Shown: one piece after another, positions 1 through 45,080 of the stretch
Layout: each line of letters begins with the position of its first letter
Position numbering within the stretch: the stretch's first letter is position 1
IMG/VR virus record: IMGVR_UViG_3300026966_000012
DNA: 45,080 nucleotides
Direction: 5' to 3' (one strand)
DNA from: a virus
Lineage: Duplodnaviria; Heunggongvirae; Uroviricota; Caudoviricetes
Notes under the pieces: generated by a model
Databases searched by the model: none
The model's input: only the letters and a program-made list of their open reading frames with translations
What the model was told of the DNA's origin: nothing
Program-made: the position numbers and the translations under genes

Positions 1-1
1 A

Positions 2-1918
2 AACATCCGGTTCAGCATCGGTGCTGGGTCGAGTACCCAGGAGGTGCTCTCGCAACTCGTCGCGGCGGCCCACGCGGTCGACGAGAGTGACATGGCGAAC
101 GCGATCAACATGGCGTTCGACGGTATCTCGGCACGTTCGTCGGAGATCCTCGCACAGGACGTCATTGCCCTCCGCCAGCTCCAAGAAGAAGCCAGCTCGC
201 TCTCCGACCAGCAACTCGAGCAGCGGGTCGCGACAGAGTTCAACCTCGACGAGCAGGGTGCGGGTCAGATGGCCGAGGCCATCCGCGCTGGAGAAGGGAC
301 ACAGTACCTTGCCCGCTCGATCGAGGATATGACGATCTCGGCCGAGCTCGCCCAGAAACAGGTCGAGTCGCTGTGGGGCGAGATCGAGTACCTCCAGGGA
401 TCGATCGAATCGCTGATCCTGAAGATGGTCGCCGGCATGAAGCCTGCGCTGGACGTGTTCTTCAGCGGCGCGAAGGCGCTCATGGACGTGCTCAACTCGA
501 ACCGCGCCGTCGTGAAGGGACTTGGGCTCGGACTGGCGTTCCTAACGGCGACGCTCATCGTGCTCACGGTCGTCTACGCGAAACTGGCGCTGTCTGCACA
601 CCTGGCCGCGATCGGCTTCTGGGACCAGACAGCGGCGATATCCACGAACACAATCGCAACGAAATTGAACACCATATCGAAAGTCGCAAACGAAGCCGCG
701 TCGCTGGCACTCGTCGTAGCCCAGCTTCTGCTTGGACAGACGACCCGGTGGAACGCGATGCAGCGTCTCGGGTATAACAACATGATGCGCCTCTCGACGC
801 TCCTCAAATGGAAGGACTCGTTAGCGACGTACTCACTCGCAAGCGCAGAAGGCGTGCTGGCGATTGGCGCCGGGGCCGCAGCCTTCGCACAGGGGCTCCT
901 CAATGCAGCCCTGGAATACTTCGAGACGATGACCGTTGTGGGCCAGATCATTTCGATCGCTGTTGGGCTGATCCTGATCGCAATCACCCTCGCCCTGATC
1001 ACTGAACGGTTCATCAACTTTGGCGACGCTGTCGATTCAGCCGGTGGGGCCCTGGATGACATGCTTCGTCCACTGGACCCGCTTATCGATGCGCTCTGGG
1101 TCCTCGTCGACGTCACAGCATGGACGCTCAAACTGCTGTACGAACTGACTGAGCTGACGATCGTGGTGTTCTTCTGGGCACTGGCTGAAGCGATCATGTG
1201 GACGGTCGACAGACTCATCGATTTCCTTGTCTGGTTCGACAGCCTCGGCGTTGTCGGGAAGACAGTCCTCTCGGTGATGTTCCCAATCCTCGGCGTGTTC
1301 TGGGCGCTGACGGCGGCCGCTGACTACCTCGGCGTCAAACTCGACGAGCTCGCCGAGCAGTGGGACTGGTTCGTCATGGTGATGACCCGTGGGTGGGCGC
1401 GGTTGGGTATCGCCATCGGCGACGAGATCAGGAAGCTGCTGCGATGGCTCGGCGACGGGCGTGACGGGTTCGACAGTTTCAGTGAAGACGTGAACGACAC
1501 GATCGGCGGCATCGCGGACTTCCTGCGTGAGCTGTCGACCATCAAGTTCTGGGCCGACGCACTCAGGGACCTGGGTCGCGATGGCGGCAAAGCGTTCGTG
1601 GATGGGTTCGTCGAGGGTATCAAAGCGACTGTCCCCGGCATCGGTGTCCTCGATGGACTCCTTAGTGGTGGTACTGGTTTCGGTGGCCCAGCGGGTGGGT
1701 TCAGTAGTGGCATGGCCGCTGACACCAGCACTGGACGCCGCGTCACCCAGACGAATCAGAATACGATTATCTTCGAGGGAGAGGTCCACGACTCGCAAGA
1801 GGTGGAGAGAATGGTCAACGACGGTATGAACACCGCAATAGAGGAGGCACAGGACGTGATTCAGGACGGACTCGACATGGCATCGGACGGAGACGGTGTC
1901 CTGGGAGGTCTGTTCTAA
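2..1918 (+). CDS. Tail tape measure protein, C-terminal part (5' truncated by window)
   Basis: Frame is open from base 2. Ala/Leu-rich helical sequence with long hydrophobic stretches and a Gly-rich C-terminus; directly upstream of baseplate genes. Confidence 0.8.
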   Translation, partial: NIRFSIGAGSSTQEVLSQLVAAAHAVDESDMANAINMAFDGISARSSEILAQDVIALRQLQEEASSLSDQQLEQRVATEFNLDEQGAGQMAEAIRAGEGTQYLARSIEDMTISAELAQKQVESLWGEIEYLQGSIESLILKMVAGMKPALDVFFSGAKALMDVLNSNRAVVKGLGLGLAFLTATLIVLTVVYAKLALSAHLAAIGFWDQTAAISTNTIATKLNTISKVANEAASLALVVAQLLLGQTTRWNAMQRLGYNNMMRLSTLLKWKDSLATYSLASAEGVLAIGAGAAAFAQGLLNAALEYFETMTVVGQIISIAVGLILIAITLALITERFINFGDAVDSAGGALDDMLRPLDPLIDALWVLVDVTAWTLKLLYELTELTIVVFFWALAEAIMWTVDRLIDFLVWFDSLGVVGKTVLSVMFPILGVFWALTAAADYLGVKLDELAEQWDWFVMVMTRGWARLGIAIGDEIRKLLRWLGDGRDGFDSFSEDVNDTIGGIADFLRELSTIKFWADALRDLGRDGGKAFVDGFVEGIKATVPGIGVLDGLLSGGTGFGGPAGGFSSGMAADTSTGRRVTQTNQNTIIFEGEVHDSQEVERMVNDGMNTAIEEAQDVIQDGLDMASDGDGVLGGLF

Positions 1919-2461
1919 ATGTCTGCGTCACCCGTCTCGTTCGGCCCTGGCGGGGGCACTGGAACGAGCCTCCGCGTCGGACCGGTAATCCTTGAAAACG
2001 CAGTCAAGGTCAACGAGTCTGGTGGTATCAACGCGCCGTCCAAGAGAACTGAGGAGGGATTCGACTGGACGACGAAGGTCCACGCAGAGCCGCGGACAGC
2101 GGAGTTCGAAGCGTGGGCGGAAGTGAACGACGTGACCTCAATCACGGCGCTTCGCGACTCGGGAGAACCCATCTCCGTTGCGTTTGATTTCGTGACGATG
2201 GGGAAGTGCAAGCTCGACGACCTGAACATCGACCACGAGCGCGATCACCCTGAGCACGTCTTCGTTCGAGTTCGGGTCACTGAAGTCTACACGCCCAGCA
2301 CAGAGACGGCGATTCTACGCGTGTCGTCTTCGGATGGGTCTGTTCGGTCGTCCGGGCCCGAGCTGTCAGACCCGTCGCTGGCCCGACCGGAGGAACGGAG
2401 CACGATCGGTGGAAGTGGGTCGGCGATAGACGACGTCCTCGACTGGCTGGGGTTTGAATAG
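1919..2461 (+). CDS. Tail tube initiator / Dit-like tail protein
   Basis: Immediately after tape measure; 180-aa beta-rich acidic protein in the position of tube-initiator genes of contractile tails. Confidence 0.5.
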   Translation: MSASPVSFGPGGGTGTSLRVGPVILENAVKVNESGGINAPSKRTEEGFDWTTKVHAEPRTAEFEAWAEVNDVTSITALRDSGEPISVAFDFVTMGKCKLDDLNIDHERDHPEHVFVRVRVTEVYTPSTETAILRVSSSDGSVRSSGPELSDPSLARPEERSTIGGSGSAIDDVLDWLGFE

Positions 2462-2463
2462 AC

Positions 2464-2790
2464 ATGGCGCTCGAAATCATCCCTATCGACCAAGCAAAGG
2501 CACGGCGGAAGGAGCCAATGCGCCTCGAAGTCTACGACATCGAGCTGTTCCCCGCAGAACGGTTCGAGATCACGTTCGACTGGAACGAGTACATGGACCG
2601 CTGGATAGTGACGTTCACCCACCTCGGGACAGACACACGCTTCTACAAGGGGCCAGCTGACCTCTACCAGGACTATGTCTACGACGACATCGTCGCGTTC
2701 ATGTTCATCGACCCGGCGACCCAGGAGACGGTGGTTAAACCAGAGAACCTTGGCGACACCGTCTGGCTGGCTGTCCTCGAGGTGAGCTAA
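2464..2790 (+). CDS. Small baseplate protein (plug-like)
   Basis: 108 aa; FDWNEYMDRW motif resembles small baseplate plug proteins preceding the hub gene; synteny. Confidence 0.5.
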   Translation: MALEIIPIDQAKARRKEPMRLEVYDIELFPAERFEITFDWNEYMDRWIVTFTHLGTDTRFYKGPADLYQDYVYDDIVAFMFIDPATQETVVKPENLGDTVWLAVLEVS

Positions 2791-3648
2791 ATGGTCTGGC
2801 AACAGTACCGCAGAGTCGAAGCGGGTAACGTGACGATCGAGGAGCTGGACATGGACATCACGATCGTCTACAGTGAGAGCTCTGGCCTCGAGTTCGACGT
2901 GACTATCTGGAATCTGGCCGACGACACGTGGGCCCGAATAGAGGAGGGTGACACCTGTCGTATCACGCTCGGGTGGGAGGAAGGGCCGACGAAGACCGTC
3001 GTGTTCGGGACGGTCGAAAAGTTGATCAAGTCACCAGATGGGAACGACGTTTCGTTCCGCATCAAGGGGAAAGATGAGACAGACCGCGCACTGCGCTATG
3101 GCTTCACGAAGACCTACGTCAACCAGACCTACAGCGCGATTGCCCGGTCGATCGCCGGCGAAATCGGCCTCACTGTCGGCGAGGTGGAGTCGACAAGTGC
3201 AGGCCCCACTCGAGAGTTTACCGTGCAGAAAGACCGACCCGCCCGACACTGGCTCAATCAGTTGGTCGCGAAAACACAGAACAAGACAGACGACCCGTGG
3301 GAGTGGTTCGTTGACTCGGGTAAGCTCTACTTCGTCAGGAAAGACGGACGGAAGGAAGATGCCGTCCGGTTGAGCTTCGAGAACACGCTCATCACCATCG
3401 GTGAGTCGGAGGGAGAGAAAGAGGCCGAACAGGCTGGACTCGACTTTACCGCCCTGTGTGAGCCACGTATCCGAAAGGGCGGGGCTGTCGCCGTCGACAC
3501 GCCACAGTACACTGGCGCGTACAAGGTCACATCGTACCGGTTCAGGTCGAACACAGTCTCCGGCGATCACCAGGTGAGTGGGTCACTCGCACCACTGGGT
3601 GCCAGCTACGAAATCGCGCCAGCAGGCGCACGGGAGTTGCTCGACTGA
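2791..3648 (+). CDS. Baseplate hub protein (gp27/gpD-like)
   Basis: 285 aa; ITIWNL..TW, ITLGW, W+YF motifs typical of hub proteins; lies between plug and spike. Confidence 0.7.
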   Translation: MVWQQYRRVEAGNVTIEELDMDITIVYSESSGLEFDVTIWNLADDTWARIEEGDTCRITLGWEEGPTKTVVFGTVEKLIKSPDGNDVSFRIKGKDETDRALRYGFTKTYVNQTYSAIARSIAGEIGLTVGEVESTSAGPTREFTVQKDRPARHWLNQLVAKTQNKTDDPWEWFVDSGKLYFVRKDGRKEDAVRLSFENTLITIGESEGEKEAEQAGLDFTALCEPRIRKGGAVAVDTPQYTGAYKVTSYRFRSNTVSGDHQVSGSLAPLGASYEIAPAGARELLD

Positions 3649-4466
3649 TGTCGGACATTCCTGGAAAGATCAAGCAGATCATCCGCGAGGAACTTCGTGG
3701 CGTGTACACGATCTCGATCTGCATCGTCGAGGAGTTCGATGCTGCTGAGATGCGCGTTCGGGTAAGTCTCAAGCGCGACAGTGAAGCGATCGCCACGGTC
3801 CCGGTTGCAACCCCGTTCGCGCAGACCGACGGATACGGCATGGCGGTCCCGATAGCCAGCGGTGATGAAGGTCTCCTGTTGCACACCAAAGAGGAGATCG
3901 AAGACCTGACCGTCGACGCTGGACACCAGGATGTCGAGCTCAATCACGTCGCGTTCGACATCAACGACGGGTTGTTTTTCCCACGCTACTGGAACGACAA
4001 CGATGACAAACCAGTCGACATCTACGCCGAGTACAAGAAAGGAGACCTGCTGATCGCCCACGGTGCGGATACGTTCGTGCACATCAAGGGTGACGAACAC
4101 GACGACCCTGGAACGACAACGATTCAGACAGCATCGGGGCCGAAGGTCACACTTGACGAGACGGCAAGTGCAGAGAACGTGACGGTAGAGACAGATAACC
4201 TCTCGCTCACACTCGACGACACGCCCGGGGTAGAGAATATCACGGCACAGACCGAGATGCTCACGCTCGTGCTCGATGATACGTCTGGGGCGGAGACCAT
4301 CACGGCGGAAACCTCGTCGGGAGCCGGTATCAAGATAGAGCATGTGAGCGGTGTGTTCAAACTACTCGACAAGAGTGGACACGGCTTCGTCTCAGACGGC
4401 GCCGGGAACATCACGGCCTACGCGGCGTCGTTCGACATCAACGACCAGGGTACGACCTCGTTATGA
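3648..4466 (+). CDS. Baseplate central spike (Gp138 N-terminal/gpV-like)
   Basis: N-terminal OB-like region (RVRV..., PIASGDEGLLL, DINDGLFFP) followed by repetitive beta-helix segments (LTLDDT repeats). Confidence 0.75.
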   Translation: MSDIPGKIKQIIREELRGVYTISICIVEEFDAAEMRVRVSLKRDSEAIATVPVATPFAQTDGYGMAVPIASGDEGLLLHTKEEIEDLTVDAGHQDVELNHVAFDINDGLFFPRYWNDNDDKPVDIYAEYKKGDLLIAHGADTFVHIKGDEHDDPGTTTIQTASGPKVTLDETASAENVTVETDNLSLTLDDTPGVENITAQTEMLTLVLDDTSGAETITAETSSGAGIKIEHVSGVFKLLDKSGHGFVSDGAGNITAYAASFDINDQGTTSL

Positions 4467-4840
4467 GCCTGTATCTCACGCTGATCGGCGCGAACTGTGA
4501 CGCCTTTGGCCACCCGAATAACTGTCAGGAGCCCGCTCCCGGCGCAGTCCAGGCCACGAGTGCCTGTCCGTTCACGGTCAACGGGACAGAGGTAGCGACC
4601 GAGGCGACGGCTGATATGCACTTAAACTCACACGCCCACGATTACGACTCCGAGAACGGGTGTCACCAGAACCAGAGTCACGATCTCGACCCGGACACAG
4701 GCAAGCTCAGCGATTCGGTCACGGTCAACGGAAGACCGGTCTACCTGACGGACACGGCCGTCGCGAACGACCCGGGATCGGGTGGGGATATCGATATCGT
4801 CGACGCCGGCGGCAACGCGTTTGTCACGGAGAGCCCATAA
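4463..4840 (+). CDS. PAAR-like spike tip protein
   Basis: 125 aa right after spike; TVNG repeats, VTVNGRPV, and His/Cys residues for a metal site; ATGA overlap. Confidence 0.65.
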   Translation: MSLYLTLIGANCDAFGHPNNCQEPAPGAVQATSACPFTVNGTEVATEATADMHLNSHAHDYDSENGCHQNQSHDLDPDTGKLSDSVTVNGRPVYLTDTAVANDPGSGGDIDIVDAGGNAFVTESP

Positions 4841-4911
4841 AATATTAGATACTTTTACAGTCGTAGTAGTGTAATAGTATCAGATCCCGCACTCACTACC
4901 ACCAGAAACGC

Positions 4912-4942
4912 TGCACGTGTATATACACACGCACATATGTAC
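4912..4942 (+). repeat. 31-bp purine/pyrimidine-alternating intergenic element, copy 1
   Basis: TGCACGTGTATATACACACGCACATATGTAC; 29/31 identical to the reverse complement of 39436-39466. Confidence 0.85.
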
Positions 4943-4978
4943 ACATAGCCATTTTGAGACCCCTGAGAGTTCCTCTCT

Positions 4979-4998
4979 GAAAACTGGTATATATTCGA
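4979..4998 (+). promoter_or_regulatory. BRE/TATA promoter (GAAAACTGGTATATATTCGA)
   Basis: GAAA plus TATATA about 26 nt before ATG 5019 (leaderless spacing); near-identical element at 44193-44211. Confidence 0.6.
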
Positions 4999-5018
4999 GA
5001 AGGTGTTTGTACGAGTGA

Positions 5019-5393
5019 ATGGGAGAGTCCGGGTACGGCAAAACATGGGCCCTGGAAGCCGACGGTGACATCAAGTTCACTGAGCTCAATAGCCCGGAGT
5101 TCATCGAAGGGACACGCGCCGTCGTCCAGGACATGAAAGTCACGCTGGCAACGATACGTGGAGAAGATCCGTTCGACGAGAACCACGGGCTGGACATGTT
5201 CACCGTTGCCGGCGGGTCTGACGAGGAGCTTCGCTTCGCTATCACGGAGGCGCTTCTCGACGACTTCTCGGACGTCATTCAGGAGATCAACGAGATCGAT
5301 ATTAGCGACCCGAACGAGAACCGGATGCGAGACGTTACGATCGACCTCACGCTCGTCGATGACGAGAACTACACCTTCGAGGTGATCGTATGA
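5019..5393 (+). CDS. Baseplate wedge / sheath initiator (gp25-like)
   Basis: 124 aa just before baseplate J; LATIRGEDPFDENHGLD resembles the gp25-like GE.....G motif. Confidence 0.65.
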   Translation: MGESGYGKTWALEADGDIKFTELNSPEFIEGTRAVVQDMKVTLATIRGEDPFDENHGLDMFTVAGGSDEELRFAITEALLDDFSDVIQEINEIDISDPNENRMRDVTIDLTLVDDENYTFEVIV

Positions 5394-6676
5394 GCTTTGG
5401 CGTCCAGAGTGACGGGTCGTTCAACCGGAAACACGTCGACGACATCGTTGACGATCTTGAGACCAAACTCAAACAGGAAGCTGGGAACGATATCGACCTG
5501 CGCCAGGGATCACCGCTCAAGCAAGTCATCGACATGGTGGCTATCGAGCTCGCCGAGCAGTGGGAGGCGCAAGAAGACAACTACTACGCCTCGTACTACG
5601 AGGATGCGTTCGGCATCCAACTCGACAGACTACTCGCAATCGCCGGTATCAGTCGGATTCCACGTCGGGGCGCGACCGGCGAAGTGACGTTCTCGACCGA
5701 TAGTGCAAACTCGAACGACGTCTCGATTCCGGCTGGGACACAGGTGACGACAGAGGCAACCGACACGAAGCCGGCGATACCGTTCAAGACGACAGAAAAC
5801 GTCACGCTCACGGCCGGGAATACGAGTGTGACCGGCGTCGAGATCAAAGCCCTGGAGCCACACGAGACGGACGTTGACGAGGATTGGCTCGGGGATGAGA
5901 CGAACGTCGCCGCGAATACGATCAAAGTAATCTCGAACCCGATATCTGGTGTCGACTCTGTAACGAACCCGAACAAAACGGGTGACACCGTTCAGGACTA
6001 CGTCACCGGTCGGGACAAAGAGACGGACGCTGAGCTCAAACTCCGGTACGAGAACGTACTGTCGAAGTCCGGGTCTGCAACACTGGATGCGATCCACTCG
6101 CAGATATACAACGCCCATGAGGACATCACGAGCGTGAAGATGGAGGAGAACGTCGACCTGATAGACAACACCGGGTCTGGCGGTCTCCCGCCGAAATCCT
6201 TCCGTGCAACTGTCCACTACACGGGTAGTCACGATAGCGACATAGCCCAGGCCATCCTCGACTCACGACCCGCAGGAATCGAGTCCTACGGGGCGCAGTC
6301 TGCAACAGCACAGACAGAGGATGGGTCTCAGTACACGGAATACTGGGACGACTCGACGGAGACAAGCATTTACGTCGATATCACTGTGACGACAACAGCA
6401 ACCTTCCCGGGCAATGGGACTGACCTCGTCGAGAATGAGATCATCAAGTACATCGGCGGGACCGACAACAGCGGGACCGAATACCCAGGGACGGACATCA
6501 GCGACGACGTGATCTACGACCAGGTGTTCGCTGCGGCAATGCGTGTCGAGGGCGTGCAGGAAGCTGACCTGACCATCGGTACGTCGGATAACCCGACTGG
6601 GACGGCAAATGTTTCGATCGGAACGGCTGAGGTCGCAAGTACAGACACCGGTAAGATCGACGTCACGACAAACTGA
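5390..6676 (+). CDS. Baseplate J-like wedge protein
   Basis: GIQLDRL, ATGEVTF, IPAGT, GRDKETDAELKLR and RPAGI motifs typical of baseplate J family. Confidence 0.9.
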   Translation: MSFGVQSDGSFNRKHVDDIVDDLETKLKQEAGNDIDLRQGSPLKQVIDMVAIELAEQWEAQEDNYYASYYEDAFGIQLDRLLAIAGISRIPRRGATGEVTFSTDSANSNDVSIPAGTQVTTEATDTKPAIPFKTTENVTLTAGNTSVTGVEIKALEPHETDVDEDWLGDETNVAANTIKVISNPISGVDSVTNPNKTGDTVQDYVTGRDKETDAELKLRYENVLSKSGSATLDAIHSQIYNAHEDITSVKMEENVDLIDNTGSGGLPPKSFRATVHYTGSHDSDIAQAILDSRPAGIESYGAQSATAQTEDGSQYTEYWDDSTETSIYVDITVTTTATFPGNGTDLVENEIIKYIGGTDNSGTEYPGTDISDDVIYDQVFAAAMRVEGVQEADLTIGTSDNPTGTANVSIGTAEVASTDTGKIDVTTN

Positions 6677-6687
6677 GGTAGAGAGAT

Positions 6688-7317
6688 ATGGCACATGGAG
6701 GCTCGACTGAAACGTCCGAAGAACGGCTCGAGGAGAACCTCAAATCGCCGTACCCGCACCACGACGGGACGAACTGGTCGGCGCTTATCGATACGTTCGC
6801 TTCAGAGTTCGATGCTCTGGAGACGACTCGTGATACAGTGCTGGACTCAGTGGTGGTGGACAAGGCGACTGGTGCGCAACTGGACCGGCTGGGGGAGATC
6901 GTGCAGCTCCCGCGCCAGACGAACGAGACGGACCCTCACTACCGAGGCCGCCTCAAAGTGCAGCTCAAGAAGTACATCGGGGGCGCAACTATCGACGAGA
7001 TAAAAGAGACAGCCGCGATCCTCCTCGACACGACAGAAGATCAGATCACGATCGAGGAGGACTTCGCGACTGAGGCCGCGCGGTTCACCATCCAGATCAC
7101 CGACGACGCCCTGGACACAGCTGGTGTGACGGCAAACGACTTCAAGACGTTCGTCGACGAAATCCGTGGTGCTGGGATCAAGGCGCTGGCTGAGGAGAGA
7201 GGAACCTTTACATATCGGTCAGCACAAGATTACAGTAGCGGGACAAATGACCCGACCAAGGGGTACTACGACTCGACAGACGGCGTCGAGAACGGCACAT
7301 ACTCGGGTTTACTGTAG
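6688..7317 (+). CDS. Baseplate wedge protein (gpI-like)
   Basis: ATGAQLDRLGEIV...R..ETD..YR motif; follows baseplate J. Confidence 0.65.
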   Translation: MAHGGSTETSEERLEENLKSPYPHHDGTNWSALIDTFASEFDALETTRDTVLDSVVVDKATGAQLDRLGEIVQLPRQTNETDPHYRGRLKVQLKKYIGGATIDEIKETAAILLDTTEDQITIEEDFATEAARFTIQITDDALDTAGVTANDFKTFVDEIRGAGIKALAEERGTFTYRSAQDYSSGTNDPTKGYYDSTDGVENGTYSGLL

Positions 7318-7332
7318 CCCGAAGAAATGACA

Positions 7333-7869
7333 ATGTCCGAAAACAACAGAGAAGTGGACCTGACGGCTGACGATGGCGAGCTCGACGCTTCTGGTGGTAT
7401 CGAGGCGGAGGACGTCGAGGAGCCGGAGTTCGACCCGGTGGCCGAAGGGAAAGAAGAAGCCAAGCGCGTCCTGAACGCGGTCGGTGGAGACAGCGAGTAC
7501 GACCGCGCGGCGAGCGCACTGGCGCAGAAGCAACAGAGCGTCGAATCCATGTCCCAGCAGCACCAGGCCGCTGTGAAAAACATCCAGGCGCTGGAACAGC
7601 GTATCGAGGGACTGGACCTGACCATCAGTCGCCTGGAGGATGTCGACGATGACACGACCGTCTTCCAGCAGCTGGAGGGCGGGGTAATCATCGAGGTTGT
7701 CGACGACGACACTGACGGTGTGAAGGAGAGCCTGGAAGACGCACGCGAATCGCTAACCGAACAGATCGAAGACCTGCGCGGTCAATCAGAGGCGCTCGAA
7801 CGTGGGGTGCAGAAGAACCACTCTGCGATCCAGTACCTCGAGATGTACCGCGACATGAACGAAGAATAG
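7333..7869 (+). CDS. Prefoldin-beta-like coiled-coil protein, candidate tail-fibre chaperone
   Basis: Coiled coil, beta-hairpin (LEDVDDDTTVFQQLEGGVIIEV), coiled coil, matching prefoldin subunit architecture; alternative start 7327. Confidence 0.55.
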   Translation: MSENNREVDLTADDGELDASGGIEAEDVEEPEFDPVAEGKEEAKRVLNAVGGDSEYDRAASALAQKQQSVESMSQQHQAAVKNIQALEQRIEGLDLTISRLEDVDDDTTVFQQLEGGVIIEVVDDDTDGVKESLEDARESLTEQIEDLRGQSEALERGVQKNHSAIQYLEMYRDMNEE

Positions 7870-7895
7870 CTCGCTGACAACGATACCCTCCAAGC

Positions 7896-8843
7896 ATGGC
7901 CGACGCAATTACACTGCAATCCTGGACCTGGACCGATTCCGGCACCGAGCCCACGCAAGGTGACGAGAGCTACGCGAGCGGTGAGCAGCCGATCGCGGAA
8001 TACGACAACTGGGCGATGTGGGCGGTGACGACCGACATCGACTCACTGAACGCCGAGCTCGGCGCACACGCATCGAACCACGAGGCTGGTGGTCAAGACG
8101 AGATCGACCTGTCCGGCCTCGATGTCGGGACGGCTGCACAGTTCGTCGACAACGCCGGTGCGTTTGAGGTACAGACGACTGGTGGGTCGACGATGGCCGC
8201 TATATCGGGCGGTGACTGGACGACGTTCCCGGATATCAACGACGCGTTCACCCTCAAACAGGACATGACGCTCGGCGGGGGCCGAACGATTCAGGTTGGC
8301 CAGGACTCGGGTGCACAGACCCTGGTCGACATGGCGGTGACCTCCTCACCCACAGCAGGTGTGGAACAGTCCTACATGCTGGCGGTGGATGGGTCGTCGT
8401 ACCTGAAAGCGTACGCGGAGGCTGACGGTGCTGGTGGTATCCAGAACGCGAAGTTGGAGTCCTACGTGGACACGGTGATCGCGGCTGGGAACGACCTGAC
8501 ACTCGGGAACGACCTCGTCGCGGCGGGCGGTGAGGTGATCTGGGACGAATCGGCTGGGCACATCGAGCAGAACCAGCTGGAGAACGATAGTCTCACGATC
8601 ACCGGTGGCAACGCGATCTCCGGCGGGGCGGTCTCGCTCGGTGGGTCAGTCACAGTCGGCGTTCAGTCCAACTCGATCCAGACGGACGAGCTCGACCTCA
8701 GTATCGCGCCAACGTGGACAGGGGCACACACGTTCAATGGTGGGATCACGATGGGCGGGCCGCTGGACCTGAACGGCAACTCGCTCGAGGGGACCGATGG
8801 CGTCGTCCTCCCAGTTGGGACGGACAAATACGTGACCCAGTAA
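7896..8843 (+). CDS. Tail fibre protein (proximal, baseplate-attached)
   Basis: N-terminal W.D.G.EP....Y..GEQP.AEYDNW motif resembles fibre attachment domains; Gly/Thr/Asp-rich beta repeats; follows wedge genes. Confidence 0.65.
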   Translation: MADAITLQSWTWTDSGTEPTQGDESYASGEQPIAEYDNWAMWAVTTDIDSLNAELGAHASNHEAGGQDEIDLSGLDVGTAAQFVDNAGAFEVQTTGGSTMAAISGGDWTTFPDINDAFTLKQDMTLGGGRTIQVGQDSGAQTLVDMAVTSSPTAGVEQSYMLAVDGSSYLKAYAEADGAGGIQNAKLESYVDTVIAAGNDLTLGNDLVAAGGEVIWDESAGHIEQNQLENDSLTITGGNAISGGAVSLGGSVTVGVQSNSIQTDELDLSIAPTWTGAHTFNGGITMGGPLDLNGNSLEGTDGVVLPVGTDKYVTQ

Positions 8844-8844
8844 G

Positions 8845-10107
8845 ATGTCGGCGCAACCGGGCTCTGTATGGGTCGAGGGAAACGATCTCCACTTCATCGA
8901 CGGTGTCGGGACAGAGTGGCGCTACACGGGTGACCTGGAAGGGACACCAGCGGGAGCAGTGCCTGGATCGATCTGGATCGAGAGTGGCGACAATCGGCTT
9001 CATTATATCGACTCGTCCGGGGAGGAGCGGTCGACGCCACGGTCAGTGGGCTCCTCGGTCGCTGGCGTAAACGGGTCTATCTGGATAGAGAACTCGCTGA
9101 TCAAGTACGTCGATTCGGGGTCGTTCAAGTCGACCGCTCACGACGACGTTGCGCACGACGACGTTGCTCACAGTGACAAATCCTATTCGGACAAGTCCCA
9201 CTCCGACGATAGTCACAACGACATCTCTCACAGTAACGTCGATCACGGAGACAAATCCTATTCGGACAAGTCCCACTCAGACGATTTGCATGACGACGTC
9301 TCTCATAATAACTCCCACGGCGATTTCGCTCACTGGGATATTGCGTTTAGCGACGACGCTCACTCAAACGACGCCCATACCGACGACGCGCACGATAACG
9401 CACACTCCGACGCCGGTCACAGTGACAAGGCGCACGACGACGACAATCACAACGACGTCTCACACGACAACACGCACTCGGACGATAGCCACGACAACTC
9501 GCACTCGGACGACAGTCACGACGACTCGGCCCACGACAACGTTTCCGGTAGCACCCCCCACGAGGATAAAGCACACGACGACCTCTCTCACGGTGATCAC
9601 CAGGACAGTATATTCGCGCCACCGAACGATCACTCTGACTGGTCGCACGAGGATGATGCACACAACGACGCCCCGTCGTTTAGCGACCACGGAGACGTTG
9701 CCCACGACAATAAATCTCACAGTAATAACCACTCGAATAAATCACACGATAATACCCACGACAATGTGACACACTCGAATAAGTCACACGACGACGATTC
9801 GCACAACAACACGAGTCACTCGAACTCACACTCGGATAACCCATATTCAGACAAATCGCACGACGACAAGTCCCACGGTGACGTCGTTCATCAGGACGCA
9901 GACCACGACAACTCGTACTCAGACGCAGCCCACACAGACAAAGCGCACTCTGACGATAGTCACTCGAACGATAGCCACGATGATGGGAGTCACAGTAACA
10001 TAGCGCATACAAATAAGTCCCACTCTGACGATAGCCACTCGAACGATAGCCACCAAGATGGAAGCCATAGTGACGCTGCACACACAGATCAACCACAACA
10101 GGTATAA
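8845..10107 (+). CDS. His/Asp-rich repeat protein (distal fibre/adhesin-like; putative radical SAM substrate)
   Basis: About 98-aa N-domain with three GS(V/I)W(V/I)E repeats, then about 320 aa of H-x-(D/N) repeats; starts 1 nt after the fibre gene and sits before a rSAM/SPASM gene. Confidence 0.85.
   Translation: MSAQPGSVWVEGNDLHFIDGVGTEWRYTGDLEGTPAGAVPGSIWIESGDNRLHYIDSSGEERSTPRSVGSSVAGVNGSIWIENSLIKYVDSGSFKSTAHDDVAHDDVAHSDKSYSDKSHSDDSHNDISHSNVDHGDKSYSDKSHSDDLHDDVSHNNSHGDFAHWDIAFSDDAHSNDAHTDDAHDNAHSDAGHSDKAHDDDNHNDVSHDNTHSDDSHDNSHSDDSHDDSAHDNVSGSTPHEDKAHDDLSHGDHQDSIFAPPNDHSDWSHEDDAHNDAPSFSDHGDVAHDNKSHSNNHSNKSHDNTHDNVTHSNKSHDDDSHNNTSHSNSHSDNPYSDKSHDDKSHGDVVHQDADHDNSYSDAAHTDKAHSDDSHSNDSHDDGSHSNIAHTNKSHSDDSHSNDSHQDGSHSDAAHTDQPQQV
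9139..10089 (+). repeat. Coding repeat array of aromatic-x-(D/N) motifs
   Basis: Manual count: 58 H-x-D/N, 4 YSD, 2 FSD; mostly 5-residue period; 75-bp offset duplications at 9175/9250 and 9946/10021. Confidence 0.9.
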
Positions 10108-10146
10108 TATCTGAGAACATCGTAATAGGTAGAGTGCGGAGTAGTC

Positions 10147-11640
10147 ATGACCATACACGTATCAAAAGACACAGGTTGTAACCTGGGGTGCAGCTACTGC
10201 TACGAGGAGCCAGATCGAGAGATCAACGAGAACGACGTTTCCTCACAGTCGCTTGACACTGAAGCTGTGATCGCCCAACTCGAACAGTGGAAAGAGCAGT
10301 ACCCGACAGATGTCCCCGGGCTCCATGGGGGAGAGCCGCTCCTGATAGACACAGACGATCTGGAAGTCGTGTTCAAGTGGGTCTACGACAACTACGAGTC
10401 GGTGAGAGATGGAACGCAAGCGTCCCACATACAGACTAACGGGACGTTGATCAAGGAGCGCCATATCGACCTGTTCAAGCAGTACAACGTTGCTGTCGGC
10501 ATCTCGTGCGACGGGCCTGTTGAGCTCAACAGGGAACGTCTCGCCCGTCCAGAGAAGGATGAGGCCGCAGACGGCTTTACCACCACAGACAGCCTGTCGC
10601 AGATCACGAACGACAACATCACACGGCTGGCAAGCCAGGGAGTCAGTGTCGGGATCATCGTCGTCATTCACGAGACGAACGCTGGAACGGACGACCGGTT
10701 AGAAACACTCCTCGACTGGATGGACGATCTTGCGCAACAGGGGGTGACCGGGCACTACAACCCCGCCCTTCCGTACGACGAGATCCAGACGGAGAACTCG
10801 CTCTCAGGAGAGCGGCTGAAAGAAGTGTACCTCCGCACCTACGAGTGGATGAAAGAGGAGCAGTACCGCGAGTGGAACCCGATGAGTGACGCCAGAGACA
10901 ACTTGCTCGGGAACAAGCTCACCAACTGTGTCAACAACCGCTGTGACGTCTTCAACGCCGGCGCGGCGAAGATCGTCACTGGTGAGGGTGAGACGACTGG
11001 CTGTGGCAAAACGTGGGGGTCTGTCGGCGATGGTGTCCCGTTCCTCCAGGGCCCATCGAACGAAAGCAAGTACGACGATAACGAGGAGCGGTACGAGATG
11101 TTACAGCAGGTTCCGGGTCCGTACACGGACGGTGAGTCGGACCTGGGTGGGTGCAAGGGGTGCAAATACTGGAACGTCTGTCAGGGCGGGTGTCCCTCGG
11201 GGGCGATCGACCAGGACTTTCGCAACCGGACGCGTTGGTGTCCCGCGAAGTACGCAATGTACGAGGCTATCGAGAACGACATGCGGACACTGTTCCCGAA
11301 CATCACCCTGATCACAGACTATCCGTGGAACGCGGAGCTCGCGAAGTACGCCAGCAAGTGGGGGCTGGACATCAAGCCGTTCGCAGCGATGGACCCTGGC
11401 GTAGACGGACCATCCTCTGTCTGGGGTGGCTATTCCCACCCGTGGGGCGGCCCACTGGAGCGCGTCCCGGACGATGTCTTCCCCGATGACTGGCGTGGCG
11501 AGAAGGAGTTCATCAAGTCGATGTACGACGAGGAAGTGCTCGAGATAGACGAGAACACGCACAACTGGCACGCCGACTCCGACATGGGAGTCAAGAACGA
11601 TGATGGGTGGGAGCAGGTCGATGAGGAGACAGAAGCATGA
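10147..11640 (+). CDS. Radical SAM enzyme with SPASM domain (peptide/protein maturase type)
   Basis: CNLGCSYC (CxxxCxxC), GGEPLL, QTNGTL, ISCDGP; SPASM cysteines CVNNRC...TGCG...CKGCKYWNVCQGGCP...WC. Confidence 0.95.
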   Translation: MTIHVSKDTGCNLGCSYCYEEPDREINENDVSSQSLDTEAVIAQLEQWKEQYPTDVPGLHGGEPLLIDTDDLEVVFKWVYDNYESVRDGTQASHIQTNGTLIKERHIDLFKQYNVAVGISCDGPVELNRERLARPEKDEAADGFTTTDSLSQITNDNITRLASQGVSVGIIVVIHETNAGTDDRLETLLDWMDDLAQQGVTGHYNPALPYDEIQTENSLSGERLKEVYLRTYEWMKEEQYREWNPMSDARDNLLGNKLTNCVNNRCDVFNAGAAKIVTGEGETTGCGKTWGSVGDGVPFLQGPSNESKYDDNEERYEMLQQVPGPYTDGESDLGGCKGCKYWNVCQGGCPSGAIDQDFRNRTRWCPAKYAMYEAIENDMRTLFPNITLITDYPWNAELAKYASKWGLDIKPFAAMDPGVDGPSSVWGGYSHPWGGPLERVPDDVFPDDWRGEKEFIKSMYDEEVLEIDENTHNWHADSDMGVKNDDGWEQVDEETEA

Positions 11641-12578
11641 CTGTCACGCCCACATATGTCGAGGATGTCCCGGAGAACCGTGTCGAACTCGCCCCGTTTG
11701 CGCGATTCAACTGGAAAACGGCCGAGAGTAAAGAGATGTGGAAGGATGCGCTCCACAACGCCGAGTTCGCAAAGTCGGAGGCTGAGTGGCGATCGGTCCT
11801 GAGCGATAAGACCGACCGGAAGGCGGCGATCATCCATATAAACAACTTCAACCGCGAGAAGTGGCTCAGGCGGATGGGTGAGCATGGTCTCGCCTACCGC
11901 GACATCCGATACTCGGAGCCGTACGACGGGTTCGCGCACAAGTTCCACCCGACGACGATAGACGACCCGCGACGGAACACATACGCGGTGATCGCGAAGG
12001 ACGATGATATCGCGGATAAGATGGAGGAAGCCGAGCTGGAGATGGAAGGGCACGAGCGACATGGAACGGTCGGTGAGCTCCTGGGGTTCCCAGACTGTTG
12101 CCGTGCACAGTTCAACGACATCTGGGTAGATAACTGGGACCGAGGGCTCACGGACCCCATGTACGAAGTCGCGTGCAACACCCCGTCGGCCCGCGAGATA
12201 ACTGATGCCGACAACGTTCGACTGGAGGAGCCGGAAGCGTACACGAACGTCATGTGGCGATACTTCGGCTGGTCGTTCATCACGCACATCCCGTGCTCGT
12301 TCGAGTGCGAGGAGTCGACTGAGATAGGGCAAGCTCGGCACGAGATCATGCACGAGGCTGGGTACGGAGAGGCCGCCGACATGCTCTACGGCTGGCTGGA
12401 CCAACCGTTCGTCTGGGACGCACTCCATTCGATTGCGAACGTTCGCAACATGCACGTGACGGCCACTGCGGGGACGTCATCGTACTGGTCGAAGAAGCGA
12501 GTCGAATGGCGCCGGGAACACTTCCCGCAGATGAAGCCGTTCTACACGGAAGAAGACCTCGCGCGCATCCACTCATGA
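11637..12578 (+). CDS. Cys-motif protein coupled to rSAM (DUF483-like)
   Basis: GELLGFPDCC and HIPCSFEC motifs; ATGA overlap with the rSAM stop. Confidence 0.55.
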   Translation: MTVTPTYVEDVPENRVELAPFARFNWKTAESKEMWKDALHNAEFAKSEAEWRSVLSDKTDRKAAIIHINNFNREKWLRRMGEHGLAYRDIRYSEPYDGFAHKFHPTTIDDPRRNTYAVIAKDDDIADKMEEAELEMEGHERHGTVGELLGFPDCCRAQFNDIWVDNWDRGLTDPMYEVACNTPSAREITDADNVRLEEPEAYTNVMWRYFGWSFITHIPCSFECEESTEIGQARHEIMHEAGYGEAADMLYGWLDQPFVWDALHSIANVRNMHVTATAGTSSYWSKKRVEWRREHFPQMKPFYTEEDLARIHS

Positions 12579-12985
12579 TCGAGCACCTGCGACCGATCGA
12601 GCCCATCGAGACGGCCCTCCCCGACGAGTGCATCAACCCCTCAACCCACCTACCACCAGAAACGGTTGAGCCGCCACGAGAGGCGGTCCTGGCGGATGAG
12701 GATGTGTCTGTTGAGGTCAGAATCAAACACGACTACGACTGGATGCACGTGGACCTCCCCCGATTCGATGGCTGTGATCGGCGAGAAGCGATCTGGACGG
12801 CGGTCTGGTTTGCCCGCGCTATTGGTGTCCCGGGGACGTGGAAAGAGCAGTTGCGCGTCGCGGTTGGTGACAACGACATGGAGACATACAGACTGGGCGC
12901 GCTGTACCGATACGCAGAGTTTCCACTTCGCGAGCGCGAAACGAACTATGACAAGTACGGTGAAAATCCGGAGTACGGACAATGA
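12575..12985 (+). CDS. Hypothetical protein
   Basis: ATGA overlaps on both sides; acidic, haloarchaeal codon usage; start placed at 12575 rather than 12506. Confidence 0.65.
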   Translation: MIEHLRPIEPIETALPDECINPSTHLPPETVEPPREAVLADEDVSVEVRIKHDYDWMHVDLPRFDGCDRREAIWTAVWFARAIGVPGTWKEQLRVAVGDNDMETYRLGALYRYAEFPLRERETNYDKYGENPEYGQ

Positions 12986-13491
12986 CTCACACGAGAAACA
13001 TCCTGGATGCGCTGAACAAAGCAGATGTCGAGGGGGAACTGATCGACAGAGTCAAAGAGACGACTGTCGCTGAGTCGGACTACGACGAACTGAGCTGGTT
13101 CTACGATGAAAGAAGATACGACGAGCTCCTCCAGGTCACCGACGCGTATGTTGTCCATGCTCGCGGGTTCACAGTCGAAGATCAGATCGTCCTCGACGAG
13201 TACGCGCTGAACGGCGGCCACAAGAGATGGTGGCAACAGAAGCTCGCTGACGAGTTCGACCGCGATTGGCGGGACGACGGCCCGAATCAGGTCCTGTACT
13301 GGTCTATTACCGGGAGTGGAACGTTCACGATCCAGTACCCTGGGCTTGCCGCAGCATCCGTCGAAAGTATCGGCCGTGTCAAACAAACGTGGGACGCGAT
13401 GGGCGTTCCAGACGACGCTCAGGTCGGATGGCTCCTCGAGATCGACGGCCAACCTTCGTGGAGAGGGTTACGTAGCGAGACTGATGAGTGA
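12982..13491 (+). CDS. Hypothetical protein
   Basis: 169-aa acidic ORF translationally coupled within the cluster. Confidence 0.7.
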   Translation: MTHTRNILDALNKADVEGELIDRVKETTVAESDYDELSWFYDERRYDELLQVTDAYVVHARGFTVEDQIVLDEYALNGGHKRWWQQKLADEFDRDWRDDGPNQVLYWSITGSGTFTIQYPGLAAASVESIGRVKQTWDAMGVPDDAQVGWLLEIDGQPSWRGLRSETDE

Positions 13492-14161
13492 CGTTCGGGT
13501 CAGCGGCATCATGACCCTCCGGAACGCGGAGCAGGTCGGCTATCCGTATGTGCCATCGATCCTGTCCGTTCTCCCAATCGTAGACGAGTTTCTCATCAAC
13601 GACGGTGGGAGTGACGACGGGACGTGGGAGACACTCTGTACACTGGCCGATTCCTTCGACAAGATCGAGCTCTACCAGATACCAGATGGTGAACCGGCCG
13701 CGCAGTGGGATATGGTGGATAGGCAACTCAACGAGCTGATCGACGAGGCCGATGGCGACTGGTTGATCGAATCACAGTGTGACGAGGTGTGGCCACGGTC
13801 GAGCCTACATACGGTGAATGAGATCATGCGTTCTGACACCGAGTATGCGTCTATCAGACAGCCGCGACTGAGTAACGGCGAATGGGACGCCGTGTCGAAC
13901 TATGACTACTGGACGGTCCGTTGCGTCAAGAACGCTCCTGACCTCGAAAGCTACGAGGGTGGCGATTCGTTCCACACAGGCGGGTATTCGAGCCCGACTG
14001 AGGGATACACCAGCCACAACGTACCACCAGAAACGAAGATAGACGCTCCGTTTTGGCACATTCACGACTTCGATCGGGTCGCCCACGCCGAGCGGCACCT
14101 GTTCTGGTTAGCGACAGAAAGCGACGCCCGTCGTAGGCTCTATGAACGGACTGTAGAGTGA
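13484..14161 (+). CDS. Glycosyltransferase family 2 (GT-A fold)
   Basis: LRNAE...SIL...DEFLINDGGSDDGT motif, then GDWLIESQCDE (DxD-like region). Confidence 0.85.
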   Translation: MSDVRVSGIMTLRNAEQVGYPYVPSILSVLPIVDEFLINDGGSDDGTWETLCTLADSFDKIELYQIPDGEPAAQWDMVDRQLNELIDEADGDWLIESQCDEVWPRSSLHTVNEIMRSDTEYASIRQPRLSNGEWDAVSNYDYWTVRCVKNAPDLESYEGGDSFHTGGYSSPTEGYTSHNVPPETKIDAPFWHIHDFDRVAHAERHLFWLATESDARRRLYERTVE

Positions 14162-14209
14162 TCGGGTCGGGGAAAACTCGTATGAAGTGATTATTGTGTA
14201 CAGACAGTA

Positions 14210-14644
14210 ATGGGCGTCGAGTTTGAGCCGTCGACGAGACGGAGAGATACCTCCTGGGTGCAGGGGGAGTTGGCAACTGCGTTCGAGAACTTCCCAGCTG
14301 GCGGGCTCCAGCGTCTCTCGCTCGACTCGAGATACTATCTAACGACCCCAGCCGACTTTGCACACATCATCGAGGAGGACATCGTCTCGTATCGCTACTA
14401 TCGACGAGCACAGTTCGACTGTGAGAACTTCGCGTTCGGATTCAAGAACGTCTGTGACGCGCGCTATGGACTGAACAGTGTCGGTGTCGTGCTCGACTAC
14501 CGAACGCGAGAGACGTACAACATCGTCGTCTACGAGGACGGTGTCGTGGACGTGTTCGACCCGAACGCACGCGAGCTGGTCGCTGCTGGTGGTAGTGAGG
14601 TGGAGACGGCATATGAGATCGACCTCGGTGTGATCATCTTATGA
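14210..14644 (+). CDS. Papain-like/agglutinin C-terminal-type domain protein (possibly inactive)
   Basis: FDCENFA motif, and ...TYNIVV...VFDP matching the HAxN...EP segment but lacking the His. Confidence 0.55.
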   Translation: MGVEFEPSTRRRDTSWVQGELATAFENFPAGGLQRLSLDSRYYLTTPADFAHIIEEDIVSYRYYRRAQFDCENFAFGFKNVCDARYGLNSVGVVLDYRTRETYNIVVYEDGVVDVFDPNARELVAAGGSEVETAYEIDLGVIIL

Positions 14645-15231
14645 CGACCATGGAGCTGATAGTGCTCGCGACGGTCGTGGCGCTTTTCCTCTGGTCGCGA
14701 TCCCTGTACGGCGTTGATGACGTCTGGTGGCAAGAAGTTCGTCGACGCTGGTGGCCGGTGCTTCACAACCCGTTGAAATCGTTCGGCGGGTTCTCCCTCT
14801 CCGAAGTCGGGGACCGGGCGCACGTCGGCGTGGTCAAGATGCAAGAGGACGATCTCGAAGTGACGTTCGAACGGATTGGGTTCGTCCGTAACCCATGGGC
14901 GGCGCTCAAAACCAGACTCGGCGGACAGGACGTGTCGGAGGGGTCGTGGGTCTACCGGAAGTCAAACGTCTGGTATCGGCCGGACAATCTCGCGCAGATG
15001 CAACTCCACGCGACGATGTTCGAGCGCGCCGATGGACTTGGATACGACATCTACGTCCACTGGGAGGACAACTACTGGGTAAGTCCCATCGACCACATCA
15101 ATGGGGCAAACCTCTCAGCTGAGACGGGCGTCGAGATGATGGGAGATCTGTTCGACGAATATCACGTGTCATACTATCCGGAGCTCGATCCAGACCCGAT
15201 GATCGAAGCCACTGCTGACGATTACAAGTGA
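14641..15231 (+). CDS. Membrane-anchored hypothetical protein
   Basis: N-terminal hydrophobic helix (LIVLATVVALFLW) followed by a basic stretch; ATGA overlap. Confidence 0.65.
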   Translation: MTTMELIVLATVVALFLWSRSLYGVDDVWWQEVRRRWWPVLHNPLKSFGGFSLSEVGDRAHVGVVKMQEDDLEVTFERIGFVRNPWAALKTRLGGQDVSEGSWVYRKSNVWYRPDNLAQMQLHATMFERADGLGYDIYVHWEDNYWVSPIDHINGANLSAETGVEMMGDLFDEYHVSYYPELDPDPMIEATADDYK

Positions 15232-15278
15232 TTGACGTGTACAAAAACAAAACATGACGCTTGCCGACGCCATCCCAC

Positions 15279-15311
15279 GACTGCAACCCCCACCCCCTCG
15301 GGCCTGTAAAC
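15279..15311 (+). repeat. 33-bp C-rich intergenic element, copy 1
   Basis: GACTGCAACCCCCACCCCCTCGGGCCTGTAAAC; related copies at 23356 and 44085. Confidence 0.7.
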
Positions 15312-15492
15312 GACCTTCAACGGCATCAGTGCTTATTCGAGCCCTCACGACGCTCTATTCGGGCATTTCGCGGCTCCTTACGGCGCCTGATCAGCGACAT
15401 GTGACTACCCAGTGTACGTCAATCGCTGTCTTAGGGCGTGGTGCGCAAAGATGTGGGAAAACAGGTATATCCAGACTTACGTGTACTAACAG

Positions 15493-15891
15493 ATGATGGC
15501 GCTGATCATCGAGTTGGGACCTGTCGGAAGTTTCATCAGCGGGGTAGTGGCGTCACTCACCTTACTGGGAGGACTCATGTACTGGATGATCAAGAGCGCA
15601 CTCGGTGTCGCGACGAAGGGATACGTACAACGCCAAGTTAACCAGCATGTCGACCCGATCGAGGCGAAAGTGGACAGGACGGCGCAGCTGGCCAAAGAGA
15701 ACCGGGAGGACATGCGAGCACTGCGCGACCTCTTGGAAGGGGGGAGCTCGCAGTTCGAGAAGGGCATGATGGATTTCCTCGACGACAACATCAAACGGAC
15801 GATCGACATTCAGGAGGACCTCGACGAGATCAAAGTCGGCCTGAGAGAACTTCGCTCGGATGTCGACGAGCAAGAATCGCCCCGAGAGTAG
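15493..15891 (+). CDS. Single-TM plus coiled-coil protein (holin-like candidate)
   Basis: Hydrophobic N-terminal about 35 aa then coiled coil; end of the late gene block. Confidence 0.5.
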   Translation: MMALIIELGPVGSFISGVVASLTLLGGLMYWMIKSALGVATKGYVQRQVNQHVDPIEAKVDRTAQLAKENREDMRALRDLLEGGSSQFEKGMMDFLDDNIKRTIDIQEDLDEIKVGLRELRSDVDEQESPRE

Positions 15892-15920
15892 ATACGTCCT
15901 CTCACCACCACATATACCAG

Positions 15921-15951
15921 AGTACGTACATACATACGCGCCCATATGTAC
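15921..15951 (+). repeat. 31-bp RY-alternating intergenic element, copy 2
   Basis: AGTACGTACATACATACGCGCCCATATGTAC; 25/31 to the reverse complement of copy 3, with 5 of the 6 mismatches transitions. Confidence 0.75.
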
Positions 15952-15995
15952 GTACGGCCATACGCCGATTTTGATAGTTAGAGAGCCGTACAATA

Positions 15996-16009
15996 GGAAA
16001 TCTTATAAC
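15996..16009 (+). promoter_or_regulatory. BRE/TATA promoter of replication block
   Basis: GGAAATCTTATAAC in AT-rich intergenic DNA. Confidence 0.55.
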
Positions 16010-16135
16010 ACCCTGGTGACTACAATAGAAGTACCCTCAGACATCCGGTATGAATAGTAGCAGGATTCAGACGAGTCTGTCGCGTGTGGAACGGAGTGTC
16101 GGGGGTAGCTCCCGCAAGGGAAGTGAATAGAAAAA

Positions 16136-17065
16136 ATGGTAAGCGAACACAAGGAGGAAGACATGCTGACCTTCCTCACAGAGACCATCGGAATGGACGA
16201 GGAAGAAGTCGAGGAGAAGGCCCAGGAGATGAAGGACAGCGGCGAAGTCCTGCTCATGGTCAACGCCTACGAGAAGATCAAGGAGGAGAACGTCGCCCAG
16301 CCCCAGGAAGCGGTCGACCTGGAGGGCGCGTATCTCGGCCAGCACGCACGAACCCGTGACGGCGAAGTCACGGGCTACGTCACCTGGCTGTTCTCGGAGG
16401 CCGACCACGCAGTCGTGCGAGTCAACTCCGACGAGCCTATCGTCGACGGCGACCACCAGCAGTTCACCGCAGTGACGATCACCGAGGTCGAACGCTGGGA
16501 AAACCTCGAGACAGAGTACGAGTGGCTCCAGGCCACTGGCGACACGGAGGCCGAGTTCGACGACGACGAGCTCGAGCTCGACCTCGTGCTGGACTTCGCC
16601 CAGACAGTGGGTGAGGTCGACGAAGACGAGTCCTACCTCGTGATCGCACAGATCGCGGACGTCGACACACTCGGTGAGTTCCACGAGGACACGGGCGACT
16701 ACCTCGGACGGAAGCCCGTCATCGAGGATGAGGACACGGCCAACATCCGCCTCGTGCTGGAGGAAGCACGGTCGGGTGAGCAGGCCACGATCAAGCTCCA
16801 GGACCCGCGGGACATCGCGGACCTCTCGGGCATCGAGTTCGAGCGCCTGATGAAGGCGGCTGCGCAGATGGACGCGCAGGAACTCGCCCAGCAGCTCTAC
16901 ACGGCACTGGAAGGCGAGGAGGTCGTCGTCTTCGGTCGCGGTTCCGCCTACGTCAACGGCGAGGAAGTCACCGACGGTGACGGCAACCGCCGCCCGTGGC
17001 TCACCCTGTCGAACTTCGACGTCGGCTTCATCACGTCGCTGGACGAACTGGAAGCGGACGCGTGA
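16136..17065 (+). CDS. Acidic protein, possible OB-fold ssDNA-binding protein
   Basis: Strong codon bias suggesting high expression; beta-rich; first gene of the RecA/MCM block. Function inferred from position. Confidence 0.4.
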   Translation: MVSEHKEEDMLTFLTETIGMDEEEVEEKAQEMKDSGEVLLMVNAYEKIKEENVAQPQEAVDLEGAYLGQHARTRDGEVTGYVTWLFSEADHAVVRVNSDEPIVDGDHQQFTAVTITEVERWENLETEYEWLQATGDTEAEFDDDELELDLVLDFAQTVGEVDEDESYLVIAQIADVDTLGEFHEDTGDYLGRKPVIEDEDTANIRLVLEEARSGEQATIKLQDPRDIADLSGIEFERLMKAAAQMDAQELAQQLYTALEGEEVVVFGRGSAYVNGEEVTDGDGNRRPWLTLSNFDVGFITSLDELEADA

Positions 17066-17085
17066 ACACCGGGAGGTGATCACGC

Positions 17086-17259
17086 ATGGCATCGTCCAAT
17101 AAGACGCGGGCGAACCATGCTTTCGTCGTCCGAGGAACGCTGGAAGCCAGTGACGACCTGATAGAGATGATCGACGATCATCCCGACGCAGAGCTGGTCT
17201 ACCAAAAGCACTCGACGGCAAAGTTGTTCATCCGCGCAGAAGACGAGGAGGACGAGTAG
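17086..17259 (+). CDS. Small hypothetical protein (57 aa, absent from ORF track)
   Basis: Perfect GGAGGTGA SD at 17072-17079; MASSNKTRANHAFVVRG...EDEEDE; fills the gap between two genes. Confidence 0.7.
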   Translation: MASSNKTRANHAFVVRGTLEASDDLIEMIDDHPDAELVYQKHSTAKLFIRAEDEEDE

Positions 17260-17263
17260 TCCA

Positions 17264-18091
17264 ATGGCCCGTGGGAAACCCGTCAACGGGACGGCGAAGA
17301 AACGCTACGATCTTGGCTCGTTCTTCCAGTACGAGCGCAACAAGGTCGAGAAGCGTGTGGTCACCGGGGACGAAGGACGTGGGGAGTACCCCCGTCTCGA
17401 GCTCTACGGCGACCTGAACGACGCCTTCGGTGGCGGACTCCCGTACGGGCTCACCACGTTCTACGGCGAAGGAGGCTCCGGTAAGTCGAAGATATGCCGG
17501 GAGATCGCATCCTCGGTGGCGAACATCCACGAGGACAAAGGTCCCGTCATCTACGTGGCCGCAGAGGCGGTCACCGACGTCCCGGAGCACAAGAACGTCA
17601 TCGGTCTCAAGTACACCGAGAACAAGCCGAAGTACAACAAGGCGGTGGACGAGATCCTCGGGTTCAGTCAGGAGCAGCAGCCGGTGTTGCTCGTGATCGA
17701 CAGCGCCACCAAGATGTTCTCGAAGACGGACAAAGCAGTCGAGGAGGCTGACGTCCGCTCCGCGCTGAGTCAAATCGAAGAACGCGCCGAAGGCAACCTC
17801 CCGGTCATTTGTACGAGCGAAGTCCGGGGGAGTCCGGGGTACACCTACCCTGCTGGCGGACAGGCTGTCGCACATGCCTGTGCCATGCTGGTTCGGATGC
17901 GCCGACACGAGGCGACCACGAAGCGCGAGGCCGAAGAACTGGGAGAGTCCATCGGGACGATCACGTGGACGATGAGTATCGAGAAGGACCGAGAGAATCA
18001 GGCTGACACGGCCCACCTGTTCAAGCCAGAGTACACCCGTCGTGGACTCAATCTGACCAAGTGGGAAGTGGACACGGATGTGGACCAGTAA
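17264..18091 (+). CDS. RecA-superfamily ATPase (RadB/KaiC-like)
   Basis: Walker A GEGGSGKS, Walker B LLVIDS; lacks the RadA N-terminal HhH domain. Confidence 0.85.
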   Translation: MARGKPVNGTAKKRYDLGSFFQYERNKVEKRVVTGDEGRGEYPRLELYGDLNDAFGGGLPYGLTTFYGEGGSGKSKICREIASSVANIHEDKGPVIYVAAEAVTDVPEHKNVIGLKYTENKPKYNKAVDEILGFSQEQQPVLLVIDSATKMFSKTDKAVEEADVRSALSQIEERAEGNLPVICTSEVRGSPGYTYPAGGQAVAHACAMLVRMRRHEATTKREAEELGESIGTITWTMSIEKDRENQADTAHLFKPEYTRRGLNLTKWEVDTDVDQ

Positions 18092-18193
18092 GATGGAGAC
18101 GCCGCAATCACTCATAGGGTGGCGCATCCCTCTCGCTGGACCGCTCACGGTCGATCAGCACATGCGAAACGGAGAGTCAACGGAGTGTCACTG

Positions 18194-19381
18194 ATGACGA
18201 AGATCGACCTATTCACCGACTACGTCGAATATCTCCAGTCAAAGGAGATCGCGTACGCAGAGACGTACATCCCCTACTACCTGTGTAGTGTGGGATGTCA
18301 CATGCTGAACATCAGGCAACAGAGCCTCAAACGGAACGGTAAGCGCGGTATCTACGCCGAGCTCGGGTCGTACCCGAACCTCCGGCTGAACACGATGATG
18401 GTCGCACCCCCGGGCTTTAGCAAGACGTTCTTCATGGAGCTGATGCTGGACCCGGACATCGGCATCATCGGCGGGACGACGATCCCGACGAAGATGGTCC
18501 AGAACATGACCGAGGCGGCGTTCGTCGGCTCCGATGGCGGGGGCGACGACGACGACTACGACATGGGCCTCGCGGAGAAGTACAAAGAGGGAATCCTGGG
18601 CTGTGAGGAGTTCGACTCCCTGGCGAAGGTCATGCAGACAGACCACTCAGGAAACCTCGACAACATGCTGCTCACCGCGCTGGACTCGGGCCGCGTCAGG
18701 AAAGACATGGCCCACGCGAACATCAACTACGACACCGACGTGACGCTGTTCGCAGCCACACAGCCCATGCGGATGGACCTGACGTCCGGGTTCGCCCGGC
18801 GGTTCATCTTCATGAAGTTCTACCCGTCGCCCGAGCAGATCAACGAGATGCGCCAGTCGAGGCGGCGCGGGCGGGGTCGTGACGCCGACTTCGGCCAGCT
18901 CCAGAAGTTCAAGAACGAGCTCGGGACGAAGTTCGATTCGAAGGTCGTCAACATCGACCAAGTACGCGGGCTGGAGCAGCTCGACAAAATCTTCGACGAC
19001 GTGCGAGTGCCGCACTTCGAGGAGAAGGTCTACGAGCGGATGGCGATGGGATATTCCGTCCTCAAAGAAGGGTCAGTCGAAGAAGACGCTGATACGACCT
19101 ACCTCGAGATCCAGCCGACGCGCGAGTTGCGCCACCTCCTGCGCCAGTCAATGGAGTGGCGTGACGCCCTGATGCAGGGTGTCGAAGGTGACCAGGTGAT
19201 CTCGGTCCTGCGAAACACGAAGGACCACTCGATGCCCAAAGAGGAGCTGAAATCGTTCCTCCAGATGTATTCGATGTCCCAACCGCAAGTGGACAAGATC
19301 ATCCAGGACCTGCGCCGCGCACGGATGGTTGAGACCGAGGTCGACAACAACAAGACGACATACGTGACTCTCAACGCCTGA
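18194..19381 (+). CDS. MCM-like AAA+ helicase
   Basis: Walker A APPGFSKT, MTEAAFVGS (h2i-like), GILGCEEFDSL (Walker B), FAATQP (sensor 1), FARRF (Arg finger); C-terminal wHTH-like region. Confidence 0.75.
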   Translation: MTKIDLFTDYVEYLQSKEIAYAETYIPYYLCSVGCHMLNIRQQSLKRNGKRGIYAELGSYPNLRLNTMMVAPPGFSKTFFMELMLDPDIGIIGGTTIPTKMVQNMTEAAFVGSDGGGDDDDYDMGLAEKYKEGILGCEEFDSLAKVMQTDHSGNLDNMLLTALDSGRVRKDMAHANINYDTDVTLFAATQPMRMDLTSGFARRFIFMKFYPSPEQINEMRQSRRRGRGRDADFGQLQKFKNELGTKFDSKVVNIDQVRGLEQLDKIFDDVRVPHFEEKVYERMAMGYSVLKEGSVEEDADTTYLEIQPTRELRHLLRQSMEWRDALMQGVEGDQVISVLRNTKDHSMPKEELKSFLQMYSMSQPQVDKIIQDLRRARMVETEVDNNKTTYVTLNA

Positions 19382-19452
19382 CCGCTCACTACCACCAGAA
19401 ACGAGAGCACGAACGCCCCTGGCCAGGGTCACATGGCCACCATACAACACGA

Positions 19453-20265
19453 ATGAACACAGTAGCGATTGACATCGAAACGACTGGACTCGCCGCCACC
19501 GACAAAGTGACTGTCGTCGGACTTGCCGACGATGAGCGGTACGAGATCCACTACAACGACGATAGCGGGCGGACCGCCTTCGACCATGACGACTTCGACT
19601 GGGAGTCGAACGACCGAGAGATCGAGCTCTACGGCTGGAGCACAGAGGAACGTCTCCTCACACGCCTGTCGGCCGCCACGAACCGGTTCGACCTGAACAA
19701 CGAAGCGCAGATGCTCGTCGGGTTCAACGCGGAGGGATTCGACTTCCCCATGCTCCGGACGAGGAAACTCGTGTACGGCGTCCCGTGGGCGTTCCGCGGG
19801 GTGAACTACCTCGACATCCAGGGGACGTACAAGTACGACTATCAGACAACGGCGATGGACATCCGCGGTTTCAACAAGAGTCCGCTCAAGAAGTTCGGTG
19901 ACCACCTCGGCGTCGACGTCAAATCCTCGTGGCGCAAGAAAGACATCCACAACGCGATCGAGGACCACGGGTACGACCACAGCGAGGTGATGGAGTACGC
20001 CAACACTATCGGACACGAAACGCCGACGAAGTCGCTCTCGACGCTGTCGGGTACACACGCCCTGTACGTCGAGATGGGCATCGTCGACGAGACGCCGTAC
20101 GACCCACTCGACGGCAACTCTGCACTTTGCTGTCAGCACTGGACTGATGGTGACCTGGAACCCGTGGTCAAACACAATCTATCAGATCTCAAAATGACTA
20201 TGGATCTTGTCGGGTTGGTCCCAGAGTACGTGCATGAGACGGAGTTACGAGTAACTCGTCTCTGA
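19453..20265 (+). CDS. DnaQ/RNase H-like 3'-5' exonuclease (PolB-exo related)
   Basis: ExoI IDIETTGL, ExoII FNAEGFDFP, ExoIII HNLSD. Confidence 0.85.
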   Translation: MNTVAIDIETTGLAATDKVTVVGLADDERYEIHYNDDSGRTAFDHDDFDWESNDREIELYGWSTEERLLTRLSAATNRFDLNNEAQMLVGFNAEGFDFPMLRTRKLVYGVPWAFRGVNYLDIQGTYKYDYQTTAMDIRGFNKSPLKKFGDHLGVDVKSSWRKKDIHNAIEDHGYDHSEVMEYANTIGHETPTKSLSTLSGTHALYVEMGIVDETPYDPLDGNSALCCQHWTDGDLEPVVKHNLSDLKMTMDLVGLVPEYVHETELRVTRL

Positions 20266-20345
20266 CATGTGGGCGAAATGCTTATGGATGTATCATAACA
20301 ACTATCGGATACAAAGCGGTAGACGGAACCGCTCCACCCGATACC

Positions 20346-20783
20346 ATGAGCAGCCCCGAAGAAATCGATATCGCCCATCAAAGCGACGACAGGACCGACA
20401 ACCCGACAGAGATCACCGACGTCACGATCTTGCATCCCGACGACTTCGCCGGGAAACTCAACGACTCGACGCTGTTCCAGCTCACGATCTTGCTGGCAAT
20501 CCAGAACCTCGCCGTTCGTGGCGAAGAAACGTACGGACTCGCGATCAAAGGAGAGCTCGAACGTATCTACCGGACGGCCGAGATCCACCACGGTCGCCTG
20601 TACCCAAACCTGGACACGCTCAAGGAGCGCGACCTGATCGTGAAGAAGCCCATCGACGACCGCGCCAACTCCTACCAGCTCACGCCTGGAGGCAAGGGCG
20701 TTCTCAAGCGGTACGCAGAGATGGTCGTCGGGCTGATCAACGGCGTCGAATACGACGAGATCACCGAAGGGCGCGTCGCGTAG
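20346..20783 (+). CDS. PadR-family transcriptional regulator
   Basis: YGLAIKGELE...HGRLYPNLDTLKERDLI...RANSYQLT, the haloarchaeal PadR wHTH signature. Confidence 0.9.
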   Translation: MSSPEEIDIAHQSDDRTDNPTEITDVTILHPDDFAGKLNDSTLFQLTILLAIQNLAVRGEETYGLAIKGELERIYRTAEIHHGRLYPNLDTLKERDLIVKKPIDDRANSYQLTPGGKGVLKRYAEMVVGLINGVEYDEITEGRVA

Positions 20784-20826
20784 ACCGTCCCGTTTGGACG
20801 TTTTCACACTGGAGTGATTGCACATC

Positions 20827-21357
20827 ATGAGCACGAGGTACGCACGAGCGAAAGAGATCGGCTTCCAGGAGTCTGAGTCGAATCCGGGCCTACTGTGGTG
20901 GTTCGTCAAAGCAGACGACTACAAGATCTTCATGGATTTCCGGGTCAAAGACGACCAGGGCGACTGGGACGGCTTCAATCCGGACATGCCGCCGCGAGTC
21001 TACGGCGCCGACGAAGACGAGAACGGTGACACCGTCTGGATAAACTCCTCTGGCGACACACGCGATCGGTGGAAAGAGGAGATAGAGGGCCACTGGGTCG
21101 TGAAGAAAGTCGAACACGAGTCCGGGCTCGACCAGGACCGGGGACAGACAGGTCTCGACTGGTTCACTGACGGGGAGATGTCAGAACAGGGATGTGCCTC
21201 CTGTGGGAAGTCGTACCCCGTCTCCGAGCTCGAGGATGGACTGTGCTTCGGCGAGGGCACCGAAGGATGCTACTTCGACGAGAACCCTGCTGAATTGTTC
21301 CGACAGGCGCGGCGGCGGAAAGATGAGATTCGGAGTGACAGGCGACAAGAAAACTAA
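20827..21357 (+). CDS. Hypothetical Zn-finger protein
   Basis: CASCG...GLC...GC near the C-terminus; acidic. Confidence 0.65.
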   Translation: MSTRYARAKEIGFQESESNPGLLWWFVKADDYKIFMDFRVKDDQGDWDGFNPDMPPRVYGADEDENGDTVWINSSGDTRDRWKEEIEGHWVVKKVEHESGLDQDRGQTGLDWFTDGEMSEQGCASCGKSYPVSELEDGLCFGEGTEGCYFDENPAELFRQARRRKDEIRSDRRQEN

Positions 21358-21360
21358 TAT
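21348..21360 (+). promoter_or_regulatory. Putative BRE/TATA upstream of primase
   Basis: AGAAAACTAATAT followed by GACTATCC, as in the other promoters. Confidence 0.4.
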
Positions 21361-21411
21361 CAGTACCATGACTATCCATCAACACACCTCCTGTGGAACG
21401 GAGTGTTAGAG

Positions 21412-22572
21412 ATGAGTACCGTTAGCCACGACGAGCTTGACGTGAGCGTGCCGCTCTACGTCGAGCTGTTCAAGACGAGAGACGACTGTTTCGCGATTCA
21501 GCGGCGCGACGGCGCGTACAGTCCGATCCACAAAGAGTTCGGGGCCAAAGAGGTCGAACAGCACGTTTCTGGTGAACGGACGTTCGGCCAGTACCTCGTG
21601 AAACCGGTCGACAACACGGTCAAAGTCGCAGCCATCGATAACGACATCGACGACGAGTCGGGCGCGCCGCTGGAGAACGCACTCGCAGCAGCCGTCCTGG
21701 AGAAGAAGCGTGCGATCAACTGGGGGCTCCGTCCGAATCAGGTGTGGATAGAGTTCTCCGGTCGGCGTGGGTACCACACGTGGTTCTTCTTCGACCCACC
21801 GATACAGGCCGCTCTCGCCAAGCAGTTCCTCGATCGACTGGTCGGAAACACGGAAGACAACCGGATGTCGGTCGACATCGATGGCGGGCACCTTGAGGTG
21901 TTCCCGAAACAGACAGCCCTCTTGGAAGGCGAGTACGGCAACCTGATCAAAACACCGTTCGGGTACCACCAGAAGACTGGCAAGCGCATGGTGTTCGTCG
22001 ACAACGACGGCACCCCAGTTGACGACCAGAACGCGATCTTGCGGGCCGCGCTCCGCAACCGCATCGAGCCAGACGTTGTTGGTGGTATCCTGGAGGAGTT
22101 TGGTGATGATGCAGAGCAGATCGTCCAGGTATCCGAAGCACAGGCCGCACGACGTGGCCGAGATAGTGCGGAGGTCGTCGACGAGTCACTCGGGATTCGG
22201 CCATGTATCGAGAAGGCGTTGCGCGGTGAGGCGGCGACGCCGAACGACCCTGAGGGACAGTTGCGCGGCGACGTTGGTCACAACGTGCGTGTCGCGGCGG
22301 CGACTGAGTTGTTGAACAACGGCGTCTCTGTCGACGAGGCGGTCGAGTATTTCCGCCGATTCGAGAACTTCGACGAGGAGATCACACGAACCAATCTGGA
22401 GAACATCAAACGGCTCGGTCACAAGCCATGGAGATGTGAAACACTGCGACAGAAGTGCGGTGCGTACGTCGAGGACTGCTCGTGTCCAAAGACGTCGGAC
22501 ATCGACCCGGTGACGTCGATGGAGCTGAACCACGAGCGATACGGAAACCAATGGAGTCAAACAGATGAATAG
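21412..22572 (+). CDS. Archaeo-eukaryotic primase fused to PriL-like C-terminal (Fe-S) domain
   Basis: AAIDND (motif I), EFSGRRGYHTW (motif II), EVFPKQ...GNLIKTPFG; C-terminal RPCI...HNVR...FDEEIT...PWRCETL...C..C like the primase large-subunit CTD. Confidence 0.85.
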   Translation: MSTVSHDELDVSVPLYVELFKTRDDCFAIQRRDGAYSPIHKEFGAKEVEQHVSGERTFGQYLVKPVDNTVKVAAIDNDIDDESGAPLENALAAAVLEKKRAINWGLRPNQVWIEFSGRRGYHTWFFFDPPIQAALAKQFLDRLVGNTEDNRMSVDIDGGHLEVFPKQTALLEGEYGNLIKTPFGYHQKTGKRMVFVDNDGTPVDDQNAILRAALRNRIEPDVVGGILEEFGDDAEQIVQVSEAQAARRGRDSAEVVDESLGIRPCIEKALRGEAATPNDPEGQLRGDVGHNVRVAAATELLNNGVSVDEAVEYFRRFENFDEEITRTNLENIKRLGHKPWRCETLRQKCGAYVEDCSCPKTSDIDPVTSMELNHERYGNQWSQTDE

Positions 22573-23059
22573 CGACGACGCAGCAAAGACAGTGAACATC
22601 CGCGTGAGCGCCTCCACCTGGGATAACCTCTCTGACGAGAATCGATCCGAGATCTGTCGCGAGGCCCTTCGGACAGCGTCGCAGATGAAGATTGACGCTG
22701 GAAAGGCGATGCGCTACGCGAATGAGTACGAGGCGTCGCTCGAGGAGCTGGACAAGGCACAGGCCAACGTCGACGTGAAGAAGCAGATGTTGGTCAACGA
22801 GCTCGAATCGTACAACTACGACGAACTGATCCTCGCCGATGATCTCCCCGACCCGTTCTCCGTGTTCGAGGAGACGCTGTTCTACTCGGCGAAGTACACA
22901 CGGACATACCTCAAATCCGGTCGCGACCACCAGTGGGTGATCAATGCGATCATCCAGGAGATGCGTGACGAGGGGAAGATGCTCCCGATTGGGATCGCGG
23001 AGTGGATCGTCGAGACTGTCGACGACGACATCGACTACGACGACGAAGATAGCAGTTAG
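22565..23059 (+). CDS. Ribbon-helix-helix domain protein
   Basis: KTVNIRVSASTWDNL...NRSEICREAL pattern at the N-terminus. Confidence 0.55.
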   Translation: MNSDDAAKTVNIRVSASTWDNLSDENRSEICREALRTASQMKIDAGKAMRYANEYEASLEELDKAQANVDVKKQMLVNELESYNYDELILADDLPDPFSVFEETLFYSAKYTRTYLKSGRDHQWVINAIIQEMRDEGKMLPIGIAEWIVETVDDDIDYDDEDSS

Positions 23060-23065
23060 CGGATA

Positions 23066-23072
23066 CTTTTTG
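23066..23072 (+). terminator. Possible oligo-T terminator
   Basis: CTTTTTG a few nt after the 23059 stop; archaeal terminators are U-tracts. Confidence 0.3.
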
Positions 23073-23098
23073 ATCACGTAACGTGTACGACTCTCATA

Positions 23099-23293
23099 GT
23101 GAGTGGTCAGTTTAGGAAACTTACCATAGCGCATGAACGTGTTCCACACAGGGGAGCCTACGCCATTCTATGCTACGGCTGTGGGACCCCACTCAGGATT
23201 CGGTGGGGAGACAACGCGACCGGGTTCGCCCAGTGCTCATGCGGACACCGGTTTGCCTACAAACACGTTTATTCGAAGTTCGTCAGAGCCTAA
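23099..23293 (+). CDS. Small Zn-ribbon protein
   Basis: CYGCG...CSCGH; GTG start; atypical composition. Confidence 0.45.
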   Translation: MSGQFRKLTIAHERVPHRGAYAILCYGCGTPLRIRWGDNATGFAQCSCGHRFAYKHVYSKFVRA

Positions 23294-23355
23294 AACGCTG
23301 TCTCACGGGCATATACGAGCTCATTTCGGCACTTTCCACGCCGGTCTACTTTCCA

Positions 23356-23388
23356 GACTGCAACCCCCACCCTCTGGATGTCGCAAAC
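23356..23388 (+). repeat. 33-bp C-rich intergenic element, copy 2
   Basis: GACTGCAACCCCCACCCTCTGGATGTCGCAAAC. Confidence 0.7.
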
Positions 23389-23493
23389 GTGCTTCCGACG
23401 CCTGTGATCGGACGTTGTCACGAGCAGTGAAAGAGGGTAGACACCGTCAAAACCGCTATACAGCGTCGTTATCGGTTCCTGATGTATCCTAAA

Positions 23494-23506
23494 AGAAACA
23501 CTTAAT
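23494..23506 (+). promoter_or_regulatory. BRE/TATA promoter
   Basis: AGAAACACTTAAT followed by CGCCTAC and AAGACTAC, shared with the 30188 promoter. Confidence 0.6.
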
Positions 23507-23586
23507 ACCCTATTTCGCCTACTAAAGACTACCCACAGCCCCCCGCCCTTGGAACGGACCGGTGGGCACCGTGGGACGGAGTGTCA

Positions 23587-26511
23587 ATGAGAAAAAACGA
23601 AACAGAAGCAGACGTTGGTCCCGAGGCCACGGAGGAGGCCCCGGGCGGGTCGATGCTTGACACCATCGAGCCAGTAGATGGCGAGTTGGGACCGGCCAAG
23701 CCGGAGCCGACGCCTGAGTTCCAGAAGGCTCGTCACGAGGTGGGCCAGAAGAACCTTCAGGCCGCCGATGAGGGGCACGCGCTCAACATCGCGTCGGGCT
23801 CTACCGGCTCGATCAAGCAGAAAGTCGACGACGAGGTTGTCCTCGACTATCTGTCGGATAAGATCTACGGCGGTCCCGATTCCACACTTCGCGAGTACCT
23901 CGCGAACGCAGAAACCGCTGTCATCCGCGGTGGTGAAGAAGAACTGAAGAACGAAGCGGGGTTCACGGATGACGACTTCTACGTGGTCGACGACGAGCAC
24001 CCGGAGTACGACCCCGACAACGCAGACGATGAGCAGCCAACGCGACGACTCTACCCGCGCGAGATCATCGAGCTCGCCCGGGAGCTTGCTGGTTTCGAGC
24101 CGACCATCGAGATCGAGTGGCACGAGGGAGACAAACTCCTCGTGATCCAGGATAACGGTATCGGCTTCACGCCACGCGAGGTGACGGACGTCCTCGCGGT
24201 CACGGGACACAGCGGTGTCCGGGACCGAGGTGACGTCTCCGGTCAGTTCGGGATGGGCGTGATGTCGGCCCACAAGATGGTCGGCAAGGAAGGTGCGTAC
24301 ACGCTGATTACGCGCACCCGAAGGCAAGACGTCCCTGAGTGGGCGCAGTCGTCGTTCGCGGCCTACTGCTACCTGGGCGGTTACGACCCCATCGAAGGCA
24401 ACCTCCCTGAGGGAAGTTACGGGACGCGATTCGAACTTCCAGTTCAGGAGGACCTCGACGACAACTACGGGTCACGGTACTCGGACACGCCCGTGGTCAC
24501 TGAATGGGTCGAGAAGTACGCCGAGTGGATGCGAGTGCCGGTCCTGTATCACCACTTCAAGGATGGCGATACCGTCCACGACGACGAGTTCGGGGAGCAG
24601 GAGTTCGCCGAGGGATACAACGGCGCGGTCCTCACGATCGACCGACCCGAGTTCCTCGCGAAGTCATACCCGAACGCGTCCAACGAGACGCTGTTGCTGT
24701 CGATGCCGATCAAGCGGAACTACAGCTATGCACCGCCGGACGCCCCGTGGAGCGTGGACATCCGACTCCGAAACGAAGGCGGCATCGTCGTCGAGGGTCC
24801 GCACCACGGACTCATGCCTGTCGACGATGCGGAGTACGAGGAGATGGACGCCGAGCGTCGCGAGAAGTTCGTCCGAAAGTCGGATCTGGAAGATGGCGAC
24901 GTGATGCTCCCGGAGCCGACGGCGTCGAGAGACGAGCTCCAGAAGAACGAAACGTTCTGGAAGTGGATCGGCGCTGAGTTCGACTCGCTCTACAAGTCTG
25001 AGATCGCGCGCTTCATCGACCTGGTCGACGACATCGACGATCTCGCTGAACTGGCTGTCGACGACCCGAACGGCTTCAGCTTCCTGATGGTGGGGCTGAA
25101 AAACATCAAGCACTACGCCATCGACGACGCGGCGGACCTCAAAGAGGAGCTGAAGAAGTCGCTCGACGCCGACAAGACCGAGGAGTTGTGCGGACAGCTT
25201 CTCGTGCTCCTCAGGGGTATCCAACTGGCTCCCCGTGGTCAGTCTGGGGTCTCGCGCAAGCGCAACCGCAAATCGGAGCGCACGTGGCGCGTCTTCCGTG
25301 ACGCGGCCGATGGCGGCGACGTCTACATGGGCGTCAACATCAACCAGAAGCGCGCCGAGGTGGCCTGGGAGACGCACGATAACAACCAGGTCGTTCGCGT
25401 CGACAAGGCCGCCGAGTACCCTGAGTTCGAGACATTGGGCTGGAAGATGCTCAAGGACGTGCCGATCTCGAAGGCATCGAAGAACGCGAGCAACTACAAG
25501 ATCCCCGACAAGGTCTCGACGGGTTCTGGTAAGTCCAACGCCGGTCTCGCGGCACCGGAGCGCGAGCTCACGATACGCCGTGATTCCGGCCAGGATAACA
25601 CGAAGAACTACGAAGTTGAGACCATCGAGCGAGAGCTCAGCGCGTACCACAAGTACGGGAAGGGAGACGGGCTCTACCTGGGATACAAGAAGTATGCCAC
25701 GGAGCTTGTCCTGTTCCCCAGTTCCACCGACCGGAACATGACGGACTGGTACAAAGTCATCAAGCCCCACGAGGGCCGGGCATGCGCCACCTGCATCAAC
25801 GGCGTGTACGACTACCTCAAGAACGTTCCCGGAGTTATGCACATAGACGACCTGATCGCCGACGCAGCCGACGTACAGCTCACGACCAGCGAAGGAGACA
25901 TGACCGTCTCGGACGCTGGCGACGAACTACTGATCCACATCGTCAACGACGACTATCTGGACCGCTTCCGCGAGCCGGAGATCATGAGCCGGCTGGCCGA
26001 GTGGCTCCACGAGTACCTGGAGGAAGACCAGCGATACGACGACTTCAGCTGGGACTACAGCAAGGACATGTATCCGGACAAGTTCATCTACGCACCCGTC
26101 GACCGAGATGCGTGGCGCCGCATCCAGCCCGGGTCGTTCGAGCACGACTACCTGGTGATCGGTGGCGACCTGCGAGCACGCAATTGTGGGTCGGACCACT
26201 ACCACGAGTTCCAGTCGGACGCCGAGCTGTACACGGTGGGTCGGTTCCACAACTGGGACGCTGACTCGCCCGAGATCATCTCGCTCAGGTCGCTGGCGGT
26301 GAGCCGGGACCCGGACCAGGCGTTCGCGCTCATAGACTCGATGGGGATACTCCACGATAACGGCGTCAAGCCGGCGTCCGAGCAGAACGGCCAGCCTGTC
26401 AAGCTCACGGTCGAGCAGCAGGGTGATCTCACCGAGACTGCACTCGATACCACCAGCGACGGTGGCCAGGACGTCCCCGAGCACGAGGCGCTGACCGACG
26501 GCGGCGAGTGA
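23587..26511 (+). CDS. Large GHKL (Hsp90/MORC-like) ATPase, rIIA-like
   Basis: Bergerat motifs LREYLANA, IQDNGIG, GQFGMG, GTRF at the N-terminus of a ~975-aa protein. Confidence 0.8.
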   Translation: MRKNETEADVGPEATEEAPGGSMLDTIEPVDGELGPAKPEPTPEFQKARHEVGQKNLQAADEGHALNIASGSTGSIKQKVDDEVVLDYLSDKIYGGPDSTLREYLANAETAVIRGGEEELKNEAGFTDDDFYVVDDEHPEYDPDNADDEQPTRRLYPREIIELARELAGFEPTIEIEWHEGDKLLVIQDNGIGFTPREVTDVLAVTGHSGVRDRGDVSGQFGMGVMSAHKMVGKEGAYTLITRTRRQDVPEWAQSSFAAYCYLGGYDPIEGNLPEGSYGTRFELPVQEDLDDNYGSRYSDTPVVTEWVEKYAEWMRVPVLYHHFKDGDTVHDDEFGEQEFAEGYNGAVLTIDRPEFLAKSYPNASNETLLLSMPIKRNYSYAPPDAPWSVDIRLRNEGGIVVEGPHHGLMPVDDAEYEEMDAERREKFVRKSDLEDGDVMLPEPTASRDELQKNETFWKWIGAEFDSLYKSEIARFIDLVDDIDDLAELAVDDPNGFSFLMVGLKNIKHYAIDDAADLKEELKKSLDADKTEELCGQLLVLLRGIQLAPRGQSGVSRKRNRKSERTWRVFRDAADGGDVYMGVNINQKRAEVAWETHDNNQVVRVDKAAEYPEFETLGWKMLKDVPISKASKNASNYKIPDKVSTGSGKSNAGLAAPERELTIRRDSGQDNTKNYEVETIERELSAYHKYGKGDGLYLGYKKYATELVLFPSSTDRNMTDWYKVIKPHEGRACATCINGVYDYLKNVPGVMHIDDLIADAADVQLTTSEGDMTVSDAGDELLIHIVNDDYLDRFREPEIMSRLAEWLHEYLEEDQRYDDFSWDYSKDMYPDKFIYAPVDRDAWRRIQPGSFEHDYLVIGGDLRARNCGSDHYHEFQSDAELYTVGRFHNWDADSPEIISLRSLAVSRDPDQAFALIDSMGILHDNGVKPASEQNGQPVKLTVEQQGDLTETALDTTSDGGQDVPEHEALTDGGE

Positions 26512-26513
26512 GC

Positions 26514-26852
26514 ATGGCCTGGACAGAAGCCAGTCGGACAGACCCGGAGCGATACGAAGTGACCGGCTGGGACATCGAGATGAACGGCGACAGGCTACAC
26601 ATGGCGACGGCAACTGTCGCGACCAACGTCGGCACCAGCTCGCGAACGAAGGTTCGATTCAAAGTCCACAACGGTGGGCGAGCGGTGCTCCACGAGGTCG
26701 AAGACGCCGACAGTCTGGCGCTGGACGTGCTGACGACAGTCCTCGCAATCGCCGAGGCACACGCGACTGACGTGGCCGGTATCGAGAGCGTCGACAGTGT
26801 GGCCGACCGCGTCCGTCGTGTCAACAGGCGACTCGAAGCTGTGGAGGCGTGA
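26514..26852 (+). CDS. Hypothetical protein
   Basis: Coupled to the GHKL gene (GTG 26508 or ATG 26514). Confidence 0.6.
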   Translation: MAWTEASRTDPERYEVTGWDIEMNGDRLHMATATVATNVGTSSRTKVRFKVHNGGRAVLHEVEDADSLALDVLTTVLAIAEAHATDVAGIESVDSVADRVRRVNRRLEAVEA

Positions 26853-26867
26853 AACATCATGTCCTCG

Positions 26868-26887
26868 GAAGTATCAGAAACCTTAAC
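26868..26887 (+). promoter_or_regulatory. BRE/TATA promoter
   Basis: GAAGTATCAGAAACCTTAAC; first 17 bp identical to 41233-41249. Confidence 0.65.
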
Positions 26888-26927
26888 ATCGCCTACCACC
26901 AAGAAAGGTCACACACGGGACCAAGAA

Positions 26928-27818
26928 ATGTCAGAACTGAATGATTCCGATGAGACGACCATCGTGCCTGCAAACGACGGCACGTCACTGGTCGTGGAGG
27001 AAGGGCGGAGCGTGGACATCATCGACGAGACACCCGTGAACATGCTGATTCGCGTCTACGAGGACGATGGGTCGGCACGAACGACCAATGTGTCGAAGAA
27101 CGCCCGGAACGAGCTCCTGTACAAGCACGGCTTGTACGACCTGGTCTACGGCCAGGGTGAGCAGATACTCGTGCTGAGTGACGAGCCATACGCGGCGGTT
27201 GCTTCGCACGAGCAACAGGCGACGTTCACGGTGTGGGTTAACGACGAGCCACCGATAGAGACGCCCCCAAGCATGGAGGAGGACGTGCTCGAGGCGGTCC
27301 GTGAGATGAAAGAGAGTGAGGACACGATCGTCCCGCTCACGGCCATTCACGCGACCATCCTCAATACGCAGGTCCGCCGACACGTGATTAATTGCCTCCT
27401 CGATGTCGCCCCGTTTTCGGCGTTCGCCGAGCGCGGGTCGATTGAGGAGACCGACCGCGGCTGGCTGCTCCACAATCAGCTTCTGCTGACGTGGGAAGGC
27501 GAGTTCCGTAATCGGTCCAACGAGGAGCGGCGATACGAAGTGTCGGGCTCTGGGGTGCGTGAAGTGGAGAGTGTCAACGAAGCGTTCGAGCTATCGCGAC
27601 GGTCGGGTCAACAGGACGTGACCAGTTACGACAGCGACGAGCCATCCACAGACCCGAACGATCGCGTGAGCATCGAGTTCGACAACGCGACGCACACCTT
27701 CGGAAAGAAGGAAGTCGAGTTCGTCTCCCGCGTGGTCTGGGCGCTCAAGAACGTCCGCCCCCGCGGTCCCGCTGGCAACGCGGCCCTCCCGTCCCCTGAT
27801 CAGGAGACACACGAATGA
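26928..27818 (+). CDS. Hypothetical protein
   Basis: Acidic ORF; start moved downstream of the promoter at 26868. Confidence 0.7.
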   Translation: MSELNDSDETTIVPANDGTSLVVEEGRSVDIIDETPVNMLIRVYEDDGSARTTNVSKNARNELLYKHGLYDLVYGQGEQILVLSDEPYAAVASHEQQATFTVWVNDEPPIETPPSMEEDVLEAVREMKESEDTIVPLTAIHATILNTQVRRHVINCLLDVAPFSAFAERGSIEETDRGWLLHNQLLLTWEGEFRNRSNEERRYEVSGSGVREVESVNEAFELSRRSGQQDVTSYDSDEPSTDPNDRVSIEFDNATHTFGKKEVEFVSRVVWALKNVRPRGPAGNAALPSPDQETHE

Positions 27819-28348
27819 GCTACGATTTCATCGACGACGGCGCACGCCGAGACGACCACCAATACGGGCACGAAGTGCAGGACCCGTCCTGGTGGGGACT
27901 CGGTCAGCACAGAGAGGAAGACAACACGGACTGGGACGAAGTGATCGCAGAGGTCGAAGACGCGGTCGCTGACGTCCCCGGCATGGACTCCCTGCTCGAG
28001 GAGGCTGAATCGATCGCCTCGTCCTACAGGGACTTCGGATTCGAGTGTCCCGTCTGTGGCCTCCGCCACGGACACTCGACGGACAAGCACGACGTTCGCG
28101 ATTTCTTCGCCGTGCGCGAAGACTTCGTGGACAAGATGAACTACACGCCGTACTGTCACTGCGGCGTGCACGAGCTCGCGCGCCTGCTCAACTACTGGCG
28201 CTCTATCGAGATCGCTGTGTTCGAAGACCAGGACGAAGCTGGCTTCGACATCGACTCGCGCAAGCGCAAGGTCAAGCAGGCGGCCGGGTCGGCCCCGATC
28301 CCCGACAGCGTGCGCAACGAGCTCGACGACACGCTGGGCACAGCGTAA
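27815..28348 (+). CDS. Zn-finger hypothetical protein
   Basis: CPVCG..HGH and YCHCG motifs; ATGA overlap. Confidence 0.7.
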   Translation: MSYDFIDDGARRDDHQYGHEVQDPSWWGLGQHREEDNTDWDEVIAEVEDAVADVPGMDSLLEEAESIASSYRDFGFECPVCGLRHGHSTDKHDVRDFFAVREDFVDKMNYTPYCHCGVHELARLLNYWRSIEIAVFEDQDEAGFDIDSRKRKVKQAAGSAPIPDSVRNELDDTLGTA

Positions 28349-28512
28349 CCCCGTCCCACGCGGTCCCTCACACGTTCCTTTTGTTGGATTACTCAATCCC
28401 CCCAGCCACAGCTCCGATAGCTCTCAGGCGATCCTACGGCCTCCTACGACCACTCACTCACATACCACCAGTAGCGCCTGTTTCCGCAATTGCGCACCGC
28501 CCGCGTCCCGTC

Positions 28513-28914
28513 TTACATCGGCGCTGACGCGGCCGGGACCTCGACGGCACCGGGCTCGATATAGCACACGTCACACGACTCGATCGGCCGCTTGGTTCCC
28601 GAGAAGACGAAGTGGTTGTAGACGAAGGGGTTGTACACGACGAATCGCGTCGGCTCACCGCCCAGAAACGCATCTTTCCGGTCAGTTTCGTCGTACCAGT
28701 TTCCACGAGCAAAGGCATGGACGTTCCGCCGCCCCTCCTTTCGGACCCGCTCGACACCTGATGGCTGGACGATAAACTCGACGTCTCTGATGACGATAGA
28801 ATCGACGTGGGCGATCACGCGCCCGTATCGCTCGTAGGGCTCGCGCGACCGAACGCTGAGACAGTCCTGGTGAAGGTTCTGGTAGATGTCGACCTTCATG
28901 TACTCTACCGTCAT
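28513..28914 (-). CDS. Conserved phage hypothetical protein
   Basis: YQNLH...SVR...GRVIAH...V.F.V...G..RV..EGRRNVHAF pattern recalled from phage proteins; only credible minus-strand gene. Confidence 0.7.
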   Translation of the reverse strand: MTVEYMKVDIYQNLHQDCLSVRSREPYERYGRVIAHVDSIVIRDVEFIVQPSGVERVRKEGRRNVHAFARGNWYDETDRKDAFLGGEPTRFVVYNPFVYNHFVFSGTKRPIESCDVCYIEPGAVEVPAASAPM

Positions 28915-28960
28915 GTATGGAGTCGGAAGCTATAAAATGAACGTATGCTTATAATACCAC
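28915..28960. promoter_or_regulatory. Divergent leaderless promoter pair
   Basis: GGAAGCTATAAAA (+) about 25-30 nt before ATG 28961; TTATAA box on the - strand before 28914. Confidence 0.55.
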
Positions 28961-30004
28961 ATGCCTGAGATAGAGGGCGAAGAACCGGAAGCAGACGACG
29001 CCGCAACGGACGATCTTGATATCGACGAGATCGAAGATATGTCACTTGAAGACCTACAGTCGGAGGTCGAAGGTGAGGCGGACGTCGGGTTCGACAGCGG
29101 TATCAGCATCTACGACCCGGTGATGCTCCCGCTCAACGAGCTCACAGCAAACAACTGGAATCCGAACGAGATGTCGTCGGACGAGTTCAATCGACTGTGT
29201 GAGAACATCGAAGACGACGGGTTCCTCGCGCCGATTCAGGCGGTCCCCGTAGACGAAGACGGTGAAAACCTCCAGTTCGAGGATGACGTCTCGGCGGAGG
29301 ATATCGTCGAGGAGATGGACCACGCACGTATCGTCGGTGGCGAACACCGGTGGAGTGCGTCGAAGGTTGTCGGGCTCACAGAACTTCCAGTCATCCTCGT
29401 CCCGAACAAGGACGAGGAGTGGGAGAAGCTCGCGACCGTCAGGATGAACGCGATCAGTGGGTCGATGGACCCGATTCAGTTCGCTGAGCTCGTCGAGGAG
29501 CAGCGGGAGAAGTACGATGACGACAGACTCAAGCACATGCTCGGGTTCGCTGGCGAGGACACGCTGTTCGACTCGGTGATGGAGGACATCAAAGAGAACG
29601 TTCCGGAGGATGTGAAAGATGAGCTCGAGGAGGCTGAAGACGAAATCGAGACGATCGAGGACCTCTCTGAAGTGCTGAACCGCATCTTCCGCGAACACGG
29701 CGACCAGCTCGACTATCACTTCATCACGTTCGCCTACGGTGGCCAGGAGAACGTCATGTACCGGACAGACGACGACCTGTGGGCCCGTGTTGTCGACGTG
29801 AACGAGCGGATGGAGGAGCTCGATGCCTCGGCGATGGAAGTGTGGCGCTACCTCCTGACCGAAGGTCCCGTCGACGACGCCCTGGAAGAAGCGGAGGGGA
29901 CGGCTGAAGTCTCGATGGACGATGTCGCTGACGACCCGGACGACCAGGTGGGTGACCTGGAGCCGGGTGACCTGGACCACTCCGTCGACGAAGCAGATGC
30001 CTGA
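28961..30004 (+). CDS. ParB/Sulfiredoxin N-terminal domain protein
   Basis: NNWNPNEM...L..NIEDDGF..PI and IVGGEHRW..A...GL..LPV motifs. Confidence 0.85.
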   Translation: MPEIEGEEPEADDAATDDLDIDEIEDMSLEDLQSEVEGEADVGFDSGISIYDPVMLPLNELTANNWNPNEMSSDEFNRLCENIEDDGFLAPIQAVPVDEDGENLQFEDDVSAEDIVEEMDHARIVGGEHRWSASKVVGLTELPVILVPNKDEEWEKLATVRMNAISGSMDPIQFAELVEEQREKYDDDRLKHMLGFAGEDTLFDSVMEDIKENVPEDVKDELEEAEDEIETIEDLSEVLNRIFREHGDQLDYHFITFAYGGQENVMYRTDDDLWARVVDVNERMEELDASAMEVWRYLLTEGPVDDALEEAEGTAEVSMDDVADDPDDQVGDLEPGDLDHSVDEADA

Positions 30005-30131
30005 GTGCTGGGTCTGTGGGGAGACGGCGACTCATCGTGAGACGGTCCCACCGTACGAGTACCTCTGTTCGGACCACGCGATCAGCATCGACGCGAAGCC
30101 ACTCGAAGACGTGCCACCAGACGCGAAGTGA
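29997..30131 (+). CDS. Zn-finger microprotein (44 aa)
   Basis: MPECWVCG...YLCSDH; overlaps the ParB stop. Confidence 0.55.
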   Translation: MPECWVCGETATHRETVPPYEYLCSDHAISIDAKPLEDVPPDAK

Positions 30132-30187
30132 CGCTGCTGGTGGTAGGTGCTGGGCGGGGTTAGTAATAGTTCTGACCTATAAGAAAA

Positions 30188-30199
30188 AGAAAACTTAAT
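30188..30199 (+). promoter_or_regulatory. BRE/TATA promoter
   Basis: AGAAAACTTAAT...CGCCTAC..AAGACTATCC. Confidence 0.6.
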
Positions 30200-30284
30200 T
30201 ACCCTAACCCGCCTACATAAGACTATCCAACCTGGCGTGGTTGGAGTGTCGCAATATGAAATGTAAGAAAAGAGGGTATGACCG

Positions 30285-30443
30285 ATGAGCCGTACGGCTG
30301 TCGAGTCTGGCTCGGAGGGGAACTTCGAGTGTGGGGCCCCGCGTGAGGACGGCAAGCCCTGCGAGTTCCCTGTCGCCGTCGAGGGCGTGCGGTGCGCCCA
30401 CCATCGAAACATCCCCGACTGGATTCTGGAGATCGACCTATGA
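30285..30443 (+). CDS. Zn-finger microprotein (52 aa, absent from ORF track)
   Basis: FECGAPREDGKPCEFPV....RCAHH; ATGA overlap with the next gene. Confidence 0.65.
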   Translation: MSRTAVESGSEGNFECGAPREDGKPCEFPVAVEGVRCAHHRNIPDWILEIDL

Positions 30444-30949
30444 ACCGCTACCGTAAGGGTGGCCCAATGGACGACGTCGCGAACAACATCCGTGCCGAGC
30501 AGATGGCGGACGCGGCGCCGTCAGCGGCCGAGGCTGAGGAGATGCACCGAGACTTTCTTCGAGAGGAAGGCTGTCTCGTGTGTGGAGAGAGTGACCCGGA
30601 CGAACTGACCGTTGTGATGGCCTCGACTGGCCACAACTGCAAGGCACACCAGTACCCGGGATACCCGGACCCGTCTGTGTTCTGTACGGAGCACGAGCGC
30701 CCGGGTAGCGTTCTCGGTCGGGCGAAGCTCGTCCAGCGTGCTCGGAACAACGGCGCAGTGGCGATGGCGGTATTCGACTGTGGGATGATCAGCTACGCGC
30801 AGATGCCTGAGGTCCCAGAGAGTCGAAAAGGACCCGGGTTCGAAACCTGGAGCGACGTCCCGCCGTCCCACCGACCGATACCAGAGGTGGATATTCGATG
30901 CCGGTGTGGGTCCGGTATCGACGAGATCGTCTACCTGGAGGGCGCATGA
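30440..30949 (+). CDS. Zn-finger hypothetical protein
   Basis: CLVCG, FCTEH, CRCG; ATGA overlaps at both ends. Confidence 0.65.
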   Translation: MNRYRKGGPMDDVANNIRAEQMADAAPSAAEAEEMHRDFLREEGCLVCGESDPDELTVVMASTGHNCKAHQYPGYPDPSVFCTEHERPGSVLGRAKLVQRARNNGAVAMAVFDCGMISYAQMPEVPESRKGPGFETWSDVPPSHRPIPEVDIRCRCGSGIDEIVYLEGA

Positions 30950-31308
30950 AGACCGTCGCAGACATCATCCGAGCCAACGGGTTCGAGTCGGTCGACGACA
31001 TGGAGGTTGGCGACCACATCTCGGTCGACGTTCCGGGTCTGATGGAGCTTGTGATCGAGAAAGTCCTCGACGACACGATCAGCGTCGCCCACTACTGGGA
31101 ACAGAACCGCGACCTGATGCGCGACCCGGAGATCGTCTTCCAGGTCGAGAACGGCGAGTGGACACCGATCGAGTACATCCAGGACCCGCGCGTCCATCGA
31201 CACGACCCCGACGGTCTCGACCTGGGAATATTCCCCGACGAGTGGGATAAGACACTCCGCGATCAGGGATTCGTCGACGCCGCCCAGGAGGAGGCCGCCG
31301 ATGGTTGA
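30946..31308 (+). CDS. Conserved hypothetical protein (DUF6908/DUF1249-like)
   Basis: ISVAHYWEQNRDLMRDPEIVF motif recalled from this family. Confidence 0.6.
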   Translation: MKTVADIIRANGFESVDDMEVGDHISVDVPGLMELVIEKVLDDTISVAHYWEQNRDLMRDPEIVFQVENGEWTPIEYIQDPRVHRHDPDGLDLGIFPDEWDKTLRDQGFVDAAQEEAADG

Positions 31309-31861
31309 TCTCGACCGTATCGACTACGGCGAGCTCGGGATGATCAAACTGTCTCGAGCCATGACCGACCCGATCATGGTCGACGAGCGCGGGACTGGAC
31401 ACGGGTACGGGCCCGACAGCGCAGTAGTCGGCGACATCCGACAGGCACGGATGATACAGAACATGGAGACCGACGTCGAGGTTCCGATCAAGCGCGCGAC
31501 ATGGCCCGAGACGTGCGCGGTCTTCAGTTCACTCTCACTGGCGATGCCGCTCACCGCTGACGCAACGGACATGTACATGTGGGCGTTCTACAAGTACCTC
31601 ACCGGCATTCGTGGGCTCGACGAAGACGGGCTCCCGGAGCCAGCGGCGTCAGCCGAACCGCTCGACAAGCACCTCCGCCAAAAGCTGGAGTCGCTTCGTA
31701 AGCAGATCAAGGTCGACCGCGATACATGGTTCATCGAGAACGAGTACGACCCAGAGTGGTCGGTCCCGAAGGCGTTCTGGACGGAGTGGCATTCTGGCGG
31801 CGCGTTCGACTACGATGACGTCGACTACGAACCGTCCCCCCTGGGAGCCTTCGATGATTGA
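31301..31861 (+). CDS. Hypothetical protein
   Basis: 186-aa acidic ORF with GGAGG SD upstream. Confidence 0.7.
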   Translation: MVDLDRIDYGELGMIKLSRAMTDPIMVDERGTGHGYGPDSAVVGDIRQARMIQNMETDVEVPIKRATWPETCAVFSSLSLAMPLTADATDMYMWAFYKYLTGIRGLDEDGLPEPAASAEPLDKHLRQKLESLRKQIKVDRDTWFIENEYDPEWSVPKAFWTEWHSGGAFDYDDVDYEPSPLGAFDD

Positions 31862-32285
31862 TTCGAGACGTAACCCCTACCCCGAGTGCGAACCATCCGA
31901 CCTAACGAAGGCTGAGTACGTTCTGCTCCTCAGACAGCAGAAAAACGAGCAGTTGTTCATGCCACTGAGTGAGGAGGAAGTCGAGGGCGGACTATGCACC
32001 CTGACCTATGCATGGTACTGTACGGACTGTACCTACCGAACCTGGCTCACGTTCCCGGATAGCCAGTTCCCGGCACTGTACCCCCATATCGACATCCAAA
32101 CAACACAGCTCCGGGGGACTGAACTGATCACGGCAACACTGGTTCGCCCAGTCTGTCCAGAATGCGAGAGTCTGGCGTTTGAGCCCGTCGAACACACCTA
32201 CTCGGACATCTCGCTGGAGTTCCGCGGCGCGACGGTCCGCTGCGCCAGTGAGCGAGATGCGGAGAAGATACACATCGATGAATAA
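31854..32285 (+). CDS. Zn-ribbon hypothetical protein
   Basis: CTDC and CPEC pairs; overlaps neighbours. Confidence 0.6.
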   Translation: MIDSRRNPYPECEPSDLTKAEYVLLLRQQKNEQLFMPLSEEEVEGGLCTLTYAWYCTDCTYRTWLTFPDSQFPALYPHIDIQTTQLRGTELITATLVRPVCPECESLAFEPVEHTYSDISLEFRGATVRCASERDAEKIHIDE

Positions 32286-32511
32286 CGACAATACCTGTCG
32301 CTTTCCGAGCTGCGACGAGCCGCGACGCGAACGTGGCGAGCTCGAGTACCCGGACAGCGACTCGACAGCAAGCAACGGTGAACCGTACCGCGTCTCACTG
32401 TTCGGAGCCAAGTTCTGCTCGATCTACCACGAGCTGAAGTTCGAGAAGCTTCGAGACGAGGCGCGCGAGATACGCTATGAAGAACAGGAGGCCGAGCGCG
32501 ATGAGTGGTAG
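32278..32511 (+). CDS. Small Cys-containing protein
   Basis: CRFPSC...FCSIYH. Confidence 0.6.
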   Translation: MNNDNTCRFPSCDEPRRERGELEYPDSDSTASNGEPYRVSLFGAKFCSIYHELKFEKLRDEAREIRYEEQEAERDEW

Positions 32512-32725
32512 ACTGGGGTGCCCACACTGTGAACACGAGTCGTTCACGATCCTCGAGATCGAAGGCTGGCAAGAGAAGGCGTCGTTCGGACAGACTGAGG
32601 ACGGGCAAAGCTATTGCCTCGAGGCTAATAGCGTCACTGTCACGGGGTACAACCAGGACCGACTCCGATGTAACGGCTGCGGTGAGGTCGTCGGCCAGGA
32701 CCAGCTGATTGAGGTGGGCCCGTGA
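32501..32725 (+). CDS. Small Zn-ribbon protein
   Basis: CPHC...CNGCG. Confidence 0.65.
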   Translation: MSGRLGCPHCEHESFTILEIEGWQEKASFGQTEDGQSYCLEANSVTVTGYNQDRLRCNGCGEVVGQDQLIEVGP

Positions 32726-32850
32726 GAGTGCTTCGTTGTAAGAGCTGCGGGTTCCTCGACGCGTCTGTTCCGACGACGCACTCGTCTGGAGATGAGTGTT
32801 CACAGTGTGGCTCGACGAACACGGACGCGGCGCTACTGAGAGAGCTATGA
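32722..32850 (+). CDS. Zn-finger microprotein (42 aa, absent from ORF track)
   Basis: MRVLRCKSCG...CSQCGSTN; GTGA and ATGA overlaps; GAGGTG SD upstream. Confidence 0.6.
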   Translation: MRVLRCKSCGFLDASVPTTHSSGDECSQCGSTNTDAALLREL

Positions 32851-33236
32851 AAGACACATCTGAACCGAAGACGATGCTCCAGTCCTACTGGGATCGGGGC
32901 GAACTGTACATGAAGAACCCGCTCGCGTACGAGGCAACGCGTGTCTTTCACTACTACTCTCGAAAGGTCCATGACGATTACTTTGACGAGCAGAAGCACA
33001 GAGCGGTCGTGAATCTCACGCTGAGCGCCTCGGATGGATTCCACGAAGACGGCGTCCTTGCACCACACGTTCAGGTCCCGTTTGCAAAGAACAAGGAGAT
33101 GGTCGCACTCGCGGTCGAGCTGTTGACCGAGAAGTTGGAGCCGTACGACGACACTGAAGTTGGCATCCCGTATCGAATCAGGATGTATCGCGACGAACTG
33201 TTACGACAGCATAAGAAGGTGAATAGCGGTGAGTGA
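32847..33236 (+). CDS. Hypothetical protein
   Basis: ATGA-coupled start at 32847. Confidence 0.6.
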   Translation: MKDTSEPKTMLQSYWDRGELYMKNPLAYEATRVFHYYSRKVHDDYFDEQKHRAVVNLTLSASDGFHEDGVLAPHVQVPFAKNKEMVALAVELLTEKLEPYDDTEVGIPYRIRMYRDELLRQHKKVNSGE

Positions 33237-33483
33237 CCACGATGCAGAGATACTGGTCAAGAAGCCCGACGACTCGCGAGTCCCCGATGATGGACTGGTC
33301 GTCTGGAGCTGGACGGATGGGCGACCGACGGTAACGCCCACGGAGCACGAAGAAATCACACGCATGATCACAACAGCAGAGGGGCGATTCGACCTGGGAG
33401 AGTTGACGTCCGGTGACGTTCTGGCTCGGGTCTGGATGAGCGATGATGAAACAGTGGCTGATGTCGACTGGAGGGAAGAATGA
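33229..33483 (+). CDS. Hypothetical protein
   Basis: 84-aa acidic ORF, coupled to neighbours. Confidence 0.6.
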   Translation: MSDHDAEILVKKPDDSRVPDDGLVVWSWTDGRPTVTPTEHEEITRMITTAEGRFDLGELTSGDVLARVWMSDDETVADVDWREE

Positions 33484-33929
33484 GCACCGACCGACGATCG
33501 TTCATGCAGGCGTTCGGTGCGCTGCTGGCTACTGGCCCACTACTCGGCCCGAGTGCGTACGAGAAGCACGAAGACGACATCAGAAAACATCGTGAGGACG
33601 TCCACCCTGGATGGGTTGGGCTCAGTGCCGGAGCGCCGCATGGATTCCACGCCCATCCGTTCGGGGAGACACCACCGTTCGAGTCCATCGTGGAGCCGGA
33701 AAAGACGGACATCTCGCTCGTACGAGACGCGATGACCCAGACCCACGCCATCGTCGCCGAGCCCGCCGTATTCAACACTGATGGGGTCGATGGTTCACCG
33801 GTGGTCCGGTCGTGGACGCTCGGAAACATGGATGGGGAGTTAATCGCTGCTGGGGCGATCGATCCCGAGATCGCGCTCGTGGGGAAAGCGGCCGTCCACA
33901 TCGAAGGTGTTGTCATCGAGATGGCCTGA
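33480..33929 (+). CDS. Hypothetical protein with Tat-like signal peptide
   Basis: MSTDRRSFMQAFGALLATG matches twin-arginine (S/T/D)RRxF(L/M) plus a hydrophobic segment. Confidence 0.55.
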   Translation: MSTDRRSFMQAFGALLATGPLLGPSAYEKHEDDIRKHREDVHPGWVGLSAGAPHGFHAHPFGETPPFESIVEPEKTDISLVRDAMTQTHAIVAEPAVFNTDGVDGSPVVRSWTLGNMDGELIAAGAIDPEIALVGKAAVHIEGVVIEMA

Positions 33930-33930
33930 G

Positions 33931-34224
33931 ATGGACACCGAGTTCATGTTCCTCTCGCTGGTGTACCGGTGCTTCGACTGTCCCCACGTCCAGGAGGTAG
34001 CTCTCCCCGACGCACACCTGGAGGAGATGTTCGACGACCACGAGACATGGTGTGTCGAGACTGAGGAATACGGGCCGTCGGCGGCGACGAAGATGAACTG
34101 TCCAGCGTGTGGCTCACGAGACTTCTACGCGATGGAAGGTAACCCAGGTGAGGAGGTGCTCGTCGACCAGCATGGCATCGTTAGCGCGCTCGACGAGTTT
34201 CCCGAGCGCCGAAGGGTGTCTTAA
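33931..34224 (+). CDS. CPxCG-type Zn-finger protein
   Basis: CFDC...CPACGS. Confidence 0.65.
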   Translation: MDTEFMFLSLVYRCFDCPHVQEVALPDAHLEEMFDDHETWCVETEEYGPSAATKMNCPACGSRDFYAMEGNPGEEVLVDQHGIVSALDEFPERRRVS

Positions 34225-34365
34225 CTAAGAGTCTGAGCCCCGAGCGTGACTATTAGTTAGGACATCAATCGAACCTGACACCGGAGTCGTGGATGTGGTC
34301 GAAACCGCTGTGCTACGCCACTGGAGGAGAATAGCTTATGGTTCTTGATTATTTATATATCCACA

Positions 34366-35373
34366 ATGGTAGATGTCTTGATCACAGGCGGTGTTGGGTT
34401 CATCGGGAGCCACCTCGCTGAGGCGTTCATCGAGGACGGACATCGCGTCACCGTGATCGACAACCTCGACCGCACCTACGACACGGCGATCAAGAAGCGA
34501 AACATTGCACTGCTCACGAACCTCACTACCACCAGCAGCGGTGAGTTCGAGTTCGTCGAGGGAAACATCCGTGACGAGGTATTGCTCGAGAAGCACGTGT
34601 CGCACGCAGACTACGTGTATCACGAAGCAGCGAAAGCCGGCGTCGGCCCGAGTGTCGACAGCCCACATGCCTACCTGGAGACGAACGTTGCCGGGACACT
34701 GGACGTGCTGCAAGCGGCGGCTGATGCTGACGTTGAACGCGTGATCAACGCGAGCTCGTCGTCGGTCTACGGTGATGTTCACCAGGTGCCCATCCCAGAA
34801 CACCACCCCACGAAGCCGGCCTCGCCATATGGACTGACGAAGCTGGCGACTGAGCACTACTGTCGGCTGTTCACTGAGCTCCACGGCCTCCCGACTGTGA
34901 GCCTTCGGTATTTCACTGTCTACGGGCCACGGATGCGCACCGGGATGGCCGTTCCCGATTTCACAGCCCGCGCCGTCGACGATGATGCGACGTTTACGTG
35001 CTTCGGTGATGGCGCGCAGGTACGCGATTTCACCTACGTCGACGACGTTGTCGAGGCGAATCGACAGCTCATGCACACGAGTGTCGCAGACGGTGAGGTG
35101 TTGAACATCGGTTCTGGTGGTACCGTGTCGGTGTCGGGGCTCATCGACCTCGTCCAGGATGCTGTCGGTGTCGAGAAAGAAGTAACCCACCTGTCGAGCA
35201 GAGCTGGGGATGCTGAGCTCACCCACGCCGATCTGCGAAAGACCAAGCGTCTCATCGGCTACAGTCCAGAGACGCCCATCGACGAGGGCATCGAGAAGTT
35301 CGTCTCGTGGTACCGCGACAACGAAGACTGGTATCACGATCTCGCGCTGGCGGAGGCTCTTTCACATGAGTAG
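34366..35373 (+). CDS. NAD-dependent nucleotide-sugar epimerase/dehydratase (extended SDR)
   Basis: TGGVGFIGSH, ASSSSVYG, YGLTK (YxxxK), LRYFTVYGPR, RDFTYVDD. Confidence 0.95.
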   Translation: MVDVLITGGVGFIGSHLAEAFIEDGHRVTVIDNLDRTYDTAIKKRNIALLTNLTTTSSGEFEFVEGNIRDEVLLEKHVSHADYVYHEAAKAGVGPSVDSPHAYLETNVAGTLDVLQAAADADVERVINASSSSVYGDVHQVPIPEHHPTKPASPYGLTKLATEHYCRLFTELHGLPTVSLRYFTVYGPRMRTGMAVPDFTARAVDDDATFTCFGDGAQVRDFTYVDDVVEANRQLMHTSVADGEVLNIGSGGTVSVSGLIDLVQDAVGVEKEVTHLSSRAGDAELTHADLRKTKRLIGYSPETPIDEGIEKFVSWYRDNEDWYHDLALAEALSHE

Positions 35374-36631
35374 TCGCCGGGTTCCAGACGCTGCAACCCC
35401 TACCCCCTCGGGGGCGAATACGGACCTCCAGCGAGTGTGCATCATCGGCGGGGGTGGATACATGGGTCTCCCGTTCTCTCTCGCGGTTGCCGACGCTGGC
35501 CATGACGTTACAATCGTGGACATCGACGAAGATCGTCTCGCTCAAATAGACAATGGCGAGTTTCCATTCCGAGAGCCTGGCGGCCAGGAGATCCTCGACG
35601 AGATATCCATCGTGACCAGCATGGAGCACGAAGTCGTCGCTGACGCCGACGTGGTGGTTCTCACGGTTGGGACGCCCGTCGACAAGTACCAGACCCCGGA
35701 TATGAGCATCGTGTTCACGGTCATGGACGCGATCGAACCGTACACGTCCGAGGAGCAACTCCTGGTCCTCAGGTCGACTGTCGCTCCTGGTGTCGGTGAC
35801 GCGGTCAATCAGCGGACGGACGCCACGGTTGTGAACGCACCCGAACGAGCGCGCCAGCACCACATGCTCGAGGACCAGGTGGATGTACCCCAGCTGATCG
35901 GCGCACCCACGATGGAATCCTACGAGCGGGCGAAGGCATTCTTCGAGTCGTTCATGAACGCCGATGTCAAGCCCCGTCTCTCACGGCGTGAGGCGGAGCT
36001 CGCGAAGATCTTCGGCAACGTGTGGTTGTACGTCACCTTTGCCCTCGCAAACGAATACTGGGCGCTCACGGAGCACCACGGCGAAGGTGACTCTGTCCAC
36101 CGCTTACTCGACATCGCGACTGAAGATGTCGACTGGTTCAACCCGCCAGGACCGGGGGCGAATACTGGCGGACCATGTCTCCGTAAGGACGGCTGGTTTG
36201 TCTCGACAGCGTTCCCGGCGACGGAGCTGTACGAGACGGCCACGTCGATCAACAACGCGATGCCGAGCCGAGTCCTTGACGGGCTCGAACAGCGAGACGC
36301 CAGACAGCCCGAGAAGATAGCGGTCCTCGGGATGACGTTCAAGCCCGACGCCGACGACATGCGAGGGTCTCTGGCCGATCAGATGCACTACGAGATCGAG
36401 CGTCGTGGGTACGGCGACCGGACGGTGTTCGTCGACCCGAATGTCGATGAGTACGCCGACGTGGAGGAGCTGGACGGAGCCGACTGGGTGATCGTCCTCA
36501 CACCCCACCAGGAGTTCCGTGACTTCACCGCGGTGTCCACCGCTGCTGGTGGTACCGCCTGGTATGCGGACATCTGGGGGTCATGGGACGTCACGCAAGA
36601 GCGGAGCGATAACGGATACTTCAAATACTGA
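35366..36631 (+). CDS. UDP-glucose/GDP-mannose dehydrogenase family nucleotide-sugar dehydrogenase
   Basis: IIGGGGYMG, VGTP, LRSTV.PG, PER, AELAK, catalytic GGPCLRKD, LGMTFKPDADDMR.S. Confidence 0.95.
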   Translation: MSSRRVPDAATPTPSGANTDLQRVCIIGGGGYMGLPFSLAVADAGHDVTIVDIDEDRLAQIDNGEFPFREPGGQEILDEISIVTSMEHEVVADADVVVLTVGTPVDKYQTPDMSIVFTVMDAIEPYTSEEQLLVLRSTVAPGVGDAVNQRTDATVVNAPERARQHHMLEDQVDVPQLIGAPTMESYERAKAFFESFMNADVKPRLSRREAELAKIFGNVWLYVTFALANEYWALTEHHGEGDSVHRLLDIATEDVDWFNPPGPGANTGGPCLRKDGWFVSTAFPATELYETATSINNAMPSRVLDGLEQRDARQPEKIAVLGMTFKPDADDMRGSLADQMHYEIERRGYGDRTVFVDPNVDEYADVEELDGADWVIVLTPHQEFRDFTAVSTAAGGTAWYADIWGSWDVTQERSDNGYFKY

Positions 36632-36632
36632 C

Positions 36633-38258
36633 ATGCCAACTGGAAATGAGATAGCGAAGGACACGCCTGTTGAGAGCGACGAACACTGGAACTTCGACAA
36701 CGGTCTGCGGATCGTCGTCTACCCGGTCCTGGCGGCGAACACGATGATCGAAGCCAGCCCGGCGTACCAGCACCTCAAGCAGACGATGCGCTGGTTCGAC
36801 GAGCACTATGACTTCCCGGTGTTCTGGCACATCCTCTGGCCGGAGACGGGTCGTGACGATGCCCGCTACCGCTATCAGTGGAAGAACCACTCGGAGCGCC
36901 TGTGGCTCGAACGCCGCGACGACATCGAACTGATCGAGACGACGTTCCACGCGTGCCAGACAACGGACATGGGGCTGTGCAACCGCGAGCTCCGAGAAGT
37001 GATCAACCAGTCCGAGGGCACTCGCTTCTACGACTTCATCTTCAACCAGAAGCCCGGTGCAGCGGCTGAGATCATGGATACCGTACGCGGTCGTCGAGAG
37101 GAGGACGAACTGTGTCCGGCGATCATGAACACACACTGTATGCCACCGACCTGGGACAAGACGTTCGGCGACTACTACCGCCTGCGGATGGCGTCGGGGA
37201 TGATCGGCCCGGTGACGCACAACTTCTTCCAGACCGACCACCAGCTCGACAACACACTCGCGGCGCTACGCGAATACTTCAACGGGAAGACGCTCCAGAA
37301 GTTCAAGGACCAGTCGTCGGTGATGGGTACCGGCGTCGACGTGGACTACCTGGATGGGTTCGCATCCGACCTGGACGGCGGCGACGGCGATCTCGCCGAA
37401 GACAGTCCGTTCATCGTCACGTTCAACAGCAAAGTGTACAAAGAGCGTAACTACGAGGAGTCCTGGCGTATCCTGGACACGCTCCACTCGTCACCGATCG
37501 ACTGCAAGGTGCAGCTGGTGGTGCCGAACCTCGGACAGGGGAAACTCCTCACTGAGGTCGAATACTCCTCGACGGCCGAGCACTTCGACACGTACTCGGG
37601 GCTCAAGAAGACGGAGTACCTGGAACAGTCGGCCAAGGCGAAAATGTCGCTCAACTCGGTGATCAAGACCGACTTCAACCAGACACTCGCAGAAGTCGCA
37701 TACGTCGGCGCCCTCCCGGTGATGCGCGACGCCGACTGGTCACGGTTCATGTTCGGCGACGACTACCCGTTCCTGTACAAGGGCGAGGAGCACGGGAAGA
37801 AGATGGCCCTGCACGTCGCCGCTAACATCGACGAGTACCGTGCCGAGTGGATACCGAAACTGCGGACTCGTCTCCGGGAGCGTCACCACGCTGCGCTGTA
37901 CTTCAAGGAGATACTCGAGCAGGTGCATCGGCTACGCGAGGACGTGACCTGGGGTAACGAATGGTTCGACCTCCCACCGATGCACAAGCGGTTCGAGATC
38001 AACGAGAACAGTGGTCGGGTAACCCGGGAGGCTGTAGTCCTCCAGGCGCTCCGTCGATGCGACGATGTGTTCACGATGGAAGACTTCGCCGAGAAGTACC
38101 GCCAGGTCAGTGAGTCCAAGGCGAAGATCCTCGAGCCCCATGACGGCCGATCGCCAGCGCCACACCTCTCGTACTACCTGGCTCTGAAAAAGTACGGCGT
38201 CAAGGATCTGTGCGACGGCCCACTCCCGACGCTCGACAAGTCGGAGCTGGATGCGTAA
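36633..38258 (+). CDS. Putative GT-B fold glycosyltransferase with C-terminal extension
   Basis: Two-domain layout; donor-binding-like segment SLNSVIKTDFNQTLAEVAYVGALPV; directly after the nucleotide-sugar genes. Confidence 0.6.
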   Translation: MPTGNEIAKDTPVESDEHWNFDNGLRIVVYPVLAANTMIEASPAYQHLKQTMRWFDEHYDFPVFWHILWPETGRDDARYRYQWKNHSERLWLERRDDIELIETTFHACQTTDMGLCNRELREVINQSEGTRFYDFIFNQKPGAAAEIMDTVRGRREEDELCPAIMNTHCMPPTWDKTFGDYYRLRMASGMIGPVTHNFFQTDHQLDNTLAALREYFNGKTLQKFKDQSSVMGTGVDVDYLDGFASDLDGGDGDLAEDSPFIVTFNSKVYKERNYEESWRILDTLHSSPIDCKVQLVVPNLGQGKLLTEVEYSSTAEHFDTYSGLKKTEYLEQSAKAKMSLNSVIKTDFNQTLAEVAYVGALPVMRDADWSRFMFGDDYPFLYKGEEHGKKMALHVAANIDEYRAEWIPKLRTRLRERHHAALYFKEILEQVHRLREDVTWGNEWFDLPPMHKRFEINENSGRVTREAVVLQALRRCDDVFTMEDFAEKYRQVSESKAKILEPHDGRSPAPHLSYYLALKKYGVKDLCDGPLPTLDKSELDA

Positions 38259-38443
38259 TGTCACAGCGAACCGCCGATCTCTGTAGCAGAGTGAAGGCGT
38301 CGTCGCGAGCAGCCGATATAGCATGGGAGGAGATACGCAAGAAGGTCGATGGTCTGAACCTGGATATCGGCGATTTGGTACGCAAGAAAGAATTGGAGAC
38401 AGAGAGTGTCGATGAAGACGATATAGTCAGGAATAAGTCCTAA
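38258..38443 (+). CDS. Small hypothetical protein
   Basis: TAATG stop/start overlap; 61 aa. Confidence 0.5.
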   Translation: MSQRTADLCSRVKASSRAADIAWEEIRKKVDGLNLDIGDLVRKKELETESVDEDDIVRNKS

Positions 38444-38445
38444 CA

Positions 38446-38457
38446 AGAATCTTTAAC
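38446..38457 (+). promoter_or_regulatory. BRE/TATA promoter
   Basis: AGAATCTTTAAC about 30 nt before ATG 38487. Confidence 0.55.
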
Positions 38458-38486
38458 ATCGCTACTCACCTATTAAAGTATGCACT

Positions 38487-39287
38487 ATGGGAAACGACGA
38501 GAACAGTGCCCAGTCGACGTTCGGTAGCAACGGTGAGATCGAGGAACCGGAGCCGACGTCGACGGACGAAGACGCTGGTAATGGAACGATGGACGATGGG
38601 ACCGAGATGGGAAAGTACGACACCAAAGGCGGATTCAACCAGTACATTGTCGGTTCTGCACTACAGAAGGCGATCCGGCGGAGTGACGAGGAACTGGCGG
38701 CCTGGAGCGCGTGGGAGCTGGTACGGTCAGGCTACGGCTGGTGGTACTGGAATCGGATGGCGATCATCGCGGTCGAGGAGTTCGTCTCCGAGGACCAGAC
38801 ACTGGTCCTGATCGACACGCTCGAGCGCCTCGCCAAGAAGAAGTGGTCGATGGAAGACTGGGAAGGTATCGTCTGTGCAATCCGCGCGGCGATCGCCTGT
38901 GCTCGCGCACCCAAATCACGCGAGCACGTTCACGCGAACCGCGTGTTCACGGCGATGAAGAACGAGCGCGTCAAGGCCGAACAGGAAGGGCGCGAACCGG
39001 AGTACGACTTCCCGACGATCCCGGACGAAGCCTACGACCAGCACTGCTTGTCCGGTCGAAAGCAGAATCGTGGGTTCCACCACTTCATGACTCACAGTGG
39101 CCGACTCGACAACGAGACCGAGCTCGGCGATGAGTACAAGGAGTTCCTGATGCGCAACGTCGAAATGGCCTACCCGGACAAGGACATCAGCCAGGACCAG
39201 ATCACCGAATCGGACATCAAGACAGCGACGACGCCGGTCGAGCCGGGAGAGCACGACAGGCCGCACCACTACACGCCACCGAAGTAG
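38487..39287 (+). CDS. Stand-alone MgsA/RarA C-terminal-like domain protein
   Basis: SALQKAIRRSDEELAAW...L...G.......RM.IIAVEE and IPDEAYD.H resemble the RarA helical-lid/C-terminal motifs; no Walker motifs. Confidence 0.65.
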   Translation: MGNDENSAQSTFGSNGEIEEPEPTSTDEDAGNGTMDDGTEMGKYDTKGGFNQYIVGSALQKAIRRSDEELAAWSAWELVRSGYGWWYWNRMAIIAVEEFVSEDQTLVLIDTLERLAKKKWSMEDWEGIVCAIRAAIACARAPKSREHVHANRVFTAMKNERVKAEQEGREPEYDFPTIPDEAYDQHCLSGRKQNRGFHHFMTHSGRLDNETELGDEYKEFLMRNVEMAYPDKDISQDQITESDIKTATTPVEPGEHDRPHHYTPPK

Positions 39288-39425
39288 ATGGTCGAACACG
39301 GACTGTTGTTCTATCGGACGACAGACGACAGAAACCGGAACGTGTACGTATTCGTCACAGAGGACGGCCGAGAACTGCACCTACCACCAGAAACGACTGT
39401 GAGTGAGTTGCAGAACAGGCTCTAA
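39288..39425 (+). CDS. Microprotein (45 aa, absent from ORF track)
   Basis: ATG directly after the previous TAG; MVEHGLLFY...ELQNRL. Confidence 0.45.
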   Translation: MVEHGLLFYRTTDDRNRNVYVFVTEDGRELHLPPETTVSELQNRL

Positions 39426-39435
39426 ACCCCTGCAC

Positions 39436-39466
39436 GTACATATGGGCGCGTGTATATACACGTGCA
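39436..39466 (-). repeat. 31-bp RY-alternating intergenic element, copy 3 (inverted)
   Basis: Reverse complement is TGCACGTGTATATACACGCGCCCATATGTAC; contains the 14-bp palindrome CGTGTATATACACG. Confidence 0.85.
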
Positions 39467-39563
39467 CGACAACCTGACATGTTTTGCCCGTGCGTTTATA
39501 CTACCAGAACCTGAATAGGTAAGTGAGCGACAGCCGCGTCCGTACGCGGTTCGAACCTGATAG

Positions 39564-39971
39564 ATGTCAGAAAGACCGCCCAACTACCCGTTCGTCGACG
39601 ACGAGATCCTGTACACGAGTTTGCTCCCCGACGAGTTCGACCCGACGCGCGACTCGTACTTCGCGCTGGGACGGATGCCCGAGGCGATCGAGCGGGACAT
39701 GAACGGGAAGATCCACACGAACGACTACCGTCTCGTCTTCGCGACGCCGGCGAAGGGAATCGTTTCGTTCGAGATCAACGATCGTGACGCCGAATCGCTA
39801 TTTTGCCTCCTGACGACACTGTTCGACGACGCGAACAGATCGATTAGTCTCGACTGGGCAAACCTCGTGACGGGGACGAGCTCGACGGTCTGGGCCGGGC
39901 TCTCCGCACTCGACGCCACGACCAGTGTAGACACGAGTGAGAAAGATACGGAAGAAGTAGACACATCATGA
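39564..39971 (+). CDS. Hypothetical protein
   Basis: 135-aa acidic ORF after an intergenic gap. Confidence 0.65.
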   Translation: MSERPPNYPFVDDEILYTSLLPDEFDPTRDSYFALGRMPEAIERDMNGKIHTNDYRLVFATPAKGIVSFEINDRDAESLFCLLTTLFDDANRSISLDWANLVTGTSSTVWAGLSALDATTSVDTSEKDTEEVDTS

Positions 39972-40531
39972 AGACACTGAAAGCAGCACAACGACACGAT
40001 GATGGGGAACCGACCGGGGTCTGGGACTACGTCTCGATCCGGAAGCGCCGAGGCCGACCCATCGGCTATTGCGCCGGGATGCCTGCGACCACGAAAGAAG
40101 AAGTAGAGGAGCGATTCGGCCCGAACGCACCCGACGACTGGGATGATGAAGAAGGGGTCTGGGCGCGCGACTTCCTCGACATGATCGACCGGAATAGAAA
40201 GAAAGTAGAGCAATTCGGCCACAAGTATCACGACGACGGTCACGACTCGAAAGAGGCGGCCGAGAAGTGCTACGGGGAATACCTGTGGGACCAGCGAACG
40301 ACACTCCACGATCCCGAGGAGGCACACGCGACCAGTCTCGACGACGTCAAAGGGACGAAACAAACGTTCGAATGTCAGGTCGACGGGTGCGAAGAAGTGC
40401 TACTCGCTCCGACCGCTACGATGGAGGTGTATCTCGGGGCGGCGTTTTACTTCTGTCCTGAGCACCACGACGAAGATCGCATCGGGGACCGAGTGATGGC
40501 GTACGCACGGGGCACGAGCTGGCAATCGTAA
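39968..40531 (+). CDS. Zn-finger hypothetical protein
   Basis: CQVDGC...FCPEH; ATGA overlap. Confidence 0.7.
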   Translation: MKTLKAAQRHDDGEPTGVWDYVSIRKRRGRPIGYCAGMPATTKEEVEERFGPNAPDDWDDEEGVWARDFLDMIDRNRKKVEQFGHKYHDDGHDSKEAAEKCYGEYLWDQRTTLHDPEEAHATSLDDVKGTKQTFECQVDGCEEVLLAPTATMEVYLGAAFYFCPEHHDEDRIGDRVMAYARGTSWQS

Positions 40532-40734
40532 GTGTCACTCATGCATATTACACGCATTTCTCAGAGTCTTATTCTAATGAACCCCAATTTACTATACTAA
40601 GAGCCTGAAATAAAGTCCTTAGTCAAATCTCGCGCGTCTATGTGCACTAACAGCTGAGGCCCTATCAGCACAGTCGGATGGGAATGTGGCGACACCCTTA
40701 AGGTCTGATATTGCGTCTTTTCTGATAGATACTC

Positions 40735-41205
40735 GTGGCGAACAAGCTCGACATCTGGGTGGACGACCGGGAGCCAGACCGGGTCAAGGACATGGCACCG
40801 GAGGTGTTCGGTGAGGACAAGACGACAGTAAAGCGAATGAAGGCCGGGGATTTCGTGGCCGCCGGTGCCCACGCCGCCGCTGAGCGCAAAGAAGTATCCG
40901 ACTTTCTCGGGTCCATCGGTGACAATCGTATCTGGAGACAGACAGACGGGATGAGTCAGCAGTACGAACACAACTGCGTGGTCGTCGAGGGGTCGCACAT
41001 CGAGTCGTTCGTTGCCGACATCTACGGTGGGCACGCGGCATCGATCCGCAAAGTGATCGGCGTTGTCGCCTGGCTCAATCATCAGGATGGATGGTCGGCT
41101 ATGTGGTTCCCACAGGACGGCAACGAGGGGACACGTCTCCTGTTAGAGTACCTATCGTGCTGGTTTAGACAGGCGCAAAAGAAAAACAAGAACGATACAA
41201 ACTAA
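40735..41205 (+). CDS. ERCC4/XPF-family nuclease domain protein
   Basis: VDDREP, GDF, ERKEVSDFLGSI.D.RI..Q...M...Y.....VVEG; GTG start. Confidence 0.85.
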   Translation: MANKLDIWVDDREPDRVKDMAPEVFGEDKTTVKRMKAGDFVAAGAHAAAERKEVSDFLGSIGDNRIWRQTDGMSQQYEHNCVVVEGSHIESFVADIYGGHAASIRKVIGVVAWLNHQDGWSAMWFPQDGNEGTRLLLEYLSCWFRQAQKKNKNDTN

Positions 41206-41232
41206 CCGCAATAGGGCGGCCACATTTTGATA

Positions 41233-41255
41233 GAAGTATCAGAAACCTTTATTAT
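41233..41255 (+). promoter_or_regulatory. BRE/TATA promoter
   Basis: GAAGTATCAGAAACCTTTATTAT; 17-bp identity with 26868. Confidence 0.65.
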
Positions 41256-41299
41256 CTCATCACGACTATCAATAAACACCCTATCAAGGGTTTGATAGT

Positions 41300-41557
41300 A
41301 TGGAACAGAGTGACCATGAGTTCGACCTGGACGCGGAGCTGACGTACGCTGATGCTATCGGAGGAGCGCGTGTTCGCGCGCAGGGCATCAACTGCGTTCT
41401 GACCGCTGAGACGTTCGAGCTCGCAGATGCCAAAGGGACTCTCAACGTCACGAAGGACGTCCTCGGGAACGATCTCGAGGCGTTGTTCGGCGTCGAGTTG
41501 GACCAGTCGTATCGAGTAGAAATCACTGTATCTCCTGTTGGGGAGGCACTTCGATGA
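41300..41557 (+). CDS. Hypothetical protein
   Basis: 85-aa acidic ORF downstream of the promoter. Confidence 0.65.
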   Translation: MEQSDHEFDLDAELTYADAIGGARVRAQGINCVLTAETFELADAKGTLNVTKDVLGNDLEALFGVELDQSYRVEITVSPVGEALR

Positions 41558-41751
41558 ATAGTTCTGACGTGGGTGAGATTCTCGACATCGTTCGTCGGAA
41601 AGGGCCGCTCACCTATCACGAGCTGATGGAGAAGTCGCCGCCATACGCACCGGACGAAGTCTTCGGGGCGCTGGAGGAACTCGAAGCAGACGGGAAGGTG
41701 CGCCGTCGCGATGACCGGTCGTGGGTTGCCGTCGATGGAGAGTGGGCATGA
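41554..41751 (+). CDS. Small winged-helix protein
   Basis: ILDIVRRKGPLTYHELM......EVFGALEELEADGKV pattern. Confidence 0.6.
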   Translation: MNSSDVGEILDIVRRKGPLTYHELMEKSPPYAPDEVFGALEELEADGKVRRRDDRSWVAVDGEWA

Positions 41752-42398
41752 CGCGCGGACAGAAGACTAACTACACGGGCAAGGACACGTCAGTCTCGAT
41801 CACGCAGACACAGGCCGCTGACCAGTCCCAGCTCACGATCACGAACGACCGACTTCGCGGCGAGTGGTCGCCCCGAGCGATCGTCGAACGGCGATACAAG
41901 AAGATGAAAAATCGCGGGCCCACGACAACGTTCCTTCCCATCAGTCCACGAGGGGCGCTCCGTGGGATGTCGGAGAAGTACGGCGAGTCGTTCATCATCG
42001 GCTACGCGCTGGTCCGGCCGAAGGTCAAGACGTGGACGACTCGTGACGACAAGGATGCCGTCTTCAAGCAGTTCGAGGACAAGGACGAAGCGTACCTGTG
42101 GGAGAAGCGTCGGCCGACATACATCCCCAAGGACCGCGTCACGCCCCGATTCATCATCGAGGGCTACGGGTACAACTGGCGTCAGCCCACAGCGTCGAAG
42201 TGGGGCGGGAAGTTCTACGTCATGGACGCCGGGAAGATGCTCTCAGCCAGAGATGGTTTCCGGATCGTCGGCGTCGTAGAGGTACCACCAGGAACGGAGT
42301 TTGCGTACCCGTTCGGGAGCTCTGCTCGACTGAAAGAACGGCTCGAGGACGATGCTATCGACTACACACTCAACCCCGACTTCCGGAGGGTCGCATGA
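41748..42398 (+). CDS. Hypothetical basic protein
   Basis: ATGA overlaps at both ends; unusually Lys/Arg-rich for this genome. Confidence 0.65.
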   Translation: MTRGQKTNYTGKDTSVSITQTQAADQSQLTITNDRLRGEWSPRAIVERRYKKMKNRGPTTTFLPISPRGALRGMSEKYGESFIIGYALVRPKVKTWTTRDDKDAVFKQFEDKDEAYLWEKRRPTYIPKDRVTPRFIIEGYGYNWRQPTASKWGGKFYVMDAGKMLSARDGFRIVGVVEVPPGTEFAYPFGSSARLKERLEDDAIDYTLNPDFRRVA

Positions 42399-42904
42399 GT
42401 AGTAGCGACTACGTCAAGATCTCGAAGGACGAGTTCGACGAGTTCATCGAAACACTCCCTCTCCGGTTCAGAGAGAAGGACTGGAACTGGACCCAGGAAG
42501 CTGTCTACGACTGCGAGGCGAAGTACAGCGGTCACACCTATGTGTTCCGTATCTGGTCGAGCGTCGACGTTCGAGACGGTTACGGGAGAAAAAGCGGCGG
42601 TGATGCGATCCGCGTCCAGTGTCTGGTGAAAGAGGACCACAAGGGACCCGGACAGTGGAAGCCTGTCATCCACCATAGCCAGCTCCCCGACGACGTCGGG
42701 TCGCACATCAAGCGGACGGAGGGGTGGCGCGACCGAGTGAAACGTCATCTCGTCGCGATGGAGGCGTTCCTGGGCGGTGAGCAGAACAAGCTGTGCATCT
42801 GGTGTGACCGACCGATGGTCGTCCGGGAGCGCAAAGAAGACGGTAAACAGTTCTGGGGCTGCTCCGGCTTCCCGGACTGTCGGCACACTGAGGGCCTGGA
42901 GTGA
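42395..42904 (+). CDS. Protein with C-terminal topoisomerase-type C4 zinc ribbon
   Basis: CIWCDRPMVVR...GKQFWGCSGFPDCR. Confidence 0.8.
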   Translation: MSSSDYVKISKDEFDEFIETLPLRFREKDWNWTQEAVYDCEAKYSGHTYVFRIWSSVDVRDGYGRKSGGDAIRVQCLVKEDHKGPGQWKPVIHHSQLPDDVGSHIKRTEGWRDRVKRHLVAMEAFLGGEQNKLCIWCDRPMVVRERKEDGKQFWGCSGFPDCRHTEGLE

Positions 42905-43236
42905 TGCCTGGGCCGATCAGCTTTAGTCACCCGCTCGCATGGGACTTTCTCACCACATACGGGTACGTTGCGACGTTCCGTACGAGACGACGAAAGTCGG
43001 GGACGTGTGACACCTGGTGCAACCGCGGTCGTGGCGAGCCCAAAGAGTTCGACGTCCACGTCCAAGAGGTCGGTCATGTCGATCTGCACGACGGCGGTCT
43101 TCGGACGCTCAGACACTTCTCGTCCATCAGCGGGATGGAGACGAGCTCGGTCTGGCGAGCGGCCATCGAGGAGGTGAACGGAGAGCTTCCCGACGAGGGG
43201 TGGCTCTACCTGGTGACGGTGACCGAAAATGAGTGA
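42904..43236 (+). CDS. ASCH/PUA-like domain protein
   Basis: ISFSHP...GYVATFRTRR..G...V.V.EV...SGM.....W...I pattern; TGATG overlap. Confidence 0.5.
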   Translation: MPGPISFSHPLAWDFLTTYGYVATFRTRRRKSGTCDTWCNRGRGEPKEFDVHVQEVGHVDLHDGGLRTLRHFSSISGMETSSVWRAAIEEVNGELPDEGWLYLVTVTENE

Positions 43237-43417
43237 CCAGTATGTCGTCATAGACCTGGACGATGTAGAGGACATCCGCCGCGAAGGGGAAGACATCGTT
43301 GCGGTGACGCTGTCCGTGGCCGACGGGCCGTTTGACGACCCACACGACGCCGGGTTCAGGGCACGAGATCACTGGAGCTACGAGTTCGTAGGGTTGACGA
43401 TGGGGAGGTATGACTAA
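43229..43417 (+). CDS. Small hypothetical protein
   Basis: 62-aa acidic, coupled ORF. Confidence 0.55.
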   Translation: MSDQYVVIDLDDVEDIRREGEDIVAVTLSVADGPFDDPHDAGFRARDHWSYEFVGLTMGRYD

Positions 43418-43952
43418 CGCTGCTGGTGGTAGTGAGTTCGACTTCGCTGAGGTCGTGCCTCGTGATCGGGATGTGTACACGGCGACCGACCACCTGATGA
43501 AGCGCGTTCGGATGTCCGGTCGGTTCATCACAGAGGAGCTCGTCCGTGACCTGATCGCGACCGGTGAGATCAAAGGTAACCGGCCCGGGAAAGGTGGGTG
43601 GGTGTTCGAAAAGCAGTACGACGGTGTCCTGTTCAAGCTGATCTGCGACATCGGTGCGGACCTCGAGCCCCGTATCGTCACCGGCGTCTCGGAGATCGTG
43701 GACCGGGGTGCGGCACTGTCCTCGGCACGCTGGTCTGAATCGACCGTCCATCAGGTCGAGCTTCGGTCTGCGCTGAGTAGAGACACACATGAGGTACCCA
43801 AAGAGCGGATGCTCGGCCTCGAATGTCTCGACCCGATCGCGGTGAAAGGGCACAGAGTCATCACTGACAGTGAGTGGGACTTCGTCCGGTGTACCGAGTG
43901 CGGCATGGAAACGCGATCGAAAGCCGAGCTCTCGAGCACCGCCTGTAACTGA
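43410..43952 (+). CDS. Hypothetical protein, DUF4258/RelE-like N-domain plus Zn ribbon
   Basis: TDHLMKRVRMSGRFITEELVRDLIATGE and C-terminal HRV...CTECG; GGGAGG SD. Confidence 0.5.
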   Translation: MTNAAGGSEFDFAEVVPRDRDVYTATDHLMKRVRMSGRFITEELVRDLIATGEIKGNRPGKGGWVFEKQYDGVLFKLICDIGADLEPRIVTGVSEIVDRGAALSSARWSESTVHQVELRSALSRDTHEVPKERMLGLECLDPIAVKGHRVITDSEWDFVRCTECGMETRSKAELSSTACN

Positions 43953-44084
43953 GCCCGATGCCCCACCACCTTACCCAACGAACACCACTCACGTGGGAGC
44001 GCGGGGGTCCATGAGCCTCCTATCCCCCATATTCAGGTGTTTCAGGCCCTTATTTTTGTCCGACACCCGGCGATGCCATCTTCG

Positions 44085-44117
44085 GACCGTAACCCCCACC
44101 CTCTCGGGGTCGCAAAC
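44085..44117 (+). repeat. 33-bp C-rich intergenic element, copy 3
   Basis: GACCGTAACCCCCACCCTCTCGGGGTCGCAAAC. Confidence 0.7.
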
Positions 44118-44192
44118 CCACCTCCAAGAGGATATGTCACCTGACACTCTCGCACTCACTACCACCAGCCGCGTCTATTGGCTATATGTACA

Positions 44193-44211
44193 GAAAGTGG
44201 TATATACTCGA
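44193..44211 (+). promoter_or_regulatory. BRE/TATA promoter (GAAAGTGGTATATACTCGA)
   Basis: TATATA about 26 nt before ATG 44232; matches the 4979 element. Confidence 0.6.
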
Positions 44212-44231
44212 AGTGCGATATATCAGGCAAG

Positions 44232-45080
44232 ATGGGCGTTGCCTACGACGTGTCGGACCGGGGGAGGATTCAACCGCCGATGGAACTGATTCGGAAGACA
44301 GACGCGTACTTCACAGACAAAGGAGAGGGGCTGCGCGTCTACGAACATCCCGAAACCGGACAGGAGCTGTTCTCCGTCACGTCGGTCCAGACCGTCATGA
44401 ACGGGGAAGCACAAGCACTGAAGATATGGCGACGCCGCGACCCAGAGTGGGCCGACTACTGGACGCGCTATACGCAAATACGCGGGACAATCATCCACGA
44501 GCAGATCCTCGGCAAGTACGCTGACCGACCGATGCCCGGGTACGACCTTCCGTCCGAGATCGATCCAGAGGCGATCATCGCGGACGATGACCCCAAAGGG
44601 GTGAATCATATGATCGACGAACAGGACTTCGCCAAGATCGAAGCCGATCTCGAGCGGGCGAAGAACATGTGGGCAAAGATCTGGAGTTCAGAAGGCTACT
44701 CGTTCGGTGACGTCCAGGGAGTCGAGGTGAAGGTGTGGCGACCCGACTATGGCTACGCGGGCACGTTCGACCTGCTGATGCGTCTCGACGGGAAGCTCAC
44801 GCTGTGTGATCTGAAGACGAGCAAGGCGTACAGAGACAAATATGCCGAGCAACTCGCCGCCTACTGGGATGCCGCCGAGGAAATGTACGATATAGAGATC
44901 AAGCAGGCGTGTGTGATTCGACTGTGTCCAGACCAGAGACACAACCCGTTTCTCAAGCCCGAGCTCCACTTCGTTCCTGACAAGCGTGCTGAATGGCGCG
45001 CGAAGTGCACAGACTTCCAGCAGAACTACCTCCCACACCTCGACACCTCGGGTGAGCCGGAGCCCGACGAGATACAGTAG
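44232..45080 (+). CDS. PD-(D/E)XK exonuclease
   Basis: SVTSV, RGTIIH, YAGTFDL...CDLKTS, EQLAAY motifs of phage lambda-exo/RecB-like nucleases. Confidence 0.85.
   Translation: MGVAYDVSDRGRIQPPMELIRKTDAYFTDKGEGLRVYEHPETGQELFSVTSVQTVMNGEAQALKIWRRRDPEWADYWTRYTQIRGTIIHEQILGKYADRPMPGYDLPSEIDPEAIIADDDPKGVNHMIDEQDFAKIEADLERAKNMWAKIWSSEGYSFGDVQGVEVKVWRPDYGYAGTFDLLMRLDGKLTLCDLKTSKAYRDKYAEQLAAYWDAAEEMYDIEIKQACVIRLCPDQRHNPFLKPELHFVPDKRAEWRAKCTDFQQNYLPHLDTSGEPEPDEIQ

Follow-up and report, generated by a model that had tools for sequence, protein, structure and literature searches.

Distribution of the 9-mer in the viral genome

The stretch of DNA analyzed, called the window in the following, comprises 45,080 nucleotides of a viral genome (IMGVR_UViG_3300026966_000012). 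The element is a large virus-like plasmid of haloarchaea. Its genes include those for an archaeo-eukaryotic primase (AEP), a GHKL ATPase, a ParB_N-domain protein, and a PD-(D/E)XK nuclease, and copies of the 9-mer TACCACCAG are dispersed within and between the genes (Table 1). The original prediction had counted at least 20 exact copies, 11 on the plus and nine on the minus strand. The sites are real: all 20 were recovered where it had placed them. The extended identities of 18–19 nt that it reported (4892 and 19385; 12647 and 39378; 34522 with reverse copies at 14581 and 43418) were exact, and the peptide readings HLPPET, AAGGSE, LTTTSS, YHQK, and WWY were correct.

Table 1. Copies of the 9-mer and promoter-like modules in the window (window coordinates). 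C4 and the elements designated L are relatives of the virus.
Feature	Position	Strand	Context
Motif copy	2019..2027	-	Antisense within gene 1919-2461, read S-G-G-I
Intergenic copy	4897..4905	+	Stop codon 56 nt before; promoter module at 4979 lies 73 nt downstream
Promoter-like module GAAAACTGGTATATAT	4979..4994	+	TATA-like part ~27 nt before ATG at 5019
Genic copy	7391..7399	-	64 nt from gene start; absent in C4
Genic copy	8431..8439	-	Mid-gene; absent in C4
Genic copy	12651..12659	+	76 nt into gene 12575-12985 (HLPPET); L004 orthologue TGCCACCAG
Genic copy	14022..14030	+	GT2 gene; sole shared site remaining TACCACCAG in L004
Genic copy	14586..14594	-	Gene end 50 nt away; L004 orthologue TGCCACCAG
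Promoter-like module, second copy	15457..15471	+	Precedes gene 15493; the window lacks a motif copy nearby
Intergenic copy	19390..19398	+	8 nt past stop codon, upstream of RNaseH-like gene
Genic copy	21964..21972	+	AEP primase gene (YHQK); window-specific gain, F to Y (TTC to TAC)
Degenerate copy TACCACCAA	22079..22087	-	Primase gene; full site in C4 and L009
Genic copy	26448..26456	+	GHKL ATPase gene, 55 nt before end; L004 and C4 orthologues TGCCACCAG
Intergenic copy	28463..28471	+	Convergent gene junction, conserved spacer; orthologues in L004, C4, L118, L117
Ancestral-dialect copy TGCCACCAG	30112..30120	+	Inverted pair with 30137; TG in L004 as well
Intergenic copy	30137..30145	-	Downstream of ParB_N gene; L004 orthologue TGCCACCAG
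Genic copy	34527..34535	+	Epimerase gene (LTTTSS); C4 orthologue TGCCACCAC
Genic copy	35114..35122	-	Epimerase gene; C4 orthologue TGCCACCAG
Copy	36546..36554	-	Overlap of UGDH gene end and start of gene 36519; C4 has TGCCACCAA
Genic copy	38738..38746	-	WWY; window-specific F to Y gain; C4 and L120 have AACCACCAG
Intergenic copy	39382..39390	+	94 nt past stop codon; followed by purine-pyrimidine palindrome
Genic copy	42283..42291	+	L120 and C4 orthologues TGCCACCAG
Genic copy	43423..43431	-	13 nt into gene 43410-43952; L120 orthologue TGCCACCAG
Intergenic copy	44160..44168	+	9-17 nt before PD-(D/E)XK nuclease gene; L120 TGCCACCAG, C4 TGCCACCAC

When all 9-mers of the window were ranked with both strands merged, TACCACCAG was the commonest. 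Dinucleotide shuffles of the window yielded 0.18 copies on average and two at most, compared to the 20 observed, and an order-3 Markov model predicted 0.49. With an overall expectation of about 0.2–0.5 copies, the word is 40- to 100-fold over-represented. The core is razor-sharp, as its 27 one-mismatch variants remained at background level, with 21 copies in sum and none exceeding four. The informative positions run from about -5 to +14, with the consensus (C)TCAC TACCACCAG mAnCG, i.e., an asymmetric site with a sharply defined 9-nt core and without dyad symmetry. As the flank is conserved up to +14, the footprint is suggested to be double-stranded. No switch of strand or polarity was apparent along the window (11 plus vs. 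nine minus copies), and the copies were spaced more evenly than random, both in the window (CV 0.62 vs. 0.93, P = 0.02) and in the related element C4 (CV 0.71 vs. 0.97, P = 0.005).

An exact core of this kind resembles the specificity of a modification enzyme, and the word could mark where a base is modified by a viral enzyme, for example a DpdA-like transglycosylase. No sequencing-read data were available in this respect, and we regard the idea as hardly credible: modification alone would not account for the 40- to 100-fold excess, the even spacing, or the conservation of positions and the promoter link described below, and known phage DpdA enzymes act in short, loose sequence contexts.

Selection at the DNA level

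The original prediction held that selection acts on the DNA rather than on the protein, at a cis-acting site about every 2 kb, and named two outcomes that would refute it: similar counts in codon-shuffled controls, or equal enrichment in haloarchaeal chromosomes generally. Neither came about. Codon-preserving shuffles gave 2.0 genic copies of TACCACCAG on average and never more than 6, compared to 15 observed. With curated genes, 0.91 sense and 0.50 antisense copies were expected, whereas six and nine were found. In 61 Halobacteria genomes, 19 copies of CACTACCACCAG were present, fewer than those of the reversed control, so the word is not enriched there. The host Halorarum carries only seven copies of its own variant of the word on its 3.68-Mb chromosome, all of them without the flank consensus, compared to 32 on a 149-kb element. 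The codon shuffles and the chromosome counts support selection on the DNA, and the sites are specific to the element.

Dialects of the word in related elements

The word is also present in related viruses, which had been suggested as a check, although in altered form. Eight related elements carry variants, here called dialects, each one or two letters off: TGCCACCAG, TGCCACCAC, TGCCAACAG, TGCCATCAA, TGCTATCAR, and TGCTGTCAG. At least seven distinct dialects were distinguished over the eight elements, and the matrix of dialect counts per element was nearly diagonal. Many sites occupy orthologous positions, and the sites are thus both lineage-specific and conserved in position. The junction site at 19390, for example, is present in L004, C4, L009, L118, and L117, in each case in the element's own dialect. 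The occurrence of lineage-specific variants at orthologous positions provides further independent support for selection on the DNA.

The closest relative of the window is the L004/L120 virus with 84% nucleotide identity. Between the two, nine of ten shared sites differ by TA to TG, while none of the 72 other core positions is altered; at the changed sites the flank usually differs too (CAC to GA). Compared with C4, nine of 13 alignable sites are retained and all nine show the TA to TG difference. Even the degenerate site at 22079 is true to dialect at position 2 in the window and in L004. Two window-specific sites (21964 and 38738) arose via replacements of F by Y in conserved proteins. The TA and the TG virus co-occur in the same samples (same brines). 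The relatives include a 148.9-kb plasmid-prophage of the cultured strain Halorarum halophilum (plasmid CP058532.1), which contains 52 sites. Since it is a separate replicon in a cultured host, the element is temperate and plasmid-like.

The similarity of the dialects follows the primase tree. This observation bears on the possibility that the viral archaeo-eukaryotic primase recognizes the word on its template, or that a helicase is loaded there, such sites being needed on both strands every few kb. All lineages examined encode an AEP primase whose C-terminal domain is PriL-like, and divergence of its sequence parallels that of the dialect; moreover, the site is asymmetric, and sites on each strand lie evenly spaced at about 4–5 kb. 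However, dialect-correlated substitutions are not in excess in the primase, no strand switch marks an origin, and both the biased orientation of intergenic sites and the promoter link (see below) are left unexplained. Known primase recognition sequences comprise about 3 nt, whereas 9–14 nt would be needed here. A role in replication is very unlikely in our view.

Position relative to genes and promoters

The sites are tied to gene boundaries and promoters. Non-coding DNA makes up 7.8% of the window and 16% of C4 but holds six of 20 and 22 of 52 sites, respectively, a 3- to 4-fold enrichment, yet only 30–42% of the sites are non-coding. The median distance to the nearest gene boundary was 72 nt in the window (166 nt for random positions, P = 0.013) and 66 nt in C4 (144 nt, P = 0.0003); the gene calls for C4 were rough and based on GC3. 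About ten of the 22 intergenic sites of C4 lie 1–16 nt past a stop codon. Such an enrichment at gene ends could merely reflect where a 9-mer is tolerated. Intergenic sites were predominantly co-oriented with the genes (17 vs. 5 in the opposite orientation in C4, 5 vs. 1 in the window). Among genic copies, antisense exceeded sense orientation, with 9 vs. 6 in the window and 20 vs. 10 in C4.

Six of 12 copies of a conserved leaderless promoter module in C4 have a site 15–120 nt upstream, compared to an expectation of 0.4–0.7 (P < 5e-5). The window repeats this order of site and module at 4897/4979, where the distance between the TATA-like part and the ATG is that of a predicted leaderless mRNA. 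The C4 counterpart of the second module, at 15457, is preceded by a motif copy 37 nt upstream. Since the distance between site and promoter varies from 23 to 92 nt, the site is not an operator in fixed phase.

We tentatively interpret the sites as cognate sites of a co-evolving DNA-binding protein that is encoded by the virus or plasmid and controls transcription in a stoperator-like manner. This reading is plausible rather than probable at present, as the reader has not been identified and neither expression nor binding data exist. The protein nature of the reader, its encoding by the virus, and its action on transcription are inferences. The location of 58–70% of the sites inside genes and the lack of a nearby site at half of the promoter modules count against transcription control. 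If the stoperator-like interpretation is correct, the 9-mer would be the part that stays constant within an asymmetric DNA site of about 14–19 bp. The element's own sequence-specific protein would read this site, probably as a monomer and on double-stranded DNA. A shift in the specificity of this reader would be followed by the dozens of dispersed sites and would create a lineage dialect. The likeliest role would be to control transcription across the whole genome of a temperate plasmid-prophage. Protein bound at gene ends and upstream of promoters would block or insulate transcription in the manner of stoperators, and divergence of the dialects might allow co-circulating relatives to escape mutual control (heteroimmunity). 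The reader would most likely serve as a global silencer of transcription that works like a stoperator system, or as an immunity factor.

Candidate readers and alternative functions

The original prediction had left a list of possible functions open, which can now be narrowed. A DNA-binding factor linked to transcription is favored, while the PadR and ParB-like proteins were not borne out as readers. PadR is an unlikely reader, as its DNA-binding/core region is nearly unchanged across dialects, and the same holds true for the central region of the ParB-like protein in lineages of differing dialect. A gp71-type repressor, with an HTH plus a stoperator domain, was not recognized with Pfam and PHROGs among the ORFs of the window, outside of which about 100 kb of the genome lie.

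The ParB_N-domain protein (28961-30004) raises the possibility that a protein of the ParB family, or another clamp-like one, uses the dispersed sites for loading and thereby segregates, compacts, or positions the plasmid-prophage, as in ParB-parS, KorB-OB, or Noc-NBS. The dialects would then result from selection against incompatibility of co-resident relatives, like the parS sites of P1 and P7. The protein has a GEHRW segment that aligns to the ParB GERRW CTP-binding motif, and the only inverted pair of sites (30112/30137) is found about 110–130 nt downstream of its gene, in the same layout as in L004. The extrachromosomal nature of the replicon, the even spacing, and the tolerance of either orientation would also fit. 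Nevertheless, we consider this function unlikely: parS, OB, and NBS are palindromes of 13–16 bp bound by dimers, whereas the sites described here are single and asymmetric; the core of the ParB_N protein is nearly unchanged between dialect lineages and no HTH was detected in it; 50 evenly spread sites would be unusual for plasmid partition; and the orientation bias of intergenic sites and their promoter link are not predicted.

The absence of enrichment on the host chromosome is also compatible with a Chi-like mark. In this case, a virus-encoded helicase-nuclease would read the word, probably as single-stranded DNA, and then stop degrading or switch to recombination, such that viral DNA with variable ends is spared and recombined while host DNA without the word is destroyed. 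E. coli Chi is GCTGGTGG; the reverse complement of the core, CTGGTGG, matches seven of its eight bases, and nine of the motif copies in the window contain the full octamer TACCACCAGC, but this match is a post-hoc comparison and may be due to chance. The exactness of the core, its occurrence in either orientation, the even spacing, and the placement independent of frame would be expected of such a mark. The element has separate genes for a UvrD-like helicase and a RecB-family PD-(D/E)XK nuclease, and in the window, L120, and C4 alike a motif copy immediately precedes the nuclease gene. On the other hand, a RecC- or AddB-like recognition subunit has not been shown, and RecBCD/AddAB are not known in haloarchaea. 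Flanks conserved to +14 suggest a double-stranded footprint, and the intergenic sites follow the direction of transcription and are linked to promoters. Reading of the word by a helicase-nuclease is distinctly unlikely on this evidence, and that the word serves as a virus-encoded self/non-self tag, by which the UvrD-like helicase and the RecB-family nuclease spare or recombine viral DNA and degrade untagged host DNA, remains a long shot. If true, it would be the first archaeal Chi-type system, with a specificity set by the virus rather than the host.

Relation to known systems

The literature searched contained no paper on a genome-wide system of cognate sites in an archaeal virus or plasmid. 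Between viruses of 84% identity, dozens of sites have been altered in concert, which represents a natural experiment in which a reader and its sites shift specificity together, and the dialects probably bear on how related archaeal viruses gain mutual immunity or compatibility. With a member present in cultured Halorarum halophilum (CP058532.1), the reader and effects on transcription, stability, and DNA survival are directly accessible.

Several established systems share features with the sites. Chi sites of RecBCD/AddAB are likewise over-represented, exact, asymmetric, and frame-independent words of about 8 nt, and E. coli Chi has CTGGTGG in common with the core. However, Chi shows enrichment on the host chromosome and a strand bias that follows replication, neither of which was seen here, and differs with respect to the double-stranded recognition suggested by the flanks and to its RecC- or AddB-like reader, for which no counterpart was shown. 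The operators of RK2 KorB and the Noc-binding sites also represent many dispersed sites for one protein per replicon, in promoters and genes, and a ParB_N-domain gene is present here as well, but those sites are palindromes bound by dimers, unlike the asymmetric sites of the window, whose ParB_N protein does not vary with dialect. The DUS of Neisseria, with their dialects, and the USS of Haemophilus resemble our sites in the exact core of 9–12 nt with weaker flanks, the independence of orientation and frame, the density of about one copy per 1–3 kb, and the lineage dialects at orthologous positions. They mark the cell's own chromosome for the competence machinery, whereas here a virus-like plasmid is marked and the chromosome is not enriched.

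The stoperators of Cluster A mycobacteriophages (L5 gp71, TipsytheTRex Rep) are likewise asymmetric, non-palindromic, and of sharp consensus, and occur in 20–50 copies throughout a temperate phage genome, at a density of roughly one per 2–3 kb (PMC9283540, PMC6550527). They are located in promoter regions and in short gaps between genes, oriented in the direction of transcription, and syntenic sites are retained while the motif diverges by lineage. The sites reported here differ in their archaeal host with TBP/TFB-type transcription machinery and in an element of about 150 kb, in which no gp71-like repressor was recognized and no effect on transcription has been shown. They are not mainly found in promoters or short gaps (30–42% non-coding), and most copies are genic and on either strand, whereas L5 stoperators work in a single orientation. 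The L5-type repressor binds more than 20 asymmetric 13-mers as a monomer, and divergence of the repressor is paralleled by that of its motifs (PMC9283540, PMC6550527).

The 9-nt word is over-represented independently of codon use and host sequence

The original prediction had reported at least 20 exact copies of the 9-nt word TACCACCAG (11 forward, 9 reverse), three groups of 18-19-nt identities that extend it and the peptides encoded by the word inside genes. All 20 copies were recovered at the positions claimed, and the extended identities and peptide readings were likewise correct. In dinucleotide-preserving shuffles of the window, the word occurred 0.18 times on average and at most twice, and an order-3 Markov model predicted 0.49 copies. 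It is the top strand-merged 9-mer of the window, with low-complexity words of the CGACGA type ranking behind. The 27 one-mismatch variants had only 21 copies in total and none more than four, and because these variants are so few, recognition of the nine bases appears to be essentially all-or-none. The flanks carry weaker information (CTCAC or CGA upstream; A at position +11 and CG at +13/+14 downstream), from which a footprint of about 14-19 bp can be estimated. As the sites are single and asymmetric, the reader, as we call the inferred DNA-binding protein, is probably a monomer, and flank information extending to +14 suggests that the footprint is on double-stranded DNA. The E. coli Chi octamer is GCTGGTGG; the reverse complement of the core contains seven of its eight bases (CTGGTGG) in all 20 copies. 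The full octamer is carried by nine copies. The resemblance to Chi may be a coincidence.

Similar counts in codon-shuffled genes would have refuted the prediction, but a codon-preserving shuffle yielded a mean of 2.0 and a maximum of 6 copies within genes, compared to 15 observed, and the refutation therefore fails. With curated genes of the window, synonymous shuffling gave 0.91 sense and 0.50 antisense copies (observed 6 and 9), and with the genes of C4, the 148,857-nt replicon CP058532.1 of Halorarum halophilum, 0.74 and 4.4 (observed 10 and 20). A general enrichment in haloarchaeal chromosomes was not observed either. The pattern ATGCCACCAS was present in 32 copies on the 149-kb element of H. 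halophilum versus seven on its 3.68-Mb chromosome, the latter without the flank consensus, and 61 Halobacteria genomes (~200 Mb) contained only 19 copies of CACTACCACCAG, fewer than of the reversed control, compared to six in the window alone.

The window belongs to a virus-like plasmid-prophage

Nearly all genes of the window are on the + strand. They encode baseplate proteins, a radical-SAM/glycosyltransferase cluster, a replication block (RecA-like ATPase, RNaseH-like exonuclease, PadR, archaeo-eukaryotic primase and a 974-aa GHKL ATPase), a ParB_N-domain protein, sugar-nucleotide enzymes and ERCC4 and PD-(D/E)XK nucleases; no Rfam families or tRNAs were found in the window. Phage records gave no nucleotide match, and protein matches were restricted to haloarchaeal tailed viruses with ~25-30% identity in the GHKL/HSP90-like protein. 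The primase is 61% identical to that of C4, which is syntenic with the window including the baseplate genes; we therefore consider the element to be a virus-like plasmid-prophage of ~150 kb. Only one of 401 sampled Halobacteria genomes contained the primase, a scan of genome contigs revealed only distant primases, and an IMG/VR search found neither primase relatives nor the extended 19-nt motif form CTCACTACCACCAGAAACG.

Halovirus HGTV-1 was matched via the GHKL/HSP90-like protein in a search of cultured-phage records, and its first 50 kb contained no word comparable to those described below. This stretch has over-represented words of its own, TCAGGGTC (13 versus 1.2 expected) and CGAAACCTTT (7 versus 0.09), which differ from that family. 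The orthologue of a conserved 395-aa replication-block protein is enlarged to 701 aa by a LAGLIDADG (intein-like) insertion in the closest relative, and a 579-aa protein shares 92% identity with its counterpart on the Halorarum plasmid but only 55% with that on contig Ga0207718_100144, the relative that is closest in other respects, indicating mosaicism.

Each related element has its own dialect of the word

Relatives were found via the primase and the 579-aa protein. The most over-represented word of each was its own variant, or dialect, with the common skeleton T-R-C-Y-R-H-C-A-V followed by nnnCG; the consensus of C4 with its flanks is aCA TGCCACCAC nnnCG. The count matrix of dialects by elements was close to diagonal for eight elements, and dialect similarity mirrored the primase tree.

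Dialects of the word in related elements
Element	Dialect	Copies
Window	TACCACCAG	20
L004, closest relative (84% nucleotide identity)	TGCCACCAG	7; further copies in L120 (same contig), 11 in 21.6 kb
C4	TGCCACCAC	37
C4	TGCCACCAG	15
L009	TGCCACCAC	6
L032	TGCCAACAG	6
L118	TGCCATCAA	8
L117	TGCTATCAR	7
L119	TGCTGTCAG	4-5

Where the word of the window begins with TA, its closest relative has TG at 9 of 10 shared sites, usually with a different upstream flank as well (CAC in the window, GA in the relative), whereas none of the 72 other core positions differed at a background divergence of 16%. Of 13 alignable window sites, nine were kept in C4, and all nine differed by TA to TG. Position 2 is G in all other lineages, so that the A of the window is the derived state. 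Two window-specific sites arose by F to Y changes (TTC to TAC) in otherwise conserved proteins; here the protein sequence was altered so as to create the DNA word. Through all dialect changes, most lineages have retained the site at the junction preceding the RNaseH-like gene and the one following the 177-aa gene, and the TA virus and its TG relative were assembled from identical samples. The dialect matrix, the changes at orthologous sites, the F to Y gains and this co-occurrence indicate a cis-site that is under strong purifying selection and whose sequence tracks a lineage-specific reader.

The sites are associated with gene ends and promoters

The sites are spaced more evenly than random ones, with a coefficient of variation of the gaps of 0.62 versus 0.93 in the window (P=0.02) and 0.71 versus 0.97 in C4 (P=0.005). 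Non-coding DNA, which makes up 7.8% of the window and 16% of C4, holds 6 of 20 and 22 of 52 sites, respectively. The median distance to a gene boundary was 72 nt in the window (166 nt for random positions, P=0.013) and 66 nt in C4 (144 nt, P=0.0003), and about 10 of the 22 intergenic C4 copies fall 1-16 nt past a stop codon. Most intergenic copies have the orientation of the genes (five of six in the window, 17 of 22 in C4), and of the five exceptions in C4, three adjoin minus-strand genes according to rough gene calls. Inside genes both orientations were enriched, and six of the nine reverse copies of the window use the frame reading Gly-Gly.

With its TATA-like part ~27 nt upstream of ATG start codons, a conserved promoter-like module, GAAAACTGGTATATA, has the geometry of leaderless promoters in archaea. 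C4 contains 12 copies (L011-L018), all on the + strand, and the module is also present in L004, L009 and L119. A motif copy lies 15-120 nt upstream of 6 of the 12 C4 modules, compared to 0.43 expected, or 0.67 when sites were randomised in non-coding DNA only (P<5e-5); the window has a similar arrangement. Downstream of several intergenic copies, often at a short distance, lie palindromes of alternating purines and pyrimidines; in other cases, at convergent gene junctions, a TTTCCGC...CGCACCGCCCCGC module follows. The palindromes could be prone to Z-DNA or cruciform formation or represent a second binding site. An unusually conserved 165-nt spacer between convergent genes includes TTTCCGC...CGCACCGCCCGC, and this module recurs past motif copies at other convergent junctions of C4. 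Four lineages have kept, with different sequences, a short GC-rich hairpin ~17 nt past the copy that precedes the RNaseH-like gene.

Positions of features in the window and related elements
Feature	Window	Strand	Other elements
L5-gp82-like gene (Mycobacterium phage L5 gene 82 family, PF25735, E=3e-32)	28513-28914	-	
GAAAACTGGTATATA module	4979-4994	+	
GAAAACTGGTATATA module	15457-15471	+	
C4-like motif/module arrangement	4897/4979		
Purine-pyrimidine palindromes, CTGCACGTACATAT...GTACGTGCAC, 30-40 nt	4911-4945, 39430-39470		C4 5249, 72353, 100624
Conserved convergent spacer	28349-28512		L004 16600-16765; L008 17823-17987
GC-rich hairpin	19416-19428		orthologous places in L004, L008, L009
Inverted site pair	30112-30145		shared by L004
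Site gained by F to Y, primase gene	21964		
Site gained by F to Y	38738		
395-aa protein	18194-19381		L004 5844-7949
579-aa protein	36519-38258		

The gene-end bias, co-orientation and promoter association tie the copies, at least those between genes, to transcription units. Such a link is not predicted if the word is a Chi-like self-tag read by a viral helicase-nuclease. The element does encode a UvrD-like helicase and a RecB-family nuclease, and the CTGGTGG in the core resembles Chi, but no recognition subunit is known, and we regard this explanation as rather improbable. Little weight is given to sites for primase or helicase loading, and a modification target seems more remote still.

Search for the reader

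From sequence comparison, the best explanation for the sites is a sequence-specific reader whose gene is carried by the element itself, given that the sites are enriched specifically on the element, have changed dialect in concert and are conserved in position. Two proteins proposed in the original prediction are unlikely candidates. The winged-helix region of PadR is unchanged across four dialect lineages, and the core of the ParB_N protein is almost unchanged between dialects. The lack of variation of the ParB_N protein with dialect, together with the non-palindromic sites, also makes ParB-, KorB- or Noc-like organisation sites an unlikely explanation, although this protein is encoded and an inverted site pair adjoins its gene. 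In this sole inverted pair, ~110-130 nt downstream of the gene, a 16-nt spacer separates TGCCACCAG, a copy in the ancestral dialect, from the opposed copy in the current one.

When 16 orthologous proteins were screened for columns conserved between C4 and L009 in which the window and L004 disagree, the L5-gp82-like protein was the only outlier (ratio 1.08 versus 0.25-0.75 for the others). It was rejected as reader, since its variable Arg-rich stretch does not follow the L118 dialect and L117 and L119 lack the protein at the corresponding position; the AlphaFold model (pLDDT 54) was too poor to use. The gene is the sole clear minus-strand gene of its region, and the product appeared β-rich in the low-confidence model. 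A fast-evolving 132-aa protein was also discarded, as it is a membrane/coiled-coil protein and not a DNA binder. A guide-RNA reader was not supported, the conserved convergent spacer, which holds one copy, showing no convincing consensus structure on either strand. The same holds true for a recombination linker: similarity breakpoints between the window and L004, L008 or L009 miss the sites, except for one 63 nt away. No gp71-like protein was recognised, in a search that excludes the ~100 kb of the genome outside the examined DNA, and the reader remains unidentified.

Comparison with stoperator systems

Bound at the sites, the reader might silence or insulate transcription across the genome of a temperate plasmid-prophage, and dialect divergence would then be driven by heteroimmunity. 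This proposal, which we prefer in view of the links to transcription units and the resemblance to the stoperator network of Cluster A mycobacteriophages, is possible and is put forward tentatively in the absence of binding or expression data. In the literature searched, neither these words nor any stoperator-like system of an archaeal virus was described, and string searches with the dialects gave unrelated primer matches only.

In contrast to the L5 model, most copies of the element lie inside genes in either orientation, and a recognised gp71-like protein is lacking. The Cluster A operator/stoperator network is the closest documented system: over 20 asymmetric 13-mers, at promoters and in short intergenic gaps, are bound by the repressor as a monomer in an orientation-dependent manner, and the motifs, which have diverged in parallel to the repressor, define immunity groups (PMC9283540, PMC6550527).

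Follow-up and report, generated by a model that had tools for sequence, protein, structure and literature searches.

A strictly patterned His-x-Asp/Asn repeat protein encoded beside a radical SAM/SPASM enzyme in a tailed virus: a candidate substrate for ring-to-C-beta crosslinking

The gene cassette and its place in the tail module

The window (the whole stretch of viral DNA analysed, 45,080 nucleotides) carries a cassette of three genes: one for a protein with a dense His-x-Asp/Asn repeat (hereafter the HxD protein), one for a radical SAM (rSAM)/SPASM enzyme and one for a DUF483-like protein. These genes and the features discussed below are listed in Table 1. The cassette is preceded by a baseplate J gene (5390-6676), a Mu gp48-like gene (6688-7317) and a gene for a fibre-like protein, and this placement of the HxD gene after baseplate and fibre genes speaks for a role in the fibre. 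A megablast search with positions 7000-13000 against isolated phages gave no match.

Table 1. Features of the HxD locus, with positions in the window
Feature	Position	Strand	Basis
Fibre-like protein, 315 aa, LPVGTDKY motif 3 residues before stop	7896..8843	+	position after baseplate genes
HxD protein, presumed substrate, 420 aa	8845..10107	+	ORF
N-terminal domain, three beta-hairpin repeats (GSxWxEG-x-LHYID-xxG-xER)	8845..9138	+	alignment A3, 17 sequences
Aromatic-x-D/N array, 64 units (58 H, 4 Y, 2 F)	9139..10089	+	motif counts
75-bp tandem duplication, 5' end of array	9161..9312	+	TRF: period 75, 2.0 copies, 83% matches
Second 75-bp duplication, 3' end of array	9937..10086	+	9937-10011 vs 10012-10086, 77% identity
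rSAM/SPASM enzyme, 497 aa, presumed maturase	10147..11640	+	Pfam Radical_SAM, 4.5e-13
CX3CX2C, rSAM cluster (C11, C15, C18)	10177..10200	+	motif in sequence
CX2CX5CX3C, SPASM core (C336, C339, C345, C349)	11152..11193	+	motif in sequence
H475-A-D477-S, copy of substrate motif in acidic C-terminal tail of enzyme	11569..11580	+	homologue alignment
DUF483-like Cys-rich partner, 313 aa	11637..12578	+	weak PF04467 match; start overlaps rSAM stop

A search of PHROGs with the fibre-like protein returned no match. Its relation to the HxD protein was examined in other viruses: in P0003, P0004, P0005, P0007, P0009 and L015 a single chain contains both a PVGTD-[KL]-[FYW] segment and the HxD part, separate fibre-like and HxD genes with the same split as in the window occur in L135 and L138, and in L010 an HxD segment lies within a Phage-tail_3 protein. 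Judged from these arrangements, the fibre-like product is probably the proximal part of the fibre and the attachment site of the HxD protein. The junction of the two genes in the window reads TAA G ATG. Fusion of their products by programmed frameshift or readthrough was considered and rejected, the frame offset being +1 in the window, +2 in L135 and 0 in L138.

The HxD protein matches no family in Pfam, NCBIfam, PHROG or PADLOC. AlphaFold2 models its residues 1-100 as an all-beta structure (pLDDT ~85-96), for which no PDB match was found at E <= 0.001 and for which the sole BFVD fold match is the homologue from Thermus phage phiMa. This three-hairpin domain also terminates P0006 and P0008, which are proteins without an HxD part. 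Prediction of a homotrimer from three copies of the domain (A3) scored 0.00 and is uninformative either way. In the arrangement that we propose, the three-hairpin domain would attach the HxD protein to the product of the fibre gene immediately 5'.

Grammar of the repeat array and its conservation

The array corresponds to residues 99-415 of the HxD protein, in frame with its ORF, and is composed mainly of Asp (24%), Ser (19%), His (18%) and Asn (9%), with no Cys and no Met. The preliminary description of this DNA had claimed that every His of the repeat is followed by Asp or Asn at +2, and this is borne out without exception: the +2 residue is Asp for 38 and Asn for 20 of the 58 His. When the repeat part was shuffled 100,000 times, 19 +/- 3 His (mean 19.2, sd 3.2) and never more than 35 had Asp or Asn at +2, and from composition alone the observed 58/58 has p ~2e-28. 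Only two further His occur in the protein, both within the N-terminal domain, in the contexts HFI and HYI. A recount likewise returned the in-register replacements of His that had been noted, namely YSD four times (Y114, Y139, Y334, Y358) and FSD twice (F168, F279). Indeed, His-to-His gaps of more than 6 residues number eight; six contain exactly one in-register Y/F-S-D unit each, and the other two are linkers (VSGSTP and SIFAPPND). Position 3 is Asp or Asn in all 64 units and never Ser.

The units follow one another mostly at 5 residues, as first described (50 of the 63 spacings); spacings of 4 and 3 residues occur eight times and twice, respectively, and those of 6, 9 and 11 once each. Two further claims on the layout of the array stood in part. 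All eight 4-residue spacings of the window do follow an Asn, and the rule holds also in L004, a 96% relative; it fails in L013, P0004, L001, L009 and L055, and is therefore a lineage feature, which probably arose from duplicated HDN[STA] units. As for the proposed 25-aa super-repeat, the 75-bp duplications are real and confined to the two ends of the array. In its interior the identity at lag 75 is at background level (25-40%), and over the whole array self-identity is higher at lag 15 (0.475) than at lag 75 (0.396), so that a general super-repeat is not present.

We compared 24 HxD relatives, which come from viruses of haloarchaea, from phages of Thermus, from further phages and from bacterial genomes. 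Asp or Asn at +2 is kept by 785 of their 804 repeat His (97.6%), Cys and Met together make up 19 of 4151 residues, and the His slot is taken by Tyr, Phe or Trp. The aromatic-x-D/N grammar was also met in L135, L136 and L138; in the haloarchaeal L135, for instance, 16 F/Y/W-x-D/N units stand beside 21 H-x-D/N units, i.e., 16 of 37 sites are non-His. Thus, neither a loss of the +2 constraint nor a replacement of His by Cys or Met, the two outcomes that would have favoured metal binding, was seen among the relatives. The grammar of the array and its conservation are established by these counts. Because spacing in the 24 relatives ranges from 3 to 8 residues and varies by lineage, the constraint is on the triplet and not on the period. 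The codon changes between the window and L004 have the same pattern. At position 1 there are 10 synonymous and 2 non-synonymous changes (F>H and Y>H), at position 3 there are 16 synonymous and 10 non-synonymous changes, each of the latter exchanging Asp and Asn, and at positions 2, 4 and 5 there is about one non-synonymous per synonymous change, i.e., free variation.

The exactness of the predominant spacing could suggest a regular fold with a five-residue period, e.g., a beta-helix of pentapeptide repeats carrying His ladders, in which case the grammar would be structural and not enzymatic. We find this hardly credible, considering that no pentapeptide or other Pfam family is matched at E <= 0.01, that the repeat unit has no hydrophobic core position and that relatives keep the triplet at spacings of 3, 4, 5, 7 or 8. 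Furthermore, AlphaFold2 has low confidence in the modelled part of the array (residues 101-123, pLDDT 51-57), which is predicted to be disordered. Such disorder at the start of the array would also suit an unmodified array that binds metal through His and Asp or is simply acidic and of low complexity, with the rSAM enzyme acting elsewhere, e.g., on DNA; His-x-Asp is, moreover, a known metal-ligand pair (2-His-1-carboxylate triad). Against an unmodified array of this kind, His is replaced by Phe, Tyr and Trp and not by Cys, Met or Glu, and 20 of the 58 position-3 sites that follow a His hold Asn, a poor ligand. The substitutions in relatives thus uphold the view that aromaticity, and not the ability to bind metal, is conserved at position 1.

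The radical SAM enzyme, its partner and their linkage to HxD genes

In addition to the two motifs of Table 1, the enzyme has Cys at positions 261, 266, 286 and 365, giving an 8-Cys SPASM part in total, and the cluster cysteines are conserved in 21 homologues. An N-terminal recognition domain is missing, the cluster motif beginning at residue 11. At the other end, the copy of the substrate motif has counterparts in 16 of the 21 aligned homologues, whose C-terminal tails contain H-x-D, mostly as H-x-D-[ST], and the Thermus phage enzymes bear four H-x-D motifs at the C-terminal end.

The best NCBIfam matches of the enzyme are AmcB, DynA, YhhB and anSME, none of which comes near its cut-off. In bits against the cut-off, the scores are 89/425 for AmcB, 83/445 for YhhB, 78/349 for anSME (TIGR03942), 59/310 for GrrM/OscB, 50/450 for XyeB and 50/370 for FxsB; hence the curated score of none of the named cyclophane-synthase families XyeB, GrrM/OscB, FxsB, YhhB and AmcB is reached. 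In the PDB the best match is the triceptide synthase ChlB (9gm3; 2.2e-21, profile), followed nearly equally by anSME (4k36), and PADLOC gave weak viperin-type matches only. A quick maximum-likelihood search, from which L015 had dropped out, most likely through the core or length filter, placed the 24 HxD-linked enzymes in a clade of their own (SH-aLRT 100), separate from the four tree rows that pass the anSME cut-off; this clade is joined to the AmcB, FxsB/XyeB-like and anSME rows by weak or open forks. By its motifs and its position in the tree, the enzyme is a complete rSAM/SPASM protein of an unnamed clade.

Of the 21 loci in the first set, 14 have a DUF483-like gene 3' of the rSAM gene, as do the four additional haloarchaeal loci without exception. 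Residues C154, C155, H217, C220 and C224 of this protein are invariant, and the bacterial members are fused to a class I methyltransferase domain. PHROGs and NCBIfam contain no match to it. Its AlphaFold2 model (pLDDT 84.7) has no Foldseek match and no clear PDB fold; the top VIA rows, 2guk (Z 6.8) and NleE (Z 4.7), are too weak to name the fold. The DUF483-like protein is probably a working partner of the rSAM enzyme.

A dense HxD ORF, mostly directly 5' of the rSAM gene, is found in 18 of the 21 loci with an rSAM match of at least 85 bits and in none of the 113 loci with weaker rSAM matches (Fisher p = 1.4e-19), which establishes the linkage of the genes. Within the DNA retrieved, no HxD gene was seen at the close rSAM loci L006, L008 and L059 or in the haloarchaeal genome L137, which counts against the substrate reading proposed below. 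In Bryobacterales genomes the same enzyme adjoins peptides of 70-88 aa that are nearly all HxD. The neighbours scanned in L057 include an S8 protease, PatG domains and a MacB/FtsX exporter, a gene set that, going by its content, is a classical RiPP cluster.

The module has been met before. Thermus phages Cumys and phiMa carry an 'rSAM module' with the same gene trio, identically ordered and likewise placed after baseplate and fibre genes, and the preprint that reported it noted the trio, not the repeat, and proposed DNA modification (bioRxiv 10.1101/2024.08.14.607894). Between the window and this module the HxD protein is 41% identical in the three-hairpin N-terminal domain and the rSAM enzyme 31%, and the DUF483-like protein is matched as well; tblastn and phmmer gave matches for all three cassette genes, with unchanged order, in L001 and L002. 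The Cumys and phiMa HxD protein differs from that of the window in that position 3 is always Asp and the spacing is 3-5, and the host is a thermophilic bacterium, whereas that of the window virus is a haloarchaeon. The proposal of DNA modification, like the close rSAM loci without an HxD gene, would be in keeping with the unmodified, metal-binding or low-complexity array considered above. Nonetheless, such an array appears quite improbable to us in view of the co-occurrence of the HxD gene with this rSAM clade, the all-HxD peptides of RiPP-type clusters with protease and exporter, and the membership of the enzyme in a peptide-modifying SPASM group. The original suggestion that the triplet is an enzyme-recognition motif and not generic low complexity is supported by the grammar of the relatives, by the fitting enzyme in the next gene and by the linkage across loci.

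Proposed chemistry and role

We infer that the enzyme acts on the HxD protein and that the 64 triplets are very probably its recognition and reaction sites; the most likely reaction, which we put forward with moderate confidence, is of the cyclophane (triceptide) type. The triceptide systems (XncB, OscB, MscB, YxdB, HaaB, YhhB, HtkB, ChlB) similarly work on aromatic-X-X motifs, several per substrate, with enzymes that have CX3CX2C near the N-terminus and a SPASM domain. In the known systems the ring of position 1 is joined to C-beta of position 3, as would also be the case here: the linked partners are Trp and the C-beta of Asn or Asp for OscB, Tyr C3 and the C-beta of Asp for YxdB, and His C2 and the C-beta of Ala, Arg or Lys for HaaB, YhhB and HtkB (PMC11002830, PMC11499958). 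His at position 1 can be replaced there as well, Phe and Trp being accepted by HtkB and Tyr by ScaB (PMC11002830, PMC11499958). In the literature searched, no characterised triceptide motif is His-x-Asp. In contrast to the short leader-core peptides of the triceptides considered here, the window offers 64 sites in a protein that has 420 aa and is encoded in a virus tail module, its cassette has a constant DUF483-like partner, and its enzyme belongs to a separate clade below all family cut-offs. In addition, all characterised triceptides are cleaved before the first cyclophane motif (PMC12912966); the HxD protein of the window has no obvious leader or cleavage site, which, together with the missing N-terminal recognition domain of the enzyme, argues against the triceptide reading.

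Two other systems resemble the cassette in part. In HXS, a whole His-x-(small polar) repeat protein (HxsA) is matured by rSAM/SPASM and partner proteins (rSAM HxsB and HxsC, and HxsD), the modified sites being His and the +2 residue (PMC13128918). It differs in having five HxS repeats that are rich in basic residues, as against 64 acidic HxD/N units here, and two rSAM enzymes, which act on a periplasm-exported bacterial defence effector with antiphage activity and add 8 Da (PMC13128918). None of the three cassette proteins matches NCBIfam HxsA (TIGR03979) or HxsD, and the rSAM maximum of 89 bits is below any Hxs cut-off. The second system, anSME (4k36), is likewise an rSAM/SPASM enzyme without an N-terminal recognition domain, which uses a whole-protein substrate and abstracts hydrogen from C-beta; the HxD array, unlike its substrates, contains neither Cys nor a sulfatase C/S-x-P-x-R motif, and the Ser of position 2 is not conserved.

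These likenesses leave room for the triplets to be rSAM sites of a reaction other than a C-C cyclophane, for instance an imidazole C-N or C-O link, a carbon insertion or bridge comparable to the +8 Da of HxsA, oxidation or hydroxylation at C-beta of Asp/Asn, epimerisation, or methylation or thiolation of His C2. A further step may then be added by the DUF483-like protein and, in bacteria, by its fused methyltransferase domain. The separation of the enzyme clade from every named family, the class I methyltransferase domain of the bacterial partners, the nearly equal scores of the C-beta oxidiser anSME and ChlB, and the rSAM-dependent +8 Da on S-H-R-S-S of the His-x-Ser repeat protein of HXS (PMC13128918) are all compatible with such chemistry. 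We regard it as possible, if rather unlikely, given that an aromatic position 1 with a C-beta hydrogen at position 3 is the exact signature of ring-to-C-beta crosslinking, that a single-residue reaction hardly explains the joint constraint on positions 1 and 3, and that Phe, having no heteroatom, makes a link through imidazole nitrogen impossible on the Phe units.

In the cyclophane-type reaction that we favour, a 5'-deoxyadenosyl radical would abstract hydrogen from C-beta of the position-3 Asp or Asn, the resulting carbon radical would attack the ring of position 1 (His C2, or ring carbons of Tyr or Phe), and the auxiliary SPASM cluster would accept the electron. Each motif would become a three-residue ring with the loss of 2 Da. 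With up to 64 rings, ~60% of the C-terminal 317 residues would be ringed, with 0 to 3 free residues between, and an otherwise disordered acidic chain would become a tail-fibre part that is stiff and resists proteases, with the variable positions 2, 4 and 5 still exposed. The array may bind metal after modification. We infer further that the product is present in the virion, where its role would be mechanical.

Our literature searches for HxD repeats in connection with phage fibres or with AmcA/AmcB yielded nothing relevant; published triceptide networks may already include the clade or HxD precursors. To our knowledge, radical SAM stapling of triplets has so far been shown for no virus particle. 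In our judgement the chances are evenly balanced that tailed viruses of archaea and bacteria use a RiPP-type maturase of their own to install dozens of aromatic-to-Asp/Asn C-beta crosslinks in a tail-fibre protein. This can be tested directly: phiMa and Cumys are cultured phages, and triceptide work routinely combines co-expression with mass measurement.

If true, this would be the first radical SAM modification of a virus structural protein, and no ribosomal product known so far would come close to it in crosslinking. The enzyme clade would be new, and so would its motif, His-x-Asp/Asn. The published guess of DNA modification for the phage 'rSAM module' would be corrected. The fibre would contain a covalently stapled, non-globular segment with fast-evolving exposed variable positions, a natural poly-macrocycle of protein length whose stiffness and stability would come from covalent rings and not from a fold. 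Radical SAM chemistry known from small natural products would then also build virus particles, in viruses whose hosts include Thermus, soil bacteria and haloarchaea.

Residue constraints in the HxD array

All 58 histidines in the array of the HxD protein have Asp or Asn at +2, as the preliminary description had counted by eye; the split is 38 Asp to 20 Asn. In 100,000 shuffled sequences the number of such histidines averaged 19.2 (sd 3.2, maximum 35). With Tyr and Phe included, the array holds 64 aromatic-x-D/N units. The proposed in-register replacement of His by Y-S-D or F-S-D is borne out by six of the eight longer inter-His gaps, each containing exactly one such triplet; the other two are short linkers. 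Spacing is indeed mostly five residues (50 cases, against eight of four), and the composition includes 24% Asp, 19% Ser and 18% His, with neither Cys nor Met. Two further claims held only in part. Four-residue spacings follow an Asn in the window (8/8) and in the close relative L004, but not in five other relatives. Likewise, 75-bp duplications exist at both array ends, but they do not reflect a 25-aa super-repeat: no lag-75 signal crosses the array interior, and over the whole array lag 15 is stronger. The duplications are the trace of recent local array growth.

Features of the window considered in the analysis
Feature	Position	Strand	Remarks
Baseplate J	5390-6676		first in listed gene order
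Mu gp48-like	6688-7317		after baseplate J
Prefoldin-like coiled-coil protein	7327-7869		between baseplate and fibre genes; PF01920, 6e-10
Fibre-like protein	7896-8843		315 aa; directly before HxD gene
HxD protein	8845-10107	+	420 aa; array = residues 99-415, in frame
75-bp duplication, one array end	9161-9312		83%
75-bp duplication, other array end	9937 vs 10012		77%
Radical SAM/SPASM enzyme (rSAM)	10147-11640	+	497 aa; starts 39 bases 3' of HxD gene
H-A-D-S in rSAM tail	11569-11580		residues 475-478
DUF483-like Cys-rich partner	11637-12578	+	313 aa; overlaps rSAM stop
Genes with weak GT2 and lectin matches	13316-14161, 14210-14644		downstream, same gene string

The IMG/VR locus L004, whose enzyme is 96% identical to that of the window, encodes an HxD orthologue of equal length. 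Between the two, the aromatic position 1 is identical in 62 of 64 units (changes F>H and Y>H) and the ten changes at position 3 are all D-N exchanges, while positions 2, 4 and 5 reach 67-75% identity and change in various ways. Codons at position 1 differ by 10 synonymous and 2 non-synonymous changes, against a ratio of about 1:1 at positions 2, 4 and 5, and DNA identity is 81% in the HxD gene versus 92% in the rSAM gene. This pattern indicates that the DNA has diverged and that selection keeps only the aromatic and D/N sites; changes clustered at positions 2, 4 and 5 are what one would expect if a fixed scaffold displayed a host-contact surface.

Of the 804 repeat His in 24 homologous proteins, 785 are followed by D/N at +2; Cys and Met together make up 19 of 4151 residues, and Y/F/W occupy motif sites. 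In the further relative L135, 16 of 37 motif sites are taken by Phe/Tyr/Trp. Loss of the +2 residue, or Cys/Met in place of His, had been named beforehand as favouring metal binding; instead, D/N is kept and the substitutes are aromatic. Spacing ranges from 3 to 8 and is set by lineage. A pentapeptide-type fold would therefore be a poor description of the array, the more so as its hydrophobic position is absent from the unit.

The radical SAM enzyme and its partner

The rSAM carries CX3CX2C at residues 11-18 and a complete set of SPASM cysteines, among them CX2CX5CX3C at 336-349. Within NCBIfam it scores best with the cyclophane synthases AmcB, DynA and YhhB, followed by the anaerobic sulfatase-maturating enzyme (anSME), each time far under cut-off; the closest solved relative is ChlB (9gm3; 2.2e-21 with the profile), a synthase of triceptides (three-residue cyclophane peptides), then anSME (1.1e-19). 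The H-A-D-S in its acidic C-terminal tail copies the substrate motif. Of 21 aligned homologues, 16 have an H-x-D in the tail, mostly as H-x-D-[ST], and in the Thermus phages the enzyme finishes on four such H-x-D motifs; the tail might act as a self-substrate, as a pseudo-substrate plug or in docking. Several haloarchaeal-type homologues (P0016, P0047, P0052, P0059, P0084, P0089 and P0123) are proteins of 780-820 aa with intein/Hint domains (PF14528, PF14890, PF07591).

Invariant residues of the partner are G146, L149, G150, P152, C154, C155, H217, P219, C220 and C224. Its AlphaFold2 model, though confident (pLDDT 84.7), matched no clear PDB fold, the weak top rows being 2guk and the Cys methyltransferase NleE. 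At seven bacterial or uncultured-virus loci (e.g., L056, L010, L012) the partner gains a C-terminal class I methyltransferase domain, which is absent from halovirus (including the window) and Thermus phage partners.

A dense HxD ORF was found at 18 of 21 loci with a close rSAM homologue (at least 85 bits), nearly always directly upstream of it, versus none of 113 distant rSAM/SPASM loci (Fisher p = 1.4e-19). A quick ML tree groups the 24 HxD-linked enzymes into a single clade on a long stem (SH-aLRT 100), separate from the rows passing curated anSME, AmcB and FxsB cut-offs; its connections to the AmcB, FxsB/XyeB-like and anSME rows run through weak or open forks. The array is very probably a substrate of the adjoining rSAM. 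The nearest outgroup row, L016, has upstream of its rSAM a viral protein (2243-3781) with about 25 YSDHTNTGY-type units and 59 aromatic-x-D/N triplets, mostly Tyr, and may be a sister system with Tyr-rich grammar. In Bryobacterales (L057 2029-10807, L058), a longer rSAM (~650-690 aa) stands beside 70-88 aa peptides that are almost all HxD; L057, the one Bryobacterales locus scanned for neighbours, has an S8 protease (subtilase), a MacB/FtsX exporter and a protein with PatG domains close by. Classical RiPP clusters are built in this way, which suggests a secreted small-peptide form. Finally, Halorussus salinus (L137 4001-6206) has rSAM and DUF483-like genes beside an MFS transporter and an acetyltransferase, with no HxD gene within 4 kb on either side; this may be a remnant, or its substrate may be encoded elsewhere.

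Proposed modification of the array

Triceptide precedents cover each element of the HxD grammar. OscB joins Trp to C-beta of Asn/Asp, YxdB joins Tyr C3 to Asp C-beta, and HaaB, YhhB and HtkB join His C2 to C-beta of Ala, Arg or Lys; in place of His, HtkB takes Phe/Trp and ScaB takes Tyr (PMC11002830, PMC11499958). Cyclophane chemistry predicts the equivalence of H/Y/F at position 1 and of D/N at position 3, which an unmodified metal-binding segment would not. We lean towards cyclophane formation, with some reserve. Another rSAM reaction might act on the same motif: in HXS, the mass of a protein with His-x-Ser repeats rises by 8 Da (PMC13128918). In the cyclophane reading, rSAM would take the C-beta hydrogen from Asp/Asn and that C-beta would then bond to the ring two residues earlier, once per unit; three in every five residues would end up inside a ring. 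The likely product would be a stiff, protease-resistant distal fibre segment, presumably resident in the virion, whose positions 2, 4 and 5 would stay accessible and variable.

The HxD system would work like a triceptide system, yet no named family takes it as a member, since the rSAM lies under all curated cut-offs and the putative substrate is a predicted structural protein rather than a leader-core peptide.

Tail-module context and distribution

The HxD gene is located in a myovirus-type tail module, in which the prefoldin-like protein could be a fibre assembly chaperone. Residues 1-98 of the HxD protein form three beta-hairpin repeats (GSxWxEG..LHYID..G.ER), with AlphaFold2 pLDDT of 85-96 versus 51-57 in the first 23 array residues, the part modelled. 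The fibre N-terminal part, a PVGTDK[FY] motif, the hairpin domain and the array make up a single chain in several viruses; fibre and HxD parts are fused in P0003, P0004, P0005, P0007, P0009 and L015, and in L010 the HxD segment lies within a Phage-tail_3 protein. In the window (8800-8850), L135 (2668-3947) and L138 (2533-3744), the fibre gene stops 3-4 residues past a conserved PVGTD-x-[FY], 1-15 bases before the HxD gene. Because the frame offset varies among relatives, the separation is a true split, and recoding to join the two genes is ruled out. Two weak matches lie further downstream, one to a GT2 glycosyltransferase (20.9 bits, under cut-off) and one, C-terminal, to a ricin-type lectin.

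The same trio, in the same order and 3' of baseplate genes, occurs in the Thermus phages phiMa and Cumys, whose HxD proteins have 53-54 His, all H-x-D. It is also found in many uncultured viruses and in Halovivax and Salinilacihabitans proviruses, while genomes of Paenibacillus, Bryobacterales and Nanohaloarchaea carry HxD-rSAM pairs, for which the partner is separate or fused, or was not detected. Our literature search, with the main triceptide landscape survey outside its coverage, returned no paper that describes His-x-Asp repeats as targets of rSAM enzymes, nor any in which such enzymes modify virion proteins. The window trio belongs to a phage cassette, as yet uncharacterised, that was first depicted in Cumys and phiMa; there DNA modification was guessed without mention of the repeat (bioRxiv 10.1101/2024.08.14.607894). 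The window represents its haloarchaeal virus case: position 3 mixes D and N, the partner is methyltransferase-free, and comparison with a close relative let selection be tested site by site.
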